Shown: one piece after another, positions 1 through 64,000 of the stretch | How positions within the stretch are numbered: position 1 is the stretch's first letter | Layout: each line of letters starts with the position of its first letter | Sequence record: NZ_CP082905.1 | DNA length: 64,000 nt | Reading direction: 5' to 3' (one strand) | Source of the DNA: a plasmid | Notes under the pieces: model-generated | The model's database searches: none | What the model was told of the DNA's origin: nothing | The model's input: only the letters and a program-made list of their open reading frames with translations | Translations under genes and position numbers: made by a program

Positions 1-60
1 AGCGCCGGCGCCAGCCGGCTGCAGGGGTTGACCTGGCCGTTGCCATCAGACCCTAGCCGG

Positions 61-160
61 CAGGCCCGGAGCGCCATGCGGTCCGGCGAAGCTTACCGGC
101 TCAGCCGGTTAGCGCAGTGGGGCTTGACGACCCGGCAACGCCGGGGAGCCGGAGGGGGCC
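61..160. repeat. Copy 1 of a ~100-bp direct repeat (copy 2 at 6097..6192); GC-rich with internal palindrome CCGGCTcAGCCGG; Frpo/ssi-like candidate
   Basis: Shared core GGTCCGGCGAAGCTTACCGGCTC.GCCGGTTAGC..AGTGGGGCT.GACGACCCG...GGGAGCCGGAGGGGGCC seen at both loci, ~85-90% identical by eye. Confidence 0.5.
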
Positions 161-495
161 ATCAGGATGTTGACGTTTATGACCCTGAGAGGAATAAAGC
201 TCGCGAAGCAGCTGCAGCACAGCAGAAGAAATAAAGGAATCCGTAGTCTGTAAACGAATCCATATTCTGCTTCTCAATCCCCCTTTTTTGTTCGCTGTGA
301 GAGCCAGTAAAACAGGTCGTTGTCTTTCACGGTCAGCAGTATGGGCTGATAGCCCGGCCGGAGAGCCTGCAGGGGAGCATGAGGACTTTATGACTGCTTT
401 CCTTCAGTTACCTGTTAATCGCCTGCAAAAGCCTGACTGGCTGCTGCTGTATAACTATGGAAAAATGGCGAATGGAATATTTGTGTAACGGAGGG

Positions 496-1710
496 ATGAT
501 TATGTCGGTTTTTCATAACTGGCTGTCTGGGATCGCAGGCGGTAATTATTTTGTTTACATCAAACGCCTTTCCGCCAATGATACAGGCGCAACGGGCGGT
601 CATCAGGTCGGGCTTTATATTCCTTCCGGTATCGTTGAAAAGCTGTTTCCGTCCATCAACCATACCCGGGAGCAGAACCCTTCTGTTTATCTCACAGCGC
701 ATGTTTCTTCCCATGATTGTCCTGACAGTGAGGCCCGGGCCATCTATTACAACAACCGTTTTTTTGACGGGACCCGGAATGAAAAACGTATCACACGCTG
801 GGGAAGAGGCAGTCCGCTGCAGAATCCTGAAAATACCGGCGCCCTGACAATACTGGCCTTCAGGCTCGACGAAGAGGGCAAGGACTGTTCGGCGGTGGAC
901 ATCTGGGTCTGCGCCAGCCCTGATGAAGAGGACGTTATCGAGACCGTTATCGGCGAAGTTATTCCCGGAACGCTTATCTCCGGGGCCGCAGGGCAAATAC
1001 TGGGCGGCCTGACTCTTCAGCATGCGCCTGTAAATCATAAATACGCTATTCCTGAAGACTGGCAGCAACGCTTTCCGTCCGGAAATGAAATTATTCAGTA
1101 TGCCGCCGGCCATTACGTAAAAAAATCTGATGACCCGGATGAGCAGCTTATTGACCGTCGGCGCGTCGAGTACGACATCTTTCTGCTGGTAGAGGAATTA
1201 CATGTTCTGGACATCATCCGGAAGGGATTTGGCTCTGTAGATGAGTTTATTGCGCTGGCCAACTCCGTCAGTAACCGGCGTAAATCCCGGGCCGGAAAGT
1301 CACTGGAGCTGCACCTGGAGAACCTCTTCATTGAGCACGGGCTGCGGCACTTTGCCACGCAGGCAGTCACGGAAGGCAATAAAAAACCAGATTTCCTGTT
1401 CCCTTCAGCAGAGGCTTACCACGACGTTGAGTTTCCCGTGGAAAACCTGCGCATGCTGGCGGTCAAGACCACCTGTAAAGACCGCTGGCGCCAGATACTG
1501 AACGAAGCAGATAAAATCCCGCAGGTGCACTTGTTTACGCTGCAGGAAGGGGTGTCTCATACACAGTACAGGGAAATGCAGGAGGCGGGGGTCAGGCTGG
1601 TCGTGCCGTCACCGCTGCACAAAAAATACCCGGAAGCGGTAAGGGCTGAATTAATGACGCTGGGTGCGTTCATTGCGGAGCTTACAGGGCTTTACGCAGA
1701 CCTTCCGTAG
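496..1710 (+). CDS. ecoRIIR: Type IIE restriction endonuclease, EcoRII family
   Basis: N-terminus MSVFHNWL...YFVYIKRLSANDTGATGGHQVGLYIPS matches the EcoRII effector-binding domain I recall; 404 aa from ATG 496; RBS GGAGGG just upstream; convergent with the methylase as in EcoRII. Confidence 0.85.
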   Translation: MIMSVFHNWLSGIAGGNYFVYIKRLSANDTGATGGHQVGLYIPSGIVEKLFPSINHTREQNPSVYLTAHVSSHDCPDSEARAIYYNNRFFDGTRNEKRITRWGRGSPLQNPENTGALTILAFRLDEEGKDCSAVDIWVCASPDEEDVIETVIGEVIPGTLISGAAGQILGGLTLQHAPVNHKYAIPEDWQQRFPSGNEIIQYAAGHYVKKSDDPDEQLIDRRRVEYDIFLLVEELHVLDIIRKGFGSVDEFIALANSVSNRRKSRAGKSLELHLENLFIEHGLRHFATQAVTEGNKKPDFLFPSAEAYHDVEFPVENLRMLAVKTTCKDRWRQILNEADKIPQVHLFTLQEGVSHTQYREMQEAGVRLVVPSPLHKKYPEAVRAELMTLGAFIAELTGLYADLP

Positions 1711-1744
1711 GTAAACTCCCGGCATATGATGCCGGGAGTTTCAC

Positions 1745-3178
1745 TCAGGCCTGTTCAGCCTTATCAGCCTCGGCAGAAACCGCTTTCAGGATGTAAGGTT
1801 CCAGCAGTCTGGCAACGGCTTCAAATACCGGCACCACAACAGAGTTACCGAACTGCCGGTATGACTGCGTGTCAGAAACCGGAATACGGAAGGGTTTGCC
1901 ATCTGGCTTTTCAAAGCCCATCAGGCGTGCACACTCACGGGGGGTCAGCCTGCGCGGACGACGCGCCTGGTTTTCTTCGTTCACAAAGTCTGTTTCTCCC
2001 GTAGCCATATCCCAGCCACGGTCTATCAGAATTTCAGATCCGTCTTTGTGATAGCGGGCAGAAAGCGTACGGGCAACGCTTTCCTTGTTTTCAGGATTAA
2101 CGAGGCCAAAACCGAAGCCGTTTCCCTTAGCCGCATGCTTTTTGGCATAGTTATAGAGATACTCCCAGAGTTTCGGCGTCAGGATATATTTACTGTCAAC
2201 CACAGGTTCCAGCAGTTCGCCAAATGACGGGCGTTGTGCCGGGTAAAAACGACTGACGTCGCGCAGGGTAAAGCCCTTGTGAATATTCAGGTCGCGGCGG
2301 AAACCGACCAGAACGATACGTTCCCGGTGCTGGGGCAGGAAGTGCTTTCCGTCGATGACTTTGGGATCGCTTTTGCCTGCATCAGCCGCATCCGCAACTT
2401 CATAGCCCAGCTCGTCAAGCGTTTCCATGATGACTTTAAAGGTTTTGCCCTTGTCATGACTTTTAAGGTTTTTGACGTTTTCCAGCACAAAAATGGCCGG
2501 CTTTTTGGCCCGAATAATACGCGCCACGTCAAAGAAAAGTGTTCCCTGCGCCTCACATTCAAAACCATGCGCACGACCGAGCGAGTTTTTCTTGCTTACG
2601 CCAGCAAGGCTGAACGGCTGGCAGGGAAAGCCGGCCAGAAGCACATCATGATCCGGCACGTGCTCATCAATGTAAGCATAGGCATCGGTTTCTGACACTT
2701 CAGGTTTGTCACTGAGTGTGACTTCCCGGATATCGAGATTGAATTTGTGCGCCTGCTCGTCATTAAACCAGTTGGCTTTATACGTGCGCACCGCCTCTTT
2801 ATTCCACTCGCTAGTAAAAACGCACTGTCCACCAATCGCCTCAAAACCTTTTCGTATACCGCCAATGCCGGCAAACAGATCAATGAACCGGAAAGCATAG
2901 TCCGGGTGATGCGCAGGCGGTTCCGGCAGCATTTTCCGCAGAAGCGCTTCTTCAGCTGATGTCAGCGATTTAGGTGGGCACTTACCATTAATCCAGCGAT
3001 TGAGCGTTTCCCGGCTCCACTCGTTTTTGCCGACTTTTCTCAGCAGCTCAGCCACGTACTTCTGGTCATAGATTTCCAGAACCTGCGCAATCAGTTTTTT
3101 ATCATTTTCCTGCCGCTGTTTTTCTTCTGCTTCCGCTTTATTAAGCAGATCCTGCGCCAGTAGTTCAAATTCAGACAT
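1745..3178 (-). CDS. ecoRIIM: DNA (cytosine-5)-methyltransferase, M.EcoRII/Dcm-like
   Basis: C5-MTase motifs: FAGIGG (motif I), GFPCQPFS (PCQ motif IV), [13 protein letters not shown] (motif X); internal Met [12 protein letters not shown] gives 477 aa matching M.EcoRII length. Confidence 0.9.
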
Positions 3179-3534
3179 AACGCCTCCATTGGGTCTTATG
3201 AGTGAAACTCTATCACTCATCTGACCCAGAGTGAATTATTTTATCTGGTTATTTAAACAGTACCTGTTAGTACAACTGCCGGCTTTTCTTTTAGACCGTG
3301 AGGACAGACCGTATTAAAACCCCATTCCCCATGCAGGGAGAGAAAATTCCTCCCCCCTCTTTTCCGCCCGGCTTCCCCTGAAGTTATCGCTTCCGGACAC
3401 TATTCATTCAGCTTATTTTTGATATACAAAAAAAGACGATGCGGCGAAGCATCGTCAAAACGAATTTACTATCAATGTTTATCCCTGGTGAAAGACGCTC
3501 AGTTTATCGTTATATCACTGGCAGACCCGCCCGT

Positions 3535-3948
3535 TTACTCACTGCAGCGCTGGCGCCAGACCCATGTCATATCAAGCAGATCATTCACCCTTACTCCCCG
3601 GCGTCGCCAGCGGGCATACCACCGCCGGTATGTGCTGACTGACTGGCTGGCCAGTGCCGTTTCTGCCTCCCGGATAAGTTTTTCCTGCGCCTCAGCCTGG
3701 CGCTGCAGGGCCAGCGCAGAACGTCCGGGCATCGCTTCTCCGGGCCGCAGGACTGTGTCAGACAGACCTGGCTCCGGGAGCGTCGGCGCGGGGCTGACAT
3801 CACCATTATCAGCTTTACCTGAATTCAAAACCGGCGCGAACGTATGTACAGGACATCGTGCCACGTCGTACAGATGGCAACGTTTTTGCGGCTGCGGGTA
3901 AACAGGTGGAACCATTAATGGCGTCATCATTACTGTATTCATACGCAT
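3535..3948 (-). CDS. Hypothetical protein (137 aa), last gene of the minus-strand ssb block
   Basis: ORF only; overlaps upstream ORF end by 10 nt; GC-rich region, so the + strand ORF 3419..3901 is an alternative. Confidence 0.25.
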   Translation of the reverse strand: MRMNTVMMTPLMVPPVYPQPQKRCHLYDVARCPVHTFAPVLNSGKADNGDVSPAPTLPEPGLSDTVLRPGEAMPGRSALALQRQAEAQEKLIREAETALASQSVSTYRRWYARWRRRGVRVNDLLDMTWVWRQRCSE

Positions 3949-4481
3949 CCCCCTTTTCTGCCCAGCACCGCCACGATTTCCGCCGGCGTGATACCCGCTG
4001 ACACCATTTCCTCGATGCGCGTCAGCAGCCGGCCGATGGTTTCCGGCTCAAACCGTTCGGTATTCAGAACGTACAGCCCGGTGTGATCGGGATTTATCCA
4101 GATAAGGCCGTGCCAGAACGGAGACTCGTTGCCCGGGCTCAGGATATCGAGCGTGACGTGACGGTTTTTCCGGTGGGTCAGGCGCAGGTGAACCGGGAAC
4201 ACCCCGCCCCACTCCTCCCGGCACTCGCAGTCAGTGAGCCAGCTGTCACTGAGCGGTAAGGCATGGAGTACGGCGCCGCACAGACGGCGGCGGAACTCCT
4301 CGCCGCGTGTGCTGTAGGCCTCAAAATCGCCCGGCGAAAAGGCGTGCAGCCGTTGCAGCGTCACGCTCTCATCGCGCGTCATCTCACTGCCGCTGCAGCT
4401 GCGGAAACCGACCGACCTGCGGCCGTAGTACGCGTGAGTCTTGCCGTTACGGATTTTTTCTTTAGACTGGATAGCTGACAT
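3939..4481 (-). CDS. Hypothetical leading-region protein (180 aa)
   Basis: Long ORF co-oriented with ssb and the DUF905 gene; no family recognised (not PsiB/PsiA by sequence). Confidence 0.5.
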   Translation of the reverse strand: MSAIQSKEKIRNGKTHAYYGRRSVGFRSCSGSEMTRDESVTLQRLHAFSPGDFEAYSTRGEEFRRRLCGAVLHALPLSDSWLTDCECREEWGGVFPVHLRLTHRKNRHVTLDILSPGNESPFWHGLIWINPDHTGLYVLNTERFEPETIGRLLTRIEEMVSAGITPAEIVAVLGRKGGCV

Positions 4482-4547
4482 ATCGGATTCCTCATAATTT
4501 GATTGTCACGCCCTGCGCGGAGTTACCGCTCCGTTCAGGGCACCTTC

Positions 4548-4778
4548 TTAATGCGTTTTTGTGCCGTTCAGCTCGATATAAAGTCCGAGCCAGAACCCGG
4601 CCTCCGGCTCAAAATTGAATGCCTGCCAGAGCATATTTCCCCCTCTGCTGCGTACGACCAGACGAAAGTGCGAGCCCTGATCGTCTTCAATCGTGACATT
4701 GCTGTATGTACGGGCGACAGCTTCTGCCTGCTCCCGGCTAAAAGGTCCGTTCGGAAGTAATGGTGTGTGACTGGTCAT
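4548..4778 (-). CDS. DUF905 family protein (YkfF-like, 76 aa)
   Basis: [34 protein letters not shown]...[11 protein letters not shown] resembles CP4-6 YkfF as I recall it. Confidence 0.6.
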
Positions 4779-4834
4779 GGTATTCTCCGGTAGTACGCCT
4801 GCCCTGCAGCCGCAGGTCAGCGGCTCAGTGTCAT

Positions 4835-5380
4835 TCAGAACGGGATATCATCGTCAAAATCTGCTGGCGGCTGGTTGCCCTGCGGCGGTGCCTGGGGGTC
4901 AGGCTGCGGCTGTGCCGCACCGCGTCCGCCCCGGCTACCTTTGCCACCTTTGCCACCATTACCTGACGCTGCCGGCGGCTGCTGAGGCTGGCCGCTGAAC
5001 TGCTGTCCGGTCTGTTCGCCTGTTCCGCTGCCACGCCCGCCCAGCATCTGCATAGTGCCGCCGACGTTGACCACCACTTCCGTGGTGTAGCGATCCTGCC
5101 CACTCTGGTCCTGCCATTTCCGTGTCTGCAGCGCGCCCTCGATATACACCTGAGCGCCTTTACGCAGAAACTCACCGGCCACTTCAGCCAGCTTTCCGAA
5201 CAGCACCACGCGATGCCATTCCGTTTTTTCTCTGGTTTCCCCGGTCTGCTTGTCGCGCCAGGATTCAGAGGTGGCCAGCGTGATGTTCGCGACCGCGCCG
5301 CCGTTCGGCATGTAGCGCACCTCGGGGTCCTGCCCCAGATTGCCGACCAGAATGACCTTGTTAACGCCCCGTGCAGCCAT
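4835..5380 (-). CDS. ssb: Plasmid single-stranded DNA-binding protein
   Basis: [48 protein letters not shown]...; Gly/Gln-rich tail ending DDDIPF (canonical SSB C-terminus); start taken at internal Met. Confidence 0.92.
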
Positions 5381-6096
5381 AACGTTTCTCCTCATGCAGT
5401 TGGTTTTTTAACCACGTCACCCGTTGAGTTTCGGGAGCCGCGGTGTTGACGTTTTGTGGAAATCGGCTGGTTTTTTTCTCCGGTATTCACTTCACCCGTT
5501 TGAGATCCTTCGCCGCGAGGGCGTAAACCAGCGCGGGTGACGGCAGACGTCCGGGGCGACGGGGAAATTTATTTCTGGTCTAACGGAGTGGCCGGAAAAA
5601 AATTTTCACGGCGTTCATTTCACCCTGGACGACCACGGCGCCTGTGCTTGTCTCAGCCCCGGCGAAAGGACTTAAACCGGTGAACGGCGTAGGAAAAGCA
5701 CAGCACGATGCAGCAGCAACGACGGCTGAGCGGCAGCGAAACGGCGTTGCGCCTCAGAGCGACGGCGGATTCTGGCCGTCGCGGTTCGCGCCAGCCCTGG
5801 GGCTGGCTGCAGCCCCTGCTTTGCCCTGCGGTGTTTGTGTTTTAGTCTCTGTTTTTTCTGTGGTTTTGGACGACTGTTGTTCAGCCGTCACCATGCCGGC
5901 GCACGCGCCGCGGGCGCGGGCAGACGTAAATGAGAAAAGCGGGGTGACAGAGTTTCAGAACAAATTCCTTATGCGACAGCTCCCTGAAAACGAACAGTGA
6001 TCATACACAACGGGTTTCGCTTAAAAACCCTGCGCCGGCGTTTTCAGAGGAGCGCCAGCACGATTTCTGCTTTCGGCCCTCAGACCCCAGCCGACA

Positions 6097-6192
6097 GGCC
6101 CGGAACGCGTCCCCGGCGGTCCGGCGAAGCTTACCGGCTCTGCCGGTTAGCTGAGTGGGGCTGACGACCCGACAGGGGAGCCGGAGGGGGCC
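6097..6192. repeat. Copy 2 of the Frpo/ssi-like repeat, upstream of umuD; contains a DnaA-box-like TTATCCACA at 6189..6197
   Basis: Direct repeat of 61..160. Confidence 0.5.
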
Positions 6193-6394
6193 CTTATCCA
6201 CATCTACGCTGCACATCCGGCGCATAAAGCTGTGGATAAACAGCTGCAGCCCCTGCCCGCTGACGCCTGAAAAGCACTGGTCAATAAATAACCTGCCATT
6301 TCGCTGTAAAACTTTATAAATCAATGATCTTCTTTTTTCGCCATGCAGGTGTGATTCACTGTGTCTTGCACAGCCCTGAAAGCCAGTTAATACT

Positions 6395-6410
6395 ACTGTA
6401 AATACATACA
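6395..6410. promoter_or_regulatory. LexA (SOS) box CTGT-N8-ACAG upstream of umuD
   Basis: taCTGTAAATACATACAGcg about 25 bp upstream of the umuD start. Confidence 0.65.
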
Positions 6411-6433
6411 GCGATTTAACAGGGACTTTTGCT

Positions 6434-6874
6434 ATGTTTAACGCCTTTGAGTTGATGCACCCGGCGGACAATCCGCCGCCCAGCTTCAGGCCTCTTTTCC
6501 TGGAACGTGTACCCTGCGGGTTTCCCTCTCCCTGCCAGGACTATGCGGAACAGGAGCTCGATCTGAACGAATATCTTATAGCCCACCGGGCAAGCACCTT
6601 CTTCCTGCGCGCGCAGGGCAACAGCATGCAGGACATCGGCCTTTATGACGGCGACCTGCTTATTGTCGATCGTTCCCTCAGACCAGAGCACGGCGACATT
6701 GTCATCGCGGAGCTTTACGGCGAATTCACGGTAAAGCGGCTGCTGCTTTCCCCGAAGGGTCCCGTACTCCAGCCCATGAACCCCGCCTACCCCGTTATCA
6801 TTCCCGATCCGGATACGCTGGAAATTTTCGGCGTCGTTGTGCATTTCGTTCATACCGCGCGCAGGAGAAACTGA
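6434..6874 (+). CDS. umuD: UmuD-like translesion polymerase subunit (S24 LexA-type peptidase)
   Basis: FPSPCQDYAEQELDLNEYLI...GNSMQDIGLYDGDLLIVDRS...VKRL: the Ser-Lys dyad region typical of UmuD/MucA. Confidence 0.85.
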   Translation: MFNAFELMHPADNPPPSFRPLFLERVPCGFPSPCQDYAEQELDLNEYLIAHRASTFFLRAQGNSMQDIGLYDGDLLIVDRSLRPEHGDIVIAELYGEFTVKRLLLSPKGPVLQPMNPAYPVIIPDPDTLEIFGVVVHFVHTARRRN

Positions 6875-6875
6875 C

Positions 6876-6977
6876 ATGTTCGGTTTAATTGACGTGAACA
6901 GCTTTTACGCCAGTGCAGAGAAGGTCTTCCGGCCTGACCTGAAAAATGCACCAGTGGCCATCCTGTCGAATAATGAT
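6876..6977 (+). pseudogene. umuC: umuC 5' fragment (first ~34 codons), reading into unrelated sequence after SNND
   Basis: MFGLIDVNSFYASAEKVFRPDL..AILSNND matches the UmuC/MucB N-terminus; diverges then stops (LSGEKS*); TGA/ATG coupling with umuD. Confidence 0.75.
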
Positions 6978-7241
6978 CTGAGTGGTGAGAAAAGTTAGTT
7001 AATTTGATGCTGTTCATGTCAGCAGCTCTAGAGAGTTTTTTGGTCTTCTATGAGCGAAAAGCGGACATTGAGTGCTCGAAGATTGATTGCATCCTTCTGG
7101 CTTACCTGTGCAGGCATACCGTAAACGAATTGTCACAAAATGAGCTACTGCCAGATAAACACATCTGAATTAACGAATATATGATTGACTCACAAATTGC
7201 AGGCAGTGAGAATGTCTTCAATTCCGGACTCAGGAGTCATC

Positions 7242-7595
7242 ATGCCTCAATTTCAGCCTCTTCAGCTTTTCAAAAATCTCTCTGATGAAACACGACTCAG
7301 TCTGGTGCTGCTGTTGCGCGAAAAAGGAGAGCTTTGCGTCTGTGAACTCACGTCAATGCTGAAAGAAAGTCAGCCTAAAATTTCCCGGCATCTGGCGTTA
7401 CTCAGAGACGCCGGTCTGCTTATCGACAGGCGAGACGGCAAGTGGGTTTATTATCGGTTGTCACCACACATGCCCGCCTGGGCTGCTGCGGTAATTGAGC
7501 AGGCTTACCTGTGTCAGCGCGATGACATTCTGCAACTCAGCCAGCAGGCTGAAAGGAATAACGCGACCACCAACGGCAAGCCTGTCTGCATTTGA
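7242..7595 (+). CDS. arsR: Arsenical resistance operon repressor ArsR
   Basis: [52 protein letters not shown] (ELCVCEL metal-binding site plus HTH). Confidence 0.88.
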
Positions 7596-7683
7596 AATTT
7601 ACCCAAACACATATGATTTTACATACTTGTTAGCAGGGCTGTCTTTAGTCCCGTTTACAGGCTTTATATCCAAAGGAGAAAGT

Positions 7684-8967
7684 ATGTTTCTGGCAGGCGC
7701 TATATTCGTCCTGACACTGGTGCTGGTTATCTGGCAGCCAAAGGGACTCAGTATTGGCTGGAGTGCAGTTATCGGGGCCGCGCTGGCGCTGCTGACCGGC
7801 GTGGTGCATATCGGTGATATTCCGGCCGTCTGGCAGATTGTCTGGAACGCCACGGCCACGTTTATCGCGGTTATTATCATCAGCCTGCTGCTTGATGAGT
7901 CTGGCTTTTTTGAGTGGGCTGCACTGCACGTTTCCCGCTGGGGAGGCGGTAAAGGCAGGCTGCTGTTCACGTATATTGTTCTGCTGGGTGCGGCAGTGGC
8001 GGCCCTGTTTGCCAATGACGGGGCGGCACTTATCCTGACGCCTATTGTCATCGCCATGCTACTGGCGCTGGACTTCAGCCCCGGCGCCACACTGGCGTTT
8101 GTGATGGCGGCAGGCTTTATCGCGGACACATCCAGCCTGCCGCTCATCGTATCGAACCTGGTCAACATCGTGACGGCGGACTTTTTTAAGCTGGGGTTCA
8201 GCGAATATGCGTCTGTCATGGTGCCGGTAAATATCGCGTCCGTGGCGGCCACGCTGGTTATGCTTCACCTCTTTTTCCGTAAAGACCTCCCGATCACTTA
8301 TGACCTGGCGAAACTGAAGGTGCCACGGGAAGCCATTCGAGACATGCGAACCTTTAAAGCCGGATGGCTGGTCCTGCTCCTGCTGCTGGCCGGTTTTTTT
8401 GCCCTGGAGCCGCTCGGCGTTCCGGTCAGTCTGGTGGCAGCGGTGGCGGCATTTATTCTGTGGCTTGTTGCCCGGAAAGGGCACGTAATTGACACCCGTA
8501 AAGTGCTGAAAGGCGCGCCCTGGCAGATCGTCATCTTCTCGCTGGGTATGTATCTCGTAGTATATGGCCTGCGCAACGCCGGACTGACGGATTACCTCTC
8601 AGCCATCCTGAACCGGTTTGCAGAACACGGCGTCTGGAGCGCCACACTCGGTACCGGTTTTTTGACGGCCTTTTTGTCATCGGTGATGAACAACATGCCT
8701 ACCGTCCTGGTCGGTGCCCTGTCCATTGATGGCAGCACGGCTCAGGGCGCGGTGAAGGAGGCGATGATTTACGCCAACATCATCGGCTGCGATCTCGGCC
8801 CCAAAATCACACCCATCGGCAGCCTGGCGACCCTGCTGTGGCTGCACGTGCTGGCGCAGAAAAACATTACCGTCAGCTGGGGCTACTACTTCCGCGTGGG
8901 CATTGTGATGACCCTGCCGGTGCTTTTTGTGACGCTGGCCGCGCTGGCCCTGCGCCTGTCTGTTTAA
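7684..8967 (+). CDS. arsB: Arsenite/antimonite efflux pump ArsB
   Basis: 428 aa; [11 protein letters not shown]...[39 protein letters not shown] closely matches ArsB; RBS AAAGGAGAA upstream of ATG 7684. Confidence 0.95.
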
Positions 8968-9016
8968 CCTTAACCCCGGGGCTGCGTCTGCGCAGCTCCG
9001 TAACGGAGTACCGTTT

Positions 9017-9445
9017 ATGACTGATATCACTATTTACCACAACCCGGCCTGCGGGACGTCGCGTAACACCCTGGCACTTATCCGCAACAGTGGCGTGGAG
9101 CCAACAGTGATTTTGTATCTGGAGACGCCACCAACCCGCGACGAGCTGAAAAAGCTGATAGCAGATATGGGTATCAGCGCCCGCGCCCTGCTGCGCAAAA
9201 ATACAGAGCCGTATGAGCATCTGGGGCTGGCAGAAGACCGGTTCAGCGATGATGAACTGCTGAATGCGATGCTGGCTCACCCCATCCTCATCAACCGCCC
9301 GGTGGTTGTGACGCCACTCGGCACAAGGCTCTGTCGTCCGTCTGAAGCGGTTCTGGACATTCTGCCTGACCCGCAGAAGGAAGCATTTACGAAAGAGGAC
9401 GGCGAAAAAGTCATTGATGAACACGGAAACCGGATCAGCCACTGA
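9017..9445 (+). CDS. arsC: Arsenate reductase (glutaredoxin-coupled) ArsC
   Basis: MTDITIYHNPACGTSRNTLALIRNSG with catalytic Cys12; 142 aa. Confidence 0.95.
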   Translation: MTDITIYHNPACGTSRNTLALIRNSGVEPTVILYLETPPTRDELKKLIADMGISARALLRKNTEPYEHLGLAEDRFSDDELLNAMLAHPILINRPVVVTPLGTRLCRPSEAVLDILPDPQKEAFTKEDGEKVIDEHGNRISH

Positions 9446-9511
9446 TTTTTCAGTACGCTGCCGGCAGGAAGGGAGACGCAAAAACAGAAGCCGGCAGATG
9501 CCGGCTTTTTT

Positions 9512-10234
9512 TCATATGCTGCGCTGATTAACCCGCTCAGACAGCTGCGCGGCACTCTCTTTCCTTTCGCTGTAGCGATCGGTCAGGTAGTCACTGCGAC
9601 CCCGCGTCAGCAGAGTGAACTTCATCAGCTCCTCCATTACGTCCACGATGCGGTCGTAGTATGGCGAAGGCTTCATGCGACCATCTTCATCAAATTCGGC
9701 CCAGGCTTTTGCCACGGATGACTGATTCGGGATAGTGATCATACGCATCCAGCGGCCGAGGATGCGCATCTGGTTGACGGCATTAAACGACTGCGAGCCG
9801 CCACTGACCTGCATAACGGCGAGAGTTTTGCCCTGAGAAGGCCGCACCGCCCCCGACGTCAGGGGTATCCAGTCTATCTGCGCCTTCATGATGCCGGTCA
9901 TGGCGCCGTGCCGTTCCGGCGAGCACCAGACCATGCCTTCGGACCAGAGAACCAGCTCGCGCAGCTCTGCAACTTTCGGATGCGTCTCCGGGGCGTCATC
10001 GGGCAGGGGCAGGCCGGACGGGTTAAAAATTTTCACTTCGGCACCCATTGCCGTCAGCAGCCGGGCCGCCTCTTCCGTTGTGAGACGGCTGTATGAGCGT
10101 TCCCGCAGCGAGCCGTACAGCATCAGGATGCGGGGCGGGTGCGCTACTTCTGCAGCCCTCAGCTTATCTTCAGTCAGCGGCACGTCCAGGAGTGAAGTAT
10201 CAATATTTTTCAGGGTATCGTTCATGTTGTTCAC
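9512..10234 (-). CDS. arsH: ArsH, NADPH-dependent FMN reductase
   Basis: 240 aa; [26 protein letters not shown]...[20 protein letters not shown] typical of ArsH. Confidence 0.88.
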
Positions 10235-10563
10235 AATGAGGTCTCTTCATGAGTCGTCACGGTTGACAGACTGCAGCTGCCACCTGCACAGCATTCTTCT
10301 GTCAGAAAGGCCATCAGCTGTTCAAGCTGCACATAGCAGGGTTTGCAGAACAGGGTACGGCTCTGCCGCTCCTGGCTGACCAGCCCGGCGGACATCAGCG
10401 CGGAAATATGATGACTGAGCGTGGAGGGCGGAATACCGAGGCGCTTCTGCAGAACGCCGACCGGCAGGCCGTCATGACCCGCTCTCACCAGCTCCCGGTA
10501 CACGCTGAGACGGGTCGGATGCCCCAGCTCCCGAAGCGCATTTGCTGCTGTATTTAAATCCAT
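10231..10563 (-). CDS. ArsR/SmtB-family metalloregulator (second copy, heads the arsH transcription unit)
   Basis: HTH ...[38 protein letters not shown] plus C-terminal Cys cluster CCAGGSC; ATGA overlap with arsH. Confidence 0.8.
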
Positions 10564-10611
10564 GCGGCCTCCTTAAACTATATTTCCAGAATAATGGAAA
10601 TGTAGACAGCG

Positions 10612-11838
10612 TCAAATATTTTTCCCCGGAATGGATGGCACGTTCTTATCCCGGTTCTGTCCAGCAGAGGAAGGATGGCGACGCCAGATCACTATGGAAA
10701 TCGCCGTGATGAACAGGGTAAGGATGGAAGATAAAAGCAGCGTGCCGGGTATGCCGTATCGCTCCAGCAGTATGGCGTAAGCTGACGGAGCGAGCGCCGC
10801 GAGTAAAAAAGCTGGTGACAGCAGTACGCCTGTTTTACGGGTATACTGCTGCGGATCAAACAGCACAAGAGGTAGTACGGCCTTAACTACCGTACTCAGT
10901 CCGTTCACAGCTCCGTAACTCAGAATAAAGATGGCTGTAGCCACAGGGGTAACATTACCTGCAAGGCCGGCCAGAAAGCAAAATGGCAGCAGAATGCCGG
11001 TAACCAGGCTCAGACGGATCGCAGAGGTACGTGCGCCAGAAGCCACGTCCAGCAGTCTGGCGCTCACCTGTCCCACTCCCCACAACATACCCGCCACAGC
11101 GGGCATACCATAAGCGGCCAGTATCTGAGGAAAATGAGTGGACATGCCGGTGGAAACAAAGCTTATCAGCGCTATTAGCGTGGCGTACCACAGGCCGCTG
11201 ATGAATGCTTTTCGGTCTTCTGCTGTTCCGATCGCCGGAAGAGCGGGCTGCCCGGCAACGGGAGGTTGACTCCGATGCCCTGCCGGAACGGTGGACAGAA
11301 AAAGCAGGCTGACAATGCCCGCACAGCCGTAAACGATAATCGCATGCCGCCAGTCGGTAATGTGCAGTAGCGCTGCGCCAGCTGGCCAGAACGCGGCTGA
11401 AGCGAGGCCACCCAGCAGGGTGACCAGGGAGACTGCCCGGCGGGCCCCTGCGCCTGCGGTTTCTACTAGCAGAGCAAACGCGGCATCATACAGAGCAAGT
11501 CGCATGCCGGCTCCCATCAGGAGCCAGACGGCAACCCACGATGCTGTTGAATGGGTAAAAGCCATCAGAAAACAACCGAGGACTATGGCGAAGGTTCCCG
11601 CCATCATCATCGTATGTACGCCGGTACGGGACATAAGGGGGCCGGTAAGCGGCGAAACAAGCCCCATAACAAGCATGGCAGTAGTCAGCCCGGAGAATGT
11701 CACAGCCGGCGACCAGCCTGTCTCCGCCATGATGGCGGTCCCGAAGACTCCCGGCATATAGAATGTGATACCCCAGTTGATTAGCTGCGTCATGCCAATG
11801 CAGAAAATGGTGCGGCCTGTCAGATGCCCGTCAGTCAA
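10612..11838 (-). CDS. MFS family transporter (12-TM)
   Basis: 408 aa hydrophobic with MFS-like repeats; forms an operon with the upstream GNAT gene, divergent from the LysR gene. Confidence 0.75.
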   Translation of the reverse strand: MTDGHLTGRTIFCIGMTQLINWGITFYMPGVFGTAIMAETGWSPAVTFSGLTTAMLVMGLVSPLTGPLMSRTGVHTMMMAGTFAIVLGCFLMAFTHSTASWVAVWLLMGAGMRLALYDAAFALLVETAGAGARRAVSLVTLLGGLASAAFWPAGAALLHITDWRHAIIVYGCAGIVSLLFLSTVPAGHRSQPPVAGQPALPAIGTAEDRKAFISGLWYATLIALISFVSTGMSTHFPQILAAYGMPAVAGMLWGVGQVSARLLDVASGARTSAIRLSLVTGILLPFCFLAGLAGNVTPVATAIFILSYGAVNGLSTVVKAVLPLVLFDPQQYTRKTGVLLSPAFLLAALAPSAYAILLERYGIPGTLLLSSILTLFITAISIVIWRRHPSSAGQNRDKNVPSIPGKNI

Positions 11839-12362
11839 CCTGTGCTCTCCGGAAATGTGGCGTCGCCCTGCCCGAGCGTACGCTGCAGGATGACCGTATC
11901 AAGCCAGCGTCCGTGCTTGAAGCCCACAGATTTGAGCGTTCCTGTAATGCTGAAGCCCGCCGCGCGATGCAGGGCAAGAGAGGCGGTATTTTCGCTGTTT
12001 CCGACTACGGCCACGAGCTGGCGAAAGCTACGGGCCTCTGCCCATGCGACCGCACTCGATAACAGCTTTTTTCCGATCCCCTGGCCCTGAAAGTTGGGGG
12101 CAATATATACAGAGTCCTCCAGGGTGAATCTGTAGGCGCACCGTTCCCGGTAGAGTGACAGGTAGCAGTATCCGCGCACATTGCCGTCCTCAACCGCCAC
12201 AAACCAGGGCAGTCCTGCTGCACGCACCTTTTTCAGACGGGCTGTCATTTCAGCCAAATCCGGCGGTTCGGTTTCAAAAGTGGCGGTGCCATGCAATACG
12301 TGATAAGCATAAATCTGCTGGATGGCAGGAATATGTCGTTCATCTGCTTCGGTTATTTCCAT
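11835..12362 (-). CDS. GNAT N-acetyltransferase, phosphinothricin-acetyltransferase (PAT)/ArsN1-like
   Basis: 175 aa; acetyl-CoA motif QGQGIGKKLL; overall PAT-family layout; 4-nt overlap with the MFS gene. Confidence 0.7.
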   Translation of the reverse strand: MEITEADERHIPAIQQIYAYHVLHGTATFETEPPDLAEMTARLKKVRAAGLPWFVAVEDGNVRGYCYLSLYRERCAYRFTLEDSVYIAPNFQGQGIGKKLLSSAVAWAEARSFRQLVAVVGNSENTASLALHRAAGFSITGTLKSVGFKHGRWLDTVILQRTLGQGDATFPESTG

Positions 12363-12460
12363 CGGTACGGCTCCTTCTACGGTCAGAAGCAGAGACTAAC
12401 CCGAATGAATAATTTCAGACAGGCAGCAGGACTTATCAGCGGCATAAGGAAAATTTTGGT

Positions 12461-13366
12461 ATGGCAAACCTGAACCTCGATTACCTGGCTACTTTCAGAC
12501 TGGTCGTCAGCCGGGGCAGTTTCTCCGGCGCGGCTGAAGCACTTAGCCTGTCGCAGCCGGCAGTGAGCCTGCAGATAAGACAACTGGAGCAGGCGCTTCA
12601 GGTCCGGCTTATTGAGCGAACCAGCCGGGGAGTAAGGCCCACGCCTGCCGGGCTGACTCTCGTTGAGCACAGCATGAAAATTGATGCAGTGGTAAGTACA
12701 GCAGTTGAATCGGTGTGCCTGCATTCCGACGAGATAACCGGCACTGTTACTGTCGGCACAGGCGCAACGGCCTGTATTCATCTACTGCCCCCCTTACTGC
12801 AGCAACTGCGGCAGGCCCATCCCCTGCTGAAGGTGGACGTACGCACAGGTAACACTTCCGATATTGTGCGGGGCGTGGAGGAAAATCGTATAGATATTGG
12901 CCTGGTGACTCTGCCAGCCGCAGGTAAAAACCTGAACATCATCCCGCAGGGTACGGATGAGTTTGTTGTCATCATGGAAAAGGATGCATCAGAGCAGAGC
13001 GCGAAAATATGGACTCCGGGCGCCTTGCTGCCGCTGCCGCTGATTATCTTTGAACCGGGAAGCGGGACACGCGCCCTGATTGACCAGTGGTTCCGGGAGA
13101 CGGGACATATTGCCTGCCCGGTCATGGAGCTTGGCAGTATCGAGGCTATTAAAAGAATGGTCCGTGCAGGTCTTGGCTACAGCATTGTTCCCCGAATGTC
13201 CGTTGCATGCATCGAGGAAAGATCGGGGCTCGATCTTTACTCTGTGACGCCCTCTCTTCACCGGACTCTCGGGGCAGTTATGCGGGAGGACCGGATTGTA
13301 AGCAGAGGAATCAATGAAGTGCTGAAAAGCCTAAACAGCAGTTTTGCAAAAAACGAAATCATATAA
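12461..13366 (+). CDS. LysR-family transcriptional regulator
   Basis: N-terminal HTH LDYLATFRLVVSRGSFSGAAEALSLSQPAVSLQIRQLEQAL plus co-inducer domain; divergent from the GNAT-MFS operon. Confidence 0.88.
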   Translation: MANLNLDYLATFRLVVSRGSFSGAAEALSLSQPAVSLQIRQLEQALQVRLIERTSRGVRPTPAGLTLVEHSMKIDAVVSTAVESVCLHSDEITGTVTVGTGATACIHLLPPLLQQLRQAHPLLKVDVRTGNTSDIVRGVEENRIDIGLVTLPAAGKNLNIIPQGTDEFVVIMEKDASEQSAKIWTPGALLPLPLIIFEPGSGTRALIDQWFRETGHIACPVMELGSIEAIKRMVRAGLGYSIVPRMSVACIEERSGLDLYSVTPSLHRTLGAVMREDRIVSRGINEVLKSLNSSFAKNEII

Positions 13367-14116
13367 ATATTATTCGATATCTAAACCGGACAGGTCCGGT
13401 CTACTCTTCCCGGCGAAGTATCACTACAGCGTTTACCAGCTACCAATGTCCGCTCCTGGCACACAGCGGACATTCAGCCCGGTTAAGCTTCCCTGCCTGA
13501 AGCGAACGAGTCTGGCGTGCAGTGCGCAATCAGCCCTGAATGCCGCTGAGAGTGACACTGATGTTAAACGGCACAGCGCGCCCGGCATAGCCGGTTACAG
13601 GCACATACATCGCTGCCGCATCATACCTTTCTCTGAACGGCTTAAACCAACTCCCAGCAAAAAAACAGCTATGGTAAACCCTTTTAACTACGGTGAACGG
13701 GCTTTACGGCGCTTGCGACGTTAAGTCTTGGCGTCTGCAGCTTACTGCTAACGCCAGGGGGCAATATAACTCTCAGCGACAGCCATAGCACTTAACACGC
13801 TAGCCGCTAACTTAAGTAAGCAACCGATACAAAACACATAGTAAAAGTTAGTTGTTAAATACTTCTTAAAATCATTAGCTTATTAATAACTAATTGTTAG
13901 TTTCATTCAGATACAATGACGGCTGCGTGATTGCCCGCAGCAGGGAAGCGAAGAAGTATGTGAAAATGGGCGAGCCGTGGTTTAAAATAAAAAATCAGCA
14001 ATTCCCCGAGAAAATACATTTCTTTTCAAGCAATTATGCGCTTTAGTAAGTTAAGTGGAATGCAACATTTGCGGTATAGACTTTAGCCAGTTGTCCTGAA
14101 CTGAAAGGGGAAGGCC

Positions 14117-15106
14117 GTGAACACAAAAACACATTCCACTTCGGCTTTGCTGCTGGCCGGGCAGTGGCTTAAAATTCTTTCGAATTTAGGAAGAGCCAGC
14201 TCAACTATTAAAGCCTATCGAAGTGCCCTGACGCATTTTTTTGCCTTCTGTGAAATACACGATATTGCTCCTGAAAGGGCTTCCTTTGAAGACATTGCAG
14301 GATATATCCGCCCTCAGCTCCCTGATATGCCGTCACCCGTTGCCAGCGCCACACTCCAGTTGCGCATTTCAGCTCTTCGCCTCTGGTATGACTTTCTGAT
14401 CTACCAGGATATTTGCCGTCTCAACCCGTTACCCCGTTCGGGTTTGCCTGGTGCCATTTATACCGGGCGAGGCCTGATCCCACGTATCACCCGCCTCCCC
14501 GTTATTCCCGATGACGGGCAGTGGCTCAGGTTCCTGAAACACGTTTCTGCCGCGTCCCTGCGTGACCGGCTGATGCTTGCTCTGGCGTATTATGGCGCGC
14601 TCCGGCGTACGGAAGTGACGGCTCTGAGGCTTGAGGACATTGATCTGGCTCACCGCCTGATACGCATCCGCGCAGAGACGACGAAAAACAGACGGGAAAG
14701 AATGGTCTGCTACAGCGCTGACGTTGCGCGGGTACTGGCAAATCATTTCCAACAGCTACGGCTGGCAGGCTGGTCAGGCGGTGCTCTGTTCCGTTCCGCC
14801 TCTGACCGTAATTACGGCGCTCCGCTCTCGTTCTGGAGCTGGAGTAAAACCGTGCGGAAATGGGCGACAGAGACTGATCAGCCAGACATCACCACGCATA
14901 CTTTTCGTCACCTCCGGCTGACGCACCTGGCACGGGCCGGATGGAAACTGCATGAACTGGCTACGTATGCAGGGCACAGGGACCCGCGTACCACACAAAT
15001 TTATATTCATCTGTCGGGAACGGATATGGCTGCCCGCATGGCTGCTGCCGTCGCTGAAACCGACCGGAAGATCGCAGAGCTTATCTTTCAGGCGGGGGCA
15101 GTGTGA
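14117..15106 (+). CDS. Tyrosine-type site-specific recombinase (329 aa)
   Basis: C-terminal catalytic region HTFRHLRLTHLARAGWKLHELATYAGHRDPRTTQIYIH (R..H..Y); preceded by a ~390-bp AT-rich non-coding tract. Confidence 0.85.
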   Translation: MNTKTHSTSALLLAGQWLKILSNLGRASSTIKAYRSALTHFFAFCEIHDIAPERASFEDIAGYIRPQLPDMPSPVASATLQLRISALRLWYDFLIYQDICRLNPLPRSGLPGAIYTGRGLIPRITRLPVIPDDGQWLRFLKHVSAASLRDRLMLALAYYGALRRTEVTALRLEDIDLAHRLIRIRAETTKNRRERMVCYSADVARVLANHFQQLRLAGWSGGALFRSASDRNYGAPLSFWSWSKTVRKWATETDQPDITTHTFRHLRLTHLARAGWKLHELATYAGHRDPRTTQIYIHLSGTDMAARMAAAVAETDRKIAELIFQAGAV

Positions 15107-17232
15107 TGAAAGCAGAAACAGGAATTCATAACATTTATGTCCCTTTCAGTCGTTCAGACTATCAGCTGAATAATGTGTTAAACACTGAAGAGCGCGAGGC
15201 GTTAAGCACCGGGCACAAACGTACCTCTGCTCTGAGCCAGCAAGGTCCGCTGTCATCTTTACTGCGGCCTCTTCAGGATATTGCCGACCGCAGCGGCACA
15301 AGTGACAGACTCGTCAGGATTATCATTTCTGCCGTTCTGGCGGAAATACACCGGACAGGGCAACCCTGCTGGCTGTGGGGATCAGAAAAGTGGCTGACGC
15401 TGTGCCAGCAGCACCGTTCAGGCAGGCCCCTTATTGCGGCTTTTGCCTTCCATCTTGGCCCGTTCCCCTCACCGTTCGATCTGCCGCATCATGGTGCCCC
15501 GTCGCTGTACGCCTGTGCCATCTATGGCCGGGAATTTTTCACACAGGAACTTAACCGGCTGACGGAAGCTCTGGTTTCACTGGGATACAAACGCAGGAAC
15601 CAGAAAAATCAGCTGTCAGCCCTGCTGGGCATACTGATGATGATGAACAGTAATCCTCAGCTCGAAAGCTTCACGACTGATCTCCTGTGGCGCGCGCAGA
15701 AATATCACGATCGCGGGATCGCAAAGACAGTGGGCAGAGTTTCGCATGCGCTTGCCGCAATGGGCATCATCAAAAGCCCCGTGCGTATGCGCAATTACCA
15801 GGAGTGGCGCGAAAAACCGACAGAAGACATCGCACTGGCCTGGGTAGCATGGTGCCGGCGGTGGAGGGAAACCTCAGTGCTTCGTCCCCGATCCAGAGAG
15901 AGCCAGTACAGTTTTATCCTCCGCTGCGGCCTGTGGCTCGCCCGGGAGCATCCGGAAATACGCGAGCCGTCCGACTGGACAATGGAGATCTGCGCAAGCT
16001 TCATTGCAACAGTCGGAAGAATGAAAGTCGATGAACTTTCTCTGGGCACGGCACAGGGGATGCGCCGGTCTTCCCGTTCCGGAGAACCCATGCTGCCAAA
16101 CTCCCGCGCCGGTTTTGTGTATGCCGTCCGCCGCTTTATGATTGACTACGAGAGCTGGGGATGGGGACGGCTGAAATTCAGTCCGTCCCGCCATCTCTCC
16201 ACGCCTGATACGCCGCTGTTTCGTCAGGGCGTCAACCCCCGGGTTATTGATGATCCGGTCTGGCTGAAACTGGTATGGGCAAGTCTGAACCTGCGTCAGG
16301 AAGATTTGCTGAGTGAAATTCATTATCCCCTGTCTATGCTGCAGGCTATGGCGGTCATCTGGACGCATGCAGGGCTGCGCCAGAATGAGCTGATGCGCCT
16401 GACCGCAGGCTGCATCATTCCACAATCGGAAGATATTAACCGGGACGACGGCAGTACCATTCCTGCCGGGACCCTTTGCTACCTTAATGTGCCAGCTGGC
16501 AAGACCTCTAAAGCCTTTGTTAAACCGGTTTCTGCTGCAGTGAAAAAGTATGTCGATATCTGGCTGGCAGAGCGACCAGAAGAGCAGGCAGCGCTGACGG
16601 ATGAACGCACCGGTGAAAAGGTCCGTTTCCTGTTTCAGTACCGGGGCAAAGCCGTGGGAAGAGATATAATAAACCGCACCGTTATTCCGGTTCTCTGTGC
16701 CAGAGCGGGGATGCCGGAGGAAGACAGCCGGGGTCCCATTACCAGCCACCGGGGGCGAGCATCGGCCGTGACAGCACTGGCCAGTGTTCCTCAGGGCATG
16801 TCGCTATACGAGCTGATGCAGTGGTCAGGTCACTCTTCGCCGCAGTCTACGATGCATTATATTCGTATACGGCCGACACAGCTGGCAGCCTCTTTTGTGA
16901 AGGCGGACCGGGTCGCGCATATGATGAGCGTGCTGATTGACCATGATCCGCTTGCCGTCAGCCTCACCGGTCCGGCAATATATTATGATCTCGGCGATTC
17001 GTACTGTATGAATCCTTTCTGGAGCAACTGCCCGCACCGGATGGCGTGCATCGGTTGTGACTTTAATCTGCCAAAACAGAGTGCAAGAGGACTTCTGCTC
17101 GAAAGTAAGGCGTCCGTAAAAAGATATCTGGAGGAGGTGCCGCTGACGGTTGACGAGAGAGCCATCGTGGAGGGAGATACGGAAAAACTGGAGGCTGCTC
17201 TGAGAAAAAGCAGTAAGGTTCTCATCCGGTAA
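15103..17232 (+). CDS. Large tyrosine-type recombinase (709 aa) with a long N-terminal extension; translationally coupled to the upstream recombinase
   Basis: C-terminus ...SHRGRASAVTALAS...LMQWSGHSSPQSTMHYIRI (catalytic HxxR...Y); ATGA overlap with the 329-aa recombinase; pair arrangement reminiscent of Tn554 TnpA/TnpB. Confidence 0.8.
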   Translation: MMKAETGIHNIYVPFSRSDYQLNNVLNTEEREALSTGHKRTSALSQQGPLSSLLRPLQDIADRSGTSDRLVRIIISAVLAEIHRTGQPCWLWGSEKWLTLCQQHRSGRPLIAAFAFHLGPFPSPFDLPHHGAPSLYACAIYGREFFTQELNRLTEALVSLGYKRRNQKNQLSALLGILMMMNSNPQLESFTTDLLWRAQKYHDRGIAKTVGRVSHALAAMGIIKSPVRMRNYQEWREKPTEDIALAWVAWCRRWRETSVLRPRSRESQYSFILRCGLWLAREHPEIREPSDWTMEICASFIATVGRMKVDELSLGTAQGMRRSSRSGEPMLPNSRAGFVYAVRRFMIDYESWGWGRLKFSPSRHLSTPDTPLFRQGVNPRVIDDPVWLKLVWASLNLRQEDLLSEIHYPLSMLQAMAVIWTHAGLRQNELMRLTAGCIIPQSEDINRDDGSTIPAGTLCYLNVPAGKTSKAFVKPVSAAVKKYVDIWLAERPEEQAALTDERTGEKVRFLFQYRGKAVGRDIINRTVIPVLCARAGMPEEDSRGPITSHRGRASAVTALASVPQGMSLYELMQWSGHSSPQSTMHYIRIRPTQLAASFVKADRVAHMMSVLIDHDPLAVSLTGPAIYYDLGDSYCMNPFWSNCPHRMACIGCDFNLPKQSARGLLLESKASVKRYLEEVPLTVDERAIVEGDTEKLEAALRKSSKVLIR

Positions 17233-17403
17233 AACATCTGTCCGGACAGCATATTATTTCAGGTAAGTAGCAGCACAGTGCGTGAGTTCTGCGTCGTAAC
17301 AGAAAGTCAGCAGTCAAAGCTGATTCACTGAGCCATACCTCTTTTTTCCGCAGTCATTCCGGTTTAGATTATTTCTTTTTTCTGCCTGAAAAAAGATAAA
17401 TAA

Positions 17404-17422
17404 GGGCCCTCTCAGGGGCCCT
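17404..17422. terminator. GC hairpin GGGCCCTCTCAGGGGCCC between the recombinase gene and the convergent DUF305 gene
   Basis: Perfect 7-bp stem seen in sequence. Confidence 0.45.
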
Positions 17423-17462
17423 GCCGGTCGGTTGAAATCAGTCTTCTGATGTCAGCTGTAAA

Positions 17463-17813
17463 CTATTTATTCAGCCATTTTTCCAGATGTTCAATCTCCG
17501 CCTTCTGTGCTTTGATGACATCTTCAGCCATATTTCTCATTTCAGGATCTTTTCCGTACTTCAGCTCTGTTTCGGCCATGGCTATCGCGCCTTTATGGTG
17601 CTCAGCCATGCCTCTGGCAAAAGCCCTGTCTGCATCCTGCTCCTTCATCGCATCCATCATGCTGCGGTGCATATTCTGCATGCCGGCCATGTATTCTTTT
17701 GAGGCCGGGGACATATGCATGTCCTGCGTCATCTTCATATCTGGCTTCTGTGCCATAGCCGCAACTGGCAGAACAACCAGCAGGGAAACCAGGGCTGTCT
17801 GTAATTTTTTCAT
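17463..17813 (-). CDS. Secreted DUF305-like metal-binding protein (116 aa) sitting where pcoE normally is
   Basis: Signal peptide MKKLQTALVSLLVVLPVAAMA; Met/His-rich; HH..GAI.MA...GKDPEMR..A..VI..Q..EI..L..WL resembles the DUF305 motif. Confidence 0.6.
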   Translation of the reverse strand: MKKLQTALVSLLVVLPVAAMAQKPDMKMTQDMHMSPASKEYMAGMQNMHRSMMDAMKEQDADRAFARGMAEHHKGAIAMAETELKYGKDPEMRNMAEDVIKAQKAEIEHLEKWLNK

Positions 17814-17957
17814 GATCCGTTCCTTTACTGGGCTAAGATACTCAAGTTTAGTTAAGCACCCGGGATCGTTTCACAAAACCGGGAAAGAAATCCTTGATTT
17901 AAAGCAGTTCAGAATTATTACGGGCGAAAGCATGAAGAAAGCGCACATCAACGTAAA

Positions 17958-19355
17958 TCATGCTGCTGGTATTTTTACCGTAAACGTAACGATGTCTTCG
18001 TCCAAAAAAACCTGCAATGTACCGTTGTGAGCCTGAACAACGGCTCGCGTGATGGAAAGGCCCAGGCCAGCACCGTCCGTGTTATGTTGCCGGGACGAGT
18101 CGCCCCGGTAAAAGCGATCAAAAAGCCTGTCCAGATTTTCCTGCGTGATGGCTTCCGTGCGGTTAGATATATAAACAAACGCCATCCCGATCTGCTGTTC
18201 TGCCCGGATCAGGATCGCCGCGCCGTCTGAAGAGTACTTTATGGCATTGGTTATCAGGTTGCTCAGCGCCCGGCGTAGCATCAGACGATCGCCCTTCATG
18301 CTGGCCTCCCCTTCAAGCGTCAGGGTTTTACCGTTTTCAGCGGCCAGCGGCTCGAAAAATTCGATTAGTTCTTCGAGTTCTGCCTTTGCGGAAAAAATCT
18401 CATTTTCCAGCGCCAGCAGCCCGTTTTCAGACTTCGCCAGAAACAGCATGTCGCTGCTCATTCTGGCAAGTCGGCCCAGCTCCTCCAGGTTTGAGAAAAG
18501 CACTTCCCGGTAGCTGGCAGCGTCACGCTCCCGGGACAGGGCAACCTGCGTCTGCATCATCAGGTTACTTACGGGAGTGCGCAGCTCATGGGCTATGTCA
18601 GATGAAAACTCTGACAGGCGCCTGAAAGAGCCCTCCAGTCTCTCCAGCATGCTGTTAAACTCGGCTACGGTAGGCATAAGCTCCGAAGGAAGGTGTCGGG
18701 CCGGCAGGCGCTCACTGAGATTATTAACGGTAATAGCCGAAGCCAGCCGGTTTATTTCATTCAGCGGCCGGAGTCCGATGCGGGTGGCAAGCCAGCCCAG
18801 CAAGACAGAAAGAAAAATCAGTCCCCCGTTAAGCCACATCAGCCACTCTTTCAGCTGGCCGATAAATTCATCATGAAAGCCAGTATCGTAGGCGGCTGTT
18901 ATCAGCACGTCCCGGTGCCTGCCCGCGTTCTCTGCACCGATTTTTTTAATCATGACGTTATAGCGCCAGCCGTCTTCCTCCACCGTCTGCAGGGTGTTCA
19001 GCTTCAGAGCCTCACCGGCAAAGCGCTCAGCCGGAACCGGGAAGCCGGGAGAGAAATAGTCGGCGAGTATTTGATTATCAGCAGTCCTGATCGACAGATA
19101 AAGTCCGCTATGGCCCACCATGGCGTCGGCAAGCTTGCGGGCAAGCCCGACGGTATCAAGCTTTCCTGTACGGACTTCACTTTCCAGCAGTTCGGTAGCC
19201 AGCTCAAGCTTACCGGTCAGCAGCGTAAGGTCCTGGCTGCGAAAGTAACTGCCCAGCGCGGCAACCAGCAGAACGCTGGTAAGCAGCCAGACGGACATCA
19301 TGACACCGGCAAAGACCAGGCTAAGTCTGGAAGTCAGAGACCAGTTACGCTTCAT
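17958..19355 (-). CDS. pcoS: Copper-responsive sensor histidine kinase PcoS/CusS family
   Basis: Two TM segments, HAMP, H-box SDIAHELRTP, ATPase G-boxes; ATGA overlap with pcoR. Confidence 0.9.
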   Translation of the reverse strand: MKRNWSLTSRLSLVFAGVMMSVWLLTSVLLVAALGSYFRSQDLTLLTGKLELATELLESEVRTGKLDTVGLARKLADAMVGHSGLYLSIRTADNQILADYFSPGFPVPAERFAGEALKLNTLQTVEEDGWRYNVMIKKIGAENAGRHRDVLITAAYDTGFHDEFIGQLKEWLMWLNGGLIFLSVLLGWLATRIGLRPLNEINRLASAITVNNLSERLPARHLPSELMPTVAEFNSMLERLEGSFRRLSEFSSDIAHELRTPVSNLMMQTQVALSRERDAASYREVLFSNLEELGRLARMSSDMLFLAKSENGLLALENEIFSAKAELEELIEFFEPLAAENGKTLTLEGEASMKGDRLMLRRALSNLITNAIKYSSDGAAILIRAEQQIGMAFVYISNRTEAITQENLDRLFDRFYRGDSSRQHNTDGAGLGLSITRAVVQAHNGTLQVFLDEDIVTFTVKIPAA

Positions 19356-20032
19356 TCTTCACGTATCTCCAGCACGTAGCCAATGCCGCGCACGGTATGG
19401 ATCAGCTTCGGGCTGAAGTCATCATCCACCTTGCTGCGCAGCCGCCGGACAGCCACATCAATCACGTTAGTGTCACTCTCAAAATTAATATTCCAGACCA
19501 GGGAGGAGATGAGATTTCTTGGCAGCACTTCACCGCGACGCTGCAGCAGCAGCTCAAGCAGAACAAACTCTTTTGTGGACAGATGAATTTTTTTGCCGGA
19601 ACGGCTGACGCTCCGGCGGGATATGTCCATCACCAGGTCAGCTATTTCGTACATGCCGGATGCCAGAGAGCGGTTACGCCTGAGCTGGGTCCGGATACGG
19701 GCCAGAAGCTCGGCAAAATCGAACGGCTTGAGAAGATAGTCATCGGCTCCCAGGTCCAGGCCTTTGATTTTTTCGCTGACGTTATCCCTTGCGGTCAGAA
19801 ACAGCACGGGCTCTTCGTGGCGGGCCATTCTCATCTGCCGCAGAATGTCCCAGCCGTCCAGGGAGGGCAGCATCACATCAAGAATAATCAGGTCGTAGCG
19901 CTGCTGAAGGATATGCTCCAGCCCCTGACGGCCGTCATTCACAAGGGTGACGTCATACCCTGCCTCCTGAAGACCCTGTTTCAGGTAAGTCCCGGTTTTA
20001 ATTTCATCCTCGACGATCAGAAGAGTGGTCAT
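19352..20032 (-). CDS. pcoR: Copper response regulator PcoR/CusR (OmpR family)
   Basis: MTTLLIVEDEIKTG...DLIILDVMLP receiver plus winged-helix; 226 aa from internal Met. Confidence 0.9.
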   Translation of the reverse strand: MTTLLIVEDEIKTGTYLKQGLQEAGYDVTLVNDGRQGLEHILQQRYDLIILDVMLPSLDGWDILRQMRMARHEEPVLFLTARDNVSEKIKGLDLGADDYLLKPFDFAELLARIRTQLRRNRSLASGMYEIADLVMDISRRSVSRSGKKIHLSTKEFVLLELLLQRRGEVLPRNLISSLVWNINFESDTNVIDVAVRRLRSKVDDDFSPKLIHTVRGIGYVLEIREE

Positions 20033-20060
20033 GGTATAAGGGCCCTGCAGCTGAGTGTCG

Positions 20061-20993
20061 TTACGCCATACCGTTACCGGGCGACAGCGTGCCAAGCCAG
20101 GCTACGGTCGCCAGAATCAGGATAGACACGCTGAACTCTGTAATAATACTTTTGCGCATCAACGCAATACCCGTCTTATAGTGGCCCTGACCGAGCGCAT
20201 TTTCCAGTGCGGGTGCAAGCCGGAAGCGGTTCGCGGCAGCCAGCAACAGCATAACGAAAAACAAGCCTGTCTTGATTAGCAGGAGCAGCCCGTAGTGGCT
20301 GCCCGGCAAAGATTTGACCGGGTCTTCCACAATGAAGAAAAAGTTAATGACGGCGGTGATGACAATACTCAGCACAATCACCGTGCCGGCCCGGGAAAAG
20401 CCCGTCAGGGCTTCCGCAAGCTGCCGGACGTGGCTGGCCGTCTGCGCCTTTTTGATGCATAACAGAATGGCAAAGGCCGTGAGCGCGCCCACCCATGCAC
20501 CGGCTGCCGACAGGTGGATGATATCGCTCAGCAGATGCAGATAGTAGCTCATACCGTCGTTCATGGCCGCATGACCGCCCCATGCCAGGGTGGCCAGCGC
20601 TGTGCCTCCGGAAAGCGTGAGAACGTAACGCGACAGAACGGCATTGCGCAGGCGCAGGCCCAGTCCGATGAAGGCCAGCACGAGTGCGGCAAGCCGGATA
20701 ACCCAGCTGAGGCCGACCGCAGTCTCACCGATAACCATCTCTATGATGTGGAGCGTGATTTCACCTGCGTCGGTCACGCCACTCATCGCCTGCGCGACCA
20801 GCAGCATATTCGCCAGCGACAGAACAATGCCGACGGATATCAGAATAAAGAAGAACGACCAGACACTGAATAATGACACCGATTTTTTAAGCGTTCCCTT
20901 CACGGCATACAGTTCAAATAAAGGCAGCCCAAACAGAACCATAAGGTCAAGGTAAAGGAAAAAGCGGATAACAATAAAAGTCTGATCGTTCAT
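20061..20993 (-). CDS. pcoD: Copper resistance inner-membrane protein PcoD/CopD
   Basis: 310 aa multi-TM; position after pcoC. Confidence 0.88.
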   Translation of the reverse strand: MNDQTFIVIRFFLYLDLMVLFGLPLFELYAVKGTLKKSVSLFSVWSFFFILISVGIVLSLANMLLVAQAMSGVTDAGEITLHIIEMVIGETAVGLSWVIRLAALVLAFIGLGLRLRNAVLSRYVLTLSGGTALATLAWGGHAAMNDGMSYYLHLLSDIIHLSAAGAWVGALTAFAILLCIKKAQTASHVRQLAEALTGFSRAGTVIVLSIVITAVINFFFIVEDPVKSLPGSHYGLLLLIKTGLFFVMLLLAAANRFRLAPALENALGQGHYKTGIALMRKSIITEFSVSILILATVAWLGTLSPGNGMA

Positions 20994-20997
20994 GGCA

Positions 20998-21378
20998 TTA
21001 TTTCACGCTAAAGCTGACGTTACCCGTGCGCGGGTGTGTATCAGAAGACACCGCACGCCACTCCACCTTGTATGTGCCAGGCACCAGAGGTTTGGCTGGC
21101 GTGATCACCATGGTTTTCGGATCGCCACCGGCGGCCACTTTTGCCGCAACCGCCATCGGGGCATGAGAGGACATGCCGGGCATAGCGGTCATGACGAGAC
21201 GTGCACCAGAAAATTTTGTGACCAGATTCTCAGTAAAGTGCAGCTCCACTTTTGAAGGCGCTGCCACCTGCGCTTTATCAGCAGGGACAGAAGAAGCCAG
21301 TTCCGGATGCGCCTGCGCGGCAAAAGCAGCAACAGAGGCGGCAACAGCGATGACGTAGCCAGCATAATTACGTTTCAT
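20998..21378 (-). CDS. pcoC: Periplasmic copper chaperone PcoC/CopC
   Basis: HPELASSVPA...KFSGARLVMTAMPGMSSHAPM...RAVSSDTHPRTGNVSFSVK closely matches PcoC; start chosen at MKRN (126 aa). Confidence 0.9.
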   Translation of the reverse strand: MKRNYAGYVIAVAASVAAFAAQAHPELASSVPADKAQVAAPSKVELHFTENLVTKFSGARLVMTAMPGMSSHAPMAVAAKVAAGGDPKTMVITPAKPLVPGTYKVEWRAVSSDTHPRTGNVSFSVK

Positions 21379-21413
21379 ATTCATACCTGTCTTGTTTGTT
21401 AGAATTAACTGCA

Positions 21414-22349
21414 TCAGAACCACACGCGGGCACCGAGAAGAAAGCGCAGTTCGTTGTCTTTCTCTCCTTCACGGGTCGCCATATCGGCCGTGTTGCCATA
21501 AAGCTGGCTCCACGATACGCCCACATAAGGCGCAAACTCCCGCTTCATTTCGTAACGAAGGCGCAGGGAAAGCTCGGTACCGGACAGCCCTTTTCCGGTT
21601 TCACGCACCTCATCATCCTTTCCGTAAAAATTAGCTTCAAAAGACGGCTGCAGGATGAGCCGGTTGGTCAGCAGCACGTCATACTCTGCTTCAAACCGGA
21701 GCGCGGTGCGTCCCTGCTCACCGGCAAACGCGGTGAGTTCAGTTTCGAGGTTATACAGCGGCATGCCCTGAAAGCCGGCGGCGGCCCATGTCTGGGGCCT
21801 GCCAGGTTTAAAATCCTGTCGGGCGCCCGCAACCACGTCCCACCAGGGCGAGACAGCGTGCCCCCACAGGGCCTGCACCTCTGCCGACTCGGTTTTTCCG
21901 TCGCTGGTTTCCCCTTCGCTGCGCAGCCAGAGGCGATCAATATCCCCGCCTGCCCAGCCGCTGACGTCCCAGCTGAATCCTCCGGCCTCATTATTTTTCT
22001 GCCACTCAAGCTGATCGGCCAGCAGATACCAGTTCACGTTGCTGTCATGCACCTTATGGCCGTGTACGTCCGGAAACGCAGCCCGGCGGTCGGCGTCCGT
22101 CAGCACCGGAACAGGCGTTCTGCTTTCAGTCGGGGCAGCAGGCTGCATAGACTCCATGCCTTCCATCCCGGACATGGGTTCCATATTGCCCATAGCGGAG
22201 TGGTCCATGCCCGACATTGCACCTATGTCATGCTCCTGCATGTTGTGCGCCGCTTCAGCCCGTGCATCAGGGGCGGCCGTAAGTGCGCTGCCGGCAATGG
22301 CTGCGAAAACCAGCAGTCCGGCCGCCGGGCGGAAAAAGTTATGTTTCAT
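21414..22349 (-). CDS. pcoB: Outer-membrane copper resistance protein PcoB/CopB
   Basis: Met-rich N-terminal segment then beta-barrel-like C-terminus ending ...LLGARVWF; start at MKHNFF with RBS GGTGA. Confidence 0.85.
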
Positions 22350-22383
22350 ATCACCACGCTCAGAAGCTGACATCAGAAGTACC

Positions 22384-24180
22384 TCATTCATTAACCCGGA
22401 CTTCACGGAACATGCCTGTTTCCATATGAAAAAGCAGGTGACAGTGGTAAGCCCAGCGGCCCAGCGCATCGGCCGTCACACGATAGCTGCGGCGCGTGCC
22501 GGGCGGCATATCAATGGTGTGTTTACGTACCAGAAAATTCCCTTCTTCATCTTCAAGGTCGCTCCACATTCCGTGCAGATGAATGGGATGCGTCATCATG
22601 GTATCGTTAACCAGCACGATGCGGACGCGCTCGCCATAGCGGAGCGTGACCGGCTCTGCATCGGAGAACTTGATACCATTGAAAGACCAGGCAAATTTTT
22701 CCATATGGCCGGTAAGATGCAGTTCTATGGTGCGTGAGGGTTCGCGTCCGTCTGGATCGTCAAAAGTGCTTTTCAGGTCAGCGTAGGTCAGAACCCTGCG
22801 GCCATTGTTCCTCAGCCCGATACCCGGATCGCTGAGCTTCGGGGTGGGCATCATGGCCTGCATGTCAACCAGGGGGTTGTTCGTTTCTGATGCCGGATGC
22901 TTCTGCATATCACCCATGCCGCCCATGCTGCTGTGATCCATGCCAGCCATACTGCCTGCCGGGGCGCTTTCCACAGCTGAACCATCCATGCTCTGCATGC
23001 TACCGCCGTCCATACCCTGCATCTGCCCGTGATCCATACCCCCCATGCTGCCGTGATCCATACCCCCCATTCCCATATCATCCATGGTGAGCCAGGGACG
23101 AGGATCGGTGGAAGGAACCGGGGCAGTCATGCCTTCACGAATGGCAAGCGTGCCCCGTGCATAGCCGCTTCTGTCCATGGACTGGGCAAAGATGGTGCAG
23201 GCATCCTGGACGGGCTCCACAATGACATCGTAGGTTTCAGCCACGGCAATACGGAACTCATCCACGCTGACGGGGGTGACGTACTGGCCGTCAGCAGCCA
23301 CCACGGTCATCTTTACGCCGGGAATGCGCACATCGAAGTAGGTCATGGCAGAGCCGTTGATAAAGCGTAGGCGGATTTTTTCGCCTTTACGGAACAACCC
23401 GGTCCAGTTTTTACCCGGGCCCTGACCGTTCATGAGATAGGTGTAAGTCGCACCGCTGACGTCTGCAAGGTCAGTCGGATTCATCTTCATTTCCGCCCAC
23501 ATCTTCCGGTCGGCCAGGGTATTTCCCAGTCCCTTATCCCGGGCATCACGGAAAAAGTCACCAGCAGCAGGCTTGGCGAAGTTGTAGTAGTCGGACTGCT
23601 TTTTCAGTTTTGCAAGAATGGCAGAGGCATTTTCATCTGACCAGTCGGTCAGCATTACCACGTGTTCCCGGTCATACTTAAATGGCTCGGGCTCAGCGGG
23701 ATCAATGATAATCGGGCCGTAAACGCCCTCCTGCTCCTGCAGGCCGGAGTGGCTGTGATACCAGTAGGTGCCATTCTGCTTTACGCGAAATGAATAGACG
23801 TAAGTATCATCGGGTTCAATACCGTGAAAGCTGAGGCCGGGAACGCCATCCATGTTGGCTGGCAGAATAATGCCATGCCAGTGAATGGAGGTTGTTTCTT
23901 TCAGACGGTTTTTAACCCGCAGCGTGACAGTATCACCTTCTTTCCAGCGCAGCAGGGGCCCCGGCAGGCCGCTATTGATGGTTTTGGCATAACGGATGTT
24001 GCCGGTGATATTAAGTGGCGTTTCGGCGATAAACAGGTCGAAATCATTACCGGTAAGCATGTGGGGCTGTACCAGACTTACCGCCGAGAAAGCATTGAAC
24101 GTCTTTATACCAAGACCGCCAGCAACGCTGGCTGCTGCGATCCCTTTGATAAAATTGCGTCGTGAACTTTTAAGCTGCAT
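22384..24180 (-). CDS. pcoA: Multicopper oxidase PcoA/CopA
   Basis: Tat signal SRRNFIKG; cupredoxin His motifs [13 protein letters not shown]; Met-rich [15 protein letters not shown] insert. Confidence 0.95.
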
Positions 24181-24310
24181 AACTGTGCTCCGGAAAAATG
24201 CAGATCATCCCGGGAGAAAATTTCTCCACACCGGAAGTATTAATAATGCAGTCCGGTCAGGAACTTTATTTTTGTTACCGGCAAGCTAACACAACAGGAA
24301 CCCCGACTTG

Positions 24311-24363
24311 ATTACATTTATGTCATGTTAGAACCTGCTGTTTTTGAATTACATTTTTGTCAT
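24311..24363. promoter_or_regulatory. Two tandem copper-box-like sites ATTACATTTaTGTCAT and ATTACATTTtTGTCAT in the divergent pcoA/pcoE-like intergenic region
   Basis: Seen at 24311..24326 and 24348..24363; TGTCAT half-sites resemble CusR/PcoR boxes. Confidence 0.45.
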
Positions 24364-24471
24364 TTTCGTTCACGTTGTTTTTTTTCGGATACGATGAAAG
24401 TCACTGAGGCCGGTAAGGTCCTGGTCCAGAATTAACTGCTATTTTTATCCTTTAAACGTAAGGAATTATGA

Positions 24472-24702
24472 ATGAAAAAGATTATGCTTGCCGCCGCTGC
24501 GGTCCTTCTGTCCGTTTCAGCCGCTCAGGCTCAACCAGCCCCCATGGACATGCCCTGCTGCATGAACAAGAAAGCCCCGGCGGCCTCCATGAATGAACAT
24601 GAGCTGGCGATTCAGGCACATCAGAGCATGAATAACAGCAGTTCTGCCGCACATCAGAACATTATTGAAACGCACCGCAAGATGATGCAGGAAGATAAAT
24701 AA
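24472..24702 (+). CDS. Short PcoE/SilE-family periplasmic metal-binding protein (76 aa)
   Basis: Signal peptide; MNEHELAIQAHQSMNN...AHQNIIETHRKMM resembles PcoE/SilE His/Met repeats; RBS AAGGA. Confidence 0.6.
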   Translation: MKKIMLAAAAVLLSVSAAQAQPAPMDMPCCMNKKAPAASMNEHELAIQAHQSMNNSSSAAHQNIIETHRKMMQEDK

Positions 24703-24996
24703 ACGCAGATGACAGCCCGTAGCCTTAGCTGAAAAAACGCGGGCAAAAATCACCCGGATTTTGTCCTGGTTACTGTTGTTACAGAATGTGTTGTGCATTA
24801 ACCCTCATTACACTGAGTTATCTGAAAAACTTTGTTGAGGCTGTAATCAGCCGGCCCGTCTGACTGTGGCGGGCTTCTTTTTAAAACCCTGTTTCACCCC
24901 TCTCCTGTTACCGTCTGTATAAAACGCTTTTGCAGCAATCAACATTTTGTTCCATGCTTACCACTTCTTTGCATTTAACGATTACGGGAAGAAATT

Positions 24997-25323
24997 ATGT
25001 CTGAACAATACCGCAACTGCATTGAGGCCTGTTATATCTGCGCTGCAACCTGTGACTACTGCGCAACGTCCTGCCTGAAAGAAGAAAATATTGAGATGAT
25101 GCGCGAATGCATCCGGGCGGACATGCAGTGCGCCAGCATCTGCCGCCTGGCAGCTGAGCTGATGACAATGGACAGTGAATTCGCTGCTCAGATTTGTAAG
25201 GTTTGCGCAGAAGCATGCCAGAAATGCGGTGATGAGTGCGCGAAACATGAGCACGAGCACTGTAAGAAATGTGCTGAAGCCTGTTACCGCTGTGCTGAAG
25301 AATGCCGGAAAATGGCAGCGTGA
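24997..25323 (+). CDS. Cys-rich four-helix-bundle copper-storage-like protein (108 aa)
   Basis: About 18 Cys in CxxxC spacing (CIEACYICAATCDYCATSC ...); Csp/DUF326-like. Confidence 0.6.
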   Translation: MSEQYRNCIEACYICAATCDYCATSCLKEENIEMMRECIRADMQCASICRLAAELMTMDSEFAAQICKVCAEACQKCGDECAKHEHEHCKKCAEACYRCAEECRKMAA

Positions 25324-25649
25324 CAGCAAATGGAAGCTGTCCAGTCGCAGCTTCCGGAAAGTACCGCCTGTCTCATTCCAGCCGGTGATTTTTGATACAT
25401 ACACCCGGCGTCAGGGTGGTAAAAATCACCGTTCTTATCCGGACTGCCCGCTATACAGCCAGAAGGGAAATGCCGCGTCCCTGTTCAGGCTTTTTTAAAC
25501 TGACATCCCCCTGTATTAAATATCGTAAAAACCCGGGCGTGTTTTTGCAGCCGGTCGGTACATATGCCCTCTGCCTTATCCACAAAAACGGGGGATAAGT
25601 CCTGTATAATTAATGTACAAATTTGTAGTGTACATCCTCTCAGAAAGAT

Positions 25650-26728
25650 TTAAGTCTCGTGTTGAATTTCTATTCCACATAAACCACTCGATGAGCACCC
25701 GGATCATGTCCTGTATCGAGGAGGTTGTGCCACGCCTGGAAGTCTACTCGGTGGACGAAGGCTTTTGCGACTGCCGCGGTATGGAGATGGCCATGCCTTA
25801 TGAAGATTTTGGTCGCATGATCCGAAGCCATGTCAAAACCTGCACCGGGCTGACGGTCGGCGTCGGGCTGGGCCCGACGAAGACGCTGGCGAAATCAGCG
25901 CAGTGGGCCGGGAAGGAATGGCCGCAGTTTGGCGGGGTGCTGGCGCTCACGCCGGGGAATCCGAGGCGGACCGAAAAGCTACTGTCTCGTCAGCCCGTGG
26001 GGGAACTCTGGGGCGTGGGTTCCCGGCTTGAAAAACGCCTGCAGCTGCTTGGTGTGACCACGGCGCTCGATCTGGCGCGTAGCTCCCCTTCCATTATCCG
26101 TAAAAACTTTGGCGTGGTGCTTGAGCGCACGGTACGTGAGCTCAATGGCGAATCCTGCATCCCGATGGAGGATGCGCCCCCACCAAAGCAGCAGATAGTG
26201 GTCAGCCGCAGCTTTGGCGAGCGCATCACGGAATACGATGCGATGCGTCAGTCAATTTGCGCCTATGCCGAGCGTGTGGCGGAAAAGCTGCGTGAGGACC
26301 GCCAGTTCTGTCATCACGTCTCGGTTTTTATCCGTACGTCGCCCTTCGACACCACCCAGGCCGGATACAGCAACACAGCATTCGTAAAGCTGCACGTGGG
26401 CACGCAGGACACGCGAAACATTACTGAGGCGGCGGTGAAGTCCCTGGACGCTATCTGGCGCCCGGGCTATCGCTATGCGAAAGCCGGCATCATGCTCAGC
26501 GAGCTGCGGCCGAACGGCGTGGCGCAGCTGAACCTGTTTGATGATGAGGCATCGCGTGCCGGCAGCGAGGCCCTGATGAACCTGCTGGATACCATGAACC
26601 GGTCGGGTCGTTACAGCATTGGTTTTGCGGGCAAAGGCATTGACCCAGAATGGAAGATGAAGCGCGAAATGCTAAGTCAGGCCTGGACGACGAACTGGAA
26701 AGATATACCGGTAGCAAAAGTGTGTTAA
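25650..26728 (+). pseudogene. umuC: umuC 3' portion (from about residue 70), separated from its 5' fragment by ~18.7 kb
   Basis: MSTRIMSCIEEVVPRLEVYSVDEGFCD...LTVGVGLGPTKTLAKSA...QLNLFDD aligns with UmuC/MucB C-terminal two-thirds; left boundary approximate. Confidence 0.8.
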
Positions 26729-26881
26729 GGATGTTTACTGGATATCTTAAGGGATGCCACTCAGTTCATGAAGAGGTTAAAGTTTTCACATTAAGCGTCA
26801 GGCTGCCGGACTGCAGTGAAGGAGATTTTCTTTGAGTGCAGCCCGGCGCCTGTTTTAATCATGTGGAAAAAAACAGGCCCA

Positions 26882-27301
26882 TCATTCGTCGTCCGGAAAC
26901 ATCCTGGAGCTGTTTGCGCGGGTATCGGCGACGTTTTTATCTTCCTGATGCACCGGTTTTTCTGCCTGAGCAGAATCTGTCGCACCGGCAGCCGGACCAA
27001 GCCTGGTCAGTAATGCCCGTATCACCGAATCGTCCGGCGTGAATGCATCCGGGATCACGCTGCTGATAATACGCTGGATGTCCTGCAGCGTAACGTTTTC
27101 GGTTGCCAGCTCAGCGATCAGATTGGGGAGCCGGCGATCAATGGACGCCAGTGCGGCACCGGTGAGGAGAAAGGCGCGCATGGCGCGCCCCCGCTCTTTG
27201 AGGCGCGTTTCATCCAGCAAATCGACCGCTAACCTGTCCCCGGCCTGCTCATCCGGATACAGGTTAAACGCGATTTTGCGTGGTGAGGATTTGTCAGTCA
27301 T
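26882..27301 (-). CDS. parR: ParR/StbB-like centromere-binding partition protein
   Basis: Downstream of and overlapping parM; RKIAFNLYPDEQAGDRLAVDLLDE resembles R1 ParR ribbon-helix-helix N-terminus. Confidence 0.7.
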   Translation of the reverse strand: MTDKSSPRKIAFNLYPDEQAGDRLAVDLLDETRLKERGRAMRAFLLTGAALASIDRRLPNLIAELATENVTLQDIQRIISSVIPDAFTPDDSVIRALLTRLGPAAGATDSAQAEKPVHQEDKNVADTRANSSRMFPDDE

Positions 27302-28271
27302 TCGCGCTGCCTTCCTTCATTTCCAGCATGCCCAGCACCAGATCAAACTGTGGATCGTTGCTCGTGAAAAAGCGATCTGAGGGCACGTTAGTTGCTTTTT
27401 TTACAGCATCGGCAATCAGCTTTGCACCGCCGCCTACGCACATTACATGCGTATAGCCGGTAAAACGGTCGAGCGTATCCACCACGCGGTTAGTCAGAAT
27501 GCGCTCTTTCTCTTCCATCGTATTCATCACGGCCTGACGCAATCTGGCATCCGGAAGGCGATGTTCAATCCAGTCCTTTTCTTCACGGTGAACGATGATG
27601 TTATCTGCCTGAAGAGAACTGATGCGCGTATGCCCGGCGAGTGCGTTTTTAATACCGTTAGTGATAATGGATACGCCAATTTTAGGATCGCACCAGGTAT
27701 TCGTAATGCCGGACATTTTGCTCCGAACATGTGAAACGTCCAGGGTGGTACCGCCCAAATCCACGATAAGCAGTGAATCATCGTCCTGCAGCCCGGTCAG
27801 GACGTTGAAGCCTGCCGGAATGCTTTCAGGCAGAACAGTGACTTTGTCGATAGTGAAACCCTGCCTGTTTCCCTGCAGAGTAACGTCACGCTTAACGCTT
27901 TTTTTCTTGCGGGTAATATTTTCAGTCTTAGGCTGGAAATCAGCATTCAGATATTCAGACAGCGGTAGCGTCACCACAACATCTACTACCTGTGGTTCGA
28001 TGCCTGACTGCAGCAGTGCGTGATGGATTGCCACCGTATTTACCTGGCTGTACTGATAGCGTGTTTCTGTTGTCACGACTGCGTCGGCACTGCCTGGATC
28101 AAAACTGAACTTTTCACCTTCGATTTCATAGTTTGCAGACTGACCATCATCAAACAGATTCAACGACCATTCTGGTTTAAAGCTGTTAGGGCTGATGAAG
28201 GTTTTAACCTCACCATTTTCTTTCCACGCCAGCTTGATGTTAGTAGAGCCGTCGTCAACAAAAATGCGCAT
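27294..28271 (-). CDS. parM: ParM/StbA actin-like partition ATPase
   Basis: MRIFVDDGSTNIKLAW...VIDLGGTTLDVS...VMCVGGGAKL closely parallels R1 ParM; RBS GAGG. Confidence 0.9.
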   Translation of the reverse strand: MRIFVDDGSTNIKLAWKENGEVKTFISPNSFKPEWSLNLFDDGQSANYEIEGEKFSFDPGSADAVVTTETRYQYSQVNTVAIHHALLQSGIEPQVVDVVVTLPLSEYLNADFQPKTENITRKKKSVKRDVTLQGNRQGFTIDKVTVLPESIPAGFNVLTGLQDDDSLLIVDLGGTTLDVSHVRSKMSGITNTWCDPKIGVSIITNGIKNALAGHTRISSLQADNIIVHREEKDWIEHRLPDARLRQAVMNTMEEKERILTNRVVDTLDRFTGYTHVMCVGGGAKLIADAVKKATNVPSDRFFTSNDPQFDLVLGMLEMKEGSAND

Positions 28272-28869
28272 CGCAAACCTCACAGAAGTGGTTAAAAGTT
28301 AAAGTTCAGCAGAGATTTCAACGTATCATGAAATTGAAATATATATAACACGAACTCGATAGTACCAGGTATAAACCCACCTGTAAAGCAAAGATGCCGA
28401 CTCTTACACTCTAATTTAATGACATATATATATCACATAAAGACAACCAAATGAGCGAAACACGAGTTAAGCATCATCTAATTCCTATAAACATGACGTA
28501 TAAGCAACACATATATGTCTTTATCTTTTTTTGTACGAAGCACAACAGGTAACCACTTCAGGCTATTTTGCTCGTTTCATGATGAAGCACCGGTAAGCAT
28601 TTGTCGTCAAGAAAGCATACGGCTGGCAAACCTCGCCATAATCTCAGTTCTAACCTTCTTTACTACCGTCCTGTTACCGCATCCGGTCCGCTGCACCACC
28701 CGTAATGTCTTTATTAAGCAGAGCCTTAGGATGATTACAACAATGGCAACTGTTGAATGGATAAAACGAAGAAAATGGCTCTGAGACTTTTGCTGGCAGG
28801 TTTAATGTGGCACTGTAGCTGGCGGACGCAGAACAGCACCTTGTTCTGTCAGACAAGGATCAGGCATAC

Positions 28870-29098
28870 AATGAAATTTCGCTCACGCGTACTGAGAGTT
28901 ATATTTCCGATAGCATTACTGGGAGCCATTGTGTTGTTTTCCGGCGAATGGCTTATGTGGAAAACATCTGATACTTACCCAGCCGCCCTGGCACAATCTG
29001 TCACCTTACAGCGCCCAGCCGATGTCACCGGCAATACGCTTATTGATGCCAGCTTCCGTAGCGGCTCTTATACAAAGAGCCCAAATAAGAGTTGGTGA
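28870..29098 (+). CDS. Small membrane protein (75 aa), putative
   Basis: RBS AAGGA; single TM VIFPIALLGAIVLFSG; ends just before repeat copy A. Confidence 0.3.
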
Positions 29099-29108
29099 AA
29101 ACCAGACG

Positions 29109-29177
29109 AGCCGCCGCCTGGCGGTTTTTTTACGCCCTTCTCCGGGCATTCGGCAAAACGCCCATTCTGCCGAATGG
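29109..29177. repeat. Intergenic repeat copy A: terminator hairpin AGCCGCCGCCTGGCGG plus T-run, then inverted-repeat motif ATTCGGcAAAACGCC-N7-CCGAAT
   Basis: Seen in sequence; first of at least 9 related copies across 29.1-34.1 kb. Confidence 0.8.
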
Positions 29178-29207
29178 CTGGTTACAAATTATCGTGACTC
29201 ATCACTA

Positions 29208-29585
29208 TTATTCTTCAATCATGCGGTACGTGTAATTCCCCGTCCCCTTTGAGGCAGCCAGCTTGTCGAGCATTTTTTCCGCATCTGCTTTTGTCAGTCC
29301 CCTCTGTACGGTCTGCCAGCGGGCATTTCCCTTACGATCCTGTATTGCCCAGGGCTTTCCAGAGTCGTTATCTGGTGCAACGAATGACATTAGCTGTGAT
29401 TCCAGCTGGCGAATACGATTGTGTGCAGCCTCAAGCAGGGCAAGCAGCTCCGCCCTGGAAGGCTGGGGATGATCCGCCTCGCGGATTTTTTTGTTTTCGC
29501 GATAGCGCCGCGCCCGTTCTGCCGGTGACAGGGCATTTCCGGTACGGGGGCGTCCACGCTGCCGCTTTATGCCGGTATCGTTCAT
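29208..29585 (-). CDS. Hypothetical basic protein with RGRPR AT-hook-like motif (125 aa)
   Basis: KRQRGRPRTGNALSPAERARRYREN; ORF bracketed by repeat copies A and B. Confidence 0.45.
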   Translation of the reverse strand: MNDTGIKRQRGRPRTGNALSPAERARRYRENKKIREADHPQPSRAELLALLEAAHNRIRQLESQLMSFVAPDNDSGKPWAIQDRKGNARWQTVQRGLTKADAEKMLDKLAASKGTGNYTYRMIEE

Positions 29586-29696
29586 AACATACTCCAGCTG
29601 AATAATGATGAGTATATTATATGTGACGAATCACGGTAATTCATTGGCAATAATGTGACGAATCACAGTAATTCTTTATTTTATGCCTGCCTGTAC

Positions 29697-29775
29697 GAAT
29701 TCGGTAAAACCCGCATTCTGCCGACCGCCGCGCAAAAACGAAAAAAGGCGGGGTGGTTAACCCCCGCCTTTGTTC
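29697..29775. repeat. Repeat copy B: GAATTCGGTAAAACCCGCATTCTGCCGA, followed by bidirectional hairpin GGCGGGGTGGTTAACCCCCGCC
   Basis: Seen in sequence. Confidence 0.7.
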
Positions 29776-30370
29776 AAGTTCCTTCAACCCTTACGGGCGT
29801 CCGGTCAGTTGCTTGATGACAACGACAATCTGCAATGTGACGTGAATTATCTTCAACGCCACAAGGATAGTAGTCAGACTTATCACTTGGCAGCCTCCTT
29901 TTATCAGGAGAGCGCCACACGCCGTACGTGCTTATGGGTTCCCCATACGGCGCGTACCAGTAGTTAGCAGGTACAAGCAGCACTCTTTTGAGTGGAAGCA
30001 AACCGGACAGCACCACCTGTTTCCGGTCGGGGTAAAAACTTGCGCGACTAAGCCCATACCCACTTCTGAGAGGCTGCAACAGCGTAGAGCTGCCAACTGC
30101 GACGAGTATAAAGCCGTGCAGCATGGGCCGCAACGTTGACGATATCGTCAATCAGCGTTAATATTGAACACAGTTAGCAGGTACAAGCAGCACCGTACAG
30201 GCAGCGGTCACCAGCCGCGTCCGGTACAGAAAATTAACTCGGTTTACCAGACCGGGTTTTTTTTCGCCTCAAAGATGCCATTTCCGGCACAACTCAGATC
30301 CTATACGCATTCTGTTTATTCCCCTAATTTTCACCGATGGTTTTTAGCGTCTCTTTACGCTTTTATACGC

Positions 30371-30399
30371 AATTCGGTAAAACGCCCATAAAACCGAAG
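30371..30399. repeat. Repeat copy C: AATTCGGTAAAACGCCCATAAAACCGAAG
   Basis: Seen in sequence. Confidence 0.75.
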
Positions 30400-30499
30400 C
30401 CCTTTCCGGCAGCATGTCCCTTCGGGTAGCTTTTATCTGAGTCTTTAACATAGCCCATGTGGTAGCCTGCACCGGTGGCTCTCAGAGAGGTTTATTCAA

Positions 30500-30718
30500 T
30501 TGAAATGGTTCAAGATTTATAATCCTAAAAGTAAACAATGGCTTCAGCAAGATGAGGAAAATGGGAGATATGGCACTCGTATTATCTTCACACAGGATGA
30601 ATCCCGTGCGGGGTTCTGGTCTGAAACAGAAATCCGCTGGATGACCATCCCGCCAGGATCAGAACTTATTTCTTTCAGCCCGAGCCAGGAGGATATCCGA
30701 TACCGGTATTGGGAATGA
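30500..30718 (+). CDS. Small hypothetical protein (72 aa, TTG start)
   Basis: ORF with GAGAGG about 9 nt upstream; between repeat copies C and D. Confidence 0.3.
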   Translation: MKWFKIYNPKSKQWLQQDEENGRYGTRIIFTQDESRAGFWSETEIRWMTIPPGSELISFSPSQEDIRYRYWE

Positions 30719-30756
30719 ACCAAACCGGTCAAGAGATCTTTATGCCTATTCGCCCT

Positions 30757-30787
30757 TGTTCGGTAAAACGCCTATATTACCGAACCG
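30757..30787. repeat. Repeat copy D: TTGTTCGGTAAAACGCCTATATTACCGAACC
   Basis: Seen in sequence. Confidence 0.75.
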
Positions 30788-30811
30788 CAGCACTGTACAA
30801 TGCCTGTCTCA

Positions 30812-31459
30812 TCACGCCTGATCTTCAGCTGCTGATTTACGTGCCCGTGCTGCAACACGGCTTGCGTATCTTTCCTTACGGCGTATCGCTGCTGCCGATT
30901 CGGATGCTCTTATTTCTATTAAGCGTTTTCTGATGGCCTCTGCCGGATTGAACCCCTCTTCCCATGAGGTATGCCTGATGTTAAACGTCCGGCAAATATC
31001 TTCTGACAACTCGACCACATAAAGGCCATGCTTCGCATACAACTCCCGCCTCTTTGCGAAGTAAGCCGAAAAATCTGGGGGATCTTCAAAATACTCATCA
31101 TCAAGATTGTCGAGTGTGTTGATGACCTGAATATGTTTAGATTCGATGCTGTGCAGCCGGTACAGCATATTAGTATTAAGGTATTTAAATTCGCCTTTTA
31201 CCGCTGAGAGTTTTAGCTCTGGTTTATTATATTTCATTGACACATATTCCAACTCTTGGCTATATATACCATCATTGCTCGCAAGAAACTCACACTCGGA
31301 AATATATTTATCAAGAATAAAAACAAGCTGAACAATAATATATCTCTCTTCTTTTTTTCCTTTTTTTGTTTCCCAGACAAGCTCTTTGACTGCATTAAAA
31401 ATCAGGGGTACTGCTATCGCAGCCGCAGCCCCCAGTAATGTCCATGTTTCCTTTTCCAC
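30812..31459 (-). CDS. AT-rich hypothetical membrane-anchored protein (about 215 aa from GTG 31459; ORF is open to 31633)
   Basis: Low-GC ORF with N-terminal TM WTLLGAAAAIAVPLIFNAV and RBS GAGGG before GTG; no ATG between 31633 and 31230. Confidence 0.4.
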   Translation of the reverse strand: MEKETWTLLGAAAAIAVPLIFNAVKELVWETKKGKKEERYIIVQLVFILDKYISECEFLASNDGIYSQELEYVSMKYNKPELKLSAVKGEFKYLNTNMLYRLHSIESKHIQVINTLDNLDDEYFEDPPDFSAYFAKRRELYAKHGLYVVELSEDICRTFNIRHTSWEEGFNPAEAIRKRLIEIRASESAAAIRRKERYASRVAARARKSAAEDQA

Positions 31460-31557
31460 TGAAACCCTCGCCCATGCTGCAAGTATTCTTACCCTACAGT
31501 TTATACTGTACGACAGGATGGCCTGCTTAGCTTTTACCAAAGCTGACCTATCTCTCC

Positions 31558-31588
31558 GGATTCGGTAAAACGCCAATTCTGCCGAACC
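31558..31588. repeat. Repeat copy E: GGATTCGGTAAAACGCCAATTCTGCCGAACC
   Basis: Seen in sequence. Confidence 0.75.
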
Positions 31589-31652
31589 GTGAAACGGCGC
31601 ACGCTGCCGGCTATAATTGCTGTCGCGATTCATTCACTAAAAGGAACAAATC

Positions 31653-31964
31653 TTGAAAACGGGATTAATTTCACTGAGCTTGCTGGCCGCCGTACTGCTT
31701 ACCGGCTGCGATGCAGGCGCGCAGAGCCTTGAATGGTATAAGGCGCATGATAAGGAGCGAAACGCAAAAGTTGAAGAGTGTAAGAAAGCCTCGAATCCGC
31801 GTGGCACCGAAGACTGCCGTAACGCGATTGATGCTTCTGTTCGTGCTGGGGGCAATATTACACATAGCAAACCTAAAGAGTGGACTCTCGATGGTTCTAA
31901 GGGTTATCTGGGGATAAGCCGCCGCGAGGCGGTTTTTTTACGCTCTTCTCCGGGCATTCGGTAA
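31653..31964 (+). CDS. Putative lipoprotein (103 aa)
   Basis: Signal peptide with lipobox LLTGC; the 3' end reads through repeat copy F and stops at the TAA inside CGGTAAAAC. Confidence 0.55.
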   Translation: MKTGLISLSLLAAVLLTGCDAGAQSLEWYKAHDKERNAKVEECKKASNPRGTEDCRNAIDASVRAGGNITHSKPKEWTLDGSKGYLGISRREAVFLRSSPGIR

Positions 31965-31986
31965 AACGCCTATAAAACCGAATTTG
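31916..31986. repeat. Repeat copy F: terminator AAGCCGCCGCGAGGCGG plus T7, then CATTCGGTAAAACGCCTATAAAACCGAATTT
   Basis: Seen in sequence. Confidence 0.8.
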
Positions 31987-32351
31987 CCATGTAAACAAAA
32001 AATCCGCCCCAGTGGGACGGCCTAAAACGGTAAGCTGTTTTATGTCCCCAGGGGGACTTCATCTCCGATTAAAGAAAATTTTCGATTAGGGACAGTATAA
32101 CTGTCACCAGATTAATCACTGCCGTAATAAGCTCGATCATAACCCGCATCCTCATGCTGATGCGTGGCGTTTACCTACCTCCCGCCGTATATTCGCCCAG
32201 AAGGTTTCGGAACTCCGCTTTCGCTAAGAATGAAGTTAACCACACATATATTGCCCCCGGCCCAGGGATGCGACCCCCTTCGTCTGGGACTCCTTCCTTA
32301 CAGCTCGTTCCCTCTGTTACCAAAAAATCAGTTCTAACTTAGGAGATTAAA

Positions 32352-32435
32352 ATGACTGATTACCGCAGTGTTGCGCGGTTTTTTACTGAAGCACTATATG
32401 GATTCATCTTAGCGATGCGGAAGTATAAAGCGTAA
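32352..32435 (+). CDS. Candidate 27-aa small protein MTDYRSVARFFTEALYGFILAMRKYKA
   Basis: Strong SD AGGAGA 7 nt before the ATG; amphipathic/hydrophobic core; not in the ORF track because under 60 aa. Confidence 0.3.
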   Translation: MTDYRSVARFFTEALYGFILAMRKYKA

Positions 32436-32584
32436 GCACGACTTATCAAAGCGGGATTTGATAAGGTAGGTCATATGACGTACACTGAAAGAGCTAAGAA
32501 TGAAGTTAACCACACCGTTATGCCAGCCTGCGAAACTGACGTAACGGTAAGAAACCCTGCCCTAGAGCGGGGTTTCTGCCATCT

Positions 32585-32652
32585 GACCGCCGCCAGGCGG
32601 TTTTTTTACGCCCTTTTCCCGCCGTTCGGTAATACCTCAATCCTGCCGGATG
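32585..32652. repeat. Repeat copy G: terminator GACCGCCGCCAGGCGG plus T7, then degenerate CCGTTCGGTAATACC-N-CCGGATGG
   Basis: Seen in sequence. Confidence 0.7.
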
Positions 32653-32779
32653 GTTCCCGCTGCGGCCTGTTGGTTCTGTTTTTCAAGGCTATTGTCGGGG
32701 CTACATTTAGTAATTTGAAAAACTCCACAAACTGATATGATTATCTTCATCTACCTAAGGCCAACACACAGAGCAAAAC

Positions 32780-33817
32780 GTGTCCATGCATAAATCAAAA
32801 GAACAAGTTGCAGAAATATTGAGCGATTATTTTACTCTTTGTATTGCAATTGTGACTGAAGATTCTTCAGATTATCAAAAGCACGTTCTAACCTATCAAT
32901 TTTCCCGGCAACAAGTCTTGGGGCTGGATAACGAGTTAATGCTCCCTAATTGGATTTTAGCCGCTGCAAGTATTCCTCTTTTAAAGTCTCATGTTGACTT
33001 ACATGTTCAGGGGGGGGCGGGAAGTTGGGCCAGGAGACGAACTTATCTCCACTCAGTAATGGACACCATTCTGCAAACCTATAGAAATCCTGTAGCATCT
33101 AACTTTTCGCAGGCAATGGCTGATGCTTTTAAAGCAGCTAAGTCTGCCCCACCTTCTTATCAAGACGCGGGATCATCTAACTTTTCGCAAGCAATGGCTG
33201 ATGCTTTTAAAGCAGCTAAGTCTGATTCACCTTCTTATCAAGACGCGGGATCATTGCTTTTATCACAGCATGCTGAAAATTCACATAAATCCTCTTATGA
33301 ACACCAGGGTAATGTCTCTTATCCATCTAAGCAACCGACAAGTGACAACATTCGTCAGGAAGAGTTAAAGCTGGGTATGTCTAATGCCGGAAGCCCAGAC
33401 GTGGAAAGTAAAAAGAAGGTGTTTATAGTTCATGGCCATGATGAGCTGTTAAAAAATGAAGTATATGTTTTTCTGAGTCAGGAAGGCTATGAACCCATAA
33501 TACTCCATCTTCAGGCAAATAAGGGATCAACCATCATTGAAAAGCTTGAAGAGAATATTGCAGACGTTTCGTTCGCCGTGATTTTATATACAGCATGTGA
33601 TCAAGGTAAATCTTTTAAAGAGGCTGATTTGAAATCCCGTGCGCGTCAGAACGTTGTTTTTGAGCATGGGTATTTAATCTGTAAGCTTGGCAGAGAACGC
33701 GTGGCTGCCCTTAAAAGTGACGGTGTTGAAATACCTGGTGATCTCTCCGGGCTAATAACTATCCCAACGAGTAACTGGCAGTATGAACTCCTGAAAGAAC
33801 TGAAAGCAGCCAATTGA
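32780..33817 (+). CDS. Two-domain protein: N-terminal unknown region with 2x26-aa tandem repeat, C-terminal TIR-like nucleotide-binding domain (PF10137-like)
   Basis: C-terminus KKVFIVHGHDELLKNEVYVFLSQEGYEPIILHLQ..GSTIIEKLEENIADVSFAVILYTACDQG...RARQNVVFEHGYLICKLGRERVAAL matches my memory of the TIR-like/COG4271 pattern. Confidence 0.6.
   Translation: MSMHKSKEQVAEILSDYFTLCIAIVTEDSSDYQKHVLTYQFSRQQVLGLDNELMLPNWILAAASIPLLKSHVDLHVQGGAGSWARRRTYLHSVMDTILQTYRNPVASNFSQAMADAFKAAKSAPPSYQDAGSSNFSQAMADAFKAAKSDSPSYQDAGSLLLSQHAENSHKSSYEHQGNVSYPSKQPTSDNIRQEELKLGMSNAGSPDVESKKKVFIVHGHDELLKNEVYVFLSQEGYEPIILHLQANKGSTIIEKLEENIADVSFAVILYTACDQGKSFKEADLKSRARQNVVFEHGYLICKLGRERVAALKSDGVEIPGDLSGLITIPTSNWQYELLKELKAAN
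33097..33252. repeat. 78-bp perfect-frame tandem duplication (2 copies) encoding SNFSQAMADAFKAAKS.PPSYQDAGS
   Basis: Near-identical 78-bp units starting at 33097 and 33175. Confidence 0.85.
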
Positions 33818-33830
33818 AACAACAACCGGT

Positions 33831-33899
33831 AACCGCCGCCAGGCGGTTTTTTTACGCCCTTCTCCGGGCATTCGGTAAAACCCTTATATTACCGAATCG
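33831..33899. repeat. Repeat copy H: terminator AACCGCCGCCAGGCGG plus T7, then CATTCGGTAAAACCCTTATATTACCGAATCG
   Basis: Seen in sequence. Confidence 0.8.
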
Positions 33900-34009
33900 C
33901 CCCGCTGCGGCGCTGAATACTATATGTTGTGCTTTTCCCAGCTGGCAGACATACGAGATATAGTGGTCTGACGGTCATCGCCGGGGCAGGCCGCGCCGGT
34001 TTTCCCGCT

Positions 34010-34054
34010 GCGCCGTTCGGTAAAACTCCGGCAGCGGAGGCTTTAACCGAATGC
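34010..34054. repeat. Repeat copy I (degenerate, longer loop): CGCCGTTCGGTAAAACTCC...CTTTAACCGAATGCG
   Basis: Seen in sequence. Confidence 0.55.
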
Positions 34055-34190
34055 GATTTACCGCCAGCGGAGTTTTTCTTCTTGTCTTTTTTCAGAATCA
34101 TGTCGAGAAGCACTAATCCTATTAGGATTATCAGGTGAGCCCTTATGACATGTACTAATACGGTCGGTTTCGTACATGTAGAATATAGCC

Positions 34191-34221
34191 TGTCCGAAAG
34201 TTAGTGTTTTTAATTTCGGAC
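34191..34221. promoter_or_regulatory. res/rfs-like resolution site core: perfect inverted repeat TGTCCGAAA-N13-TTTCGGACA upstream of the resolvase gene
   Basis: Seen in sequence; flanked by additional GTAC-containing subsites. Confidence 0.55.
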
Positions 34222-34265
34222 ATGCGCTATAATAAGTACACCTATTTCGTACACAAAATAACTAC

Positions 34266-34862
34266 ATGTCACGAGTCTTTGCCTACTGCAGGGTATCGAC
34301 CCTCGAACAGAACACTGAAAACCAGCGTCGTGAAATCGAAGCGGCCGGCTTTGCCATCAGACCCCAGCGACTGATTGAAGAGTACATAAGTGGTTCAGTC
34401 GCGGCTGCTGAACGCCCTGGATTTATGCGTCTCCTTGATCGAATGGAAAACGGGGACGTTTTAATCGTAACGAAGCTGGATCGCCTCGGGCGAAACGCCA
34501 TGGATATCAGAAAAACCGTTGAGCTACTTTCTGCGTCAGAAATACGGGTACACTGCCTGGCGCTGGGAGGGGTAGACCTCACCAGTCCGGCCGGAAAGAT
34601 GACAATGCAGGTAATCTCGGCGGTTGCTGAATTTGAGCGCGATCTGCTACTTGAACGTACACATGCTGGTATTGCGCGGGCTAAGGCATCCGGAAAGCGT
34701 TTCGGCCGCCCGCCGGCTCTGGATGACGAACAAAAGAAAGCGGTGTTCTTGCGTCTTAGTGAAGGGAAGAGTATCAGCGCGATCGCCCGCGAATTTGACA
34801 CCACACGGCAGACCATTTTAAGAGTGAAAGCGATAATGGAAGACGCTGATGCTCGTTCATGA
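34266..34862 (+). CDS. resD: Serine recombinase/resolvase, F-plasmid ResD-like
   Basis: [25 protein letters not shown] (catalytic Ser10) ... C-terminal HTH; strong resemblance to F ResD. Confidence 0.9.
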
Positions 34863-34954
34863 GTTGCTTTTCTGCGTATGTCCGCTTTGTGCCATAAGCG
34901 GACGTTATTCCGATAACAAAGAGCGGAACAACGAAGAATATAAATAGCTAAACT

Positions 34955-35839
34955 TCAGATTTTCAGTATATCAATGACGACTCTCAGTGCCGGCGACACA
35001 TTGCGGTGAGGATAATACAGGAATGAACCTTCCAGGCGCTGGCTGTAACGTGGCAACGCCCTGATAAGATTGCCTTGCTCTAAATCATCAGCGACCAGTT
35101 CCTCCGGGACATAAGCCAGCCCCAGCCCCAGTCTGGCTGCTTTTGCTTCCATGTAGCTGTCAGAAAAGGCCCACTGTCCTTGTGGTCGGTGCGTTATTTT
35201 TTTACCGTCCTGAAGGAGTTCCCACTGATAAAGGCTACCATCGGCAAACTGGTAGGCTATACAAGGATGAATCACTAAATCAGCCGGTGTTTGTGGAAAG
35301 CCATAGCGACGAAAATGCTCGGGCGTAGCTACAACAACCATCTCCATGTCAGGTGTAATACGCACCGCGACCATGCCCTGTCCTACCTCCGGCCCCAGCC
35401 GCACGCCGGCATCAAACCGCTCAGCGATAATATCGACGAACCGGCTTTCACTGATGAGTTCAAGCCTGATATCGGGGTAACGGTGCTTAAATAGCGCCAG
35501 CTTCGGTAAAAGAACTTTATCAATAGCATGCTGGCTGGCATTGATGCGTACCGTACCGGACGGGGTATTCCGGTAATACGCCAGCGTGGCAAGACCCGTA
35601 TCTAAAGCATCAAATCCGGATTCTGTTGTCTGATACAGTTGCTCACCTGCCTGTGTTAACGACAGCCTGCGCGTAGTGCGAACCAGAAGCTGTATACCCA
35701 GCCTTTCTTCAAGTTCACGGACAGAACGACTAACGCCTGATTGTGCAAGTCCAAGACGATGTGCCGCTGCAGTGAAACTGCCCTCCCGCACCACCTGCAT
35801 AAACAAGTAGAGCTCATTATAGTTTTCCCGTTTTGCCAT
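34955..35839 (-). CDS. LysR-family transcriptional regulator
   Basis: HTH LYLFMQVVREGSFTAAAHRLGLAQSGVSRSVRELEERLG; divergent from the hydrolase gene. Confidence 0.85.
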   Translation of the reverse strand: MAKRENYNELYLFMQVVREGSFTAAAHRLGLAQSGVSRSVRELEERLGIQLLVRTTRRLSLTQAGEQLYQTTESGFDALDTGLATLAYYRNTPSGTVRINASQHAIDKVLLPKLALFKHRYPDIRLELISESRFVDIIAERFDAGVRLGPEVGQGMVAVRITPDMEMVVVATPEHFRRYGFPQTPADLVIHPCIAYQFADGSLYQWELLQDGKKITHRPQGQWAFSDSYMEAKAARLGLGLAYVPEELVADDLEQGNLIRALPRYSQRLEGSFLYYPHRNVSPALRVVIDILKI

Positions 35840-36038
35840 TTGCGCGTCCTCAGAATATCTGGCCGCAAATGATGTCTGCTGCGGCCCTTCATTTATAACA
35901 ATATGCTATTAATCCTAGCAATTTTTACCCTCTAATCAGCACTATTTCTGCTACCTATAATGAGCGCATTGCATCAAAGCACAGCAGTACTCTCCGTATG
36001 AAACCGGTACCTCACTTTTCTTTTTCAGGGGAATTTAA

Positions 36039-37175
36039 ATGAATGTTTTCACCAGAAAGCTGACAGCCGCGCTACCCGCTACGCTGCTATGCGTATCATT
36101 AAGTGGAGTTACGACAATGAGTTATGCTGACACATCTAATCCGAACTCGCCTGTTTCAATGGTAGAAAAATGGGATAAAACCTTTGCAGAGAGCGATAAG
36201 GTTGATCATCGCAAGGTGGCATTCCAGAACCGTTACGGGATCATATTAGTAGGGGATCTTTACATCCCCAAAAACCGGGGCGAACGTAAACTGGCTGCGA
36301 TTGCATTAAGTGGTCCTTTCGGTGCGGTCAAAGAGCAATCAAGCGGCCTGTATGCACAGACCCTGGCCGAACAGGGATTTGTTGCGCTGGCATTCGATCC
36401 TTCTTACACGGGTGAAAGTGGTGGCTATCCGCGTAATGTCGCCTCTCCGGATATCAACACTGAGGACTTTAGCGCGGCGGTTGATTTCCTTGGATTACAA
36501 AAAGAGGTGGATCGCCATCGTATTGGATTACTCGGTATTTGCGGCTGGGGAGGCATGGCACTCAATGCGGCGGCGATGGATACACGCGTAAAAGCAGTTG
36601 CAACCAGCGTGATGTACGACATGAGCCGGGCGATGGGACATGGCGTTGGTGATGGCAAAGACCGTTATTCAACAGCCGATCGCCGTGCCGTATTACAGTA
36701 CCTGAACGAGCAGCGCTGGAAAGATGCTGAAAGCGGAACTATCGCCCGCGGTAGTCACGATATTAATGTGGATAAGAATGGCAGCGTAAGCGCTTCTGAG
36801 CGAATTCTGCCGGAAACATTACCCGCGAATCCACACCCGGTACTGAAAGAGTTTTTTGATTATTACAGAATGCCACGCGGCTTCCATGGGCGTTCTGTTA
36901 ACTCTAATGGCGCATGGAATGCAACGATGCCCTTGTCGTTTATGAATATGCCGCTGCTTAGCTACGCAAATGAAATCACTATTCCTGTGTTGATTGTTAC
37001 AGGTGAAAAAGCGCACTCGCGCTATTTTGCAGAAGATGCCTACAAAGCGGTTGGCAGCACTGAAAAAGAGCTTGTGATCGTCCCCGGCGCAAACCACGTG
37101 GACTTATACGACAACGCTGCAGGTAAGATCCCTTTTGCCAGGTTTGAACAGTTTTTCAAAACCAGCTTAAGGTAA
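36039..37175 (+). CDS. Secreted alpha/beta-hydrolase (dienelactone-hydrolase-like)
   Basis: Signal peptide; nucleophile elbow GICGWGG; 378 aa. Confidence 0.7.
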   Translation: MNVFTRKLTAALPATLLCVSLSGVTTMSYADTSNPNSPVSMVEKWDKTFAESDKVDHRKVAFQNRYGIILVGDLYIPKNRGERKLAAIALSGPFGAVKEQSSGLYAQTLAEQGFVALAFDPSYTGESGGYPRNVASPDINTEDFSAAVDFLGLQKEVDRHRIGLLGICGWGGMALNAAAMDTRVKAVATSVMYDMSRAMGHGVGDGKDRYSTADRRAVLQYLNEQRWKDAESGTIARGSHDINVDKNGSVSASERILPETLPANPHPVLKEFFDYYRMPRGFHGRSVNSNGAWNATMPLSFMNMPLLSYANEITIPVLIVTGEKAHSRYFAEDAYKAVGSTEKELVIVPGANHVDLYDNAAGKIPFARFEQFFKTSLR

Positions 37176-37531
37176 AAACGCAGCTCAGAATCGTTTAAAA
37201 GCCACCTGTAATACTCAGGTGGCTTTGACTCTGGATCTATCCCGACATGATGTTACATAGAATCCTTATAATATCGCACTTCATTCTCACCCACTCTCAT
37301 CGTTATTACATGAATAGCGTTTATTTCGTTTATGCCTGAAGAAGATCGGGCGCTATTCACAGGTCCTGATAATATTCATAATGCGTCATTAAACATCACA
37401 ATAGATACAGGGGCGAGCCTGGCAGCAGAAGATAAATATTATGACAGGATACGCAATGGTATCCCGTCGATATTTCTACATTGTTCCGGTTTAATTGTTC
37501 CGATTTAACTTTTATAACCGATCAGCGTCAG

Positions 37532-38665
37532 TTAAGGCTTAAGGATAACCTTCGTCCATCCCTCATCGCGATCGTCAAAGTGCTTATATCCCTCAGGCGC
37601 CTCAGCAAGTGAAAGACGGTGTGAGATTATGCCGCCCGGGCTGGCTTTACCCTGATGGATCAGACGGGCCAGCTGACGATTATAGGCTTTGGCGTTCGCC
37701 TGGCCGGTGCGGATTGACTGTCCTTTAAGCCAAAAACTGCCGAAATCAAACGGCATCTTACCTTCTTTGGCAAGGTCTGATGCAGCTCCCGGATCCTGCG
37801 GGATAAACACGCCAACCACACCAATTCCCCCGGTTGCTTTGGTTGATGCAACGAGGCTGTTCATAGTGACCGAATTATCTTCATGGCCATGTTTGTTACA
37901 GCACTGATAGCCCACGCATTCACAGCCACAGTCAGTGCCGCGTCCGTCAGTTAAGTCGAGAATTCGTTGCACGGCTTCATCGCCGGTCGCATTGATGCCC
38001 GTCGCCCCCATTTTCTCTGCCAGCGCTAAACGGTCCTGGTGTGTATCCACTACAAATACCTGTGAAGCGCCTTTTATCATGGCTGAGTGTGCGGCCATCA
38101 GACCCACCGGCCCCGCGCCGTAAATGGCTACGCTTTCGCCAGGCTTTAATCCGGCGAGTTCTGTCGCATGCCAGCCGGTAGGGAAAATGTCAGAGAGCAT
38201 CACATAATCATCTTCTTTTTCTACTGCGTCAGGCGGAAGCACCAGGCAGTTAAAGTCTGCAAAGGGGACCCGAAGCAGTTCCGCCTGACCACCCTCCCAG
38301 GAGCCCATTTCAGCAAAACCATAGGCCGCGCCCACAGCACCGGGATTGGTGGTGAGGCAAAAACCGGTCAGACCTTTTTCACAATTCTCGCAAAAACCGC
38401 ATCCGACATTAAATGGCAGACAGACATAGTCACCGACCTTAACACGCTCCACTCCTGAGCCAATTTCAACCACCTCACCCAGGTTTTCGTGCCCCAAAAT
38501 ACGTCCCTGCTCAAAGCTGGTCCGACCCTCGTACATGTGCAAATCCGATCCACAAATATTGGTGGTGGTAATGCGGACAAGCACATCGGTGGGGCGAACA
38601 ATTTTTGCATCCGGCACGTCTTTAACTTTTACATCATAGGGACCGTTGTAAATAACTGCTTTCAT
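37532..38665 (-). CDS. Zn-dependent alcohol dehydrogenase family, glutathione-independent formaldehyde dehydrogenase-like
   Basis: MKAVIYNGPYDVKVKDVPD...CGSDLHMYEG...GHE..G; Rossmann GAGPVG; RBS AGGAGA; 377 aa. Confidence 0.8.
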   Translation of the reverse strand: MKAVIYNGPYDVKVKDVPDAKIVRPTDVLVRITTTNICGSDLHMYEGRTSFEQGRILGHENLGEVVEIGSGVERVKVGDYVCLPFNVGCGFCENCEKGLTGFCLTTNPGAVGAAYGFAEMGSWEGGQAELLRVPFADFNCLVLPPDAVEKEDDYVMLSDIFPTGWHATELAGLKPGESVAIYGAGPVGLMAAHSAMIKGASQVFVVDTHQDRLALAEKMGATGINATGDEAVQRILDLTDGRGTDCGCECVGYQCCNKHGHEDNSVTMNSLVASTKATGGIGVVGVFIPQDPGAASDLAKEGKMPFDFGSFWLKGQSIRTGQANAKAYNRQLARLIHQGKASPGGIISHRLSLAEAPEGYKHFDDRDEGWTKVILKP

Positions 38666-38694
38666 GATCTTCTCCTGCTTGCGGCCGGAAAGGT

Positions 38695-39006
38695 GTGGCT
38701 GCCCTACCGGGTAAGTGTCAACTAAGTTTAGCTGCCATGATTGATAACGCAATCGACAGCAAGGCAATCGGGAGGTTTCTTATCGGATACGTTGAGGAAT
38801 GCTGGCCGGGGATGACGGTCAAAGACAGCCGGGAAAAGGTCAGGATCATGCCGCATCAAGCCGAGCGGCAGCAGCCGGTAGCGTTGCGGGAATATTTGCG
38901 TAAAACAGTTATCAATTATCGGCAGCAATCTCAGACGCAGCCTGAAGGTAAAGACCCGATTTATCAGAAAGATGATTTACCTTACACCCGGCCAGTTTTT
39001 GCCTGA
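38695..39006 (+). CDS. Hypothetical protein (103 aa); C-terminal half is paralogous to 45130..45387
   Basis: Shared ...QP..LREY.R.....YR...Q.P.G.D..YQK.. with the 85-aa ORF; ends about 95 bp before the IS3 left IR. Confidence 0.3.
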   Translation: MAALPGKCQLSLAAMIDNAIDSKAIGRFLIGYVEECWPGMTVKDSREKVRIMPHQAERQQPVALREYLRKTVINYRQQSQTQPEGKDPIYQKDDLPYTRPVFA

Positions 39007-39143
39007 TTCACTGCCAGAACCTTCTCAGAGAGGCACTTCCCGTTAGATACAGAGGTCGCTAAAACCCTGGCCTCGCTGAGCCTGGCACCCTGGATATGGG
39101 TTGAACCGCTCCGGTTTTCCTGGAGAGTATTTTGCCTGAGTGA

Positions 39144-40031
39144 TCAGGCTGCCACATCCCGGTCATTCAGCGAAGCGTAATAGGCTTTTTCTGCCTCCAC
39201 TGGCGGGATATATCCGGTCCGTTCCATCAATCGGTGATTATTGTACCAGTCCACCCATTTCAGCGTAGCCAGCTCAACATCCTGTCGGGTTTTCCAGCTT
39301 TGCCTGTGGATCACCTCCGCTTTGTACAACCCGTTGATACTTTCTGCCATCGCATTGTCATATGAGTCGCCCGTGCTGCCTGTTGAAGCCAGCAGCTCCG
39401 CGTCCTGCAGCCGTTGCGTGTACGCCAGTGACACATATTGCGAACCTTTGTCGCTGTGATGGATGGTACCGCTCGGGCGTCTGGCCCACAGCGCCTGCTC
39501 CAGTGCATCCAGCACGAACGACGTTTCCATCGTGGATGAGACCCGCCAGCTCACGATAACACCGGCGAACACATCAATGATGAAGGCCACATATGCGAAC
39601 CCCTGCCAGGTGCTGACGTAGGTAAAATCGGCCACCCAAAGACTATCGGGCCGTTCAGCCACGAACTGCCGGTTCACCCGATCCTGCGGTGTTTCGGCTT
39701 TGTTGCTGCGGGTGGTTCTGACACTTTTGCCGCGTGTCACCCCACGTAGCTGCAGGGCTTTCATCAGGCGCTCAATGGTGCAGCGGGCAACGCCGACACC
39801 TTCACGTTTTAGCTGTCGCCAGACCTTACGCACACCGTAAACGCTGTAGTTTTCTTCGTATACGCGCTGTATCTCAGGTATCAGCACGGCATCGCGTTTA
39901 TCCCGACTACTGCGTCGTTCAGGACACTTCCGGCGTTGCTGATGCCAGTAGTACGTTGACGGAGCAATATCCAGCTCATGACAGACTGGCCCGACCCCGT
40001 GTTCACCGCTCAGATTTTCCAGAAGCGGCAT
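39144..40031 (-). CDS. IS3-family transposase OrfB (integrase core, DDE)
   Basis: rve-like ...HSDKGSQYVS...; follows orfA in the -1 frame with overlap, typical programmed frameshift layout. Confidence 0.85.
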   Translation of the reverse strand: MPLLENLSGEHGVGPVCHELDIAPSTYYWHQQRRKCPERRSSRDKRDAVLIPEIQRVYEENYSVYGVRKVWRQLKREGVGVARCTIERLMKALQLRGVTRGKSVRTTRSNKAETPQDRVNRQFVAERPDSLWVADFTYVSTWQGFAYVAFIIDVFAGVIVSWRVSSTMETSFVLDALEQALWARRPSGTIHHSDKGSQYVSLAYTQRLQDAELLASTGSTGDSYDNAMAESINGLYKAEVIHRQSWKTRQDVELATLKWVDWYNNHRLMERTGYIPPVEAEKAYYASLNDRDVAA

Positions 40032-40372
40032 TATTTTTTCCAGTGGCGGTCGAGCTCCGCCTGGGCAAAATACGCTGAAGCCTGACGCAGAATATCATTG
40101 CTGCGGCGCAGCTCGCGGACTTCCCGCTCCAGTTCTTTCAGACGCTGGCGTTCGCTGGCAGTCAGCGCATTCTGCTCATCATCAACGGGCTCCTGCTGAC
40201 GGATCCAGATACGCAATGTCTCGGGAGTGCAGCCGATCTTAGGGGCAATGGAGCAGATAGCGGCCCATTGTGAGTTGTAGGTATTCTGGTTTTCCAGAAC
40301 CATACGAATAGCGCGTTGACGAACTTCAGGGGGAAATCGGTTATGTTTTGTCATCCTGGTTACCTCTCTCAA
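40031..40372 (-). CDS. IS3-family transposase OrfA (HTH plus leucine zipper)
   Basis: MTKHNRFPPEVRQRAIRMVLE...LKELEREVRELRRSNDILRQASAYFA. Confidence 0.85.
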   Translation of the reverse strand: MREVTRMTKHNRFPPEVRQRAIRMVLENQNTYNSQWAAICSIAPKIGCTPETLRIWIRQQEPVDDEQNALTASERQRLKELEREVRELRRSNDILRQASAYFAQAELDRHWKK

Positions 40373-40463
40373 AGAGTGTAGTCTCCAGGATTACCGGGGC
40401 GGTTCAGTCTCATGGTTATTTCCCCTGACAGGGAGTCAGGGGAAGTATCTTTATAGCCGGACG

Positions 40464-40862
40464 TCAGATGAACGTATAAGCCGTGATTTTGTTACCCGCA
40501 GGGTCTCGCAGGTAGGCTGCATAGGCTCCAAGGAGATGGTTGCGCGGGCCAGGCTGGCCTTCATCTTTCCCTCCGGCGGCAAGGCCGGCTGCGTGGAAAG
40601 CATCAACCTCTTCCGGACTTGCAGCTGCAAATCCAACAGTCACGCCGTTGGCCGATGGCGCTTCGCCATTGCCCGGACGTGCAATAATAAAGGCTGGCTT
40701 TTCGCGACCATAGAGTACCCAGCCGTTGCCAAACGGGCCGAGGTTGTTGATGCCAAGCGTTCCGAGTACAGCATCGTAAAAAGCAGCAGATGTTTCGACA
40801 TCGGATGCACCGATGAACACGTGAGAAAAGATGTCATTACCAGAAATTACAGGTGTTGCCAT
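40464..40862 (-). CDS. VOC/glyoxalase-family protein
   Basis: 132 aa; HVFIGASDVETSAAFYDAVLG ... glyoxalase-like fold signature. Confidence 0.7.
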   Translation of the reverse strand: MATPVISGNDIFSHVFIGASDVETSAAFYDAVLGTLGINNLGPFGNGWVLYGREKPAFIIARPGNGEAPSANGVTVGFAAASPEEVDAFHAAGLAAGGKDEGQPGPRNHLLGAYAAYLRDPAGNKITAYTFI

Positions 40863-40905
40863 GATTCATTTCCTTCAGTTTGTATTTGTTAAGGTCAGGG
40901 CGGGA

Positions 40906-42045
<1,140 letters not shown>

Positions 42046-42321
42046 CTATTTAAGATAGGCACGAACCAGTTCAATCGTATCGTCAACGGATTTACTGATT
42101 TCATGGCTGTAGCTGTCATTCTGGTCAAAGGTTTCCCGTATGTGGCTCTCCAGCACCTCTGCCATAAGACCGTTAGCTGCTCCGCGAACGGCAGCTATCT
42201 GCTGAAGAACGGAACGGCATTCAGTGCCATTTTCAAGCGCTCTTTCCAGAGCATCAATCTGACCCCGAATGCGGCGAACCCGGGTAAGGACCTTTTTTTT
42301 CTCTTCAGGAGTACTGGGCAT
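42046..42321 (-). CDS. frmR: Formaldehyde-responsive repressor FrmR (CsoR/RcnR family)
   Basis: 91 aa; ...[47 protein letters not shown]. Confidence 0.85.
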
Positions 42322-42348
42322 TGTTTACCTCATCTTTTTTGATCTTAG

Positions 42349-42399
42349 ATACTATAGTGGGGTATGTGCTTTTCGTCAACATATACCCCACCATAGTAT
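42349..42399. promoter_or_regulatory. Putative FrmR operator: inverted pair ATACTATAGTGGGGTAT ... ATACCCCACCATAGTAT
   Basis: Perfect 17-bp inverted repeats separated by 17 bp, immediately upstream of frmR. Confidence 0.5.
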
Positions 42400-42644
42400 A
42401 AAGGGTGGGGCAGAGAAAAAACACTGAGCGTTTTTTATTTATGATATAAATCATATTGTTAGTTAATTACTGGCTGTGATCCGGTCGGAAGGAAAGTTGC
42501 TACTAAAATGATATCTACGGATACGGAATTTGGTGCGTAGACAGTTCTGTTAAATTTCGCCAGATATTGGCTCTCTTTGATGGTCAAAAAATGAGCCTAA
42601 CGTACAGTAATTTTCGATATCCAAACTGACCCCTAATTGAAGAT

Positions 42645-43601
42645 TTGAGGCTTCCCAACCCATCCATGCCCGTGGGGCGTGATCTTTTGGTCAGAGTCAG
42701 AGCGGTCGCGGTTAATCCACGTGATCTGAAAAGCCGGCGAAACATAAGCCCTGTTGCAGGCAACCCGGTAGTTATGGGATACGACGCTTCCGGTGTTGTC
42801 GAAGCAACCGGCCCGGATGTAACGTTGTTCAGGCCTGGTGATCACATTTTCTATGCCGGTGTGCTCGATCGTCAGGGAGCCAACGCAGAGTTTCAGCTGG
42901 TTGACGAACGTATTACGGGGATCAAGCCGGCAGCACTGAGTTTTGAAACTGCCGCGTCAATTCCCCTGACCGGTCTGACAGCCTGGGAAATGTTATTTGA
43001 TCGTCTGCAGTTGTCAGTGAACGGCGAGGCTGATCAGACACTATTGATGCTTGGTGGTGCGGGCGGTGTCTCTTGTATGGCTATACAACTTGCGCGCATC
43101 CTGAGTCGGGTGAACATCATCGGGACAGCGTCACGGCAGGAGAGCGCCAGAGCAGTTCGCGGATTTGGTGCGCATTATGTTCTGGACCATTCTCGCGCGC
43201 TTGCGCCACAGGTTGCCAGCCTTGCTGGACTCCCTCCCATTACCCGGATTTTCTCGACGCATACTACGTCATCTGCCTGGGAAAATATGGCAGAAATCAT
43301 TGCCCCACAAGGCCGTATCGGACTCATCGACGATCCTGAACCACTGGATCTGCGTTTGATCAAATTTAAAAGCGTTTCTGTTCACTGGGAGGCAATGTTT
43401 ACCCGCCCAATGCATGCTACTGCGGACATGTCTAAACAGCATGATATTCTTAACAAACTCTCATGCATGCTGGATTCCGGTAAGCTCAAACCTCCGTTGC
43501 TGGCAGAGTATGGCAGGCTGAATGCTAAAGCACTTCGCCGGGCTCATGAGGACATGGAAAATAAAAATGTGAACGGGAAAATTGTTTTTTCAGGGTTCTG
43601 A
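42645..43601 (+). pseudogene. MDR-superfamily quinone oxidoreductase lacking ~25-30 N-terminal residues (TTG-initiated ORF; stop codon 18 nt upstream)
   Basis: Begins at the region homologous to Qor residue ~30 (LLVRVRAVAVNPRDLK); NADPH site GGAGGVS; upstream is AT-rich non-coding. Confidence 0.55.
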
Positions 43602-43815
43602 TGAACAGGCCTGTCAGAGTAAAAAAAGATTCGGGTTCAGCACAATGCTGAATTCTGTCTGGCTATAGAGTAAGAATCGTACCGGAATTGAGCATTTACC
43701 CTCAGTACCTGCGGATGAAAAAGCAGTCTGCCCTGACATACTGAACAATCCCTTCTCATAAGATGCCTCTCTTTTGCTGTTTAAAGAGCTGACCAGTCCG
43801 GGCGGAGACTGACCT

Positions 43816-43839
43816 CGTTCCGCTTTCCAAGCGACCCCC
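43816..43839. repeat. Partial Tn3-family terminal-IR-like sequence CGTTCCGCTTTCCAAGCGACCCCC
   Basis: Matches the outer ~24 bp of the IRs at 43922 and 44474, same orientation. Confidence 0.5.
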
Positions 43840-43921
43840 TTGTTGAAAGTGCGACAAAAGAGATAGAGCGAATGACTATACTTCGCTCATAGCTGCCCGT
43901 CATGCCAGCTCAAAAAATAGG

Positions 43922-43959
43922 CTTAACGTAGGATATTTTCCGTTTTCCAAGCGGCCCCC
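43922..43959. repeat. Tn3-family 38-bp terminal inverted repeat copy (CTTAACGTAGGATATTTTCCGTTTTCCAAGCGGCCCCC)
   Basis: Revcomp begins GGGGG...GAAAACGGAAA, as in the Tn21/Tn1721 subgroup IRs. Confidence 0.6.
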
Positions 43960-43989
43960 ATAAAGCAGGGAACGGTAACAGCATCACTG

Positions 43990-44478
43990 ATGATGAAAAA
44001 GCTGGCAAGCTATCCGAAGCAGAATGGTCTGGCAAAGGCGCTGAGAGAGATTGGCCGCATCGAAAGGTCATTGTTTATGCTGGACTGGTTCAGGGATCCT
44101 TTACTGCGTCGACGCGTACAGGCGGGGCTGAATAAAGGTGAGGCTCGCAATGCCCTTGCGCGAGCGGTCTTTATGCATCGGCTGGGTGAAATCAGAGATC
44201 GGGGGCTGGAGAATCAGAGCTATCGAGCCAGCGGTCTGACGTTGCTGACTGCGGCGATCTCACTGTGGAATACGGTATATATAGAAAGAGCGATAGATTC
44301 TTTGAGACGAAAAGGGATCCCGATTAATGAGCAACTGATTACCCATCTGTCACCACTGGGATGGGAACATATCAACCTGAGCGGGGATTACGTCTGGAGA
44401 ACGAACCTCAAACTGGGACAGGGTAAATACCGCGCATTACGCTCAGTGAATAGTAATGTGTACAAAAAACAGGCTTAG
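43990..44478 (+). pseudogene. tnpA: Tn3-family transposase TnpA, C-terminal ~160 aa only
   Basis: ...[48 protein letters not shown]... matches the Tn3-family TnpA C-terminus; stop lies inside the IR at 44474. Confidence 0.8.
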
Positions 44479-44511
44479 CGTAGGATAATTTCCGTTTTCC
44501 AAGCGGACCCC
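44474..44511. repeat. Tn3-family 38-bp terminal IR (CTTAGCGTAGGATAATTTCCGTTTTCCAAGCGGACCCC) abutting the tnpA 3' end
   Basis: Seen in sequence. Confidence 0.7.
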
Positions 44512-45089
44512 AGGAAGGTCACCTCAGCGGCACGCTGCCGCTCGGTCAGGCCGCAGGTTTTCCGGCTCTGGACGTACCGGCAGATTTAATCAGTCGCCTG
44601 AACCGGAGTTTTGCCCGTGAGCTTGGCGACTGGCGGCGCGGACAGAAAGTCATGTTGATTGCCGAAACCGATCCGCCGGTGAAAAAATTCAGACAGCGTG
44701 ACGGGAAACCTGTGCCGTACAGCACCTGCAGGGTTATCGATGCGGCCCTGATGACCGTCAGTGCCCGGTTTATTCCTCTCGACTCCTCCTGGGAGGGCGT
44801 GATCGAAGAAAAACTCTGGCAGGAGAAGCGGCATTTCATCAAGCCTCTGCGTTATGACGGCGAGGCGGACGTTTTCCCTGATTTTTTGCTGAAAGATGTG
44901 CCGGGCAGGGAGATTGTGCCGCTCGAAGTATTTGGTATGAACACGCCTGATTATCTCGCGCGTAAGGCGGTCAAGCTTGCACATTATCGCGAAGAATATG
45001 GCGAGGGGAACTGGTGGTGCTGGGACGCTTACACGGCAGGTGCTGCTAATAACATCCCGCCGTTTCCTGATAGCCAGCTCATAAAATAA
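44512..45089 (+). pseudogene. 5'-truncated gene for a PD-(D/E)xK-like hypothetical protein; reading frame is open back through the Tn3 IR
   Basis: Frame open from 44484 with no start; ...ADVFPDFLLKDVPGREIVPLEVFGMNTPDYLARKAVK has a PD...E.K-like spacing. Confidence 0.35.
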
Positions 45090-45129
45090 GTCAGCCCGTG
45101 GCAGGGGAATTTCATTCAAATCCCCGGGC

Positions 45130-45387
45130 TTATTTACTCTCTTCTTTCTGATAGACCGAATCGGTACCTTTTGGGAACTGCAGCGCGACAGATCGGTAGT
45201 GCTGCAGCCTTTCACGGAAATATTCTCGCAGTCCAGCAGGCTGTTCCATTTCTGTCTGCTGTGGAATTACCGGCAAATTCAGACGTTCTTTATAAGCCAC
45301 TCCGGAGGCTGCCAGGTCAACATTGATTTTATCCCGTTCTTCACTGGTACGGGCGGCAAGATTATGGCCAGTTTCAGTACGGTTCAT
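45130..45387 (-). CDS. Hypothetical protein (85 aa), second gene of a coupled pair
   Basis: ATGA overlap with the upstream 119-aa ORF. Confidence 0.4.
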   Translation of the reverse strand: MNRTETGHNLAARTSEERDKINVDLAASGVAYKERLNLPVIPQQTEMEQPAGLREYFRERLQHYRSVALQFPKGTDSVYQKEESK

Positions 45388-45743
45388 GATTTTGCGTCTT
45401 CATTGATATTAAAAAAACCAACTCTATCCGTTCTGCCATCAAGGGCACCAGGTAAAGGGAATAAGCCAAAAAAATCGTTGTAAACCAGTGGAATAATATG
45501 AGTTATATTAGTATCCAGCCCCAGATCCAGCATAGCCTGATACGCCTCCGTTCGGTTAGCAAACTCTTCAGCATATTCAGCATCAGATGAATAGATAGGC
45601 TCTCGTCTTTCGGTCTCATTTAAGGCAATAAAGGAGCGTCTTTCCGTATCAAACAGCGCAAATCCTACCACGCCAGCTATGTGGTCCTTTTCTAACTGTT
45701 GGTTAAGCAGTGCCAAATTTTTACGGGAAAATTTTGAGCTCAC
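45384..45743 (-). CDS. Hypothetical protein (119 aa), first gene of a coupled pair
   Basis: ORF with acidic C-terminal half; no family recognised. Confidence 0.4.
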   Translation of the reverse strand: MSSKFSRKNLALLNQQLEKDHIAGVVGFALFDTERRSFIALNETERREPIYSSDAEYAEEFANRTEAYQAMLDLGLDTNITHIIPLVYNDFFGLFPLPGALDGRTDRVGFFNINEDAKS

Positions 45744-45886
45744 AATGTCCCCTTACAGTTATACAGCCGTTTCGTTATCCACTGGATAGAATAACAACAG
45801 GATCATATAGGCATAAGTGTAGATCAACAAAGAATAAGATCTGACTGAACCCAGCAGGAATGCCCCTCTCAGGGGAACTCAATACA

Positions 45887-45990
45887 CTATAGCGGGTGAC
45901 CGATACACTGGAAAGGGTAATACATCCACTGTACAGGGTAGATAGTCCACTATACCGGGTGGAACTGCTCCACTGTCACGGGTAGTATGA
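45887..45990. repeat. RepFIB-type iterons upstream of rep (about 5 units, consensus around TCCACTGTACAGGGTA)
   Basis: ACACTATAGCGGGTGA / ACACTGGAAAGGGTAA / TCCACTGTACAGGGTAG / TCCACTATACCGGGTGG / TCCACTGTCACGGGTAG. Confidence 0.75.
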
Positions 45991-46028
45991 TAATACTGTC
46001 CACACCGGCGCTAATGTTGAATAAATAT

Positions 46029-46904
46029 ATGGATAACAATAAGTTAGCTTTGGTTATAGAAGAAAAAACTAAAGATACAGGCGAAGTTATTCACCTGATA
46101 CCTACACTACGTCAGACTATCCAGCCCAAAGTCCTGTTGCGCTTAGGTGTGTTTGTTCCAACACTTAAATCTACTGGAAAGGGTGGCAGAAAAAACCACA
46201 GCATTGACGCAACAGAATCACTTTCACGCCTGTCCATTGTAGAGGGTGAAGGTTATGAGCAGATCCAGATTTATGGTCCACGCCTCGATATGGATACCGA
46301 TTTTAAGGTCTGGGTCGGCATAATCTATGCGCTGTCTACGCTAAAAGTCGACAGTGAAAACCAGCTCATGGTTAATTTTGCTGATTTTGCAAAATATTGT
46401 GGCTTCGATACCAAACGTATCGATCGGCAGCTTAAAATGCGTTTCGATGCATCTCTGACGCGGATATCCCGCACCAACATAAGCTTTGTGAAGCCCATAC
46501 CCGGTACAGATGATCGAATAACCATTAACATGCATCTGGTCGAAAACACTTATTTTGACAGTAGCACGGGACAGATAGTCATTGTTCCTAACTCAAGGCT
46601 TAATACACTGTACAGGGTGGACGGTAAAACCAGACTGTATCTGAAGGCCCTACAAAAGCTTTCGCGCAAAGAGTCAGCCCAGGCACTGTACTTGTATCTG
46701 GCTGAACTGCCACCAACGTTCTACCGGATTGGCTTTGATCGCCTACGTGAGCGTCTGCAACTGACCTCTCACCTGGGTAACCAGAACGCAACGGTTCGCA
46801 AAGCGCTGCAGCAACTTAATGAAATTGGTTTTCTGGAATATACGGTCGAGAAAGAAGGAAAAGATTACGTTCTGAACATTCTCAAACGTAACACAAAATT
46901 ATAA
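46029..46904 (+). CDS. repB: RepFIB-type replication initiator (Rep_3 family)
   Basis: LLRLGVFVPTLKS..., IYGPRLDMDTDFKVWVGIIYA, RKESAQALYLYLAELP parallel P307/F RepFIB RepA; alternative starts at 45987 or 46014. Confidence 0.85.
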   Translation: MDNNKLALVIEEKTKDTGEVIHLIPTLRQTIQPKVLLRLGVFVPTLKSTGKGGRKNHSIDATESLSRLSIVEGEGYEQIQIYGPRLDMDTDFKVWVGIIYALSTLKVDSENQLMVNFADFAKYCGFDTKRIDRQLKMRFDASLTRISRTNISFVKPIPGTDDRITINMHLVENTYFDSSTGQIVIVPNSRLNTLYRVDGKTRLYLKALQKLSRKESAQALYLYLAELPPTFYRIGFDRLRERLQLTSHLGNQNATVRKALQQLNEIGFLEYTVEKEGKDYVLNILKRNTKL

Positions 46905-46975
46905 AGCACCCGGTATAATGGATATCCACTATACCGGGCGTAATACCCGGTACAGTGGATATTATTTAACTAAGA
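46905..46975. repeat. Downstream RepFIB iterons (CCGGTATAATGGATA / TCCACTATACCGGGCG / CCGGTACAGTGGATA)
   Basis: Seen in sequence. Confidence 0.65.
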
Positions 46976-47185
46976 CCAGTTCAGGCTACCTCATGAATCA
47001 CCAGCGTTTCACAGGCACGTGAGACGGGGCTTATTTTAAGCGTTCCAGAACGATAATGATGATGGCCATTATCGGATGGATCAGCTTAAAGAAGAATAAA
47101 AGCTTATTGAGCATTTTTTCATCTCTTGCCGGGTAAGGTCCTTGCGCGAGTGCCTCTGGGTTACCCTTCGCGCCTGGTGCAACGG

Positions 47186-47405
47186 ACCTACAGACGTCAC
47201 ACCTGACATACCTGGTTCAGGCTGGAACAGTTCACCGGTCCCCACCAGTTACCTGTTCTGGGATTTATTCCTAATAACAAAAAAATTTATTTACCCTAGT
47301 AATATCAGCAGGTTTCTTCCGGAAGCCTTACGCGTTATTTTGCCTTTCTTGAAAGCCAGTTTGCGATTCGTTATCCTTTAATGCACCTACAGACGTCACA
47401 CCTGA
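47186..47405. repeat. Pair of 21-bp perfect direct repeats ACCTACAGACGTCACACCTGA, 199 bp apart
   Basis: 47186..47206 and 47385..47405. Confidence 0.6.
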
Positions 47406-48199
47406 TTGATGGGATGTCTAAAACAAAGCCGGTTCCCCAGCCAGGCTTTGAACTAAACCCGCTACGGCGGGTTTTTTTATACGTATAAGGTTGCTTTGTT
47501 GATAACCACTCCGGGCATAAGCGCTATATGTTGTGCTTGTTGTTTATAAAATAACAACATAGTGAGTATTCTAGTAATTAATCGCGTCTAAACAAGCCTT
47601 GATTTTCGCAAAGAATTCGTGATCGCAAGGTGGTTAATTCCCTAAGTCCACGTTTCATAAAGCCAGCTAACTAAGTCAATTGTTTGAAAAAAAAACTTTA
47701 GAATTTGATCGAGCGCCTGGTTCTTGTGCATGTCGCTATTTTTTACGTTTCTGACAGGCTTTACCTTATGCGCGTAGCGCATGGGAAGGGACAAAGGCTG
47801 TTTCATGTCACGCTGATGTCGAACGTCCCTGGAGACGCGCCGCAGGCGCCACAAAGCTATAAATTGCACAACTCCCACCACTCCCTGCAAAGCCTGACGG
47901 GCTTATCGCGATAAATCAGGTTATCTAAGCCCTTTAGCCCCGGTGAGCGGGCTTAACGGCGCAGAGCGACGTTAAGGGCGTGATTTCCGGGGTCTTGTCC
48001 TCTGACGGCGTTTAAGGCCGTCAGAGGCTAGAGGCTTAGTTACATCATTCATTAAAGCCACTCCTGTTCCGGGCCGAAGGCCCGGGCGGGCGGGGCTTTT
48101 AATGGGTAGGGATACGCTGATGTTACCGATATTTCCGATCCAGTTAACAGGCTTCTCTTCTTATGTTGTAACTAATATCATGCCCAACGCGAAGCGGTG

Positions 48200-48560
48200 G
48201 GAGGAACTTAATATCTGAGCGGCGCGGCCGTCAGGCCACTGCAAGCGAAGGCTACTTTTTTTTATTCACAATCTTACCGAAGATAAAGGATCACCATGCT
48301 ACGTAAGTAAGCAGGGGATTAACTACAGGGTTTAGGAAGGTTTTGCGGGTTATGTGTTCTCTGTTTCCAGCTTTGTCCAGTTATTAGATTGCGGATTTAT
48401 GTGGATAACCGGAATGGAGGCCTAAAAAAAGACGCTGTCGCGTCCCGTATTTCCTTTTTTACTACTGTGAAACATTCGTAAGCTCAAAATACAGCCATTT
48501 TTATGAACCAGAACCAACGCCAAAAGCCCCAAAGAGGGGCATGATTTAGACAAAGTCTTT
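48200..48560. promoter_or_regulatory. Putative IncFII-type origin region downstream of repA1, with DnaA box TGTGGATAA (48400..48408)
   Basis: Position downstream of repA1; DnaA box; AT-rich stretch. Confidence 0.4.
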
Positions 48561-48569
48561 AGTGAACAG

Positions 48570-49616
48570 CTACGCTGGCGGTACGCCTGACTGGAAAAGC
48601 TCCATCTGGTACAGCTGTTGAATGGCCAGCTTTTCCAGCCGATCGGATGAGCAATAATAGGCTTCATCTGCCGACATGGATTTAAGAATATGTGTGGCCA
48701 TCTCATGGACCTGAGCGTCCCACGGTAACTTCGCCAGTCTGTTGGCCCGTTTACGCTTTGCAGCCAGCTCGCGCCGGCGTTTGAGTGCCTGAGACGTCAT
48801 TTTTTCTGCCCAGCGCCGGCGTGCAGCCTGTGGAGAAATGTCTTCATCCTCCGTCATTAGGCCCATTTCAATCAGCTGATGTCGTTCTTCGCTTCTTCTC
48901 AGTGCTTTTTCCTGCTCTTTTGCCAGTTTGACCAGATCGACGCCGAGTGCACGGAAACCTTTTTCTGTGATCCAGACGTATTTTGGTAACCATTGTTTAG
49001 CTGCACGGTCCCATTCCAGCTCACGCGATACATCAAGCAGACCAAACCTGATTTGCTCTTTGAGAAGGCGTGAAATCCGGGGAACCGTGATCTCCTGATC
49101 TTTAATCACATTACCCTTACTGTCTTTTGGGCTGAGTTCTCTGGCCAGTCGCGAAACACACATACCGACAGAATGCTTACCGGCATCACAGAAACTGATG
49201 AGAACAGGCCACATAGCATCCAGCAGGCGCTGTTTTTCGGGACGGAATGCGTATTTACGCCCCGCTTCAATGCGACCCTGAACATAGATTGGATGGCGGG
49301 ACATATGAATGCGAATCTGCGTGGTACCGGTCGCTTTATCCGTTTTTACGAGCCGGTTATAGGCGTAACCCAGCTGACCACCCAGCGTGCGGTAATGAGA
49401 TGGCCGGAACCAGCGTGGATTTTCACACTTTGGCTTCGTGGAATGATTACCCCGCCGGCGCTTCGTTGGTTTTTTCAGCGGTAAGTGAACGGAATCGCCG
49501 CTTTCAGAAACCAGAAAGGAGGTAATTTCTCCGGCATCTACGCGTTGCCAGAAACGTACCTGCGCTTCTTCATCAAGCTGACTCCAGTGCACAGAGGCGT
49601 GATTTTTATCAGCCAT
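48570..49616 (-). CDS. repA1: IncFII-type replication initiator RepA1-like (348 aa)
   Basis: Basic Arg-rich protein preceded by a copB homologue and a ~440-bp leader; position next to traX/traI end as in F-like plasmids; my similarity call to RepA1 is moderate. Confidence 0.75.
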   Translation of the reverse strand: MADKNHASVHWSQLDEEAQVRFWQRVDAGEITSFLVSESGDSVHLPLKKPTKRRRGNHSTKPKCENPRWFRPSHYRTLGGQLGYAYNRLVKTDKATGTTQIRIHMSRHPIYVQGRIEAGRKYAFRPEKQRLLDAMWPVLISFCDAGKHSVGMCVSRLARELSPKDSKGNVIKDQEITVPRISRLLKEQIRFGLLDVSRELEWDRAAKQWLPKYVWITEKGFRALGVDLVKLAKEQEKALRRSEERHQLIEMGLMTEDEDISPQAARRRWAEKMTSQALKRRRELAAKRKRANRLAKLPWDAQVHEMATHILKSMSADEAYYCSSDRLEKLAIQQLYQMELFQSGVPPA

Positions 49617-50056
49617 TTAGCCGCTCCTTACCATGCTGAGCATAGTGACGAACGACATCATGATCGGAAAGAAATCGATTCAGAATTCCTTCACGCCTGG
49701 CAGAACCGATGAAACGTAGAGAAGGGGTGTTTTTCTGGACGGAATTCCAGAATGAATTTTGCGCGTCAGCCATTCCTTCCTGCGCTTATGTTGCACAGAA
49801 GGAGTGAGCACAGAAGGTGTTGTCTTTTTCTGAGCATGAAACTATACTCCCCGTATAGAGCAACAGCTTCTATACAGTTAAGTGGACCCCGTTAATCTTT
49901 CGTCTCCGCCAAGAAACATGAAGATTATCGGGGTTTTTGCTTTTCTGGCTCAGCTAAAATGCTGTTAAACCAGTTCCCTGCCACCTTACGGCGTGGCCAA
50001 CCAGTAAATCCTGCTTATCCGTAATCTACCACTTCAAACTCAGTTCAGTAAAGGCT

Positions 50057-50293
50057 TTACTCTAAAAGGCCTCGCTTTCTGAGCTCGTCCTCTATAAGTT
50101 TTTCAACAAACTGAGCCTGATTAACGCCTTCCCGTTTACACTCATTTATCATCAGATCTTTTAACGGGTTACGCACAAAAACCTTTATTTCTTTATGCGT
50201 TAGCCGTTTCCTGGCCACAGCGGCAAGCTGCTTTTCAGAATCCGTCATCCGTCTGACTTTTTTAGAGGAAGTAACCGTTTGATCACGCGGCAT
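50057..50293 (-). CDS. copB: CopB/RepA2-like copy-number repressor
   Basis: [42 protein letters not shown] parallels R1 CopB; RBS GGAGG. Confidence 0.7.
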
Positions 50294-50501
50294 TAGCGCT
50301 ACCTCCAGAATGAGATTTTCTGCAGGATAACACAGCTTTAAAAAAGTGGGTTTACATAATTTTGCCCAGCTATCCACTGGCGTCTGGACAGGATGAGCTT
50401 ACGGAGTAAAGAATTTATTCTTTTAAAATGGTCGTGAATGGTCAGGATTTTCAATCCTGACCGTGAGGGACCGGCCAACCGCAGGGCGGCAGGCCGTTTG
50501 T

Positions 50502-51013
50502 TCATTCTGCTTTGCCGGTTACAAGCACGTTCATCAGCCCTAAATCTGAATACGCGTAGCGCAGCAGCTGCAGGCCGGCAAAGAACACTGCCGTGTTCAG
50601 AAAGGGCAGCAGCCACAGGCTCATGTTGTGCATGGCCATGCCGGCCAGCGGTGGCATGATAAGCGCGCTCACACCCGTGGCCACAAACACAGCAGTCAGG
50701 TTTCGTCCGCGAGCAAAGCGTCCTTTTTCACGTCTCACCAGCTGCGGGTGCAGCAGAAGGGTCACGGGCATCATCCCGGGGCGGCTTTTCATTTCCCGGA
50801 TACGTGCCGTTTCGGCGTCCGTCAGGTTATGTATACCTGAAAAGTCCTGAATAAATGCCTCCACCACGCTCTGCACGACCTCACTGCAGCGGGGCTCGCC
50901 CCCCCCTTACTCCAGCGTCGAAGCAGCGCGCCTTTAGCCCTGAATTCAGGCAGCCAGGCCATCAGCATCATCAGGGAAACGGCCGCAGTGGCCGCAATCA
51001 GCAGTAATGTCAT
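50502..51013 (-). pseudogene. Membrane-protein ORF immediately downstream of traI, split into two frames at a C8 homopolymer (50899..50906)
   Basis: 63-aa ORF (51013..50822) and 124-aa ORF (50876..50502) are both hydrophobic and become contiguous with a 1-nt change in the C8 run; not convincingly TraX. Confidence 0.3.
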
Positions 51014-51018
51014 AGGGT

Positions 51019-54000
51019 CTACTCCAGCGTTTTTTGGGGTTTATGGCCAAACTCCGGCTCGGGTTCGCTGCGCTCATGGCGCATGACGTTTACTCCATCG
51101 TTCATCATCGTGGCGCGGTCTTCCCGCTCCGGCGACAGGTGATAGTCGCGGTAATCGAATGCCTCCTCTTCACGCAGCTCTTCCAGTGCCGCCGCAAGCG
51201 CAGCCTCGCGTTCGCTGTCCCTGTCATCCGGTGCGCTCCGCGCCTCATCGGGCATGACGGGTTCCGGCTCTTTCTCCTCCTGCTCCTGTGCCGCTTTAAC
51301 GGCTTTCTCCAGCGCCTCGGCCTCGCGACGATCCAGCTCCTCACCCCCCGACTCTGCAGCTGCCGGCGCATTCCTGTCATCGTGACGCTCACTGTGTTCA
51401 GCCGCGAGCACCACCGGGCTGTCCGGGTTGTCCTTCATCAGCTGCAGCGCCTCAGCAATATCCGCGGCTTCCAGCACCTTTCCGTGCTTTTCCCCACGCT
51501 GCAGCACGATGCGGCTGCCGTCCGCTGCCCCTTCATAGTGAGCGGCAGAAAAATCCACTTCCCCGCTTGAGGGCGAAACGGGAACGTGCCAGTTGCCCCG
51601 CTGTCTTCCGTGCTCGTTAATAACCGGCCAGAGCATCTCCGGCGTTTTACCCGCCATAAACCGCGCATCCGCCGTCAGGTCCTGGTCAACCCGGTCCGCC
51701 AGTCGCGTCCCGGACACCGGCAGGCTTTTCTCCCATGCCTGCACCTCCCGTCCCGCACGCACGTCCTCCGCCCGCATCAGCACGTCGTGCACCGTCTGGC
51801 GCCGCCCGCTTTTGCTTTCAACCCGGTCGGCCCAGCCGGACAGGTTGTCGAAGTAGGTCTGAACGTGTTCTTTTGCCCTTGAGAGCTGCACATAGGTGCT
51901 GTCCAGGGCGGCCATCATTTTGCGCGCCCCCTCTTCCCCGAACAGGCCAATCAGGTATTTTACTGACGCGCCCTGCGAGCTGTAGGTGGTGACGCCGTAG
52001 CCGTAGTCCAGATGACGGTCGGCGTAACGCGCGGCCGGCTCAAATGACAGCTGACGGTCGCCGGTATCAAGCGTGATTTTTCCGTCCGCCGCAATGCCTG
52101 ACACCACGGCCATGTCGCTGGCGCGCAGGTTGCGGTCGCGGTCGGTGGCCGTCAGGCGGATTTTTTCACCGGGGCTGATTTCCCTCGTCACCTCCTCAAA
52201 TACCGCCACCTCTTCCTTGCGCAGTTCGGCAGGTCTGACCCAGCGGTCAGCGGCTCCGTCAAGCCCGGCCATGCGCACCACGCCGCTTTCTGCGTCTGTT
52301 TTGCCGATCCGGTAATACTGTTCGCCCCGCTTAACCACTTTCCCCTCCTGCTCTTCCCAGAACGCCTGCCGCCCGAGGTCGGCATTACTGTTATTAATGC
52401 GCATCAGCAGCGGCAGCGTGACACCGTCACCCAGCGTGCCCTGCTCCCGAAGGCGCGCATGCACCGCCTCATTTATGGCCTGGCGATCGGCATTGAGCTC
52501 CGTCACGATAAGCGTGTTGTCACGCGCCTCCGCCGTGCGCCCGCTGTAATCGTCCGCAATAAGGCCGATGAGGTCCGGGCCCGTTTTCTCATCCGGACCG
52601 GTCTCCTCTTTTTCCATTTTGCTGCCGTCCATCGTGCTGCTTTCCGGCACGTAGGCGCCCGGCTGGCGCGGCACGCTCTGCGGGCTGGTTTCGGCCGTTA
52701 TCCGTACCGCCTCACGCACGTTGCCGGCAATAACGGCCTCCACGGCAGGCTTCAGCGCGGGGATCTGACGCACGATTTCCTTCATCACCGCGACATCGGC
52801 CGCGCTGCGTTCAAGCGCCAGTGCAAAGGGCGCACCGGACTCCAGCGATTTCAGCTGGTCCTGGTCACCGCTCAGAACGGCGCGGCCGCCGCCTTCGGCG
52901 ATCACGTTCATCAGCGAGGCCATCTGGGCGTTGCCGTTCATGGACGATTCATCGATGACAAAGAGGGTGTTTCGGAAGTCACGCGCCTGCCCGGCGGCCT
53001 GCCACTGGCTGCTTTCGCTGAGAAAGCTGGCGATGGTCTGCGAAGGAATGCCCGCGTCGGAAAGTTCACTGACGGCGCGGTGCGTGGGTGCCAGGCCGCG
53101 AATTTCCGGGCCGTCCGCCACGGCTGCCAGCGCCGCCGCCACGGTGCGGTACTGCGTGGTTTTCCCCACCCCGGCGTAACCCTGGATGGCGGTGAAGCGG
53201 TCGCGCGTGGTCAGGATAAGGTTGCCCGCCCCGCGCTGCCCCTCCGTCAGGCCAGCCGCGTTCTCCTCACTCAGCCCCCCTGTCAGCAGCGGCTTCACGC
53301 TGTTTTTTCCTTCGGCGACGTGGCGCAGGATAGATACTTCGTTTTCAAAGTTTTCGCGCGAGATGTATCTGCCTGCCGCGCCCTGCTCCGCGCTGAGTTC
53401 AAAAATCTCGCCGCGCTGCACCAGGCGTGACAGCTCCTCCTGCGCACGATCGGGGGTTATGCTGCGGTCTGTACTGATAACGTTAGCCAGCACCCGGACC
53501 CCCGTGAACGTGACGTCCGTGCCGGCGGCTTTCTCAATGGCCAGGCGCATTACGCGCTCCGGCTGCGACATCCTGCGCGATTCCAGCTCGCGCAGCGCGT
53601 CGGTCAGGTCGCTTTCGCCCGAGAGCGACTTAATGCCCTGCGTCACGCTCACCACCGGGCGGTTTTCCTCCAGCCGGCGGCCGATGGTGACCTCGTCCAG
53701 CGGGGTGAAGGCGATGACATTTGAGCCGCTGCGGCGCAGCATGTTGACGGTCGCGTCGTTCACTTCTTTGCCCGCCAGCACCGCCACCACGCTGCCCTCC
53801 GTGCGCCGCGTGGCACCAAAGGACTCTGTATAGGCGTAATCGGCGTACAGCGGCGCGTTGCGGTCCAGCTTCACGCGCTCGCCTTTTGCGTTTTCCATCA
53901 GGATGACGTCCTTAAACAGCCAGCGTCCCTCTTTCACACCGGTGACGGTCAGCCGCTCGCCGCTGCCGGCACGGCTGCCGAGCTCAGCCGTGGCGCGCAG

Positions 54001-56139
54001 CTGCTCGCCCTCTCGCAGCTCCAGCTTTTTCTCCCGGAACAGCCGGTAATGGCTGTCAATGCTGCTGATGCTGATCCCATGTTTCTGGCCCTTTTCGTCC
54101 GACACCGTCAGCAGGTTGTGACGCTCGCTGACGCCGGTAATGGTAAAAACCGACTTCTGCCCCGGCCCCTCGTGCTGCTCCAGCACCATGCCCGCGCGGT
54201 ACACGCTGCGGTCGTTGCGGTTGGTGGCGTCCAGCCACACCGGCACCCGTACCGTGGCCTCACCCAGTACCCGTCCGAGCTGGCCCTCATCGGTCAGGAT
54301 TTCCCGGGTGCGGGCCGTGAGCTGGTCGCGCGTGCGCGCGTTGCCCGCCTGCAGCGATACCGGACGCCCCAGCGCCTTTTCCTGGGCGTAGTAGCGCGCC
54401 GCCACGCTGAGCCGGTCTTCTACCGTGTCCTTCTGCACCATCGTCACGCGTACGTTTTCGGTTTTCGGGGTGGCGGTGAACTGCTTCACGCCCGCGCTGC
54501 TCAGCACTTCGGACGCAAAGCCCGCCGTTCGCCTGGCGTGCGTGTCGGTCACAAGCGTGGTGCCCTCCTGCTGCGCGGCCGCTTTCAGCACGTCGTGCAG
54601 CCCGGAGGTATTAAACCGCTCAGCCTCCGCGACCAGCACCAGCGGACGTGCCGGCAGCTCAGCGGTTTTCATCTCCTCCGCCGTCATAAGCATCACACCG
54701 GGTTTATCCCCGAAGGTGGCCTGCTGGCGCTTTCGCGCAGCTCCGTCGGCCGCCACCACGATTAACGGACGTTTGTTTTCGCCGGCCATCGCCATGATGC
54801 TGCGGTTCAGATCGCTGATGAACTGCGTGCCGCCGCGCACATCGATGAGCGACACGGCACGATCGCCGTCAGCCACCTGCACCAGCACGCCCTTTTCTCC
54901 CGCCAGTGCCAGAAGCCCGCCGCGTTTCTCCGCAAGACCTGCGGCCAGCTGCGCCAGGCGCGCCTCGTCGCGGACGTGGGCTGCGGTGGTGAACAGCGTC
55001 TGGTTCTTGTCCACGGCGATCAGCTGACCGCGCCCGATGGCATTATCAATGGCACTGCGGGCCTGACCGTACACACCCGGCTCAACCGGGACGTGATTCA
55101 GCACGCTCGTCATCACGTCGTCGTAGGTCACGCGCACGCTTTTTGAGGACAGGCGATCAATCGCCTCGCGCACCGCACCGTCCAGCAAGGAAGGTGTGGC
55201 CACCTTTTTCTCTTCATTGGCGCTTTTTGCCTCCAGCGTCTGGCGGCGCGCCGCCACTTCCTGCCTGAACGTCTCCGCATCAAAACCGGTACCCTTCAGC
55301 ACTGACTGCCAGTGTTCGCGCAGCGTTTCGGGATCTTCAAAATGTTTGGCCTGCCGGGAGTCGAGCGCAGCCATGCTCTTTTGCTTCGCCGTGGCGTTCT
55401 CGCCGACCAGATCGACTATCTCTTGGCGGCGCGAGGAAAACGGCTTTACCGGCACGCCGGTGATGTCCCATTCGCCGCGCGGGCCGGTGTCTTCCGTCTG
55501 GTAGCCCGCCGGCTCAATAATGGAACGGAAATGGCCGCGATAGAGCGCGCCGATGCTGACCTGCTCGTTCCACACCACGTCGGTAAAGCCCTGTTTGCCG
55601 TTGATATCGGTGGAAAGGGTTTTCCAGCCGTTTTCCGAGAGCGTGGCGTTGGCAATGACCGCGTGCGTGTGCATCGCCGGGTCCAGGTTGCGGCTGGTAT
55701 CGTGCATGAAGGTGGCAATTACCAGATTGCCGGTTTTCTCCATTTCGGTGATGCCGTCGGTCATGGTGCGCGTGGTGGCCAGCTTCTCCACCTCGTCCAG
55801 CGTGCGCCGCACCGCCTCTTTATGGGCATCCACCAGGAAGGTATCGCCGGTTACCAGCGCCAGTACCGACGCGCTTTTGGGCGCCGAGAACGTCAGGTCA
55901 TAGCCCGGGCGGTGTTTATTAATCCCGCCCTCCATGCGACGCATGTCAGTGCCGTCCGGCAGCTGACCTTCCAGCACCGCCACGAAAGTATCGCGGTTTA
56001 CCGGGCCTTCCAGGCCCAGGTTTTCCGCACCGGTGCCGTACCACTCCGTGGACTGCTCGCCGAGAAAGTAATAGTTATCTTCACTGGTATAGTAGGCGCC
56101 GGCCTTGCCGGCGTTTTTGACTGAAGAGACTGACAGCAT
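51019..56139 (-). CDS. traI: Conjugative relaxase/helicase TraI (MobF)
   Basis: 1706 aa; N-terminal relaxase YY motif (AGKAGAYYTSEDNYY), HUH motif (HTHAV), two helicase P-loops (GYAGVGKTT). Confidence 0.97.
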   Translation of the reverse strand: MLSVSSVKNAGKAGAYYTSEDNYYFLGEQSTEWYGTGAENLGLEGPVNRDTFVAVLEGQLPDGTDMRRMEGGINKHRPGYDLTFSAPKSASVLALVTGDTFLVDAHKEAVRRTLDEVEKLATTRTMTDGITEMEKTGNLVIATFMHDTSRNLDPAMHTHAVIANATLSENGWKTLSTDINGKQGFTDVVWNEQVSIGALYRGHFRSIIEPAGYQTEDTGPRGEWDITGVPVKPFSSRRQEIVDLVGENATAKQKSMAALDSRQAKHFEDPETLREHWQSVLKGTGFDAETFRQEVAARRQTLEAKSANEEKKVATPSLLDGAVREAIDRLSSKSVRVTYDDVMTSVLNHVPVEPGVYGQARSAIDNAIGRGQLIAVDKNQTLFTTAAHVRDEARLAQLAAGLAEKRGGLLALAGEKGVLVQVADGDRAVSLIDVRGGTQFISDLNRSIMAMAGENKRPLIVVAADGAARKRQQATFGDKPGVMLMTAEEMKTAELPARPLVLVAEAERFNTSGLHDVLKAAAQQEGTTLVTDTHARRTAGFASEVLSSAGVKQFTATPKTENVRVTMVQKDTVEDRLSVAARYYAQEKALGRPVSLQAGNARTRDQLTARTREILTDEGQLGRVLGEATVRVPVWLDATNRNDRSVYRAGMVLEQHEGPGQKSVFTITGVSERHNLLTVSDEKGQKHGISISSIDSHYRLFREKKLELREGEQLRATAELGSRAGSGERLTVTGVKEGRWLFKDVILMENAKGERVKLDRNAPLYADYAYTESFGATRRTEGSVVAVLAGKEVNDATVNMLRRSGSNVIAFTPLDEVTIGRRLEENRPVVSVTQGIKSLSGESDLTDALRELESRRMSQPERVMRLAIEKAAGTDVTFTGVRVLANVISTDRSITPDRAQEELSRLVQRGEIFELSAEQGAAGRYISRENFENEVSILRHVAEGKNSVKPLLTGGLSEENAAGLTEGQRGAGNLILTTRDRFTAIQGYAGVGKTTQYRTVAAALAAVADGPEIRGLAPTHRAVSELSDAGIPSQTIASFLSESSQWQAAGQARDFRNTLFVIDESSMNGNAQMASLMNVIAEGGGRAVLSGDQDQLKSLESGAPFALALERSAADVAVMKEIVRQIPALKPAVEAVIAGNVREAVRITAETSPQSVPRQPGAYVPESSTMDGSKMEKEETGPDEKTGPDLIGLIADDYSGRTAEARDNTLIVTELNADRQAINEAVHARLREQGTLGDGVTLPLLMRINNSNADLGRQAFWEEQEGKVVKRGEQYYRIGKTDAESGVVRMAGLDGAADRWVRPAELRKEEVAVFEEVTREISPGEKIRLTATDRDRNLRASDMAVVSGIAADGKITLDTGDRQLSFEPAARYADRHLDYGYGVTTYSSQGASVKYLIGLFGEEGARKMMAALDSTYVQLSRAKEHVQTYFDNLSGWADRVESKSGRRQTVHDVLMRAEDVRAGREVQAWEKSLPVSGTRLADRVDQDLTADARFMAGKTPEMLWPVINEHGRQRGNWHVPVSPSSGEVDFSAAHYEGAADGSRIVLQRGEKHGKVLEAADIAEALQLMKDNPDSPVVLAAEHSERHDDRNAPAAAESGGEELDRREAEALEKAVKAAQEQEEKEPEPVMPDEARSAPDDRDSEREAALAAALEELREEEAFDYRDYHLSPEREDRATMMNDGVNVMRHERSEPEPEFGHKPQKTLE

Positions 56140-56147
56140 GATTCACC

Positions 56148-58307
56148 TCAGTTGCGGTCCAGACCAAAATCCGCGTGTTTATGTTTAACCACATCCATAA
56201 CCTGCAGCGGCCGCTCAGTTTCGCGCTCTGAAACCGGTGCTGGCGCAGGGCTGTCGGCTGCAGGAGCACGTGTGGGATCAGCAACAGGCGGCGGTAAGGC
56301 GGTAACCCGGCCGCCCTTCTCGTCCGGCGCTGACTGCGCTGAGGCCGTTTCGGCGGCGTTTGTCGCGCTTTCAGCCGGCGCCGCTGCGCTCTGCGCTCCC
56401 GCTGCGGCCTGAGCGCTTTCGGCTCCCTGCTCGTCTGCAGCGGTTGCTGCCGCGTCGCCAAACAGCCTGCCCACAATCTGGCCCGCCTGGTCATCGCTGG
56501 TTTCGCCCGCCAGCGTCGCCTCGATGTCCGGGTCAAACACATCTTCCACATCGCGGGGAATACGCCCCTCAGCGATTTCGCGGTAGGCTCTCCAGGTTAG
56601 CTTCATGCGCACCACCGGCCACTCGCCCGGCAGAGTGATGTAGCACTCAAGGTCATTAAGGCTCTGCACGTCGGAATAGCTGACCAGGAACTCGTTCACC
56701 TCGTCTTTGGAGAACTGCACGCCGTCGCGAATGATGTCGATGCCGTAGCTGTACTGGTCCTTGAACTTCTTATGGCGCTGCTCGCCAATCTCCTTCTGTA
56801 CCCAGTCCGCAATCGAGCCACTGGGCGCACGGTAAAAGACGCGGGTGTTCAGCAGGTCCCAGATCGATTTAGCCGCATTGGTACCGTACGTCTCTTCCAG
56901 CTGCGGGAAGTTCTGCAGGCCGGCGACGGTACAGCCGCCGAACTTACGGCCCTCGGCGCAGAACTCCGGCAGAATGGGCAGTTTGTGCAGGGACGGCAGC
57001 TCGTCCAGGAAGATCCAGATGCGACGATTGCGGTCGGCCTTCAGGCCGAGAATGCCGGACATGGTCATATAGAGCCACGCGCTCAGTAGCGGCTTCAGCG
57101 CATTGTGGTTCTGGCCGTCGCTGGAGATAAAAATCCACGGATTGACGCCGCTTGCGTCTTCGGTGTGCAGCCAGTCGCGGATGTTAAACGGACGGCGCCC
57201 GCCCTGATCGAGCCCCTGCAGGTAACGCAGCGAGCGAACGTAGGTGGTGAGAATGGTGCGGATGGTCATCGCGGTTTTCTCGATGCTGCCGTCCACCAGG
57301 TTCGCCGCGTCTGTGCCTTCCAGGAACTGGCGCAGGTCCGCCAGGCTGATGGACATCAGCTTTTTCAGCAGCTCACCGATGCTGCGGTTCTTTTCGCGAG
57401 CCATGCGCCGGGCGGTGGCCACAAACAGCGAACGGGCCGACAGCACCCAGAACGGATCACTGCTGCCGCTGCTGTCGGGCAACAGCGAGGTGGCGAAGTT
57501 TTCAAAGTCGCCCACCGTCCGGCACTCTTCCCAGAGGTCCCACGGTGCGCAGCGCGCATCGAACGGGTTGAGAATGAGATCTTTATCCTGACGGTAAAAC
57601 GTCGGGATAAAGTTATTGCCTTTGTCGTACACGATGACGCGATCGCCGCGCTCGCGAAGCTGGCGCAGAAGGTCGTTAAGCGCGGTACTCTTGCCCGACC
57701 CGACGGTACCGTGCAGGCCAAAATTCTGCATCTCGGAGTCTTTCAGGATATGCAGACCGCAGATGCTGAGCGGGGACATCACGCCGGCCTTTCTGAGCAG
57801 ACGATTCACGACAGCAGGACTTGTCGCGAGAATACGGCCGCCGGTAAGCTCGCTCTCGCGCTGTTTAGCACCTTTGTTGCCCAGAAACCAGGTGATGGCC
57901 ATAATGGCGGCGACGAAGGAGAACGCCGCAATGCCCCAGCCGTAAAACGCCGTGTCCTTGACGTGCTGGCCCATGAGCACAAAGTACGGATCGTTCATCA
58001 CCTGCAGCGCCGTGTGTTTAAACGCCACCACCTCGCCGTTTGGCCGCTCAAAGTGAAAGGTCCAGCCGGACTGAGAGGGTCTGCCGGAGAGCTTCGACAG
58101 CGGCATGATGAACCACTTAATCAGCCAGTAGGCGCTGCCGTGAATGAACTCCTGCAGCGTGAGCCGCAGGAGCATCCAAGAAAAGAATATCAGCACAGAA
58201 AAGAGCACAACCCAGTAGGAGGCGATATTCATGATCTGCACAAACATGCCGATCATGTATTTCATCACCTGGCCGCCCTGGGTGAAGTCGCGGGCGTTGA
58301 GGCTCAT
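56148..58307 (-). CDS. traD: Type IV coupling protein TraD
   Basis: MSLNARDFTQGGQ...; Walker A GTVGSGKS; acidic Gln-rich C-terminal tail. Confidence 0.97.
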   Translation of the reverse strand: MSLNARDFTQGGQVMKYMIGMFVQIMNIASYWVVLFSVLIFFSWMLLRLTLQEFIHGSAYWLIKWFIMPLSKLSGRPSQSGWTFHFERPNGEVVAFKHTALQVMNDPYFVLMGQHVKDTAFYGWGIAAFSFVAAIMAITWFLGNKGAKQRESELTGGRILATSPAVVNRLLRKAGVMSPLSICGLHILKDSEMQNFGLHGTVGSGKSTALNDLLRQLRERGDRVIVYDKGNNFIPTFYRQDKDLILNPFDARCAPWDLWEECRTVGDFENFATSLLPDSSGSSDPFWVLSARSLFVATARRMAREKNRSIGELLKKLMSISLADLRQFLEGTDAANLVDGSIEKTAMTIRTILTTYVRSLRYLQGLDQGGRRPFNIRDWLHTEDASGVNPWIFISSDGQNHNALKPLLSAWLYMTMSGILGLKADRNRRIWIFLDELPSLHKLPILPEFCAEGRKFGGCTVAGLQNFPQLEETYGTNAAKSIWDLLNTRVFYRAPSGSIADWVQKEIGEQRHKKFKDQYSYGIDIIRDGVQFSKDEVNEFLVSYSDVQSLNDLECYITLPGEWPVVRMKLTWRAYREIAEGRIPRDVEDVFDPDIEATLAGETSDDQAGQIVGRLFGDAAATAADEQGAESAQAAAGAQSAAAPAESATNAAETASAQSAPDEKGGRVTALPPPVADPTRAPAADSPAPAPVSERETERPLQVMDVVKHKHADFGLDRN

Positions 58308-58480
58308 TGAAAATCCTTTATGTGGAAACAGTGGTAAACGTGCAGAGCTGCGGACAGGCGTATGCCAGGCAGGTAGCTGCGCGGGGTTTAATTACGGTGT
58401 GAACGTGCCCTGCTGGGCTGACGTGATATTCCGCCTCCTCCGCCAGACGCAGGGCGCGTCAGGCTGTGCGGCGGGCGGTC

Positions 58481-59398
58481 TCAGCGGTCTGAAACCTGAA
58501 ACAGCGGCTGGTTAATCTGGTACTCGACAAACTGCTTTTCGGCGCCAGAAAGGGCGCGAAAATGCGCGGAAAAACGACGGATACAGTTCATCAGGTTAGT
58601 GGTATTGGTAAAAAACACCGGGCATACCGCGCGAACTTCCTGCAGCACGGGCTGAATGATCGACGTAAACGCATCGAGCTCCCCGGTTTCTTTCATGTCG
58701 CTTTCGATAAGCTCTTCATGCTCTGTAACCGGACACACCGTCACGCCCGGATAGGCGTAAAGCACACGCAGCGTGTCCGCGTAGTCGCGTACTTTGCAGT
58801 CAAAGGCGTCTTCCAGCGCCGGCAGGCGGTTGTTGCTTCTGGCAGGCGAAAGCAGCCGTTCAGGCTCCACGGTCGCGGCAGTATAGTATTCGGTCTGCTG
58901 CCGGATAATCCCGGCCGGGTCTGCGCGACGCCAGATAGCCGGTTCACGTACAGACGGCCTGTCGCCGGCATTCACGGTCAGGCGAGGCTGACAGGATGCG
59001 GGTATCCAGTTTTTCGTGAGGTCGGGAGCCTTATCCCGGAACGGCGTATTCCGGACGCCACTCCAGAGATGAATGACGTCCGTTGCCGCATCGTCTGCAC
59101 CCACGATGTGCATATGTACCCGGTGCAAAGACACATCGCCCTGCACGAACCAGCGGGTAATTACGGTAATATCCGTTACGTAAGTGTCCGTATTCAGCAG
59201 AATGCCGTGAATGGCCTTACGGCCTTTTTTACGGCAGACATAATGCAGGCGCTTATTTGGCGACGGGAACCGAACGGTAATATCTCTTTCAGCCTGCAGA
59301 TGCAAACCCAGCTCAGGAATTTCGACATCAATTAAATCAACAGAGATATTTGAGTAGTTAAGAAAAAAAGAGGGGGTCAGATGAATTAGCATTATCAC
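58481..59398 (-). CDS. Hypothetical cytoplasmic-looking protein (305 aa) occupying the position where traT normally lies
   Basis: No signal peptide or lipobox (not TraT-like); protein-like composition; the antisense ORF is Arg/Gly-rich and looks spurious. Confidence 0.5.
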   Translation of the reverse strand: MIMLIHLTPSFFLNYSNISVDLIDVEIPELGLHLQAERDITVRFPSPNKRLHYVCRKKGRKAIHGILLNTDTYVTDITVITRWFVQGDVSLHRVHMHIVGADDAATDVIHLWSGVRNTPFRDKAPDLTKNWIPASCQPRLTVNAGDRPSVREPAIWRRADPAGIIRQQTEYYTAATVEPERLLSPARSNNRLPALEDAFDCKVRDYADTLRVLYAYPGVTVCPVTEHEELIESDMKETGELDAFTSIIQPVLQEVRAVCPVFFTNTTNLMNCIRRFSAHFRALSGAEKQFVEYQINQPLFQVSDR

Positions 59399-59464
59399 CT
59401 CAAATCTTTAATTAAAGAAACATTGCCCGCCATTTTATGACGGGCCTAACGTGAAGATGGGCAA

Positions 59465-59998
59465 TTATCGATTTAAATTATCTTTTGCGGCGCTTAAAAC
59501 ACCAAATAAACCAGCCAACTGAAAGCGGGATATATCAAAATTAAAAGCGAGTGCAATAATCACTGTGGATAACAGAGATATACCTGCTAATGCTATGATA
59601 TTTAATATTGAAAAGACAGAAACCAACCCAGCCACAACTATGGCAGCAACCCAAACCAGATAGTAAACCTTTACTTTTTTGGTATAGATTCTCACTATCT
59701 CATACCTTTGCCCGGCGTCTTTAGGGAGCATGGAAAAAATCCGCCCATACCCACTCATAAATAAAGTAATAAATACCCAAAAAAATATTGATATTACCCC
59801 AACACCCTGCCAAACCGTCTTAATGTACACATCGGTGTATATACAAGCAATGTAAAAGCAGAAATATATCAACGCAGGTAATAGTCCACCCTTAATGCTT
59901 TGAAAAACACCTGGAACTACCGAATTTGACCTGGCAAGCTCTTCCGAGATTTGCCTCACCTCAAGTTTAATTTGATTATATGTGATACTCATACTCAA
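59465..59998 (-). CDS. traS: TraS-like entry-exclusion inner-membrane protein
   Basis: AT-rich, 177 aa, four predicted TM segments, immediately downstream of traG as in F. Confidence 0.6.
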   Translation of the reverse strand: MSMSITYNQIKLEVRQISEELARSNSVVPGVFQSIKGGLLPALIYFCFYIACIYTDVYIKTVWQGVGVISIFFWVFITLFMSGYGRIFSMLPKDAGQRYEIVRIYTKKVKVYYLVWVAAIVVAGLVSVFSILNIIALAGISLLSTVIIALAFNFDISRFQLAGLFGVLSAAKDNLNR

Positions 59999-60026
59999 AC
60001 CTCAATTTTAAATTAGTGACCATTGG

Positions 60027-62897
60027 TTACGGCTTTTTCTTTTGCTCATCAAGGAATTCTTTTGTCTTCTCATTTTTATTGAGCATATCATTAGCTTCTT
60101 TTGGGAGCCAATTCCCTTGAGCTTTATCAGCTGCAGTCTTTTCACGCTGATAATTTTGACCTGCTCGGCTAAATTCATCTTGTCTTTCATTTACTCCTGC
60201 CTGAGATTTAGCTTCACCTGAATTCAGTTCCGTCTGTGCTTGGCTCGCTCTTTTATTCACGGCTGCACTTTGGGCCTCAACTTCTCCGCTCACATCTGTA
60301 CGAATGCTGTTCTTGGCCACACCCGCTTTAATGCTCTGGTTTGCGCTGTTATATCCGCTACCAAACTGCGTACCTGCTGTATTCGCCGGTGCGCCCATAC
60401 CTTCTCCCGTACTTCCTGAGTTGCGCGCATAATCACCATCAATACGCCCCTGAAGCTTCTCAGCAAAGAACTCCTGAACCAGACCGTCACGCTGTTTCTG
60501 AACGTTTTCATCTGAAGTATTGGTAAGAATGGTTTCGGCATTACCTGGCGAACGCTGCATTGCCCACTGCACAAACTGCTGCGTGTAGTTGTCGCGCGCG
60601 CCTGCGCTGAGCGTTTCGGTCTCAGAGGCCATCTTCTGCAGCTCATGCGTATGTGACTGGCTGGCAGTGTACTGCGCATATTTGCTGTCAGAGGTAGTGA
60701 TGCCAGAGGAAATCTGGTTCATCAGGCCGGACGCGTTGTTATCAACGTGCTGTCCATTGTAAGTCGTGCTGTAGTTACGCAGCACGTCCATACCCTGACT
60801 GAAGTCCTGCGATTCGCGTGCAGAAATGGTCTGGGAGTTGTCGTTTCCTTTTTGTCCTCCCTGAGTAGTCTGTGATGTTGAACCTGTTCGCCCCGTTGTC
60901 TCAACCCCAGCATGCACATCTGCTTTACCTGAAAAACCAGTTACGAGTTCAGCACCCTTTCCAAACAGATGCTTGCTGCTATCAACACCAGCCTGTACGC
61001 GCGCGCCACCATTAACAGCCAGATCGCGCGATTTGTTTTCAAGCTCAGAGTACGCCTCATTAAGGGAGATATGGTTACGGGTCGCATAGTCCTGCGCCAC
61101 ATTCTGCATTTTGTTCACACGCTCGGCATCGGTCACGCTTAAGCCGGTTGAAGCTGAGAGCGTTTTCGAGTCGCTGTTGCCGAACTGCTCATGGAACTGT
61201 TTGAGCTGCGAGCCGGTTTCCTGCACCGAGTGGTTGTAACCCTGCGCCGCCATTTCGGTCTGTGCCATGCTGTCACGCACCGAGCGCTGCGCTGCGCTTG
61301 CCAGATTGCGGTCAAGGTGCAGATCGACCGGCAGCCGGCTGGTTGCACCTGATGCGTCATACACCGTCTGCCCCTCCTGCGTCATGGTGCGCATCGCCCC
61401 GTTACCCAGCTGCATCGTGGTATTGCCCTCGCGGTATACACGGTTCAGGTCTGTTTTGTGCCCGTTAATGTTATCGAGCTGCACGTTACCCACGCTCATG
61501 TTGCCGGACGCCACCGCGCCGGAATCTGCGGCAGACGCGCTGCTGAGCGCGCTGCCCAGACTGGAGCTGAGACTCGCAAAGCCCTGGCCCAGCCCCGTGA
61601 AAAGACGGAATGCCAGGAACGGTATCGAGAGCATCAGCCAGCCTGCTATACCTGCCGTGGTGGTGCTGGTTTCCATCAGGCGGTTCATGTTGGACAGCGT
61701 CGGTCCCGTGGCGTGGAAGCTGTTCTGCGTGCTGTAGTTCACGGCAAAGTTAAAGATGGCGAACATCACCGGCCAGAGCATCAGGCTCCCCATAAAGTTC
61801 AGGTAGTTCTTGATAACCGACCAGGCAATTTCCCGCACGTACAGCGCCAGCACCATCACCGGGAAGATGCAGATGCAGAACAGCAGCAATACCGTATGCA
61901 GCTGCGGCAGCACCTCCGTTGCGATGGTGTAGCTCACCGCATGCGACAGCCTGAGCTTCATCAGCGACTGCTCGGAGGCAATGTCCACCATCGAGGCGGT
62001 GTCGTTCATGCCCTTCACGTAGCTGTTCAGCCCGCGCCGCAGGCCCGCGACGGCGATGTTCTGCATCATGATGGTCTGCGCAGACTTACTGCTGTCAAAA
62101 AAGTATTCGTAAGAACCCGCCAGCTGCTCGGCATAGACCGTCTGCGGCGCCCGGTTACCCGGCAGCATTCTGGCTGCATGATCCATAAAGGTTGCGCCGG
62201 TGTTGTTTCCCTGTGCCGTCAGCAGGGTTTTTAGTCGCGGTGCCGCCTCGCGGCACACCATGAATGTGGTGCCGGTACCATCACGCCAGTAGACGCCGCG
62301 CAGCGGGCTCGGGTTTTCAAATATCAGCGACGCGACGTCCTCTGACTCCATGACATCCTGCATGCTGTATTTTTGGTTCAGCATGATGTCCGGCACAACG
62401 CAATTTTTAGAAAACTCCCCCATATTGTAGGTGAGCACCGGGTCACGGCTCTGAACAGTAAAGCTGTCCTGCATCAGCTTGCTGGCGAACAGCATGCCGG
62501 TTTTGGTATAAGACCGCTCATCCGGGAAGTGAAAAATATCTTCATAGCCTGTCGTGAGCGTATAGCCCGCGCCGGTAACAAGATACAGCGGCATCGCCAG
62601 GCCTACCGGCACATTATCCACCCGCCCTATAGTATCCGGAGCGGTCAGATCGTTGACCACCACGGTGACCTTTGGCGTCAGCAACAGCGCGGTGACCAGC
62701 ACGAACGTCATTCCCCACCCGAACATGGCGGTCATGTTATGCGTGCGCAGATAGGTCATTACGCAAAAAGCGATGCCCAGCATCTCCGCCACCCAGATTG
62801 TGCTGTGCCAGCCGCCGTTTTCCATCATGGTCGCCACGGCGTTAAGGCCCATCGTGATCATGCCACCGGAACTCACCACCCAGATATCAAGTGCCAT
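60027..62897 (-). CDS. traG: F-type mating-pair stabilisation protein TraG (TrbC/VirB6-like N-terminus)
   Basis: 956 aa; DNVPVGLAMPLYL and the multi-TM N-terminus match F TraG. Confidence 0.95.
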   Translation of the reverse strand: MALDIWVVSSGGMITMGLNAVATMMENGGWHSTIWVAEMLGIAFCVMTYLRTHNMTAMFGWGMTFVLVTALLLTPKVTVVVNDLTAPDTIGRVDNVPVGLAMPLYLVTGAGYTLTTGYEDIFHFPDERSYTKTGMLFASKLMQDSFTVQSRDPVLTYNMGEFSKNCVVPDIMLNQKYSMQDVMESEDVASLIFENPSPLRGVYWRDGTGTTFMVCREAAPRLKTLLTAQGNNTGATFMDHAARMLPGNRAPQTVYAEQLAGSYEYFFDSSKSAQTIMMQNIAVAGLRRGLNSYVKGMNDTASMVDIASEQSLMKLRLSHAVSYTIATEVLPQLHTVLLLFCICIFPVMVLALYVREIAWSVIKNYLNFMGSLMLWPVMFAIFNFAVNYSTQNSFHATGPTLSNMNRLMETSTTTAGIAGWLMLSIPFLAFRLFTGLGQGFASLSSSLGSALSSASAADSGAVASGNMSVGNVQLDNINGHKTDLNRVYREGNTTMQLGNGAMRTMTQEGQTVYDASGATSRLPVDLHLDRNLASAAQRSVRDSMAQTEMAAQGYNHSVQETGSQLKQFHEQFGNSDSKTLSASTGLSVTDAERVNKMQNVAQDYATRNHISLNEAYSELENKSRDLAVNGGARVQAGVDSSKHLFGKGAELVTGFSGKADVHAGVETTGRTGSTSQTTQGGQKGNDNSQTISARESQDFSQGMDVLRNYSTTYNGQHVDNNASGLMNQISSGITTSDSKYAQYTASQSHTHELQKMASETETLSAGARDNYTQQFVQWAMQRSPGNAETILTNTSDENVQKQRDGLVQEFFAEKLQGRIDGDYARNSGSTGEGMGAPANTAGTQFGSGYNSANQSIKAGVAKNSIRTDVSGEVEAQSAAVNKRASQAQTELNSGEAKSQAGVNERQDEFSRAGQNYQREKTAADKAQGNWLPKEANDMLNKNEKTKEFLDEQKKKP

Positions 62898-64000
62898 CAG
62901 TTACTCCCGAATTGATAGTTCGACAGCACGCTGTCGGAGACGGATGAAGAAAGCTGCTGGCGCGTCTCGGACAGGCTGCGATCGTACTCAGCCAGTCCGT
63001 TCTGTTGCACCTGAATGCGCGCGACGCGCTGGCTCAGCTCGTTACGCACCTGACGCAGGTTCTCGCGAAAATGCTTGTTCTCTTCTTCGGTATCGAGCGT
63101 GCCGGCGGCGCCGCTGGCGGCCACGTCAATCAGCCCGTTGATATAGGACATCACCATGTCGGCCGCGATGTACTCCGCCAGGCTGCTGACCACGCTCTGA
63201 TCCATGCCCACCGACGCCGAGTCGATGGTGTAACGCAGGATACGCACGCGGGTGCTGCTGATGAGCGCCTTCTCGCTTTCGGTCAGCGCCGTATCGCTGC
63301 GGGCCTTATCAAAAATGTCGTTAAGCATGTCACGCACCCGGCCGGTCATGCCTTCGTCTTCCGACAGGGTCAGATTCGCAATGGTTGGCGACAGACAGGT
63401 GGTGTTGTCGTTACAGCGGTAGATTTTCTCGGTTCCGCCGTTCAGCAGCGTGTTAAACATCGACTCGCTGCCCCCGCGCGGCTGCAGGAATGTCGGGTTA
63501 CCGTTCGCGTCATAAATCACTGTGCCAACCATCGACATAATGAATTCCTTGAGTGCGCGGTCGTTGCTGAAGAACTGGTTCAGTTTTGTGAACGTTTCCC
63601 ATGTCAGGTTGCGGTTACGCGGGATGCGCTTCTTCTCTTCGTCAGTCGCCTTGCTGAACACGCTGTTGGTTTCGCCACCGACACCGCAGCCCTGACGGGA
63701 CGCCGCCCAGTCGGAAAACACATCGTGTTTGGTGCCGAGGTCCTGGCAGATTTGCGCGCTGGCCGCCTGCGTCTTTGGCCACAGGCCGCCGACGATGGAC
63801 TGCGCGGCCTGACAGGTGGAAATATTCATGTTGTTGGTGTCCGCCGCAAGCTTCTGCAGGTAGTCCTTCACCGCCTTGCACTGCGGGCAGATGGTTTCGA
63901 GCCCGAGGTCAAAGGCGTAACCGGCAGCATTGCTGAGGATCTGCTTGCCCATGATTTTGATGCTGTCGCTGTTGATGAAGCTGAACGAGCCCAGATAGGC
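62897..64000 (-). CDS. traH: F-type pilus assembly protein TraH (3' portion; gene continues beyond the window end)
   Basis: QILSNAAGYAFDLGLETICPQ ... SCQAAQ ... aligns with the F TraH C-terminal ~350 aa. Confidence 0.9.
   Translation of the reverse strand, partial: AYLGSFSFINSDSIKIMGKQILSNAAGYAFDLGLETICPQCKAVKDYLQKLAADTNNMNISTCQAAQSIVGGLWPKTQAASAQICQDLGTKHDVFSDWAASRQGCGVGGETNSVFSKATDEEKKRIPRNRNLTWETFTKLNQFFSNDRALKEFIMSMVGTVIYDANGNPTFLQPRGGSESMFNTLLNGGTEKIYRCNDNTTCLSPTIANLTLSEDEGMTGRVRDMLNDIFDKARSDTALTESEKALISSTRVRILRYTIDSASVGMDQSVVSSLAEYIAADMVMSYINGLIDVAASGAAGTLDTEEENKHFRENLRQVRNELSQRVARIQVQQNGLAEYDRSLSETRQQLSSSVSDSVLSNYQFGSN

Follow-up and report, generated by a model that had tools for sequence, protein, structure and literature searches.

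The 64,000-nt stretch of plasmid DNA analysed here (NZ_CP082905.1; hereafter the window) carries two copies of a non-coding module of about 130 nt, which folds into five evolutionarily conserved helices, lies on the transferred (T) strand and stands on a constant side of Frpo-type single-strand promoters. The module belongs to a family of 142 copies in 11 genera that has apparently not been described before. We tentatively propose, at somewhat less than an even chance, that it is a cis-acting single-stranded DNA (ssDNA) guard that would shield or regulate the adjacent single-strand promoter, probably with the help of a bound factor.

The initial annotation had noted two GC-rich repeat copies with internal hairpins, at 61..160 and 6097..6192 and approximately 85–90% identical. 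The repeats are real but longer than this (Table 1), with 104 of 113 aligned bases identical (92%, or approximately 85% when indels are counted) and three internal indels (+2, +2/−1 and −5 nt), and their hairpins are conserved through covariation. The copies are direct repeats with GC contents of 0.72 and 0.74, as compared with 0.53 across the window, and a 23-mer common to both occurs exactly twice in the window against an expectation of 0.00. For copy B, the minimum free energy and centroid ssDNA folds recovered the structure given by the covariance model. A search of both strands of the window with this model found no third copy. On its gene side, copy A continues into a hairpin, GCCGGC-GCCA-GCCGGC (4–19), and a conserved TTGACC (28–33). 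Homology to the published ‘Frpo*4’ extract reaches window position 2, hence the promoter hairpin and gene belonging to copy A lie past the left edge.

Table 1. Coordinates of the module copies and of neighbouring features in the window
Feature	Position	Strand	Basis or remark
Module copy A	42-168	+	covariance model match 40-169, 147 bits, E 4e-33
Copy A P1	48-49,51-52 / 120-121,123-124	+	covariation-supported; A.G at 50.122
Copy A H1	56-58/63-65	+	covariation-supported
Copy A H2	66-70,72-74 / 78-80,82-86	+	covariation-supported; mismatch 71.81
Copy A H3	91-93,95-100 / 104-109,111-113	+	covariation-supported; T.T 94.110
Copy A H4	131-136/140-145	+	covariation-supported
Copy A conserved unpaired tail GGAGCCGGAGGGGGCC	146-161	+	
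Gene-side extension of copy-A unit	1-41	+	truncated at window edge
Module copy B	6076-6192	+	covariance model match 6074-6201, 111 bits
Copy B P1	6082-6083,6085-6086 / 6158-6159,6161-6162	+	
Copy B H1	6090-6092/6097-6099	+	
Copy B H2	6100-6104,6106-6108 / 6116-6118,6120-6124	+	
Copy B H3	6129-6131,6133-6138 / 6142-6147,6149-6151	+	
Copy B H4, shortened	6168-6170/6175-6177	+	
Copy B tail	6178-6192	+	
DnaA box TTATCCACA	6194-6202		perfect; immediately past copy B, not within
DnaA box TGTGGATAA	6231-6239		perfect; inverted relative to TTATCCACA; 28-nt spacer
Frpo (ssp1-type) homologue, T-strand sense	5401-5759	+	blastn; directly upstream of ssb
Early operon of Frpo and module B	3535-5395	-	Pfam, NCBIfam, BLASTP
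ssb	4835-5395	-	Pfam/NCBIfam
DUF905 gene	4548-4778	-	Pfam/NCBIfam
psiB, 180 aa	3939-4481	-	Pfam E 8e-63
Short PsiA-like protein, 137 aa	3535-3948	-	BLASTP to PsiA
Early-operon intrinsic terminator	3456-3435	-	terminator scan
EcoRII restriction-modification cassette	423-3264	R 457-1710 +, M 1745-3220 -	Pfam
LexA box TACTGTAAATACATACAG	6394-6411	+	direct sequence reading; predicted umuD promoter 6394-6413
umuD	6434-6874	+	Pfam
umuC remnant, 34 codons	from 6876, stop 6996-6998	+	translation and BLASTP

The family fold consists of an outer stem around three hairpins, followed by a fourth hairpin and then a G-rich tail that is unpaired and conserved, an arrangement resembling a four-way junction. 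Across the 95 non-redundant copies used for covariation statistics, 98.3% of cells were paired, compared with 89.0% after shuffling and no more than 56% after the partners had been slid. Compensatory changes were found in 14 of the 30 pairs (202 cells against 55.6 expected), the column pairs with the highest mutual information were exactly the predicted Watson–Crick partners, and none of 500 shuffles matched the alignment on any of five measures. Internal mismatches are held in place (the A.G in 96 of 98 copies, and a non-Watson–Crick position in H2). Loop sequences vary freely, and the unpaired motifs are conserved, including in copies that fall outside the search pattern. The structure is under strong purifying selection, with a predicted ΔG of about −34 kcal/mol (z −1.75). 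The initial annotation had suggested looking for −35/−10 elements in the repeat stem; none was found in these helices of 3–9 bp, and neither window copy contains or adjoins a promoter-like pair of hexamers.

Covariation by itself cannot separate RNA from ssDNA, so it is also consistent with a module that acts as RNA, either as a plus-sense small or antisense RNA or as a structured 3′ or 5′ UTR of leading-region mRNAs. In some copies a plus-strand hairpin and T-run come after the module, and TTGAC is conserved directly 5′ of the module. We nevertheless regard this as improbable. No σ70-like promoter was detected near copy A or B on either strand, terminator-like signals on the plus strand are limited to 25 of 132 right flanks, and cmscan against Rfam (positions 1–9000, E ≤ 1) gave no match on either copy. 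In the mRNA sense the module is placed upstream of the Frpo start, often past the terminator of the previous gene (31/132), and would therefore lie mostly outside transcripts. In addition, G.T pairs outnumber A.C pairs by 38 to 16 after removal of one false pair, which, in a weak test that ignores kinship, would indicate a mild preference for the plus (T) strand as the folded strand and disfavours the mRNA-sense strand.

The window derives from an F-like (MOBF/MPF_F), Pantoea-type plasmid. Since ssb, psiB and the tra genes are all on the minus strand, the plus strand of the window is the transferred strand. The plus strand also bears an F-type nic motif, which confirms this polarity, as does the gene order. 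Elements on the T-strand act leftward in the window, so that module B goes with the ssb/psiB unit and not with umuD. The initial annotation had assigned one copy to EcoRII and the other to umuDC. However, the mRNAs of EcoRII R and umuD are identical in sense to the T-strand and cannot be transcribed from it. Hence module A cannot serve EcoRII R and belongs to the unit past the left window edge. The umuD gene has an ordinary LexA-box promoter of its own. Only part of umuDC is present: umuD is there, umuC is reduced to a stub, and arsB (Pfam) comes next. A pair of tyrosine recombinases encoded near umuD appears to belong to a separate insertion. Two proteins between the repeats that had been listed as of unknown function are PsiB (180 aa) and a short PsiA relative (137 aa). 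The EcoRII cassette interrupts the spacer that separates copy A from the terminator of the psiB operon, and the block shows 86–91% identity to many unrelated plasmids; it is an insertion without functional tie to the module.

When five reference sequences were compared with the window by blastn, the only match was at 5401–5759 and the repeat, which has no homology to F ssiD or ColIb ssi1–3, matched none. The matching region is 81% identical to F ssiD over 97 nt (70% over 155 nt), 72% identical to Frpo′1 over 381 nt (E 1e-43) and also similar to Frpo′5 (E 8e-52), and contains a core promoter hairpin at about 5548–5631 (fold z −2.2). Judged by homology, this is the genuine Frpo of the window, predicted to drive leftward transcription into ssb. 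Module B is a separate element approximately 320 nt further upstream. The same arrangement holds in the family: homology to Frpo, Frpo′ or Frpo* was found in 86 of 117 gene-side flanks and in none of 132 opposite flanks, and the module lies on the T-strand 3′ side in 93 of 103 assessable Frpo-type regions, a proportion biased upward because the loci were collected via the module. The T-strand order, 5′ to 3′, is gene(s), Frpo-type promoter hairpin and module, and in folds of complete control regions the module forms a domain independent of the single large promoter hairpin.

These results bear on whether the repeat is itself a Frpo-like single-strand promoter firing at EcoRII and umuD. The module does fold and is located in the leading region, and it is contained in the distal ends of two published candidates of low certainty, ‘Frpo*4’ and ‘Frpo*5’. 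This reading is nonetheless very improbable, given the lack of homology to F or ColIb Frpo, the presence of the real Frpo elsewhere, helices of no more than 9 bp without −35/−10 hexamers, the sense of EcoRII R and umuD and the LexA-box promoter of the latter. In relatives, moreover, the rightward (plus-strand) neighbours of the module vary and the Frpo-type hairpin on the opposite side is constant. The suggestion of a Frpo/ssi-like leading-region element therefore held in that the module is T-strand-specific, folded and tied to single-strand promoters, but it is not Frpo/ssi itself.

BLAST matches to the module came from 166 plasmid records, mainly of Klebsiella, Pantoea and Serratia, and the plasmids carrying it form a clade of F-like conjugative plasmids present in Pantoea, Erwinia, Mixta, Klebsiella, Raoultella, Serratia, Yersinia, Rahnella and relatives. 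Far from being common on chromosomes, it matched in 6 of 5,426 complete E. coli genomes, mostly on plasmids. Copies are on the same strand throughout in 38 of 39 multi-copy loci. The median distance is 328 nt to the following minus-strand ATG and 259 nt from the preceding stop. CP090210 was the single complete plasmid mapped; its nine copies, all on the T-strand, occupy the leading region at 44.6–62.1 kb with one module per transcription unit, and none is found in the remaining ~70 kb. A short, GC-rich, multi-copy sequence could be a selfish miniature transposable element or REP-like repeat without function for the plasmid, and Pantoea-type copies carry the 8-mer GCCATCAG at both ends. We consider this extremely unlikely, since the module lacks terminal inverted repeats, in other copies its end 8-mers do not vary in step, and the single orientation, confinement to the leading region in CP090210, near-absence from E. 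coli genomes and purifying selection on structure all speak against it.

The presence of one copy per cassette in a single orientation, with highly variable gene content between copies among plasmids, could also mean that the module is chiefly a recombination boundary for swaps of leading-region cassettes, either homologous or structure-specific, its structure being conserved as the site of a recombinase, in loose analogy to integron attC. The retention of mismatches on one strand is reminiscent of attC, and the window copies flank a block that includes the acquired EcoRII cassette. Yet the ends of that cassette (423 and 3264) differ from the module ends, no dedicated recombinase consistently adjoins the module, and homologous recombination does not need compensatory stem evolution. 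The one-sided tight link to Frpo-type promoters would also be left unexplained, and there is little chance that this is the main role.

A DnaA-box-like sequence had been reported in the second copy. The box exists but lies just outside it, and a second box, which had been missed, follows in inverted orientation; no DnaA box occurs within the module. The pair (6194–6239) forms a 9-bp hairpin in ssDNA folds, which we take to be the layout of the ABC-primosome ‘A site’; a DnaA box in an ssDNA hairpin stem, the feature of that site, is found in this adjoining segment and not in the module. It is therefore conceivable, though unlikely, that the module is an ssi site, a T-strand fold that loads the primosome or primase in a PriA-, DnaG- or DnaA-dependent manner and primes the complementary strand. 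A multi-hairpin ssDNA of ~130 nt with conserved unpaired motifs and mismatches suggests specific protein recognition, and Frpo was reportedly first isolated as an ssi (Masai and Arai, 1997). Against this, the covariance model run with filters off on G4 and phiX174 gave a best score of 5.2 bits (E 1.6), with no match at the annotated G4 origin (3970–3998). The restriction of the CP090210 copies to the leading region is odd for a general lagging-type priming signal, and a primer laid down at the module would extend straight through the neighbouring promoter hairpin and silence it. The DnaA-box pair, conserved but with a variable spacer, is found next to only 5 of 138 copies, which all belong to the ssb-proximal type, and is not part of the module family.

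In the guard reading that we prefer, the module would function as folded ssDNA on the T-strand after entry into the recipient, probably bound by a host or plasmid factor. Synthesis of the complementary strand would come from the T-strand 3′ side, as would RNA polymerase running on from the preceding unit, and both would meet the module ahead of the promoter hairpin. Delay or block at this point would prolong the single-stranded, active state of the promoter. Copy B would guard the Frpo-ssb-DUF905-psiB-psiA-like unit and copy A the unit just past the left edge. In F, the GC-rich T-strand structure ssp2 lies upstream of Frpo2, where it causes synthesis of the complementary strand to stall and raises PsiB output twofold (bioRxiv 10.64898/2026.01.09.698686). 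Several points count against the guard: the module is far less stable than ssp2, a proven roadblock, is not homologous to it and has no match in the F leading region, and a simple barrier needs no conserved unpaired sequence. A more far-reaching possibility, which we regard as rather doubtful, is that the module represents a new class of cis-regulatory ssDNA element, aptamer-like and read sequence-specifically by a host or plasmid protein, that is placed upstream of virtually all single-strand promoters of a large F-like clade and times early (zygotic) expression. If so, complementary-strand synthesis or read-through, for example, might be held off in this way.

Comparison with known systems places the module close to several of them. 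Like Frpo/ssi (Frpo1/2, that is ssp1a/b, of F and ssi1–3 of ColIb-P9), whose promoters are active on the T-strand only, it is non-coding, repeated, confined to leading regions, structure-dependent and located on the T-strand upstream of ssb, psiB and anti-defence genes templated by that strand. It differs in lacking sequence homology and −35/−10/UP elements, in forming a bundle of short helices instead of one long hairpin, in lying distal to the Frpo-type hairpin and in being absent from F, where the covariance model found no match in the leading region (50–68 kb). Like the F ssp2 roadblock (Wen et al., 2025; Fraikin et al., 2026 preprint), it is a structure of high GC content (about 70%) located 3′ of a Frpo promoter on the T-strand, a position where a barrier would prolong activity. 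However, ssp2 is itself a promoter and a single very stable hairpin of ~240 nt (region fold ΔG −111 kcal/mol, z −6.6) present once per leading region, whereas each cassette has one module, in which unpaired motifs are conserved; the ssp2-like reference Frpo′4 gave no blastn match in the window. Primosome and primase sites (G4 oric, phiX174 n′-pas and the ABC-primosome DnaA-box hairpin) are likewise folded ssDNA of about 100–140 nt with several hairpins on one strand, but the module is restricted to leading regions, has no DnaA box of its own and shows no model match to G4 or phiX174. Finally, the leading region of the IncN plasmid pKM101 reportedly contains conserved-upstream (‘CUP’) repeats (Delver and Belogurov, 1997). 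Homology to these is unlikely, as the abundant IncN plasmids were not among the 166 plasmid records matched by the module in BLAST. Like the CUP repeats, the module is a non-coding repeat that stands ahead of one leading-region gene after another and marks the borders between cassettes.

By gapped alignment and by a covariance model, the repeat has two copies in the window, both on the + strand; the initial annotation had recognized the pair, but its ends (61-160 and 6097-6192) have moved to those in the table. The copies are 92% identical at aligned bases (~85% with internal indels counted), and a 23-mer common to both occurs exactly twice in the window, where none is expected. The GC content of the module is 72-74%, compared with 53% in the whole window. 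By its folding energy (z about -1.7) the element would have gone unnoticed, and an Rfam scan of 1-9000 gave no match on the repeat.

Features of the window that bear on the repeat and its surroundings
Feature	Position	Strand	Remark
Copy A	~42-168	+	
Purine-rich tract	170-240		
EcoRII cassette	~423-3264		block common to many unrelated plasmids
EcoRII endonuclease gene	457-1710	+	
EcoRII methylase gene	1745-3220	-	
psiB-operon terminator	3456-3435		
137-aa ORF	3535-3948	-	
psiB	3939-4481	-	Pfam E 8e-63
FinP-like match	4477-4548	+	sub-threshold
DUF905	4548-4778	-	
ssb	4835-5395	-	
Frpo-type region	5401-5759		core ~5548-5631
Copy B	~6076-6192	+	
DnaA boxes	6194-6202, 6231-6239		inverted, 28-nt spacer
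LexA box of umuD	6394-6411		
umuC stub	6876-6998		
Recombinase gene pair	14117-17232		past ars genes
Further DnaA boxes	25576, 36767, 48400, 59564		perfect TTATCCACA
TraH, TraG, TraD, TrwC/TraI relaxase	51-64 kb	-	

The covariance model, built on 95 non-redundant copies, identified 141 copies in the fetched loci in addition to the two in the window. The family fold comprises an outer stem (P1) around hairpins H1-H3, followed by hairpin H4 and a G-rich tail that stays unpaired. Paired cells amount to 98.3%, as against 89.0% in shuffled alignments and at most 56% when partners are slid; compensatory changes occur at 14 of the 30 pairs, and doubly changed cells number 202 where 55.6 are expected. 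None of 500 shuffles equalled the real alignment on any measure, so that covariation support for the structure is strong. The predicted partners also come first in an unbiased mutual-information scan, examples being columns 55-66 (G:C 51, C:G 44), 51-70 (A:T 59, G:C 38) and 34-117 (C:G 78, A:T 14, T:A 5). An outer-stem pair proposed by eye, 35:116, was dropped as one side varies freely. In Klebsiella and Serratia other hairpins stand in for H3 within the same flanking clamps. Loops are variable. Conservation extends to A.G in P1, to T.T in H3 and to one non-Watson-Crick position in H2, and likewise to the unpaired motifs CATCAGAC, GGCGGAGCTT, TTAGCG, GACGAC and GGAGCCGRAGG, even in copies that fail the search pattern; GGAGCCGGAGG, like GACGAC, is an unpaired motif of the module. 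G.T oppositions outnumber A.C (38 versus 16); this tilts towards the + (T) strand being the one that folds, without settling it. Coding was considered on both strands. Copy A lies within a + strand ORF (28-234), whose frame is disrupted by indels (1, 4 and 5 nt) that distinguish the copies, and - strand ORFs through the module terminate in different frames; coding is therefore excluded. The in-frame indels of the purine-rich right flank are accounted for by CAG/GAG repeats.

By BLAST the module has 306 occurrences, spread over 166 plasmid records. The plasmids are mostly conjugative and come mostly from Klebsiella, Pantoea, Serratia, Yersinia and Erwinia, and almost all matches fall in unannotated intergenic DNA. 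When one genome per species was scanned with a motif, at least 80 loci in 11 genera were recovered, on plasmid-sized contigs. The initial annotation had allowed for a fragment of an element common on chromosomes; only 6 of 5,426 complete E. coli genomes contain a match. The covariance model found no copy in the F leading region. One Klebsiella-type copy (L033, 124 bits) lies on a 1300-bp contig labelled Streptomyces luteosporeus, from an actinomycete assembly, and is probably contamination.

We compared the window with the Frpo/ssi references and candidate lists of Samuel et al. 2024 (PMC11541004, supplementary file 4). The F ssiD and Frpo' set match a region directly upstream of ssb in T-strand sense (E down to 8e-52), in which the expected long hairpin is present. 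This region is the genuine Frpo (ssp1-type) homologue of the plasmid, which the initial annotation had not flagged. The F and ColIb references gave no match to the GC-rich repeat, and neither copy carries a sigma-70-like hexamer pair on either strand; by sequence, and contrary to the initial proposal, the repeat is not itself an Frpo. Among the published extracts, its matches are confined to the outermost part of 'Frpo*4' and 'Frpo*5', 400-nt candidates of low certainty. Since these extracts start at the gene and run outward, the module was merely caught at their distal ends, and their distal 100-135 nt are module, not promoter. The boundaries of the published 'Frpo*' candidates need correcting accordingly, and similarity searches seeded with either extract will recover module copies. 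A resemblance to ColIb ssi units at their distal end (common GGGTTGAC...GCCATCAG...GCGCAGTGG) scored just ~2 SD above shuffles, the best of which did better, and serves as a lead only.

The plasmid is F-like, of Pantoea type, and its nearest relatives are Pantoea plasmids typed MOBF. Its leading and tra genes share one direction, as in F, which identifies the + strand as the transferred strand and puts oriT past the left edge of the window after circle closure. In the complete relative NZ_CP090210, an F-type nic motif (TTTGCGAGTGGTGT|GT) lies on the + strand at ~41.98 kb. Past this motif extends a ~20-kb leading region whose annotated genes are all on the - strand except one; its last gene is ssb, with umuD divergent beyond. 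A relaxase or oriT-like site was rejected as an identity for the module: the oriT of a relative is AT-rich, with an F-type nic motif, and gave no model match.

This polarity changes the genes assigned to each copy. Copy B, proposed as an upstream element of umuD, goes instead with the ssb-psiB unit, whose 180-aa product, initially of unknown function, is PsiB. The 137-aa ORF, likewise listed as unknown, overlaps the psiB stop and is unannotated in the nearest plasmid; it is a short, diverged PsiA relative, in which only residues 81-134 match PsiA positions 136-188, weakly and far under family cut-offs. The only Rfam match in the scanned region, between DUF905 and psiB and antisense to the psiB 5' region, is FinP-like (29.8 bits against a gathering score of 45, E 0.013). 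Of the proposed umuDC pair, umuD stands, with its LexA box, whereas umuC is cut after 34 codons and arsB comes next. Homology to the nearest plasmid stops at 6976, and in two relatives a tyrosine recombinase gene pair lies directly behind umuD, which suggests that a cargo element borne by the recombinases inserted into umuC. Copy A cannot serve the EcoRII endonuclease gene as had been thought, because the T-strand is identical in sense to that gene and cannot template it; copy A goes with a unit outside the left edge, and homology to the Frpo*4-type unit reaches window position 2. The EcoRII cassette lies within the spacer that separates copy A from the psiB-operon terminator. Its methylase gene, like the other leading-region genes, has the T-strand as template, and its endonuclease gene is expressible only once the second strand is made, an orientation that would favour methylation ahead of restriction in a new host. 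Upstream of the methylase gene, no match of Frpo type turned up.

Copies share a single orientation in 38 of 39 multi-copy loci. The sole opposite-strand pair (L040, Klebsiella pneumoniae ATCC 13883 scaffold3, 5961-6100 (-) and 7783-7923 (+)) may reflect an inversion, or the joining of two leading regions. CP090210 has nine copies, all of them on the T-strand within the leading region, about one per transcription unit. With the copy oriented +, the median distance is 328 nt leftward to the next - strand ATG and 259 nt rightward to the previous - strand stop. Frpo-type homology is present in 86 of 117 left (gene-side) flanks and in 0 of 132 right flanks. The module occupies the T-strand 3' side of 93 of 103 assessable Frpo-type regions, a figure biased upward as loci were found via the module. 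When whole control regions were folded, one large promoter hairpin lay by the gene and the module formed a separate 3' domain. The module is specific to the T-strand, is under selection for its structure and sits at the promoter-distal edge of each early-expression unit. In many Pantoea-type copies the right flank (such as L003 44760-44960) begins with a purine-rich tract that contains CAG/GAG repeats, and in some a plus-strand hairpin and T-run (ACCGGTGCGTCAGCACCGGTTTTT) come next; on the gene side are two more covarying hairpins (GGCCAC...GTGGCC; GCGGGC...GCCCGC or GCCGGC...GCCGGC), which extends the repeated unit to as much as ~400-700 nt in these plasmids. The idea that the flanking GCC(A/C)TCAG 8-mers are a target-site duplication did not hold up in other copies.

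The DnaA box of the initial annotation is real, but sits just outside copy B. It is one of two perfect boxes abutting the copy, which as ssDNA form a hairpin with a duplex DnaA box, presumably the layout of an ABC-primosome 'A site'. The pair is kept, with variable spacer, in five ssb-proximal copies of different plasmids. Six perfect TTATCCACA boxes occur in the window, where 0.34 are expected by shuffling. The main rival reading makes the module itself a priming (ssi) site. This reading is weakened: the module is restricted to the leading region and matches neither G4 nor phiX174, and a primer there would soon extinguish the adjoining promoter. An RNA, a recombination site or a selfish element fit less well; a plus-sense small RNA with its own terminator was rejected, a terminator-like signal being present at only 25 of 132 copies.

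How anti-SOS and anti-defence genes come to be expressed within minutes of plasmid entry is an active question, and the parts known so far are only the Frpo/ssp promoter hairpins and a single roadblock, F ssp2. We found no published account of the module sequence or element in the searchable literature; outside the incidental ends of two candidate extracts we did not find it described, and it is best classed among leading-region T-strand cis-elements. It adds a second component, which folds on its own and is strongly supported by covariation, beside ~90% of Frpo-type promoters in the loci examined (biased upward), in plasmids of plant-associated and clinical Enterobacterales, Klebsiella IncF plasmids among them. 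Its defined helices, conserved mismatches and unpaired motifs offer a precise target for deletion and compensatory mutation, and it is a sequence marker of leading regions and T-strand polarity. Complementary-strand synthesis and read-through RNA polymerase both reach a single-strand promoter from the T-strand 3' side, exactly the module's place. In F, ssp2, a GC-rich T-strand structure upstream of Frpo2, stalled conversion and doubled PsiB output (bioRxiv 10.64898/2026.01.09.698686). By position and this precedent, we favour a putative role as a cis-acting guard or regulator on ssDNA. Conservation of the unpaired motifs points to a protein that reads the module, so that any barrier is probably factor-assisted; compared with F ssp2, the module has no homology and is far less stable.

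Follow-up and report, generated by a model that had tools for sequence, protein, structure and literature searches.

In the 64,000-nucleotide stretch of plasmid DNA analysed here (the window), the umuC gene has very probably been cut into three pieces by two unrelated site-specific mobile elements, with no part of umuC lost. Both are of already known kinds. Element A is a recombinase-less arsenic element and element B a two-recombinase copper element; they lie in the same orientation, each at a different conserved umuC motif.

umuC is divided into three pieces

There is a LexA-type SOS box, CTGTAAATACATACAG, on the plus strand at 6396-6411 upstream of umuD, read from the sequence and assigned its probable function from the consensus CTGT-N8-ACAG. 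umuD (6434-6874, plus strand) encodes a Peptidase_S24 protein of 146 amino acids, and its DNA is 86-89% identical to umuD of Pantoea plasmids. The first-pass annotation had placed umuD behind a LexA box, followed by 34 intact codons of umuC, and both assignments hold. These codons form piece 1 (6876-6977, plus strand), which ends ...LSNND and has a Pfam IMS match at positions 1-30. Piece 2 (13921-14045, plus strand; codons 35-76) comprises GCVIARSREAKKYVKMGEPWFKIKNQQFPEKIHFFSSNYAL followed by the TA of Tyr76; these 125 bp lie directly 5' to the gene of a 329-amino-acid recombinase. Piece 3 (25684-26728, plus strand) begins with the third base of Tyr76 and ends with the stop codon; it has Pfam matches to IMS, IMS_HHH, IMS_C and DUF4113. 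Alignment of the junctions with intact umuC, as the annotation had proposed, places the breakpoints at 6977/6978, 13920/13921, ~14045/14046 and ~25683/25684.

When joined, the three pieces give a 1272-nt open frame without interruption, encoding a UmuC of 423 amino acids, the same length as its intact relatives. Divergence from reference umuC genes is alike for all three (in the range 82-89%), as expected if they derive from one original gene. The annotation had read a single island of ~18.7 kb splitting umuC in two, with ~30 codons missing or replaced and the gene resuming at ~25650. However, codons 35-76 are present just upstream of the recombinase genes, so that there are three pieces and two elements, of ~6.9 and ~11.6 kb, with 125 bp of umuC between them. 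The gene resumes at 25684/25685, and the ATG at 25613 only opens a spurious ORF.

There is an abrupt fall in identity to other copies at A's left junction and at both junctions of B. No transposase or IS is found at any junction, as first reported. The only letters shared between the junctions are AATGA at A and TA/C at B; from these the exact crossover cannot be read. Double occupancy of one umuC is also seen in four other loci (L013, L014, L015 and L053).

Element A is a recombinase-less derivative of an integron-like element

Element A (6978-13920, plus strand, 6.9 kb) is a derivative of the rulB/umuC-specific integron-like elements (ILEs), and both of its ends match those of ILEs with four genes. 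It targets the SNND motif, at the GAT/GAC codon (umuC codon 34/35), and AATGA occurs at both 6972-6976 and 13915-13919. The termini are TCTGAGTG and CATTCAGA, each with a conserved end of ~90 bp. The left end (6978-7069, plus strand), CTGAGTGGTGAGAAAAGTTAGTTAATTTG...ATGAGCGAAAAGCGGACATT, is of a subtype that we call type II. It is kept in Yersinia ruckeri (L009), Pantoea (L004) and Mixta (L022 and L024), and in five metagenome loci (L035, L037, L053, L055 and L058). Reading GAT|CTGAGTGG..., it matches the published GAT site and CTGAGGG inner motif (PMC4542609), as well as the four-gene ILEs of P. aeruginosa (L015), Pantoea rwandensis (L020) and Silvania (L023). The right end (13826-13920, plus strand), ...AAAAGTTAGTTGTTAAAT...ACTAATTGTTAGTTTCATTCAGATACAATGAC, matches the four-gene ILEs of P. 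aeruginosa L015 and metagenome locus L042, and recombinase-less relatives. Against Mixta theicola (L024) the identity breaks at 6971/6972, with 48 mismatches before the break (6881-6971) and none after it (6972-7277).

Between these ends lie, on the plus strand, arsR (7242-7595), arsB (7684-8967) and arsC (9017-9445), with Pfam matches to HTH_5, ArsB and ArsC. They are followed on the minus strand by arsH (FMN_red, 9512-10234), an arsR-family gene (10231-10563), an MFS transporter (10612-11838) and a GNAT acetyltransferase (11835-12362), and on the plus strand by a LysR-family regulator (12461-13366). The Pfam assignments were made on a near-identical locus (L026), and those other than LysR agree with the annotation of relatives. 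Neither the ORF list nor Pfam on L026 reveals a recombinase ORF within A, and we find no four-gene ILE within the 64-kb window.

The same recombinase-less ends surround other cargo in different umuC genes: a GST gene in Y. ruckeri, an IS1 only in L004, and hmp with an Rrf2-family regulator in L053, L055 and L058. In about ten instances the type II left end was never found beside recombinase genes, and A could therefore be an immobile relic that spread by older events or homologous recombination. A four-gene ILE would have inserted in this place or in an ancestor, after which its recombinase module disappeared and its interior was exchanged; the ends shared with other genomes would then reflect common descent and homologous recombination. 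We regard this as possible, if rather unlikely. It is consistent with the lack of any recombinase in A or, outside B's own pair, elsewhere in the window, with the first eight codons of an intA-like gene retained as a plain deletion scar in K. pneumoniae L019, with a decaying intA-like gene in L057, and with an ars block that lacks ILE ends in other plasmids (L005). However, identical recombinase-less ends (92 bp on the left, ~95 bp on the right) enclose unrelated cargo in no fewer than four different umuC genes, the genera ranging from Yersinia to Mixta, and such recurrence is difficult to account for unless movement continued once the genes were gone.

Element B carries its own pair of recombinases

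Element B (14046-25683, ±2 nt, plus strand, ~11.6 kb) is a two-recombinase umuC/rulB-specific element, delimited by identity breaks and conserved termini. Its target is the Tyr codon of the SSNYxLY motif, umuC codon 76. Against L002 and L033, which hold B without A, identity breaks at 14043/14044 and 25686/25687. On the left there are 20 mismatches in 13929-14043 and 0-1 in 14044-14345, and on the right none in 25284-25686 and 54 in 25687-26083. Umu loci are observed in both occupied and unoccupied states. Three other plasmids (H2-H4) match window positions 14032-25683 at 98.6-99.2%.

The first-pass annotation saw no terminal inverted repeats. B nevertheless has imperfect ones, kept from Pantoea to Pseudomonas, and A has its short termini and ~90-bp ends. 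The left terminus of B, TAGTAAGTTAAGTGGAATGC (14044-14063, plus strand), includes the arm GTTAAGTGGAAT at 14050-14061, and the right terminus, TCTATTCCACATAAAC (25669-25684, plus strand), the arm ATTCCACATAAAC at 25672-25684. Each occurs once per locus, the left one once in the window, and the left terminus is kept in 11 loci of Pantoea, Citrobacter, Raoultella, P. aeruginosa and P. syringae.

The recombinase genes begin 71 nt inside the left end and run in the same direction as umuDC. The small tyrosine recombinase (14117-15106, plus strand, 329 amino acids; Pfam PF00589, 1.3e-27, and PF02899) has a SAM-like N-terminal domain and a catalytic domain with R163, H261-x-x-R264, H287 and Y296; it is 55-56% identical to its Pseudomonas partners, and the motif residues are kept. 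The large one (15103-17232, plus strand, 709 amino acids; Pfam Phage_integrase) has its catalytic domain at ~405-590, with R426, H549-x-x-R552, H577 and Y586, and a C-terminal Cys-rich motif at 634-654. The R-H-R-Y catalytic residues are thus present in both. The stop codon of the first overlaps the start of the second (GTGTGATG, 15101-15108), in agreement with the translational coupling noted earlier.

The remainder of B is its cargo. On the minus strand there are DUF305 (17463-17813), pcoS (17958-19355, a CusS-type kinase), pcoR (19352-~20032, response regulator), pcoD (20061-20993, CopD), pcoC (20998-~21378, CopC), pcoB (21414-~22391, CopB) and pcoA (22384-24180, multicopper oxidase), assigned by Pfam on L026, a 99.4% identical locus, and by the annotation of plasmids H1-H4. 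On the plus strand Pfam identifies a 76-amino-acid PcoE-like ORF (24472-24702, a weak PcoE match) and a DUF326 four-helix-bundle copper-binding protein (24997-25323). Every gene named in the first-pass annotation is recovered by Pfam on L026 and the window together.

A search for the recombinase pair with different cargo, suggested with that annotation, found it in Pseudomonas, Citrobacter, Raoultella and Pantoea. The layout umuD, umuC[1-76], ~335-amino-acid and ~715-amino-acid recombinases, cargo, umuC[77-end] recurs with the same termini. As cargo, P. syringae pv. pisi has a type III effector, P. aeruginosa chlorite dismutase with a cupin protein, C. freundii a restriction-modification system, R. 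ornithinolytica a CBASS-like system, and Pantoea OsmC/gorA and ars genes.

It is very unlikely that the pair of B also services A, making A a satellite of B. Elements of both types co-occur in one umuC in the window, the L004 plasmid, L053 and L013-L015, and GT(T/A)AGTT-like words are found in both sets of ends. However, over 27 nt at the left and ~85 nt at the right the ends of A are letter for letter those of four-gene ILEs, and they do not match the termini of B; A-type elements lie in umuC without B in Y. ruckeri L009, K. pneumoniae L019 and L058; and the B proteins have no specific similarity to ILE or SE proteins.

The two elements probably arrived separately

The first-pass annotation had proposed recombinase-driven, orientation-specific insertion of one ars/copper island moved by the recombinase pair, with ~30 codons deleted or replaced. 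The type of insertion stands, as opposed to an IS, a transposon or a rearrangement, and the pair is part of a mobile element found with other cargo elsewhere. It owns only the pco segment, however; the ars/MFS/GNAT/LysR segment is of a different family at another umuC codon, with its own ends and no recombinase. The whole arrangement is found unchanged in metagenome contigs L026, L027 and L032, and probably in Mixta mediterraneensis L022, so the 18.7 kb travels together on this plasmid lineage, but all full-composite copies found have the same flanks. Codons 35-76 stand between the two parts with none missing, L033 and L002 carry B without A at the same site, the H2-H4 matches are the exact B span, and the left end of A lies in a different umuC in L024 and matches the ILE family rather than the left terminus of B. 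A single insertion is accordingly highly improbable.

There is equally little to recommend a rearrangement in which recombination between plasmids, homologous or illegitimate, brought together fragments of different umuC genes, a condition raised with the annotation: the related plasmids are indeed mosaic (L026 is 99.4% identical as far as 22956 and 93% beyond it, L028-L030 have an EcoRII system in place of the left flank of A, L031 has a deletion into the small recombinase gene, and some plasmids have two or three umuC copies), but the three pieces abut to the nucleotide in a full-length frame, diverge similarly from every reference umuC, and are bounded by conserved element termini known from many genera.

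Relation to known systems

Four-gene ILEs at the rulB GAT site have been shown to jump into rulB (Rhodes et al. 2014, PMC4542609). They share with A the GAT/GAC target ~100-120 nt into rulB/umuC in the same orientation, the inner left-end motif (CTGAGGG there, CTGAGTGG in A), a conserved right end, and stress- and metal-resistance cargo. Unlike A they carry four conserved genes, for recombinase-family proteins of 385, ~530 and ~615 amino acids and a ~137-amino-acid protein, and they are found in Pseudomonas, whereas A is on an Erwiniaceae-type plasmid. Pantoea, Silvania and metagenome loci have homologues of the four genes (identity to the P. aeruginosa set 73-85%), with the same left end in front of them.

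The SE module has the four genes intA, tfp, intB and srap in the same size pattern as that of the ILEs, with weak similarity for IntA (E = 1.5e-8) and also for IntB. SEs resemble A and B in their short imperfect terminal repeats and in targeting umuC: the tmexCD2 SE on pHNNC189-2 has inserted at the YSIDE codon of a umuC copy, a third site that neither A nor B uses. B differs in lacking tfp and srap, and its proteins have no specific similarity to those of SEs. A shows no evident 6-bp donor 'footprint' of the kind typical of SEs; the AAYGA copies at either side agree in all four A-type elements compared, and umuC is rebuilt exactly.

According to PMC4542609, type III effector 'integron-like elements' in rulB of P. 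syringae were described by Arnold in 2000 and Jackson in 2011; an example is that on pPP1-1 of pv. pisi. The pv. pisi element has a two-gene module (336 and 713 amino acids, 55% and 57% identical to the B pair), insertion after ~76-82 codons of rulB/umuC, a recombinase gene ~60-70 nt from the junction, and the terminal sequences of B. It differs in its effector cargo, where B has pco/DUF305/DUF326 and resides on an enterobacterial plasmid. As far as the available portions of the P. syringae descriptions extend, the two-recombinase codon-76 type is not separated from the four-gene GAT-site type.

Tn554-family elements of Firmicutes (TnpA, TnpB, TnpC) resemble B in layout only. Both have an ordinary and a large tyrosine recombinase in tandem at one end, site- and orientation-specific insertion into a DNA-repair gene, and neither long terminal repeats nor a DDE transposase; B lacks a conserved TnpC-like third gene after the large recombinase, has Gram-negative hosts and targets umuC rather than att554. 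Cis-mobilisable elements (CIMEs) and, conceptually, MITEs are non-autonomous derivatives of integrative elements. Like CIMEs, A has both recombination ends without recombination genes, and its relatives extend down to ~360 bp plus an IS1 (L004). Unlike them, A-type forms carry sizeable cargo, and their mobilisation in trans is a prediction. GInt and RIT elements (PMC5385486) also carry several tyrosine-recombinase genes side by side at one end, vary in cargo and insert site-specifically. They differ in having three recombinases (+ ginD), a module present in neither A nor B, and other targets, and we detect no sequence relation of A or B to them.

A model for the movement of A and B

From the sequences we infer that A and B are mobile, two independent site-specific elements having probably struck an SOS-regulated plasmid umuDC. 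No circular junction or tandem copy of either is present in any sequence examined. B would be autonomous, its own recombinase pair excising it as a circle with the predicted junction ...ATTCCACATAAA(C)/(TA)GTAAGTTAAGTGGAAT..., which could then re-insert into any umuC/rulB at the SSNYxLY motif. Where B lies in the usual layout, transcripts from the LexA-controlled umuDC promoter may read through into the pair. In L033, which encodes an identical 708-amino-acid protein, simple consensus scans of the stretch from umuD to the small recombinase gene found neither a terminator-like site nor a promoter-like site on the plus strand; together with the gene order this suggests SOS control of B. In the window, A separates the recombinase genes of B from the SOS promoter.

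A would have kept both ILE ends and lost the four recombination genes. It would be non-autonomous, moving only if a resident four-gene ILE supplied the proteins in trans; as the 64-kb window contains no such ILE, the helper is hypothetical. In both elements the metal-resistance genes are cargo.

umuC is divided into three pieces by two elements

The interruption of umuC is a real and well defined feature. The first 34 codons lie at 6876-6977, as reported in the first-pass annotation, which took some 30 further codons to be lost or replaced. These codons are in fact present: when window positions 13650-14130 are aligned with three Pantoea plasmids, codons 35-76 are located at 13921-14045, just upstream of the gene for the 329-aa recombinase. 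In those three plasmids the recombinase pair directly follows umuC codon ~76, not codon 34. Alignment of the junctions with intact umuC (loci L006-L008) makes the breakpoints exact, and joining 6876-6977, 13921-14045 and 25684-26728 gives an open frame of 1272 nt encoding 423 aa, the length of intact relatives. All the pieces are 82-89% identical to the reference genes, so that nothing suggests different origins, and there is no sign that they come from different umuC genes. Codons 35-76 do not travel with the copper element that follows them: this piece is only ~84% identical when mismatches are counted per position, and the identity breaks at the end of that element.

The gene content listed at first pass is correct, and the two recombinase genes overlap. 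It is the reading of the whole as a single island that was wrong; there are two independent mobile units, the arsenic element (Element A) and the copper element (Element B). Both belong to already known kinds. An Rfam scan of 5300-27500 gave no match.

Element B is a two-recombinase element at codon 76

Element B (~14046-25683, 11.6 kb) contains the recombinase pair, DUF305, pcoSRDCBA, a PcoE-like ORF and a DUF326 protein. Its left terminus is TAGTAAGTTAAGTGGAATGC and its right terminus TCTATTCCACATAAAC, each occurring once in the window. Terminal repeats had been thought absent; we find that the ends form an imperfect inverted repeat (GTTAAGTGGAAT and ATTCCACATAAAC). The termini are conserved between loci as TA(G/T)TAAGTTA(A/G)GTGGAATGC ... 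TATT(C/A)CACATAAA(C/T), each locus having a single copy of either terminus and the orientation being fixed. Insertion is at the Tyr codon of an SSNYxLY motif (~codon 76) in umuC/rulB, a position shared by 11 loci from five genera.

At the left end lie tandem overlapping genes for tyrosine recombinases of ~330 and ~710 aa, co-oriented with umuDC; in two-recombinase elements the recombinase genes start 56-71 nt from the junction. Both proteins of Element B retain the R-H-R-Y residues, these being R163, H261, R264 and Y296 in the small recombinase and R426, H549, R552 and Y586 in the large, and all are invariant in the Pseudomonas homologues. The large recombinase (15103-17232) also has a C-terminal cysteine-rich motif, YCxNPFWSxCPHRMACxGCDF (residues 634-654), invariant between the Pantoea-type and Pseudomonas proteins, that is possibly a zinc-binding module. 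Homologues of this 709-aa protein are found on 545 PLSDB plasmids, and also across many genera. Exact protein matching used the 708-aa form starting at the ATG at 15106. The index of the assembly collection lists the identical 708-aa form in 55 blocks, among which the sample names OLMM19 and BROO17 look, by name alone, like infant-gut or neonatal-unit metagenomes.

Element B is a discrete unit. In comparisons with loci L002 and L033, mismatches in the flanking umuC number 20 across 13929-14043 and 54 across 25687-26083, as against 0-1 in the adjoining stretches of the element. Three further plasmids match 14032-25683 at 98.6-99.2%. L033 encodes the identical 708-aa protein, with Element B lying in a umuC otherwise uninterrupted at codon 34/35, and thus Element B exists without Element A. 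Between umuD and the small recombinase gene, L033 lacks sites resembling a terminator or a plus-strand promoter, so that read-through from the LexA-controlled promoter is plausible; as judged from this arrangement, SOS control of the recombinases via the umuDC promoter is likewise plausible. In the window, Element A separates the recombinase genes from that promoter.

The sequence TCCACAAAAAC at 25579-25589, lying 95 bp inside the right end, repeats the terminal TCCACATAAAC (25674-25684), and could be a candidate subterminal binding site. Subterminal repeats near the ends are not conserved in the Pseudomonas copies.

The anatomy of the element, together with occupied, unoccupied and differently flanked states of the site, leads us to a model for excision and insertion. 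The small and large recombinases would act together on the inverted termini and excise Element B as a circle, which would then insert into the SSNYxLY codon of any umuC/rulB. The predicted circle junction is ...TCTATTCCACATAAA(C)/(TA)GTAAGTTAAGTGGAATGC..., and the repaired umuC site would read GCGCTTTACCACTCG. No attP-like junction or tandem copy was seen in any locus examined.

The same termini, insertion point and gene pair recur with quite different cargo, from Pseudomonas to Pantoea. The cargo is a type III effector in P. syringae pv. pisi pPP1-1 (L016), chlorite dismutase plus a cupin in P. aeruginosa islands (L011-L015), a restriction-modification system in a C. freundii plasmid (L017), a CBASS-like set in R. 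ornithinolytica pHNNC189-2 (L018), and OsmC/gorA or ars genes in Pantoea plasmids (L001, L003 and L004). In some two-recombinase elements the last cargo is a spare complete umuDC operon ending ~20-45 bp before the right terminus (L003 13785-15517; L004 23553-26437; L018 29446-30116). [quoted passage not shown] We did not find the two-recombinase codon-76 class in Enterobacterales described as such in the literature searched.

Element A has the ends and target of a rulB/umuC integron-like element

Element A (6978-13920, 6.9 kb) carries arsRBC, arsH-arsR and MFS, GNAT and LysR genes, with no recombinase. Its left junction is AATGAT/CTGAG at 6972-6982, i.e. AATGAT/CTGAGTGG, and its right junction CAGATACAATGAC/GGC at 13908-13923, with AATGA repeated at both. 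The insertion is thus at the GAT/GAC codon of an SNND motif close to the 5' end of umuC with a short direct repeat, the target of the rulB/umuC integron-like elements (ILEs). For these, insertion at a GAT triplet of rulB has been shown experimentally; CTGAGGG lies immediately within the element, and the GAT is repeated at the junctions (Rhodes 2014, PMC4542609). The ILE genes encode a XerD-like protein of 385 aa, two further recombinase-family proteins and a small "tetR-like" protein (Rhodes 2014, PMC4542609).

Element A has both a CTGAGGG-type left end and the conserved right end. The reference ends were taken from the P. aeruginosa contig L015, where a four-gene element lies at the GAT site and both ends match those of Element A; the left ends are CTGAGTGGTGAGAAAAGTTAGTTA for Element A and CTGAGGGGTGGAAACCGTTAGTAA for the P. 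aeruginosa ILE. The first 27 nt of the left end are common to four-gene ILEs of Pantoea rwandensis LMG 26275 (L020), Silvania confinis and metagenome loci, all retrieved with a degenerate pattern containing one ambiguous position. One of these ILEs (L042) also has a right end that matches over ~85 nt. A Tn3-like or Tn7-like reading of the left end was dropped after the ILE match.

No ORFs corresponding to the three recombinase-family genes and small fourth gene of the ILEs are present in 6978-13920 or in the whole window. A tblastn search with the ILE proteins gave matches in L020, L023, L038 and others, and none in elements sharing the left-end variant of Element A, which we call type II. Element A, by target and ends a member of the rulB/umuC ILE family, lacks that family's gene content.

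The type II left end (92 bp) and the ~95-bp right end recur around other cargo without any recombinase gene. A Yersinia ruckeri plasmid has a GST gene between such ends, Pantoea L004 has IS1 only, and L053, L055 and L058 have flavohaemoglobin (hmp) with an Rrf2-family regulator. In Mixta theicola (L024) the ars cargo and the same element end lie in a different umuC; mismatches to the window number 48 across 6881-6971, and 6972-7277 is free of them. This sharp identity break is comparative evidence on the movement of Element A. A recombinase-less relative with the other, type I, left end lies at the GAT site of K. pneumoniae pKPN-3967 (L019, 12018-~19750) and carries a microcin B17-like operon. 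The first eight codons of the ILE intA-like gene are kept there as a clear deletion scar. The operon comprises a McbA-like TOMM precursor, McbB, SagB, YcaO, an ABC transporter and a pentapeptide protein, and a 3'-5' exonuclease gene is also present. Among loci with enough sequence in this sample, ~16 are recombinase-less compared with ~9 that are autonomous. The ars block is a common module of Pantoea plasmids, found elsewhere without ILE ends.

On this evidence, Element A would be an ILE derivative that cannot move by itself and depends on ILE proteins provided in trans. Such trans-mobilization is suggested by its occurrence in several different umuC genes following the loss of the ILE genes. 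The predicted junction on excision is ...CATTCAGATACAATGA/TCTGAGTGG....

A non-coding stretch inside Element A (13560-13810) shares ~67% identity with a region, unannotated, that occurs in ~2,500 enterobacterial plasmids. The counterpart in plasmid I of K. pneumoniae Kp52.145 lies ~0.8-1 kb downstream of IncFII repA, and from this position the stretch may be a fragment of a priming site or of origin-adjacent DNA. A P. piersonii plasmid record has a 96.5% match at its positions 1-255.

Comparison with other recombinase systems

The recombinase pair of Element B resembles Tn554 in layout. Tn554 requires tnpA, tnpB and tnpC, whereas the Element B loci have no TnpC-like gene: beyond the large recombinase, none of the loci examined has a conserved small ORF. 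NCBIfam models give weak Xer-type matches only. The SE core consists of intA, tfp, intB and srap, while Element B has just two recombination genes and Element A none; comparison of the Element B proteins with the ILE/SE proteins IntA, tfp and IntB by BLAST and by profile comparison with hhalign revealed no specific similarity. Integrons have intI with attI and attC cassettes, but there is no cassette array here, and the small recombinase scores 64 bits against integron-integrase models with a cut-off of 265.

The plasmid setting

The window resembles an Erwiniaceae-type conjugative plasmid. The gene ssb is at 4835-5395, umuD (6434-6874) is preceded by a CTGT-N8-ACAG box (6396-6411), parMR-like genes occupy 26882-28283, and an IncFII-type repA and traI/traD lie farther along. 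Close plasmid relatives come from Pantoea (PSNIH1 and PSNIH2) of putative hospital-surface origin.

The complete arrangement is present in metagenome contigs L026, L027 and L032. A Mixta mediterraneensis contig (L022, NZ_JACFXY010000007.1) is 100% identical across 6192-8880 and diverges upstream of 6192, so that the umuD-umuC'-Element A junction is there on a different backbone segment. In a metagenome variant (L031) 57846 is fused to 14727, joining traD to a truncated small recombinase gene with the intervening DNA deleted. In L028-L030 an EcoRII restriction-modification system, left of ~7043, takes the place of umuD, umuC' and the left end of Element A. A stretch of ~120 bp between ssb and umuD (6076-6192) recurs with 80-83% identity, as three copies in the leading region of the Pantoea plasmid L004 and as single copies in L001 and L002.

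umuC as a target with several sites

The tmexCD2-toprJ2 SE on pHNNC189-2 (L018 ~30116) occupies a third umuC site, at a YSIDE motif after ...TACAGCATCGA, distinct from both sites used in the window. Its proteins are of 429, 576, 679 and 154 aa, and its host gene is the umuC of the spare umuDC carried by the B-type element. Experimental movement of tmexCD-toprJ into a umuC region has been reported in a 2026 paper. Double occupancy of the A and B sites recurs in L013-L015 and L053.

Taking these observations jointly, we tentatively suggest, at somewhat less than even confidence, that plasmid umuC is a landing pad for at least three unrelated families of tyrosine-recombinase elements, each with its own conserved polymerase motif as target, and with the type II derivatives as a lineage of trans-mobilized cargo cassettes. 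The SNND motif may serve the four-gene ILEs, SSNYxLY the two-recombinase elements and YSIDE the tmexCD-type SEs. The type II cargoes would then be ars in the window, GST, hmp with its Rrf2-family regulator, and the IS1-only case. If true, the type II derivatives would be a tyrosine-recombinase counterpart of MITEs or integron cassettes. A spare umuDC (L003, L004 and L018) would both replace the disrupted gene and offer a fresh landing pad. The moderately new aspects are the abundance of recombinase-less ILE derivatives and this three-site picture of umuC.

Biological significance

The annotation of an apparent single metal-resistance island is corrected to two units with exact boundaries, and umuC is restorable in principle by two excisions. 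From comparison of loci we infer that the elements move, that Element A may be mobilized in trans and that the SOS response may control Element B. Three separate literatures, on Pseudomonas rulB ILEs, P. syringae effector elements and the umuC-associated spread of tmexCD-toprJ, concern one hotspot, and in enterobacterial plasmids the same sites gather arsenic, copper, restriction-modification, CBASS-like and bacteriocin genes. The recombinase-less ILE derivatives provide a simple system for asking about trans-mobilized satellites of tyrosine-recombinase elements. Since Element B normally comes straight after a LexA-controlled promoter, cargo of this kind might become more mobile under DNA-damaging conditions.

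What the first reader, a model, noticed from the sequence alone, without database searches (positions are those of the whole stretch)
29100..34060. Family of at least 9 intergenic repeats (terminator hairpin plus conserved TTCGGTAAAACGCC-N7-9-CCGAA inverted repeat) punctuating an array of small and unknown genes
Repeat structure:
- Copies A to I share the arm TTCGGTAAAACGCC and a short inverted CCGAA, with a variable loop.
- Several copies are preceded about 25 bp upstream by the same GC hairpin (CCGCCGCCAGGCGG) plus a T-run.
- All copies have the same orientation, although the flanking genes run both ways.

Possible roles:
- The units separate individual small ORFs like cassette junctions.
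- They do not fit integron attC (no GTTRRRY core), REP or iteron patterns that I know.
- They could be operator sites of a plasmid-wide regulon, recombination or shuffling sites, or structured RNA elements.
Basis: seen in the sequence. Interest (0 to 1): 0.72.

Follow-up and report, generated by a model that had tools for sequence, protein, structure and literature searches.

The report
Junction repeats of plasmid gene cassettes
A conserved 26-base sequence marks the boundaries of single-gene modules (toxins, anti-phage defence genes, unknowns) that are shuffled like cassettes among plasmids of enteric and plant-associated bacteria, which points to an undescribed integron-like way of assembling accessory genes next to the plasmid's multimer-resolution site.

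Summary
Nine copies of an asymmetric 26-bp imperfect palindrome lie at 29149-34051. All are on the + strand and all are intergenic. Four copies are fused to the same upstream intrinsic terminator. A model built only from copies in other replicons finds exactly these nine in the 64 kb.

The unit recurs in IncN, IncR, pKPC_UVA01-like and Pantoea/Erwinia F-like plasmids. In 110 loci with 237 units, 63 of 64 arrays have one orientation, and median spacing is 790 bp.

The 89 inter-unit segments fall into 49 cassette families. Nineteen recur with different neighbours. Cassette genes face either way (23+/22-). They include a TIR protein, CBASS cyclase, BstA, an NYN protein and type-I-toxin-like peptides. 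Most have no Pfam match.

Every complete array ends in a conserved ~215-bp 'H-I' module. It contains two rfsF-like (ResD-target-like) repeats between the last unit and a long-centre unit. A resolution recombinase gene often follows. Related arrays differ at the slot next to this module.

Homology breakpoints fall inside the unit, around its central bases.

Best reading (inferred, not shown): the units are recombination junctions of an integron-like cassette system, probably 11-6-11 core sites of a tyrosine recombinase. They are not attC, pdif, CUP, REP or a structured RNA. The enzyme is unidentified.

The parts
29149..29174 (+). Unit A (TTCGGCAAAACGCCCATTCTGCCGAA), first junction of the array
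   Evidence: E 1.3e-6
29700..29725 (+). Unit B
   Evidence: E 3.8e-7
30373..30398 (+). Unit C
   Evidence: E 2.2e-8
30759..30784 (+). Unit D
   Evidence: E 9e-9
31561..31586 (+). Unit E
   Evidence: E 4.7e-9
31957..31982 (+). Unit F
   Evidence: E 5.2e-9
32625..32650 (+). Unit G (most diverged: TTCGGTAATACCTCAATCCTGCCGGA)
   Evidence: E 0.033
33871..33896 (+). Unit H, the last short unit and left border of the terminal H-I module
   Evidence: E 1e-8
34016..34051 (+). Unit I, the long-centre variant (36 bp). In all 35 arrays where it is seen it is the last unit.
29111..29131 (+). Intrinsic terminator (CCGCCGCCTGGCGG + T7) fused upstream of unit A. Equivalent copies lie at 31919-31939, 32587-32607 and 33833-33853.
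   Evidence: (family D2)
33897..34015 (+). Interior of the H-I module: CCGCTGCGG (33902-33910); two rfsF-like repeats, ACTATATGTTGTG (33919-33931) and GAGATATAGTGG (33955-33966); and a GC-rich stretch
   Evidence: alignment of 31 modules. The 13-mer is shared with F between pifC and ccdA. PMC4398462 places two rfsF sites in that part of F.
34052..34085 (+). Conserved right end of the H-I module (CCGCCAGCGGAGTTTTTCTTC); homology among modules stops here
29175..29699 (-). Cassette F46: 125-aa AT-hook/leucine-zipper-like protein (29208..29585 -) with two 25-bp direct repeats upstream (29621-29677)
   Evidence: The same cassette lies between units in Pantoea alhagi pPALTYR11Z.
29726..30372 (-). 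Cassette F1: type-I-toxin-like module with a 31-aa hydrophobic ORF (29791..29886 -)
   Evidence: Seen in 7 arrays with different neighbours.
30399..30758 (+). Cassette F8: 72-aa ORF (30500..30718 +)
   Evidence: also in Pantoea sp. IMH, between other cassettes
30785..31560 (-). Cassette F47: ORF 30812..31633 -, with a probable internal start near 31465; no Pfam match
   Evidence: It aligns at ~69-70% nucleotide identity with the unit-flanked F5 cassettes of L019 and L034.
31587..31956 (+). Cassette F10: small lipoprotein gene (31653..31964 +) with its own promoter-like site at 31589-31617
31983..32624 (-). Cassette F48: second type-I-toxin-like module with a 28-aa ORF (32069..32155 -)
   Evidence: present in pKPC2_CF65 and a Cronobacter plasmid
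32651..33870 (+). Cassette F14: TIR-domain protein (32780..33817 +); matches the CAP12/Pycsar TIR domain and PADLOC PDC-S35
   Evidence: It is absent between the equivalent units in pKPC2_CF65 and present in L054 and L007 with other neighbours.
34146..34862 (+). Neighbour, not part of the repeat family: res site (TGT(A/C)CGAAA 9-mers, 34146-34256) and serine resolvase gene (34266..34862)
   Evidence: (inverted repeat I19)

Best explanation
The units are the junction sites of a plasmid-borne gene-cassette array.

**Cassettes.** Each cassette is one small gene or operon with its own promoter and terminator, in either orientation. It is bounded by a unit on each side.

**Movement.** Cassettes move between arrays by recombination that breaks and rejoins inside the unit. 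Excision between two directly repeated units gives a circle carrying one unit. Re-insertion at a unit of another array restores two units in the same orientation. This explains the uniform polarity.

**Array structure.** Arrays are anchored to a terminal H-I module: unit H, two rfsF-like ResD-target repeats, then long-centre unit I. This module usually lies upstream of the plasmid's resolution recombinase. New cassettes are gained or lost mainly at unit H, which plays an attI-like role.

**Site type.** I infer that the unit is a core-type site for a tyrosine recombinase with 11-6-11 geometry: ATTCGGTAAAA | CSCYNA | TNNNNCCGAAT. The best-placed candidate enzyme is the ResD-family recombinase encoded next to many arrays.

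**The window's array** has only a serine resolvase with its own res site beside it. It would therefore be an orphan array, served in trans or now static.

**What is shown:**
- the repeat family and its polarity
- cassette reassortment
- the terminal module
- breakpoints inside the unit

**What is inferred:**
- site-specific rather than homologous exchange
- the circular intermediate
- the identity of the enzyme
For: 1. **Real, specific motif.** About 19 conserved positions in an asymmetric bipartite arrangement.
2. **Polarity.** 63 of 64 arrays with at least 2 units have one orientation. The long unit I is always last, mostly 119 bp after H.
3. **Independence from genes.** Gene strand relative to the unit is 23+/22-. 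Units A, D and F sit between convergent genes.
4. **Reassortment.** 89 cassettes fall into 49 families, and 19 recur with different neighbours. F1 follows F5, F30 or F7 in three arrays. F14 follows F48 or F13. Single window cassettes occur alone in other plasmids, with homology ending at the units.
5. **Change at the H-proximal slot.** This holds in 6 of 6 informative comparisons:
   - F4|HI vs F4-F2|HI
   - F13|HI vs F13-F14|HI
   - F48|HI vs F48-F14|HI
   - F14|HI vs F14-F7|HI
   - F7|HI vs F7-F1|HI
   - F5|HI vs F5-F1|HI
6. **Breakpoint mapping**:
   - Sequence up to position -1 travels with the left cassette. The spacer is similar in 24 of 59 cluster pairs, against a 3.4% baseline.
   - Positions 18-26 travel with the right cassette. 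Identity is 0.94/0.85/0.81/0.66, and positions 18-21 are identical in 28 of 60 pairs, against 10.7%.
   - Central positions 12-15 follow neither side (10/60 and 10/59, against 10.5%).
   - The same positions are 91-96% identical when both flanks are homologous, so they are not simply hypermutable.
   - The exchange points therefore flank the central 6 bp of an 11-6-11 site.
7. **Link to a recombinase.** A ResD-like tyrosine recombinase follows unit I in 8 arrays, and a serine resolvase in 3. The H / rfsF-like / I architecture is kept upstream of this recombinase clade from 100% down to 48% protein identity.
8. **Cargo.** Defence, toxin and unknown genes resemble integron or pdif cargo.
Against: - No recombinase has been shown to bind or cut the unit.
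- The window, and the complete IncN plasmid examined, carry units but no ResD-like gene. Arrays sit next to two unrelated recombinase families, or next to none.
- The published ResD targets (rfsF) correspond to the other repeats in the H-I module, not to the units. F, which has ResD and rfsF, has no units.
- At H-type units, positions 18-21 are only weakly linked to the H-I module (32/191, against 10.7%). A single fixed crossover does not fit this.
- The linkage pairs are not independent, and metagenome contigs may be redundant.
- All loci were retrieved with a pattern that demands a nearly perfect unit, so conservation is over-estimated.
- Decayed units exist in L005 and L006.
- Where two units share the 30-bp terminator, ordinary homologous recombination could give the same indels. 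The window versus pKPC2_CF65 TIR-cassette junction cannot be placed.
Confidence: 0.45

Rival explanations
1. Portable homology. The unit plus its terminator is a conserved intergenic linker, and cassettes are exchanged by RecA-dependent or slippage-type homologous recombination between these 26-68-bp repeats. No dedicated recombinase exists. Uniform orientation follows from excision and re-insertion through direct repeats.
For: - Four window units share about 68 bp at 81-87% identity, including a 30-bp near-identical terminator stretch.
- CUP repeats of IncN plasmids are reported to mediate deletions and inversions in this way.
- No cognate enzyme was found in the window.
- The TIR-cassette indel between the window and pKPC2_CF65 is compatible with exchange in the shared terminator.
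Against: - Most units (146 of 199) lack the terminator. That leaves only an 11-nt and a 5-nt identical block, far below the roughly 25 bp that efficient RecA recombination is generally taken to need (my own knowledge).
- Homology alone does not explain strong purifying selection on a specific bipartite inverted motif, while cassettes diverge to about 70% identity.
- Where terminators are present, the spacer at -12..-1 is not linked to the right-hand cassette. Breaks are concentrated in the unit, not spread over the longer homology.
- Homology alone does not explain the polar array with a special last unit, or change concentrated at the H-proximal slot.
Confidence: 0.25
2. Protein-binding regulatory or insulating element. 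A dimeric plasmid or host protein binds TTCGG..CCGAA, whose half-sites are 21 bp apart in short units and 31 bp in unit I (two and three helical turns). Binding silences, insulates or coordinates the cassettes. Recombination at the units is a by-product.
For: - The motif is strongly conserved and asymmetric with inverted outer arms, and shows no RNA-type covariation.
- The half-site spacing keeps helical phase between short and long units.
- Unit E abuts a promoter-like site at 31589-31617.
- IncN plasmids do have a repeat-based regulon, CUP/ArdK.
Against: - Units A, D and F lie between convergent gene ends, where no promoter is expected.
- Unit orientation follows the array, not the gene (63/64 arrays; genes 23+/22-).
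- No protein shared by the unit-bearing plasmids was identified.
- The local AT-hook protein is a rare cassette gene with its own operator-like repeats.
- The units differ from ArdK/CUP sites.
- This idea does not explain the special terminal module or the breakpoint pattern.
Confidence: 0.15
3. Strand-specific nucleic-acid structure. The unit folds as a hairpin in RNA or in single-stranded DNA, for example on the transferred or lagging strand. It would act as a processing, priming or attC-like folded recombination signal.
For: - Orientation is uniform irrespective of gene direction.
- The outer 5-8 bp can pair.
- Integron attC sites work as folded single strands (established knowledge).
Against: - Pairing frequencies at all 13 positions equal the column-shuffle expectation, with no compensatory change.
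- The inner right arm varies freely while the left arm is fixed.
- The insert in unit I does not conserve a stem.
- There is no Rfam match.
- Many units lie just downstream of an intrinsic terminator, so they are poorly transcribed from the + strand.
Confidence: 0.05

Closest known systems
Integron gene-cassette arrays (attC sites, attI, IntI)
   Same: - Arrays of mostly single-gene cassettes with diverse, largely unknown or toxin/defence cargo.
- Cassettes are separated by imperfectly palindromic repeats, all in one orientation.
- A distinct terminal site sits next to a recombinase gene, and cassette content changes preferentially there.
- Orphan arrays without the enzyme exist.
   Different: - No GTTRRRY / RYYYAAC cores.
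- The unit is 26 bp, against 57-141 bp for attC.
- There is no evidence for a folded single-strand substrate.
- No IntI was found.
- Cassettes carry their own promoters and terminators and face both ways equally.
- The host elements are plasmid maintenance regions.
pdif (XerC/XerD) modules of Acinetobacter plasmids
   Same: - 28-bp sites with 11-6-11 geometry, related to the plasmid's multimer-resolution function.
- These sites flank discrete modules (resistance, toxin-antitoxin) that shuffle among plasmids (papers listed).
   Different: - pdif sites alternate in orientation (C/D then D/C). Here all units are direct.
- The arms do not match XerC/XerD consensus: the best arm shares 6 of 11 bases.
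- The hosts are Enterobacterales.
- A special long terminal unit and the rfsF-like repeats are present.
rfsF / ResD multimer-resolution system of F, IncI1 and IncR plasmids
   Same: - The interior of the H-I module carries two repeats (CTAYATNTNGTG) like those at the reported position of the two rfsF sites of F.
- A ResD-family gene follows the module in 8 arrays.
- Published work reports rfsF as a place where plasmid segments are swapped or inserted.
   Different: - The dispersed units are a different sequence from rfsF.
- F has rfsF and ResD but no units.
- Arrays of unit-bounded single-gene cassettes are not mentioned in any of the papers read here.
CUP (conserved upstream) repeats of IncN plasmids
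   Same: - Direct repeats in one orientation that punctuate an array of small genes in a plasmid establishment/maintenance region.
- Recombination between copies causes deletions.
- They occur in the same plasmids (IncN) as some units.
   Different: - CUPs are repeats of at least ~175 bp (the core shared by copies) that carry a promoter and an ArdK site, at the 5' end of co-oriented operons.
- There is no sequence similarity to the unit.
REP/BIME-type intergenic palindromes
   Same: Short imperfect palindromes in intergenic regions, often after the 3' ends of genes and between convergent genes.
   Different: - REPs are abundant in chromosomes. The module tested in E. coli (H-I, with the terminator and units H and I) is in 38 of 20,395 replicons, 33 of them plasmids.
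- The exact unit pattern occurs in only 24 Enterobacterales stretches among 185,579 species genomes.
- The sequence is different, and the units form polar arrays.

Membership tests
Integron attC site | Inverse core RYYYAAC at the 5' end and core GTTRRRY at the 3' end of a 57-141-bp imperfect palindrome | tested here: not met
   The unit is 26 bp. Its arms are (R)TTCGGT ... RCCGAA(Y), arranged the opposite way round and without the core sequences.
Integron attC site | Structure-based recognition: conserved folded hairpin with sequence-variable stems | tested here: not met
   There is no covariation, and pairing equals the shuffle expectation. Sequence is conserved, not structure.
Integron | An IntI-type integrase with attI and Pc adjacent to the array | tested here: not met
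   The neighbour is a serine resolvase. The window's other tyrosine recombinases lie at 14-17 kb in a metal-resistance element. Other arrays have ResD-like enzymes, not IntI. Not every window ORF was scanned.
pdif / Xer site | 11-bp XerC and XerD arms matching GGTGCGCATAA and TTATGTTAAAT around a 6-8-bp centre | tested here: not met
   The 11-6-11 geometry fits. By my own base-by-base comparison of the unit with consensus arms recalled from the literature (no tool run), the best arm (TTTTACCGAAT) shares 6 of 11 bases with the XerD consensus, and the other arm shares 3 of 7 defined bases.
pdif modules | Modules flanked by inversely oriented sites (C/D then D/C) | tested here: not met
   63 of 64 arrays have all units in direct orientation.
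IncN CUP element | [quoted passage not shown] | tested here: not met
   CUP copies of pKPC_FCF3SP were located by self-BLAST and read. There is no similarity to the unit, and units lie elsewhere in that plasmid (1848, 3699, 4357).
rfsF (ResD target) | Sequence like the two sites reported at the start of the F RepFIA region, next to a resD gene | tested here: inconclusive
   The interior of the H-I module shares ACTATATGTTGTG with F at the reported position, together with a second related repeat. The dispersed units themselves do not resemble it.
REP/BIME | Hundreds of chromosomal copies; conserved GTAG-type head; associated RAYT transposase | tested here: not met
   Only 5 chromosomal places for the H-I module in 5,426 E. 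coli genomes, in an integrated element at guaA in the one examined. No such head sequence. No HUH protein was found among the window ORFs scanned with Pfam, which were not all ORFs.
Intrinsic (Rho-independent) terminator | GC-rich hairpin followed by a T-run at the 3' end of a gene | tested here: met
   This applies only to the hairpins upstream of units A, F, G and H. The 26-bp unit itself has no T-run.
Tyrosine-recombinase core-type site (general) | Two inverted recombinase-binding arms around a 6-8-bp overlap region where strands are exchanged | tested here: inconclusive
   The geometry (11-6-11) fits, and so does the position of the block linked to neither flank (positions 12-15). The inner right arm is not conserved, and no binding or cleavage data exist.
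Tyrosine-recombinase core-type site (general) | Recombination dependent on a cognate recombinase | not testable with these tools
   This needs in vivo or in vitro recombination assays.

The most novel reading that the evidence does not exclude
Enterobacterales plasmids (IncN, IncR, pKPC_UVA01-type, Pantoea/Erwinia F-like) carry a third kind of gene-cassette system, beside integrons and Acinetobacter pdif modules. Single-gene cassettes are bounded by a 28-bp 11-6-11 site. A ResD-family recombinase, or another not yet identified, captures them at the border of the plasmid's own multimer-resolution site. This builds polar arrays enriched in anti-phage defence, toxin and unknown genes.
Probability: 0.4. 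Interest if true: 0.85.

Novelty: new variant of a known kind. Interest (0 to 1): 0.74.

Why it matters
If the units are recombination sites, plasmids that spread carbapenemases and other resistance genes have a dedicated route for collecting and exchanging small defence and addiction genes beside their resolution locus. These include IncN, IncR and the pKPC_UVA01 and pKPC2_CF65 types.

- It would explain a variable region of these backbones that is currently annotated only as hypothetical genes.
- It gives a simple sequence tag for finding cassettes. Eighteen of the 20 cassette proteins scanned had no significant Pfam family.
- It extends the idea seen with pdif modules, that multimer-resolution machinery is co-opted for gene shuffling, from Acinetobacter to Enterobacterales.
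- The question can be tested directly with standard two-plasmid recombination assays.

Tried and rejected
- **Sigma-70 promoter inside the unit.** Reading both strands by eye gave no acceptable -35/-10 pair, and the promoter scan placed none over a unit.
- **Other signals**, all checked by eye against consensus sequences recalled from memory, none fitting: sigma-54 and sigma-28 promoters, boxA/boxB (nut-like), Ter/Tus, IHF, Fis, ArgR box, LexA, CpxR, TyrR, and type I restriction targets.
- **Known RNA family.** Rfam at E up to 1 gave only three chance-level hits.
- **Hairpin or covariation.** None. The apparent stem in the centre of unit I is not maintained across 31 modules.
- **Protein-coding explanation for the H-I module** (74-aa ORF on the - strand). 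Rejected because homologues carry 1-nt and 2-nt indels.
- **Invertase-type 12-2-12 site (hix/gix-like).** A superficial match of 9/12 in the left half. A 2-bp crossover does not fit the 4-nt block linked to neither flank. The local resolvase's own res site (TGT(A/C)CGAAA) is separate and differently arranged.
- **CUP/ArdK elements.** Different sequence and position.
- **Rule that a cassette is flanked by identical central tetranucleotides.** This holds for some cassettes (AT-hook cassette, F1b) but not in general.
- **Literature search.** The motif string and cassette-related terms found no description of this repeat.
- **Flavobacteriia hits.** The pattern also picked up an unrelated, perfectly palindromic repeat family. 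These loci were excluded.

Full report
**1. Checking the observation**

The region was read directly. Nine copies of the motif lie at these positions:
- A 29149-29174
- B 29700-29725
- C 30373-30398
- D 30759-30784
- E 31561-31586
- F 31957-31982
- G 32625-32650
- H 33871-33896
- I 34016-34051

All nine are on the + strand.

This is more than chance:
- The pattern TTCGGYAAWAC..CCGRA has 7 exact matches, against none in 100 dinucleotide-preserving shuffles.
- The 14-mer with up to three mismatches has 19 matches, against a mean of 6.1.
- The repeat finder groups the copies into families of 7 (49 nt) and 4 (68 nt).

An independent test used a sequence-only model. It was built from 50 units taken from other replicons, with none from the window.
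- It finds exactly these nine sites, all on the + strand.
- Seven have E-values between 5e-9 and 1e-6. G scores 0.033 and I, as a partial match, 0.037.
- The next best hit anywhere in the 64 kb has E 0.34.

Copies A, F, G and H are preceded by the same terminator-like hairpin plus T7. B, C and D keep only TTTAYGC about 17 nt upstream.

- The loop is 7 nt in eight copies and 17 nt in copy I.
- The hairpin begins 38 nt upstream of the unit.

**2. Anatomy of the unit**

In 107 distinct copies the consensus is TTCGGTAAAAC-S-C-Y-N-A-T-N4-CCGAA.
- The left eleven bases, C13, A16, T17 and the right five bases are each conserved in 92-100% of the 107 copies.
- Positions 12, 14, 15 and 18-21 vary.
- With the flanking A and T, the unit reads as ATTCGGTAAAA | CSCYNA | TNNNNCCGAAT, an 11-6-11 layout.
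- Only the outer 5-6 bp are truly inverted repeats.
- Pairing frequencies for every possible stem position equal the column-shuffle expectation, so nothing selects for a hairpin.
- Rfam finds nothing.

One caveat applies. All outside loci were retrieved with a pattern that demands a nearly perfect unit, so these conservation figures are upper estimates. Decayed copies do exist (L005, L006).

**3. Context in the window**

The window is part of an F-like Pantoea-type plasmid. It carries TraI/TraD, ParMR, UmuDC, metal-resistance genes, and Rep3 and IncFII-like replication genes.

The units separate eight segments of 145-1246 bp (unit start to unit start). Seven hold one small gene or gene module. 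The eighth is the gene-less H-to-I interval (section 6).

| Segment | Content | Strand |
|---|---|---|
| A-B | AT-hook/zipper-like protein, with its own upstream 25-bp direct repeats | - |
| B-C | type-I-toxin-like module | - |
| C-D | 72-aa ORF | + |
| D-E | unknown protein | - |
| E-F | small lipoprotein | + |
| F-G | second toxin-like module | - |
| G-H | TIR-domain protein | + |
| H-I | no gene; interior of the H-I module | |

Sources.

Units A, D and F lie between convergent gene ends, where no promoter or operator is expected.

Downstream of unit I lies a separate res site. It is made of TGT(A/C)CGAAA 9-mers and is followed by a serine resolvase gene. The units are therefore not this resolvase's res subsites.

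**4. Distribution**

- The 68-nt terminator-plus-unit matches 140 plasmid records. A 34-nt core matches 347. Most are from Klebsiella, Enterobacter, Citrobacter, Escherichia and Pantoea.
- Hosts include:
  - IncN (pKPC_FCF3SP)
  - IncR (pK245)
  - pKPC2_CF65-type and pKPC_UVA01-type plasmids
  - Pantoea and Erwinia plasmids
- An exact-pattern scan of one genome for each of 185,579 species found 44 stretches.
  - 24 are in Enterobacterales, mostly on plasmid-like contigs.
  - About 20 are Flavobacteriia loci or lone chance-level matches in other taxa.
  - The Flavobacteriia loci carry an unrelated, perfectly palindromic repeat family.
- In 5,426 complete E. coli genomes, the H-I module occurs in 38 of 20,395 replicons. 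Thirty-three are plasmids. The one chromosomal hit examined lies in an integrated conjugative-type element at guaA.

**5. The units bound mobile cassettes**

Individual window segments occur singly in other plasmids, with homology ending at the units:
- The AT-hook segment is in Pantoea alhagi pPALTYR11Z.
- The first toxin module is in a P. agglomerans plasmid.
- The second toxin module is in pKPC2_CF65 and a Cronobacter plasmid.
- The TIR segment is exactly missing between the equivalent units of pKPC2_CF65.

I added 80 metagenome loci and analysed 110 loci with 237 units.
- 63 of 64 arrays with two or more units have one orientation. The exception is two arrays lying back to back.
- Unit-to-unit spacing has a median of 790 bp.

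The 89 inter-unit segments cluster into 49 families. Nineteen are seen more than once, with different neighbours. For example:
- F1 follows F5, F30 or F7 in different arrays.
- The TIR cassette F14 follows F48 in the window and F13 in L054.

The main ORF of a cassette faces either way relative to the unit: 23 on the + strand and 22 on the - strand.

Cargo:
- a CBASS oligonucleotide cyclase
- BstA
- a TIR protein matching the candidate defence family PDC-S35
- an NYN-domain protein
- a phosphoribosyltransferase-like protein
- short hydrophobic toxin-like peptides

Of 20 cassette proteins scanned, 18 had no significant Pfam family.

**6. Arrays are polar and end in a special module**

The long-centre unit I is always the last unit (35 arrays). 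It usually lies 119 bp after the last short unit, H.

The alignment of 31 H-I modules shows a conserved layout:
1. unit H
2. CCGCTGCGG, or in another variant an inverted pair TTATCCAC..GTGGATAA
3. two repeats of the form CTAYATNTNGTG about 36 bp apart
4. a GC-rich stretch
5. unit I
6. CCGCCAGCGGAGTTTTT

The 13-mer ACTATATGTTGTG is also found in plasmid F between pifC and ccdA, with ATGTAGTG 36 bp upstream. The pEC958 paper places two rfsF sites, the targets of the ResD resolvase, in that part of F (PMC4398462). I therefore read the interior of the H-I module as rfsF-like. The published rfsF sequence itself was not available in text, so this is an inference.

Downstream of unit I, 8 arrays have a ResD-family tyrosine recombinase, 41% identical to F ResD. 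Three have a serine resolvase, and the rest vary.

Seen from the recombinase side, the architecture is kept upstream of this ResD-like clade from 100% down to about 48% protein identity. The unit-like elements become progressively more diverged (Enterobacter, Serratia, Edwardsiella and Yersinia plasmids). F has ResD and rfsF but no units.

Related arrays differ at the slot next to H in all six informative comparisons:

| Array without the extra cassette | Array with it |
|---|---|
| F4, then H-I | F4-F2, then H-I |
| F13, then H-I | F13-F14, then H-I |
| F48, then H-I | F48-F14, then H-I |
| F14, then H-I | F14-F7, then H-I |
| F7, then H-I | F7-F1, then H-I |
| F5, then H-I | F5-F1, then H-I |

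F1 also occupies the terminal slot behind three different left neighbours. This resembles preferential capture at a primary site. However, contig ends and the way loci were collected could bias the comparison.

**7. Where the exchanges happen**

I compared units whose left cassettes are homologous but whose right cassettes are not, and the reverse.

| Region | Travels with | Evidence |
|---|---|---|
| Upstream sequence to position -1 | left cassette | spacer similar in 24 of 59 cluster-level pairs, baseline 3.4% |
| Positions 18-26 and downstream flank | right cassette | identity 0.94/0.85/0.81/0.66 at positions 18-21; identical in 28 of 60 pairs, baseline 10.7% |
| Central positions 12-15 | neither | 10/59 and 10/60 pairs, baseline 10.5% |

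- The central positions are 91-96% identical when both flanks are homologous, so they are not simply hypermutable.
- Breakpoints therefore lie within the unit, on both sides of its centre. They do not lie in the longer terminator homology, nor 40-60 bp to the right in the rfsF-like remnants that some cassettes keep at their left ends (F14, F47, F10).
- This is what is expected if strands are exchanged at the two ends of a roughly 6-bp overlap region between two recombinase-binding arms, and partners often differ in that region.

Limits of this analysis:
- The pairs are not independent.
- Units next to the H-I module show only weak linkage of positions 18-21 to the module (32/191).
- Gene-conversion patches could mimic the pattern.

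**8. Interpretation**

The best-supported explanation has three parts.
- The units are junction and recombination sites of a cassette array. The uniform polarity follows from excision and re-insertion through direct repeats.
- The H-I module acts as the anchor.
- I favour site-specific exchange, at a tyrosine-recombinase-type 11-6-11 site, over plain homologous recombination. The reasons are these:
  - Most units (146 of 199) offer only 11+5 identical bases.
  - The specific bipartite motif is kept while cassettes diverge to about 70% identity.
  - The breaks are localised inside the unit.
  - The array has a special end.

The enzyme is not established. A ResD-family recombinase is the best-placed candidate. 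Against it, ResD's reported targets are the other repeats in the module. The window has only a serine resolvase next to the array, and the complete IncN plasmid examined has no ResD-like gene. Under this model the window's array would be an orphan, analogous to attC clusters that lack an integrase.

Rivals and my confidence in each:

| Explanation | Confidence |
|---|---|
| Cassette junction and recombination site (best explanation) | 0.45 |
| Homology-only linkers | 0.25 |
| Protein-binding operator or insulator | 0.15 |
| RNA or single-stranded DNA structure | 0.05 |

**9. Comparison with known systems**

- **Integrons.** The architecture is closest to integron cassette arrays, but the defining attC cores, the folded-strand signature and IntI are absent.
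- **pdif modules.** It also resembles Acinetobacter pdif modules, but the arms do not match XerC/XerD sites and the orientation does not alternate.
- **CUP repeats.** It differs from the CUP repeats of IncN plasmids in sequence, size and position.
- **REP elements.** It differs from REP elements in abundance and host replicon.
- **Literature.** The searches found no description of this repeat. Published work does report rfsF as a point where plasmid segments are exchanged.

**10. Verdict**

This is a real, widespread and apparently undescribed repeat family that defines cassette arrays in Enterobacterales plasmids.
- I rate it a new variant of a known kind of system, namely recombination-site-bounded gene cassettes.
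- The mechanism is inferred, not demonstrated.
- Interest is 0.74.

Noticed in passing
window 29726-30372 and 31983-32624: Two cassettes look like type I toxin-antitoxin loci. Each has a short hydrophobic ORF on the - strand: 31 aa at 29791..29886 (MISLTTILVALKIIHVTLQIVVVIKQLTGRP) and 28 aa at 32069..32155 (MRMRVMIELITAVINLVTVILSLIENFL). Each also has a - strand terminator and a pair of 22-23-bp direct repeats (29962/30172; 32223/32493). A similar peptide is encoded in the IncN plasmid (L001, about 3804-3983). None matched Rfam.
   Followed up: partly
window 29208-29677: A 125-aa protein has an N-terminal RGRPRTG AT-hook-like/basic region and a leucine-zipper-like helix. Its upstream region carries two 25-bp direct repeats, ATGTGACGAATCACRGTAATTC (29621-29645 and 29653-29677), which are probably its own operator. 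It has no Pfam match.
   Followed up: partly
window 34146-34256: This is a Tn3-like res site for the adjacent serine resolvase. It has three inverted pairs of TGT(A/C)CGAAA-type 9-mers, including TGTCCGAAA-N14-TTTCGGACA at 34191-34222.
   Followed up: no
window 33096-33251: There is a 78-bp tandem duplication (95% identical) inside the TIR-protein gene. It encodes a repeated 26-aa segment, NFSQAMADAFKAAKS..PSYQDAGS.
   Followed up: no
L008, L009, L012, L014, L022, L028 and other Chryseobacterium/Flavobacterium loci: This is a different repeat family with a perfectly palindromic 26-bp core, TTCGGTAAAACCCC(C/T)ATTTTACCGAA. Both sides are flanked by GTTCGG motifs spaced every 11 bp, in mirror orientation, and there are many copies per genome. 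It looks like a multi-site protein-binding element or a mobile-element end. Sharing the core with the plasmid unit may be coincidence.
   Followed up: no
L152 (plasmid F) about 5990-6040; L001 9810-9870; window 33919-33966: The motif pair ATGTAGTG / ACTATATGTTGTG, about 36 bp apart, is shared by three places: the F region that a paper assigns to rfsF, the region upstream of ardB in an IncN plasmid, and the H-I module. In some H-I variants an inverted DnaA-box-like pair, TTATCCACCGTTTCTGTGGATAA, replaces CCGCTGCGG.
   Followed up: partly
window 31589-31617, 32651-32720 and 30785-30820: The left ends of several cassettes (lipoprotein, TIR, F47) retain decayed copies of the sequence that follows unit H (GGCGCAC.., CCGCTGCGG, GCTACATTTAGT, GCCTGTCTCA). 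In the lipoprotein cassette, the former rfsF-like repeat now supplies the -10-like TATAAT.
   Followed up: partly
window 28336-28440: AT-rich repeats (GAAATATATATAACACGAA and similar) lie upstream of parM. They probably form the parC centromere of the ParMR system that borders the array on the left.
   Followed up: no
L090: This is the only locus with units in both orientations. Two arrays lie back to back (319-, 495-, 1303- and 1851+, 2113+).
   Followed up: no
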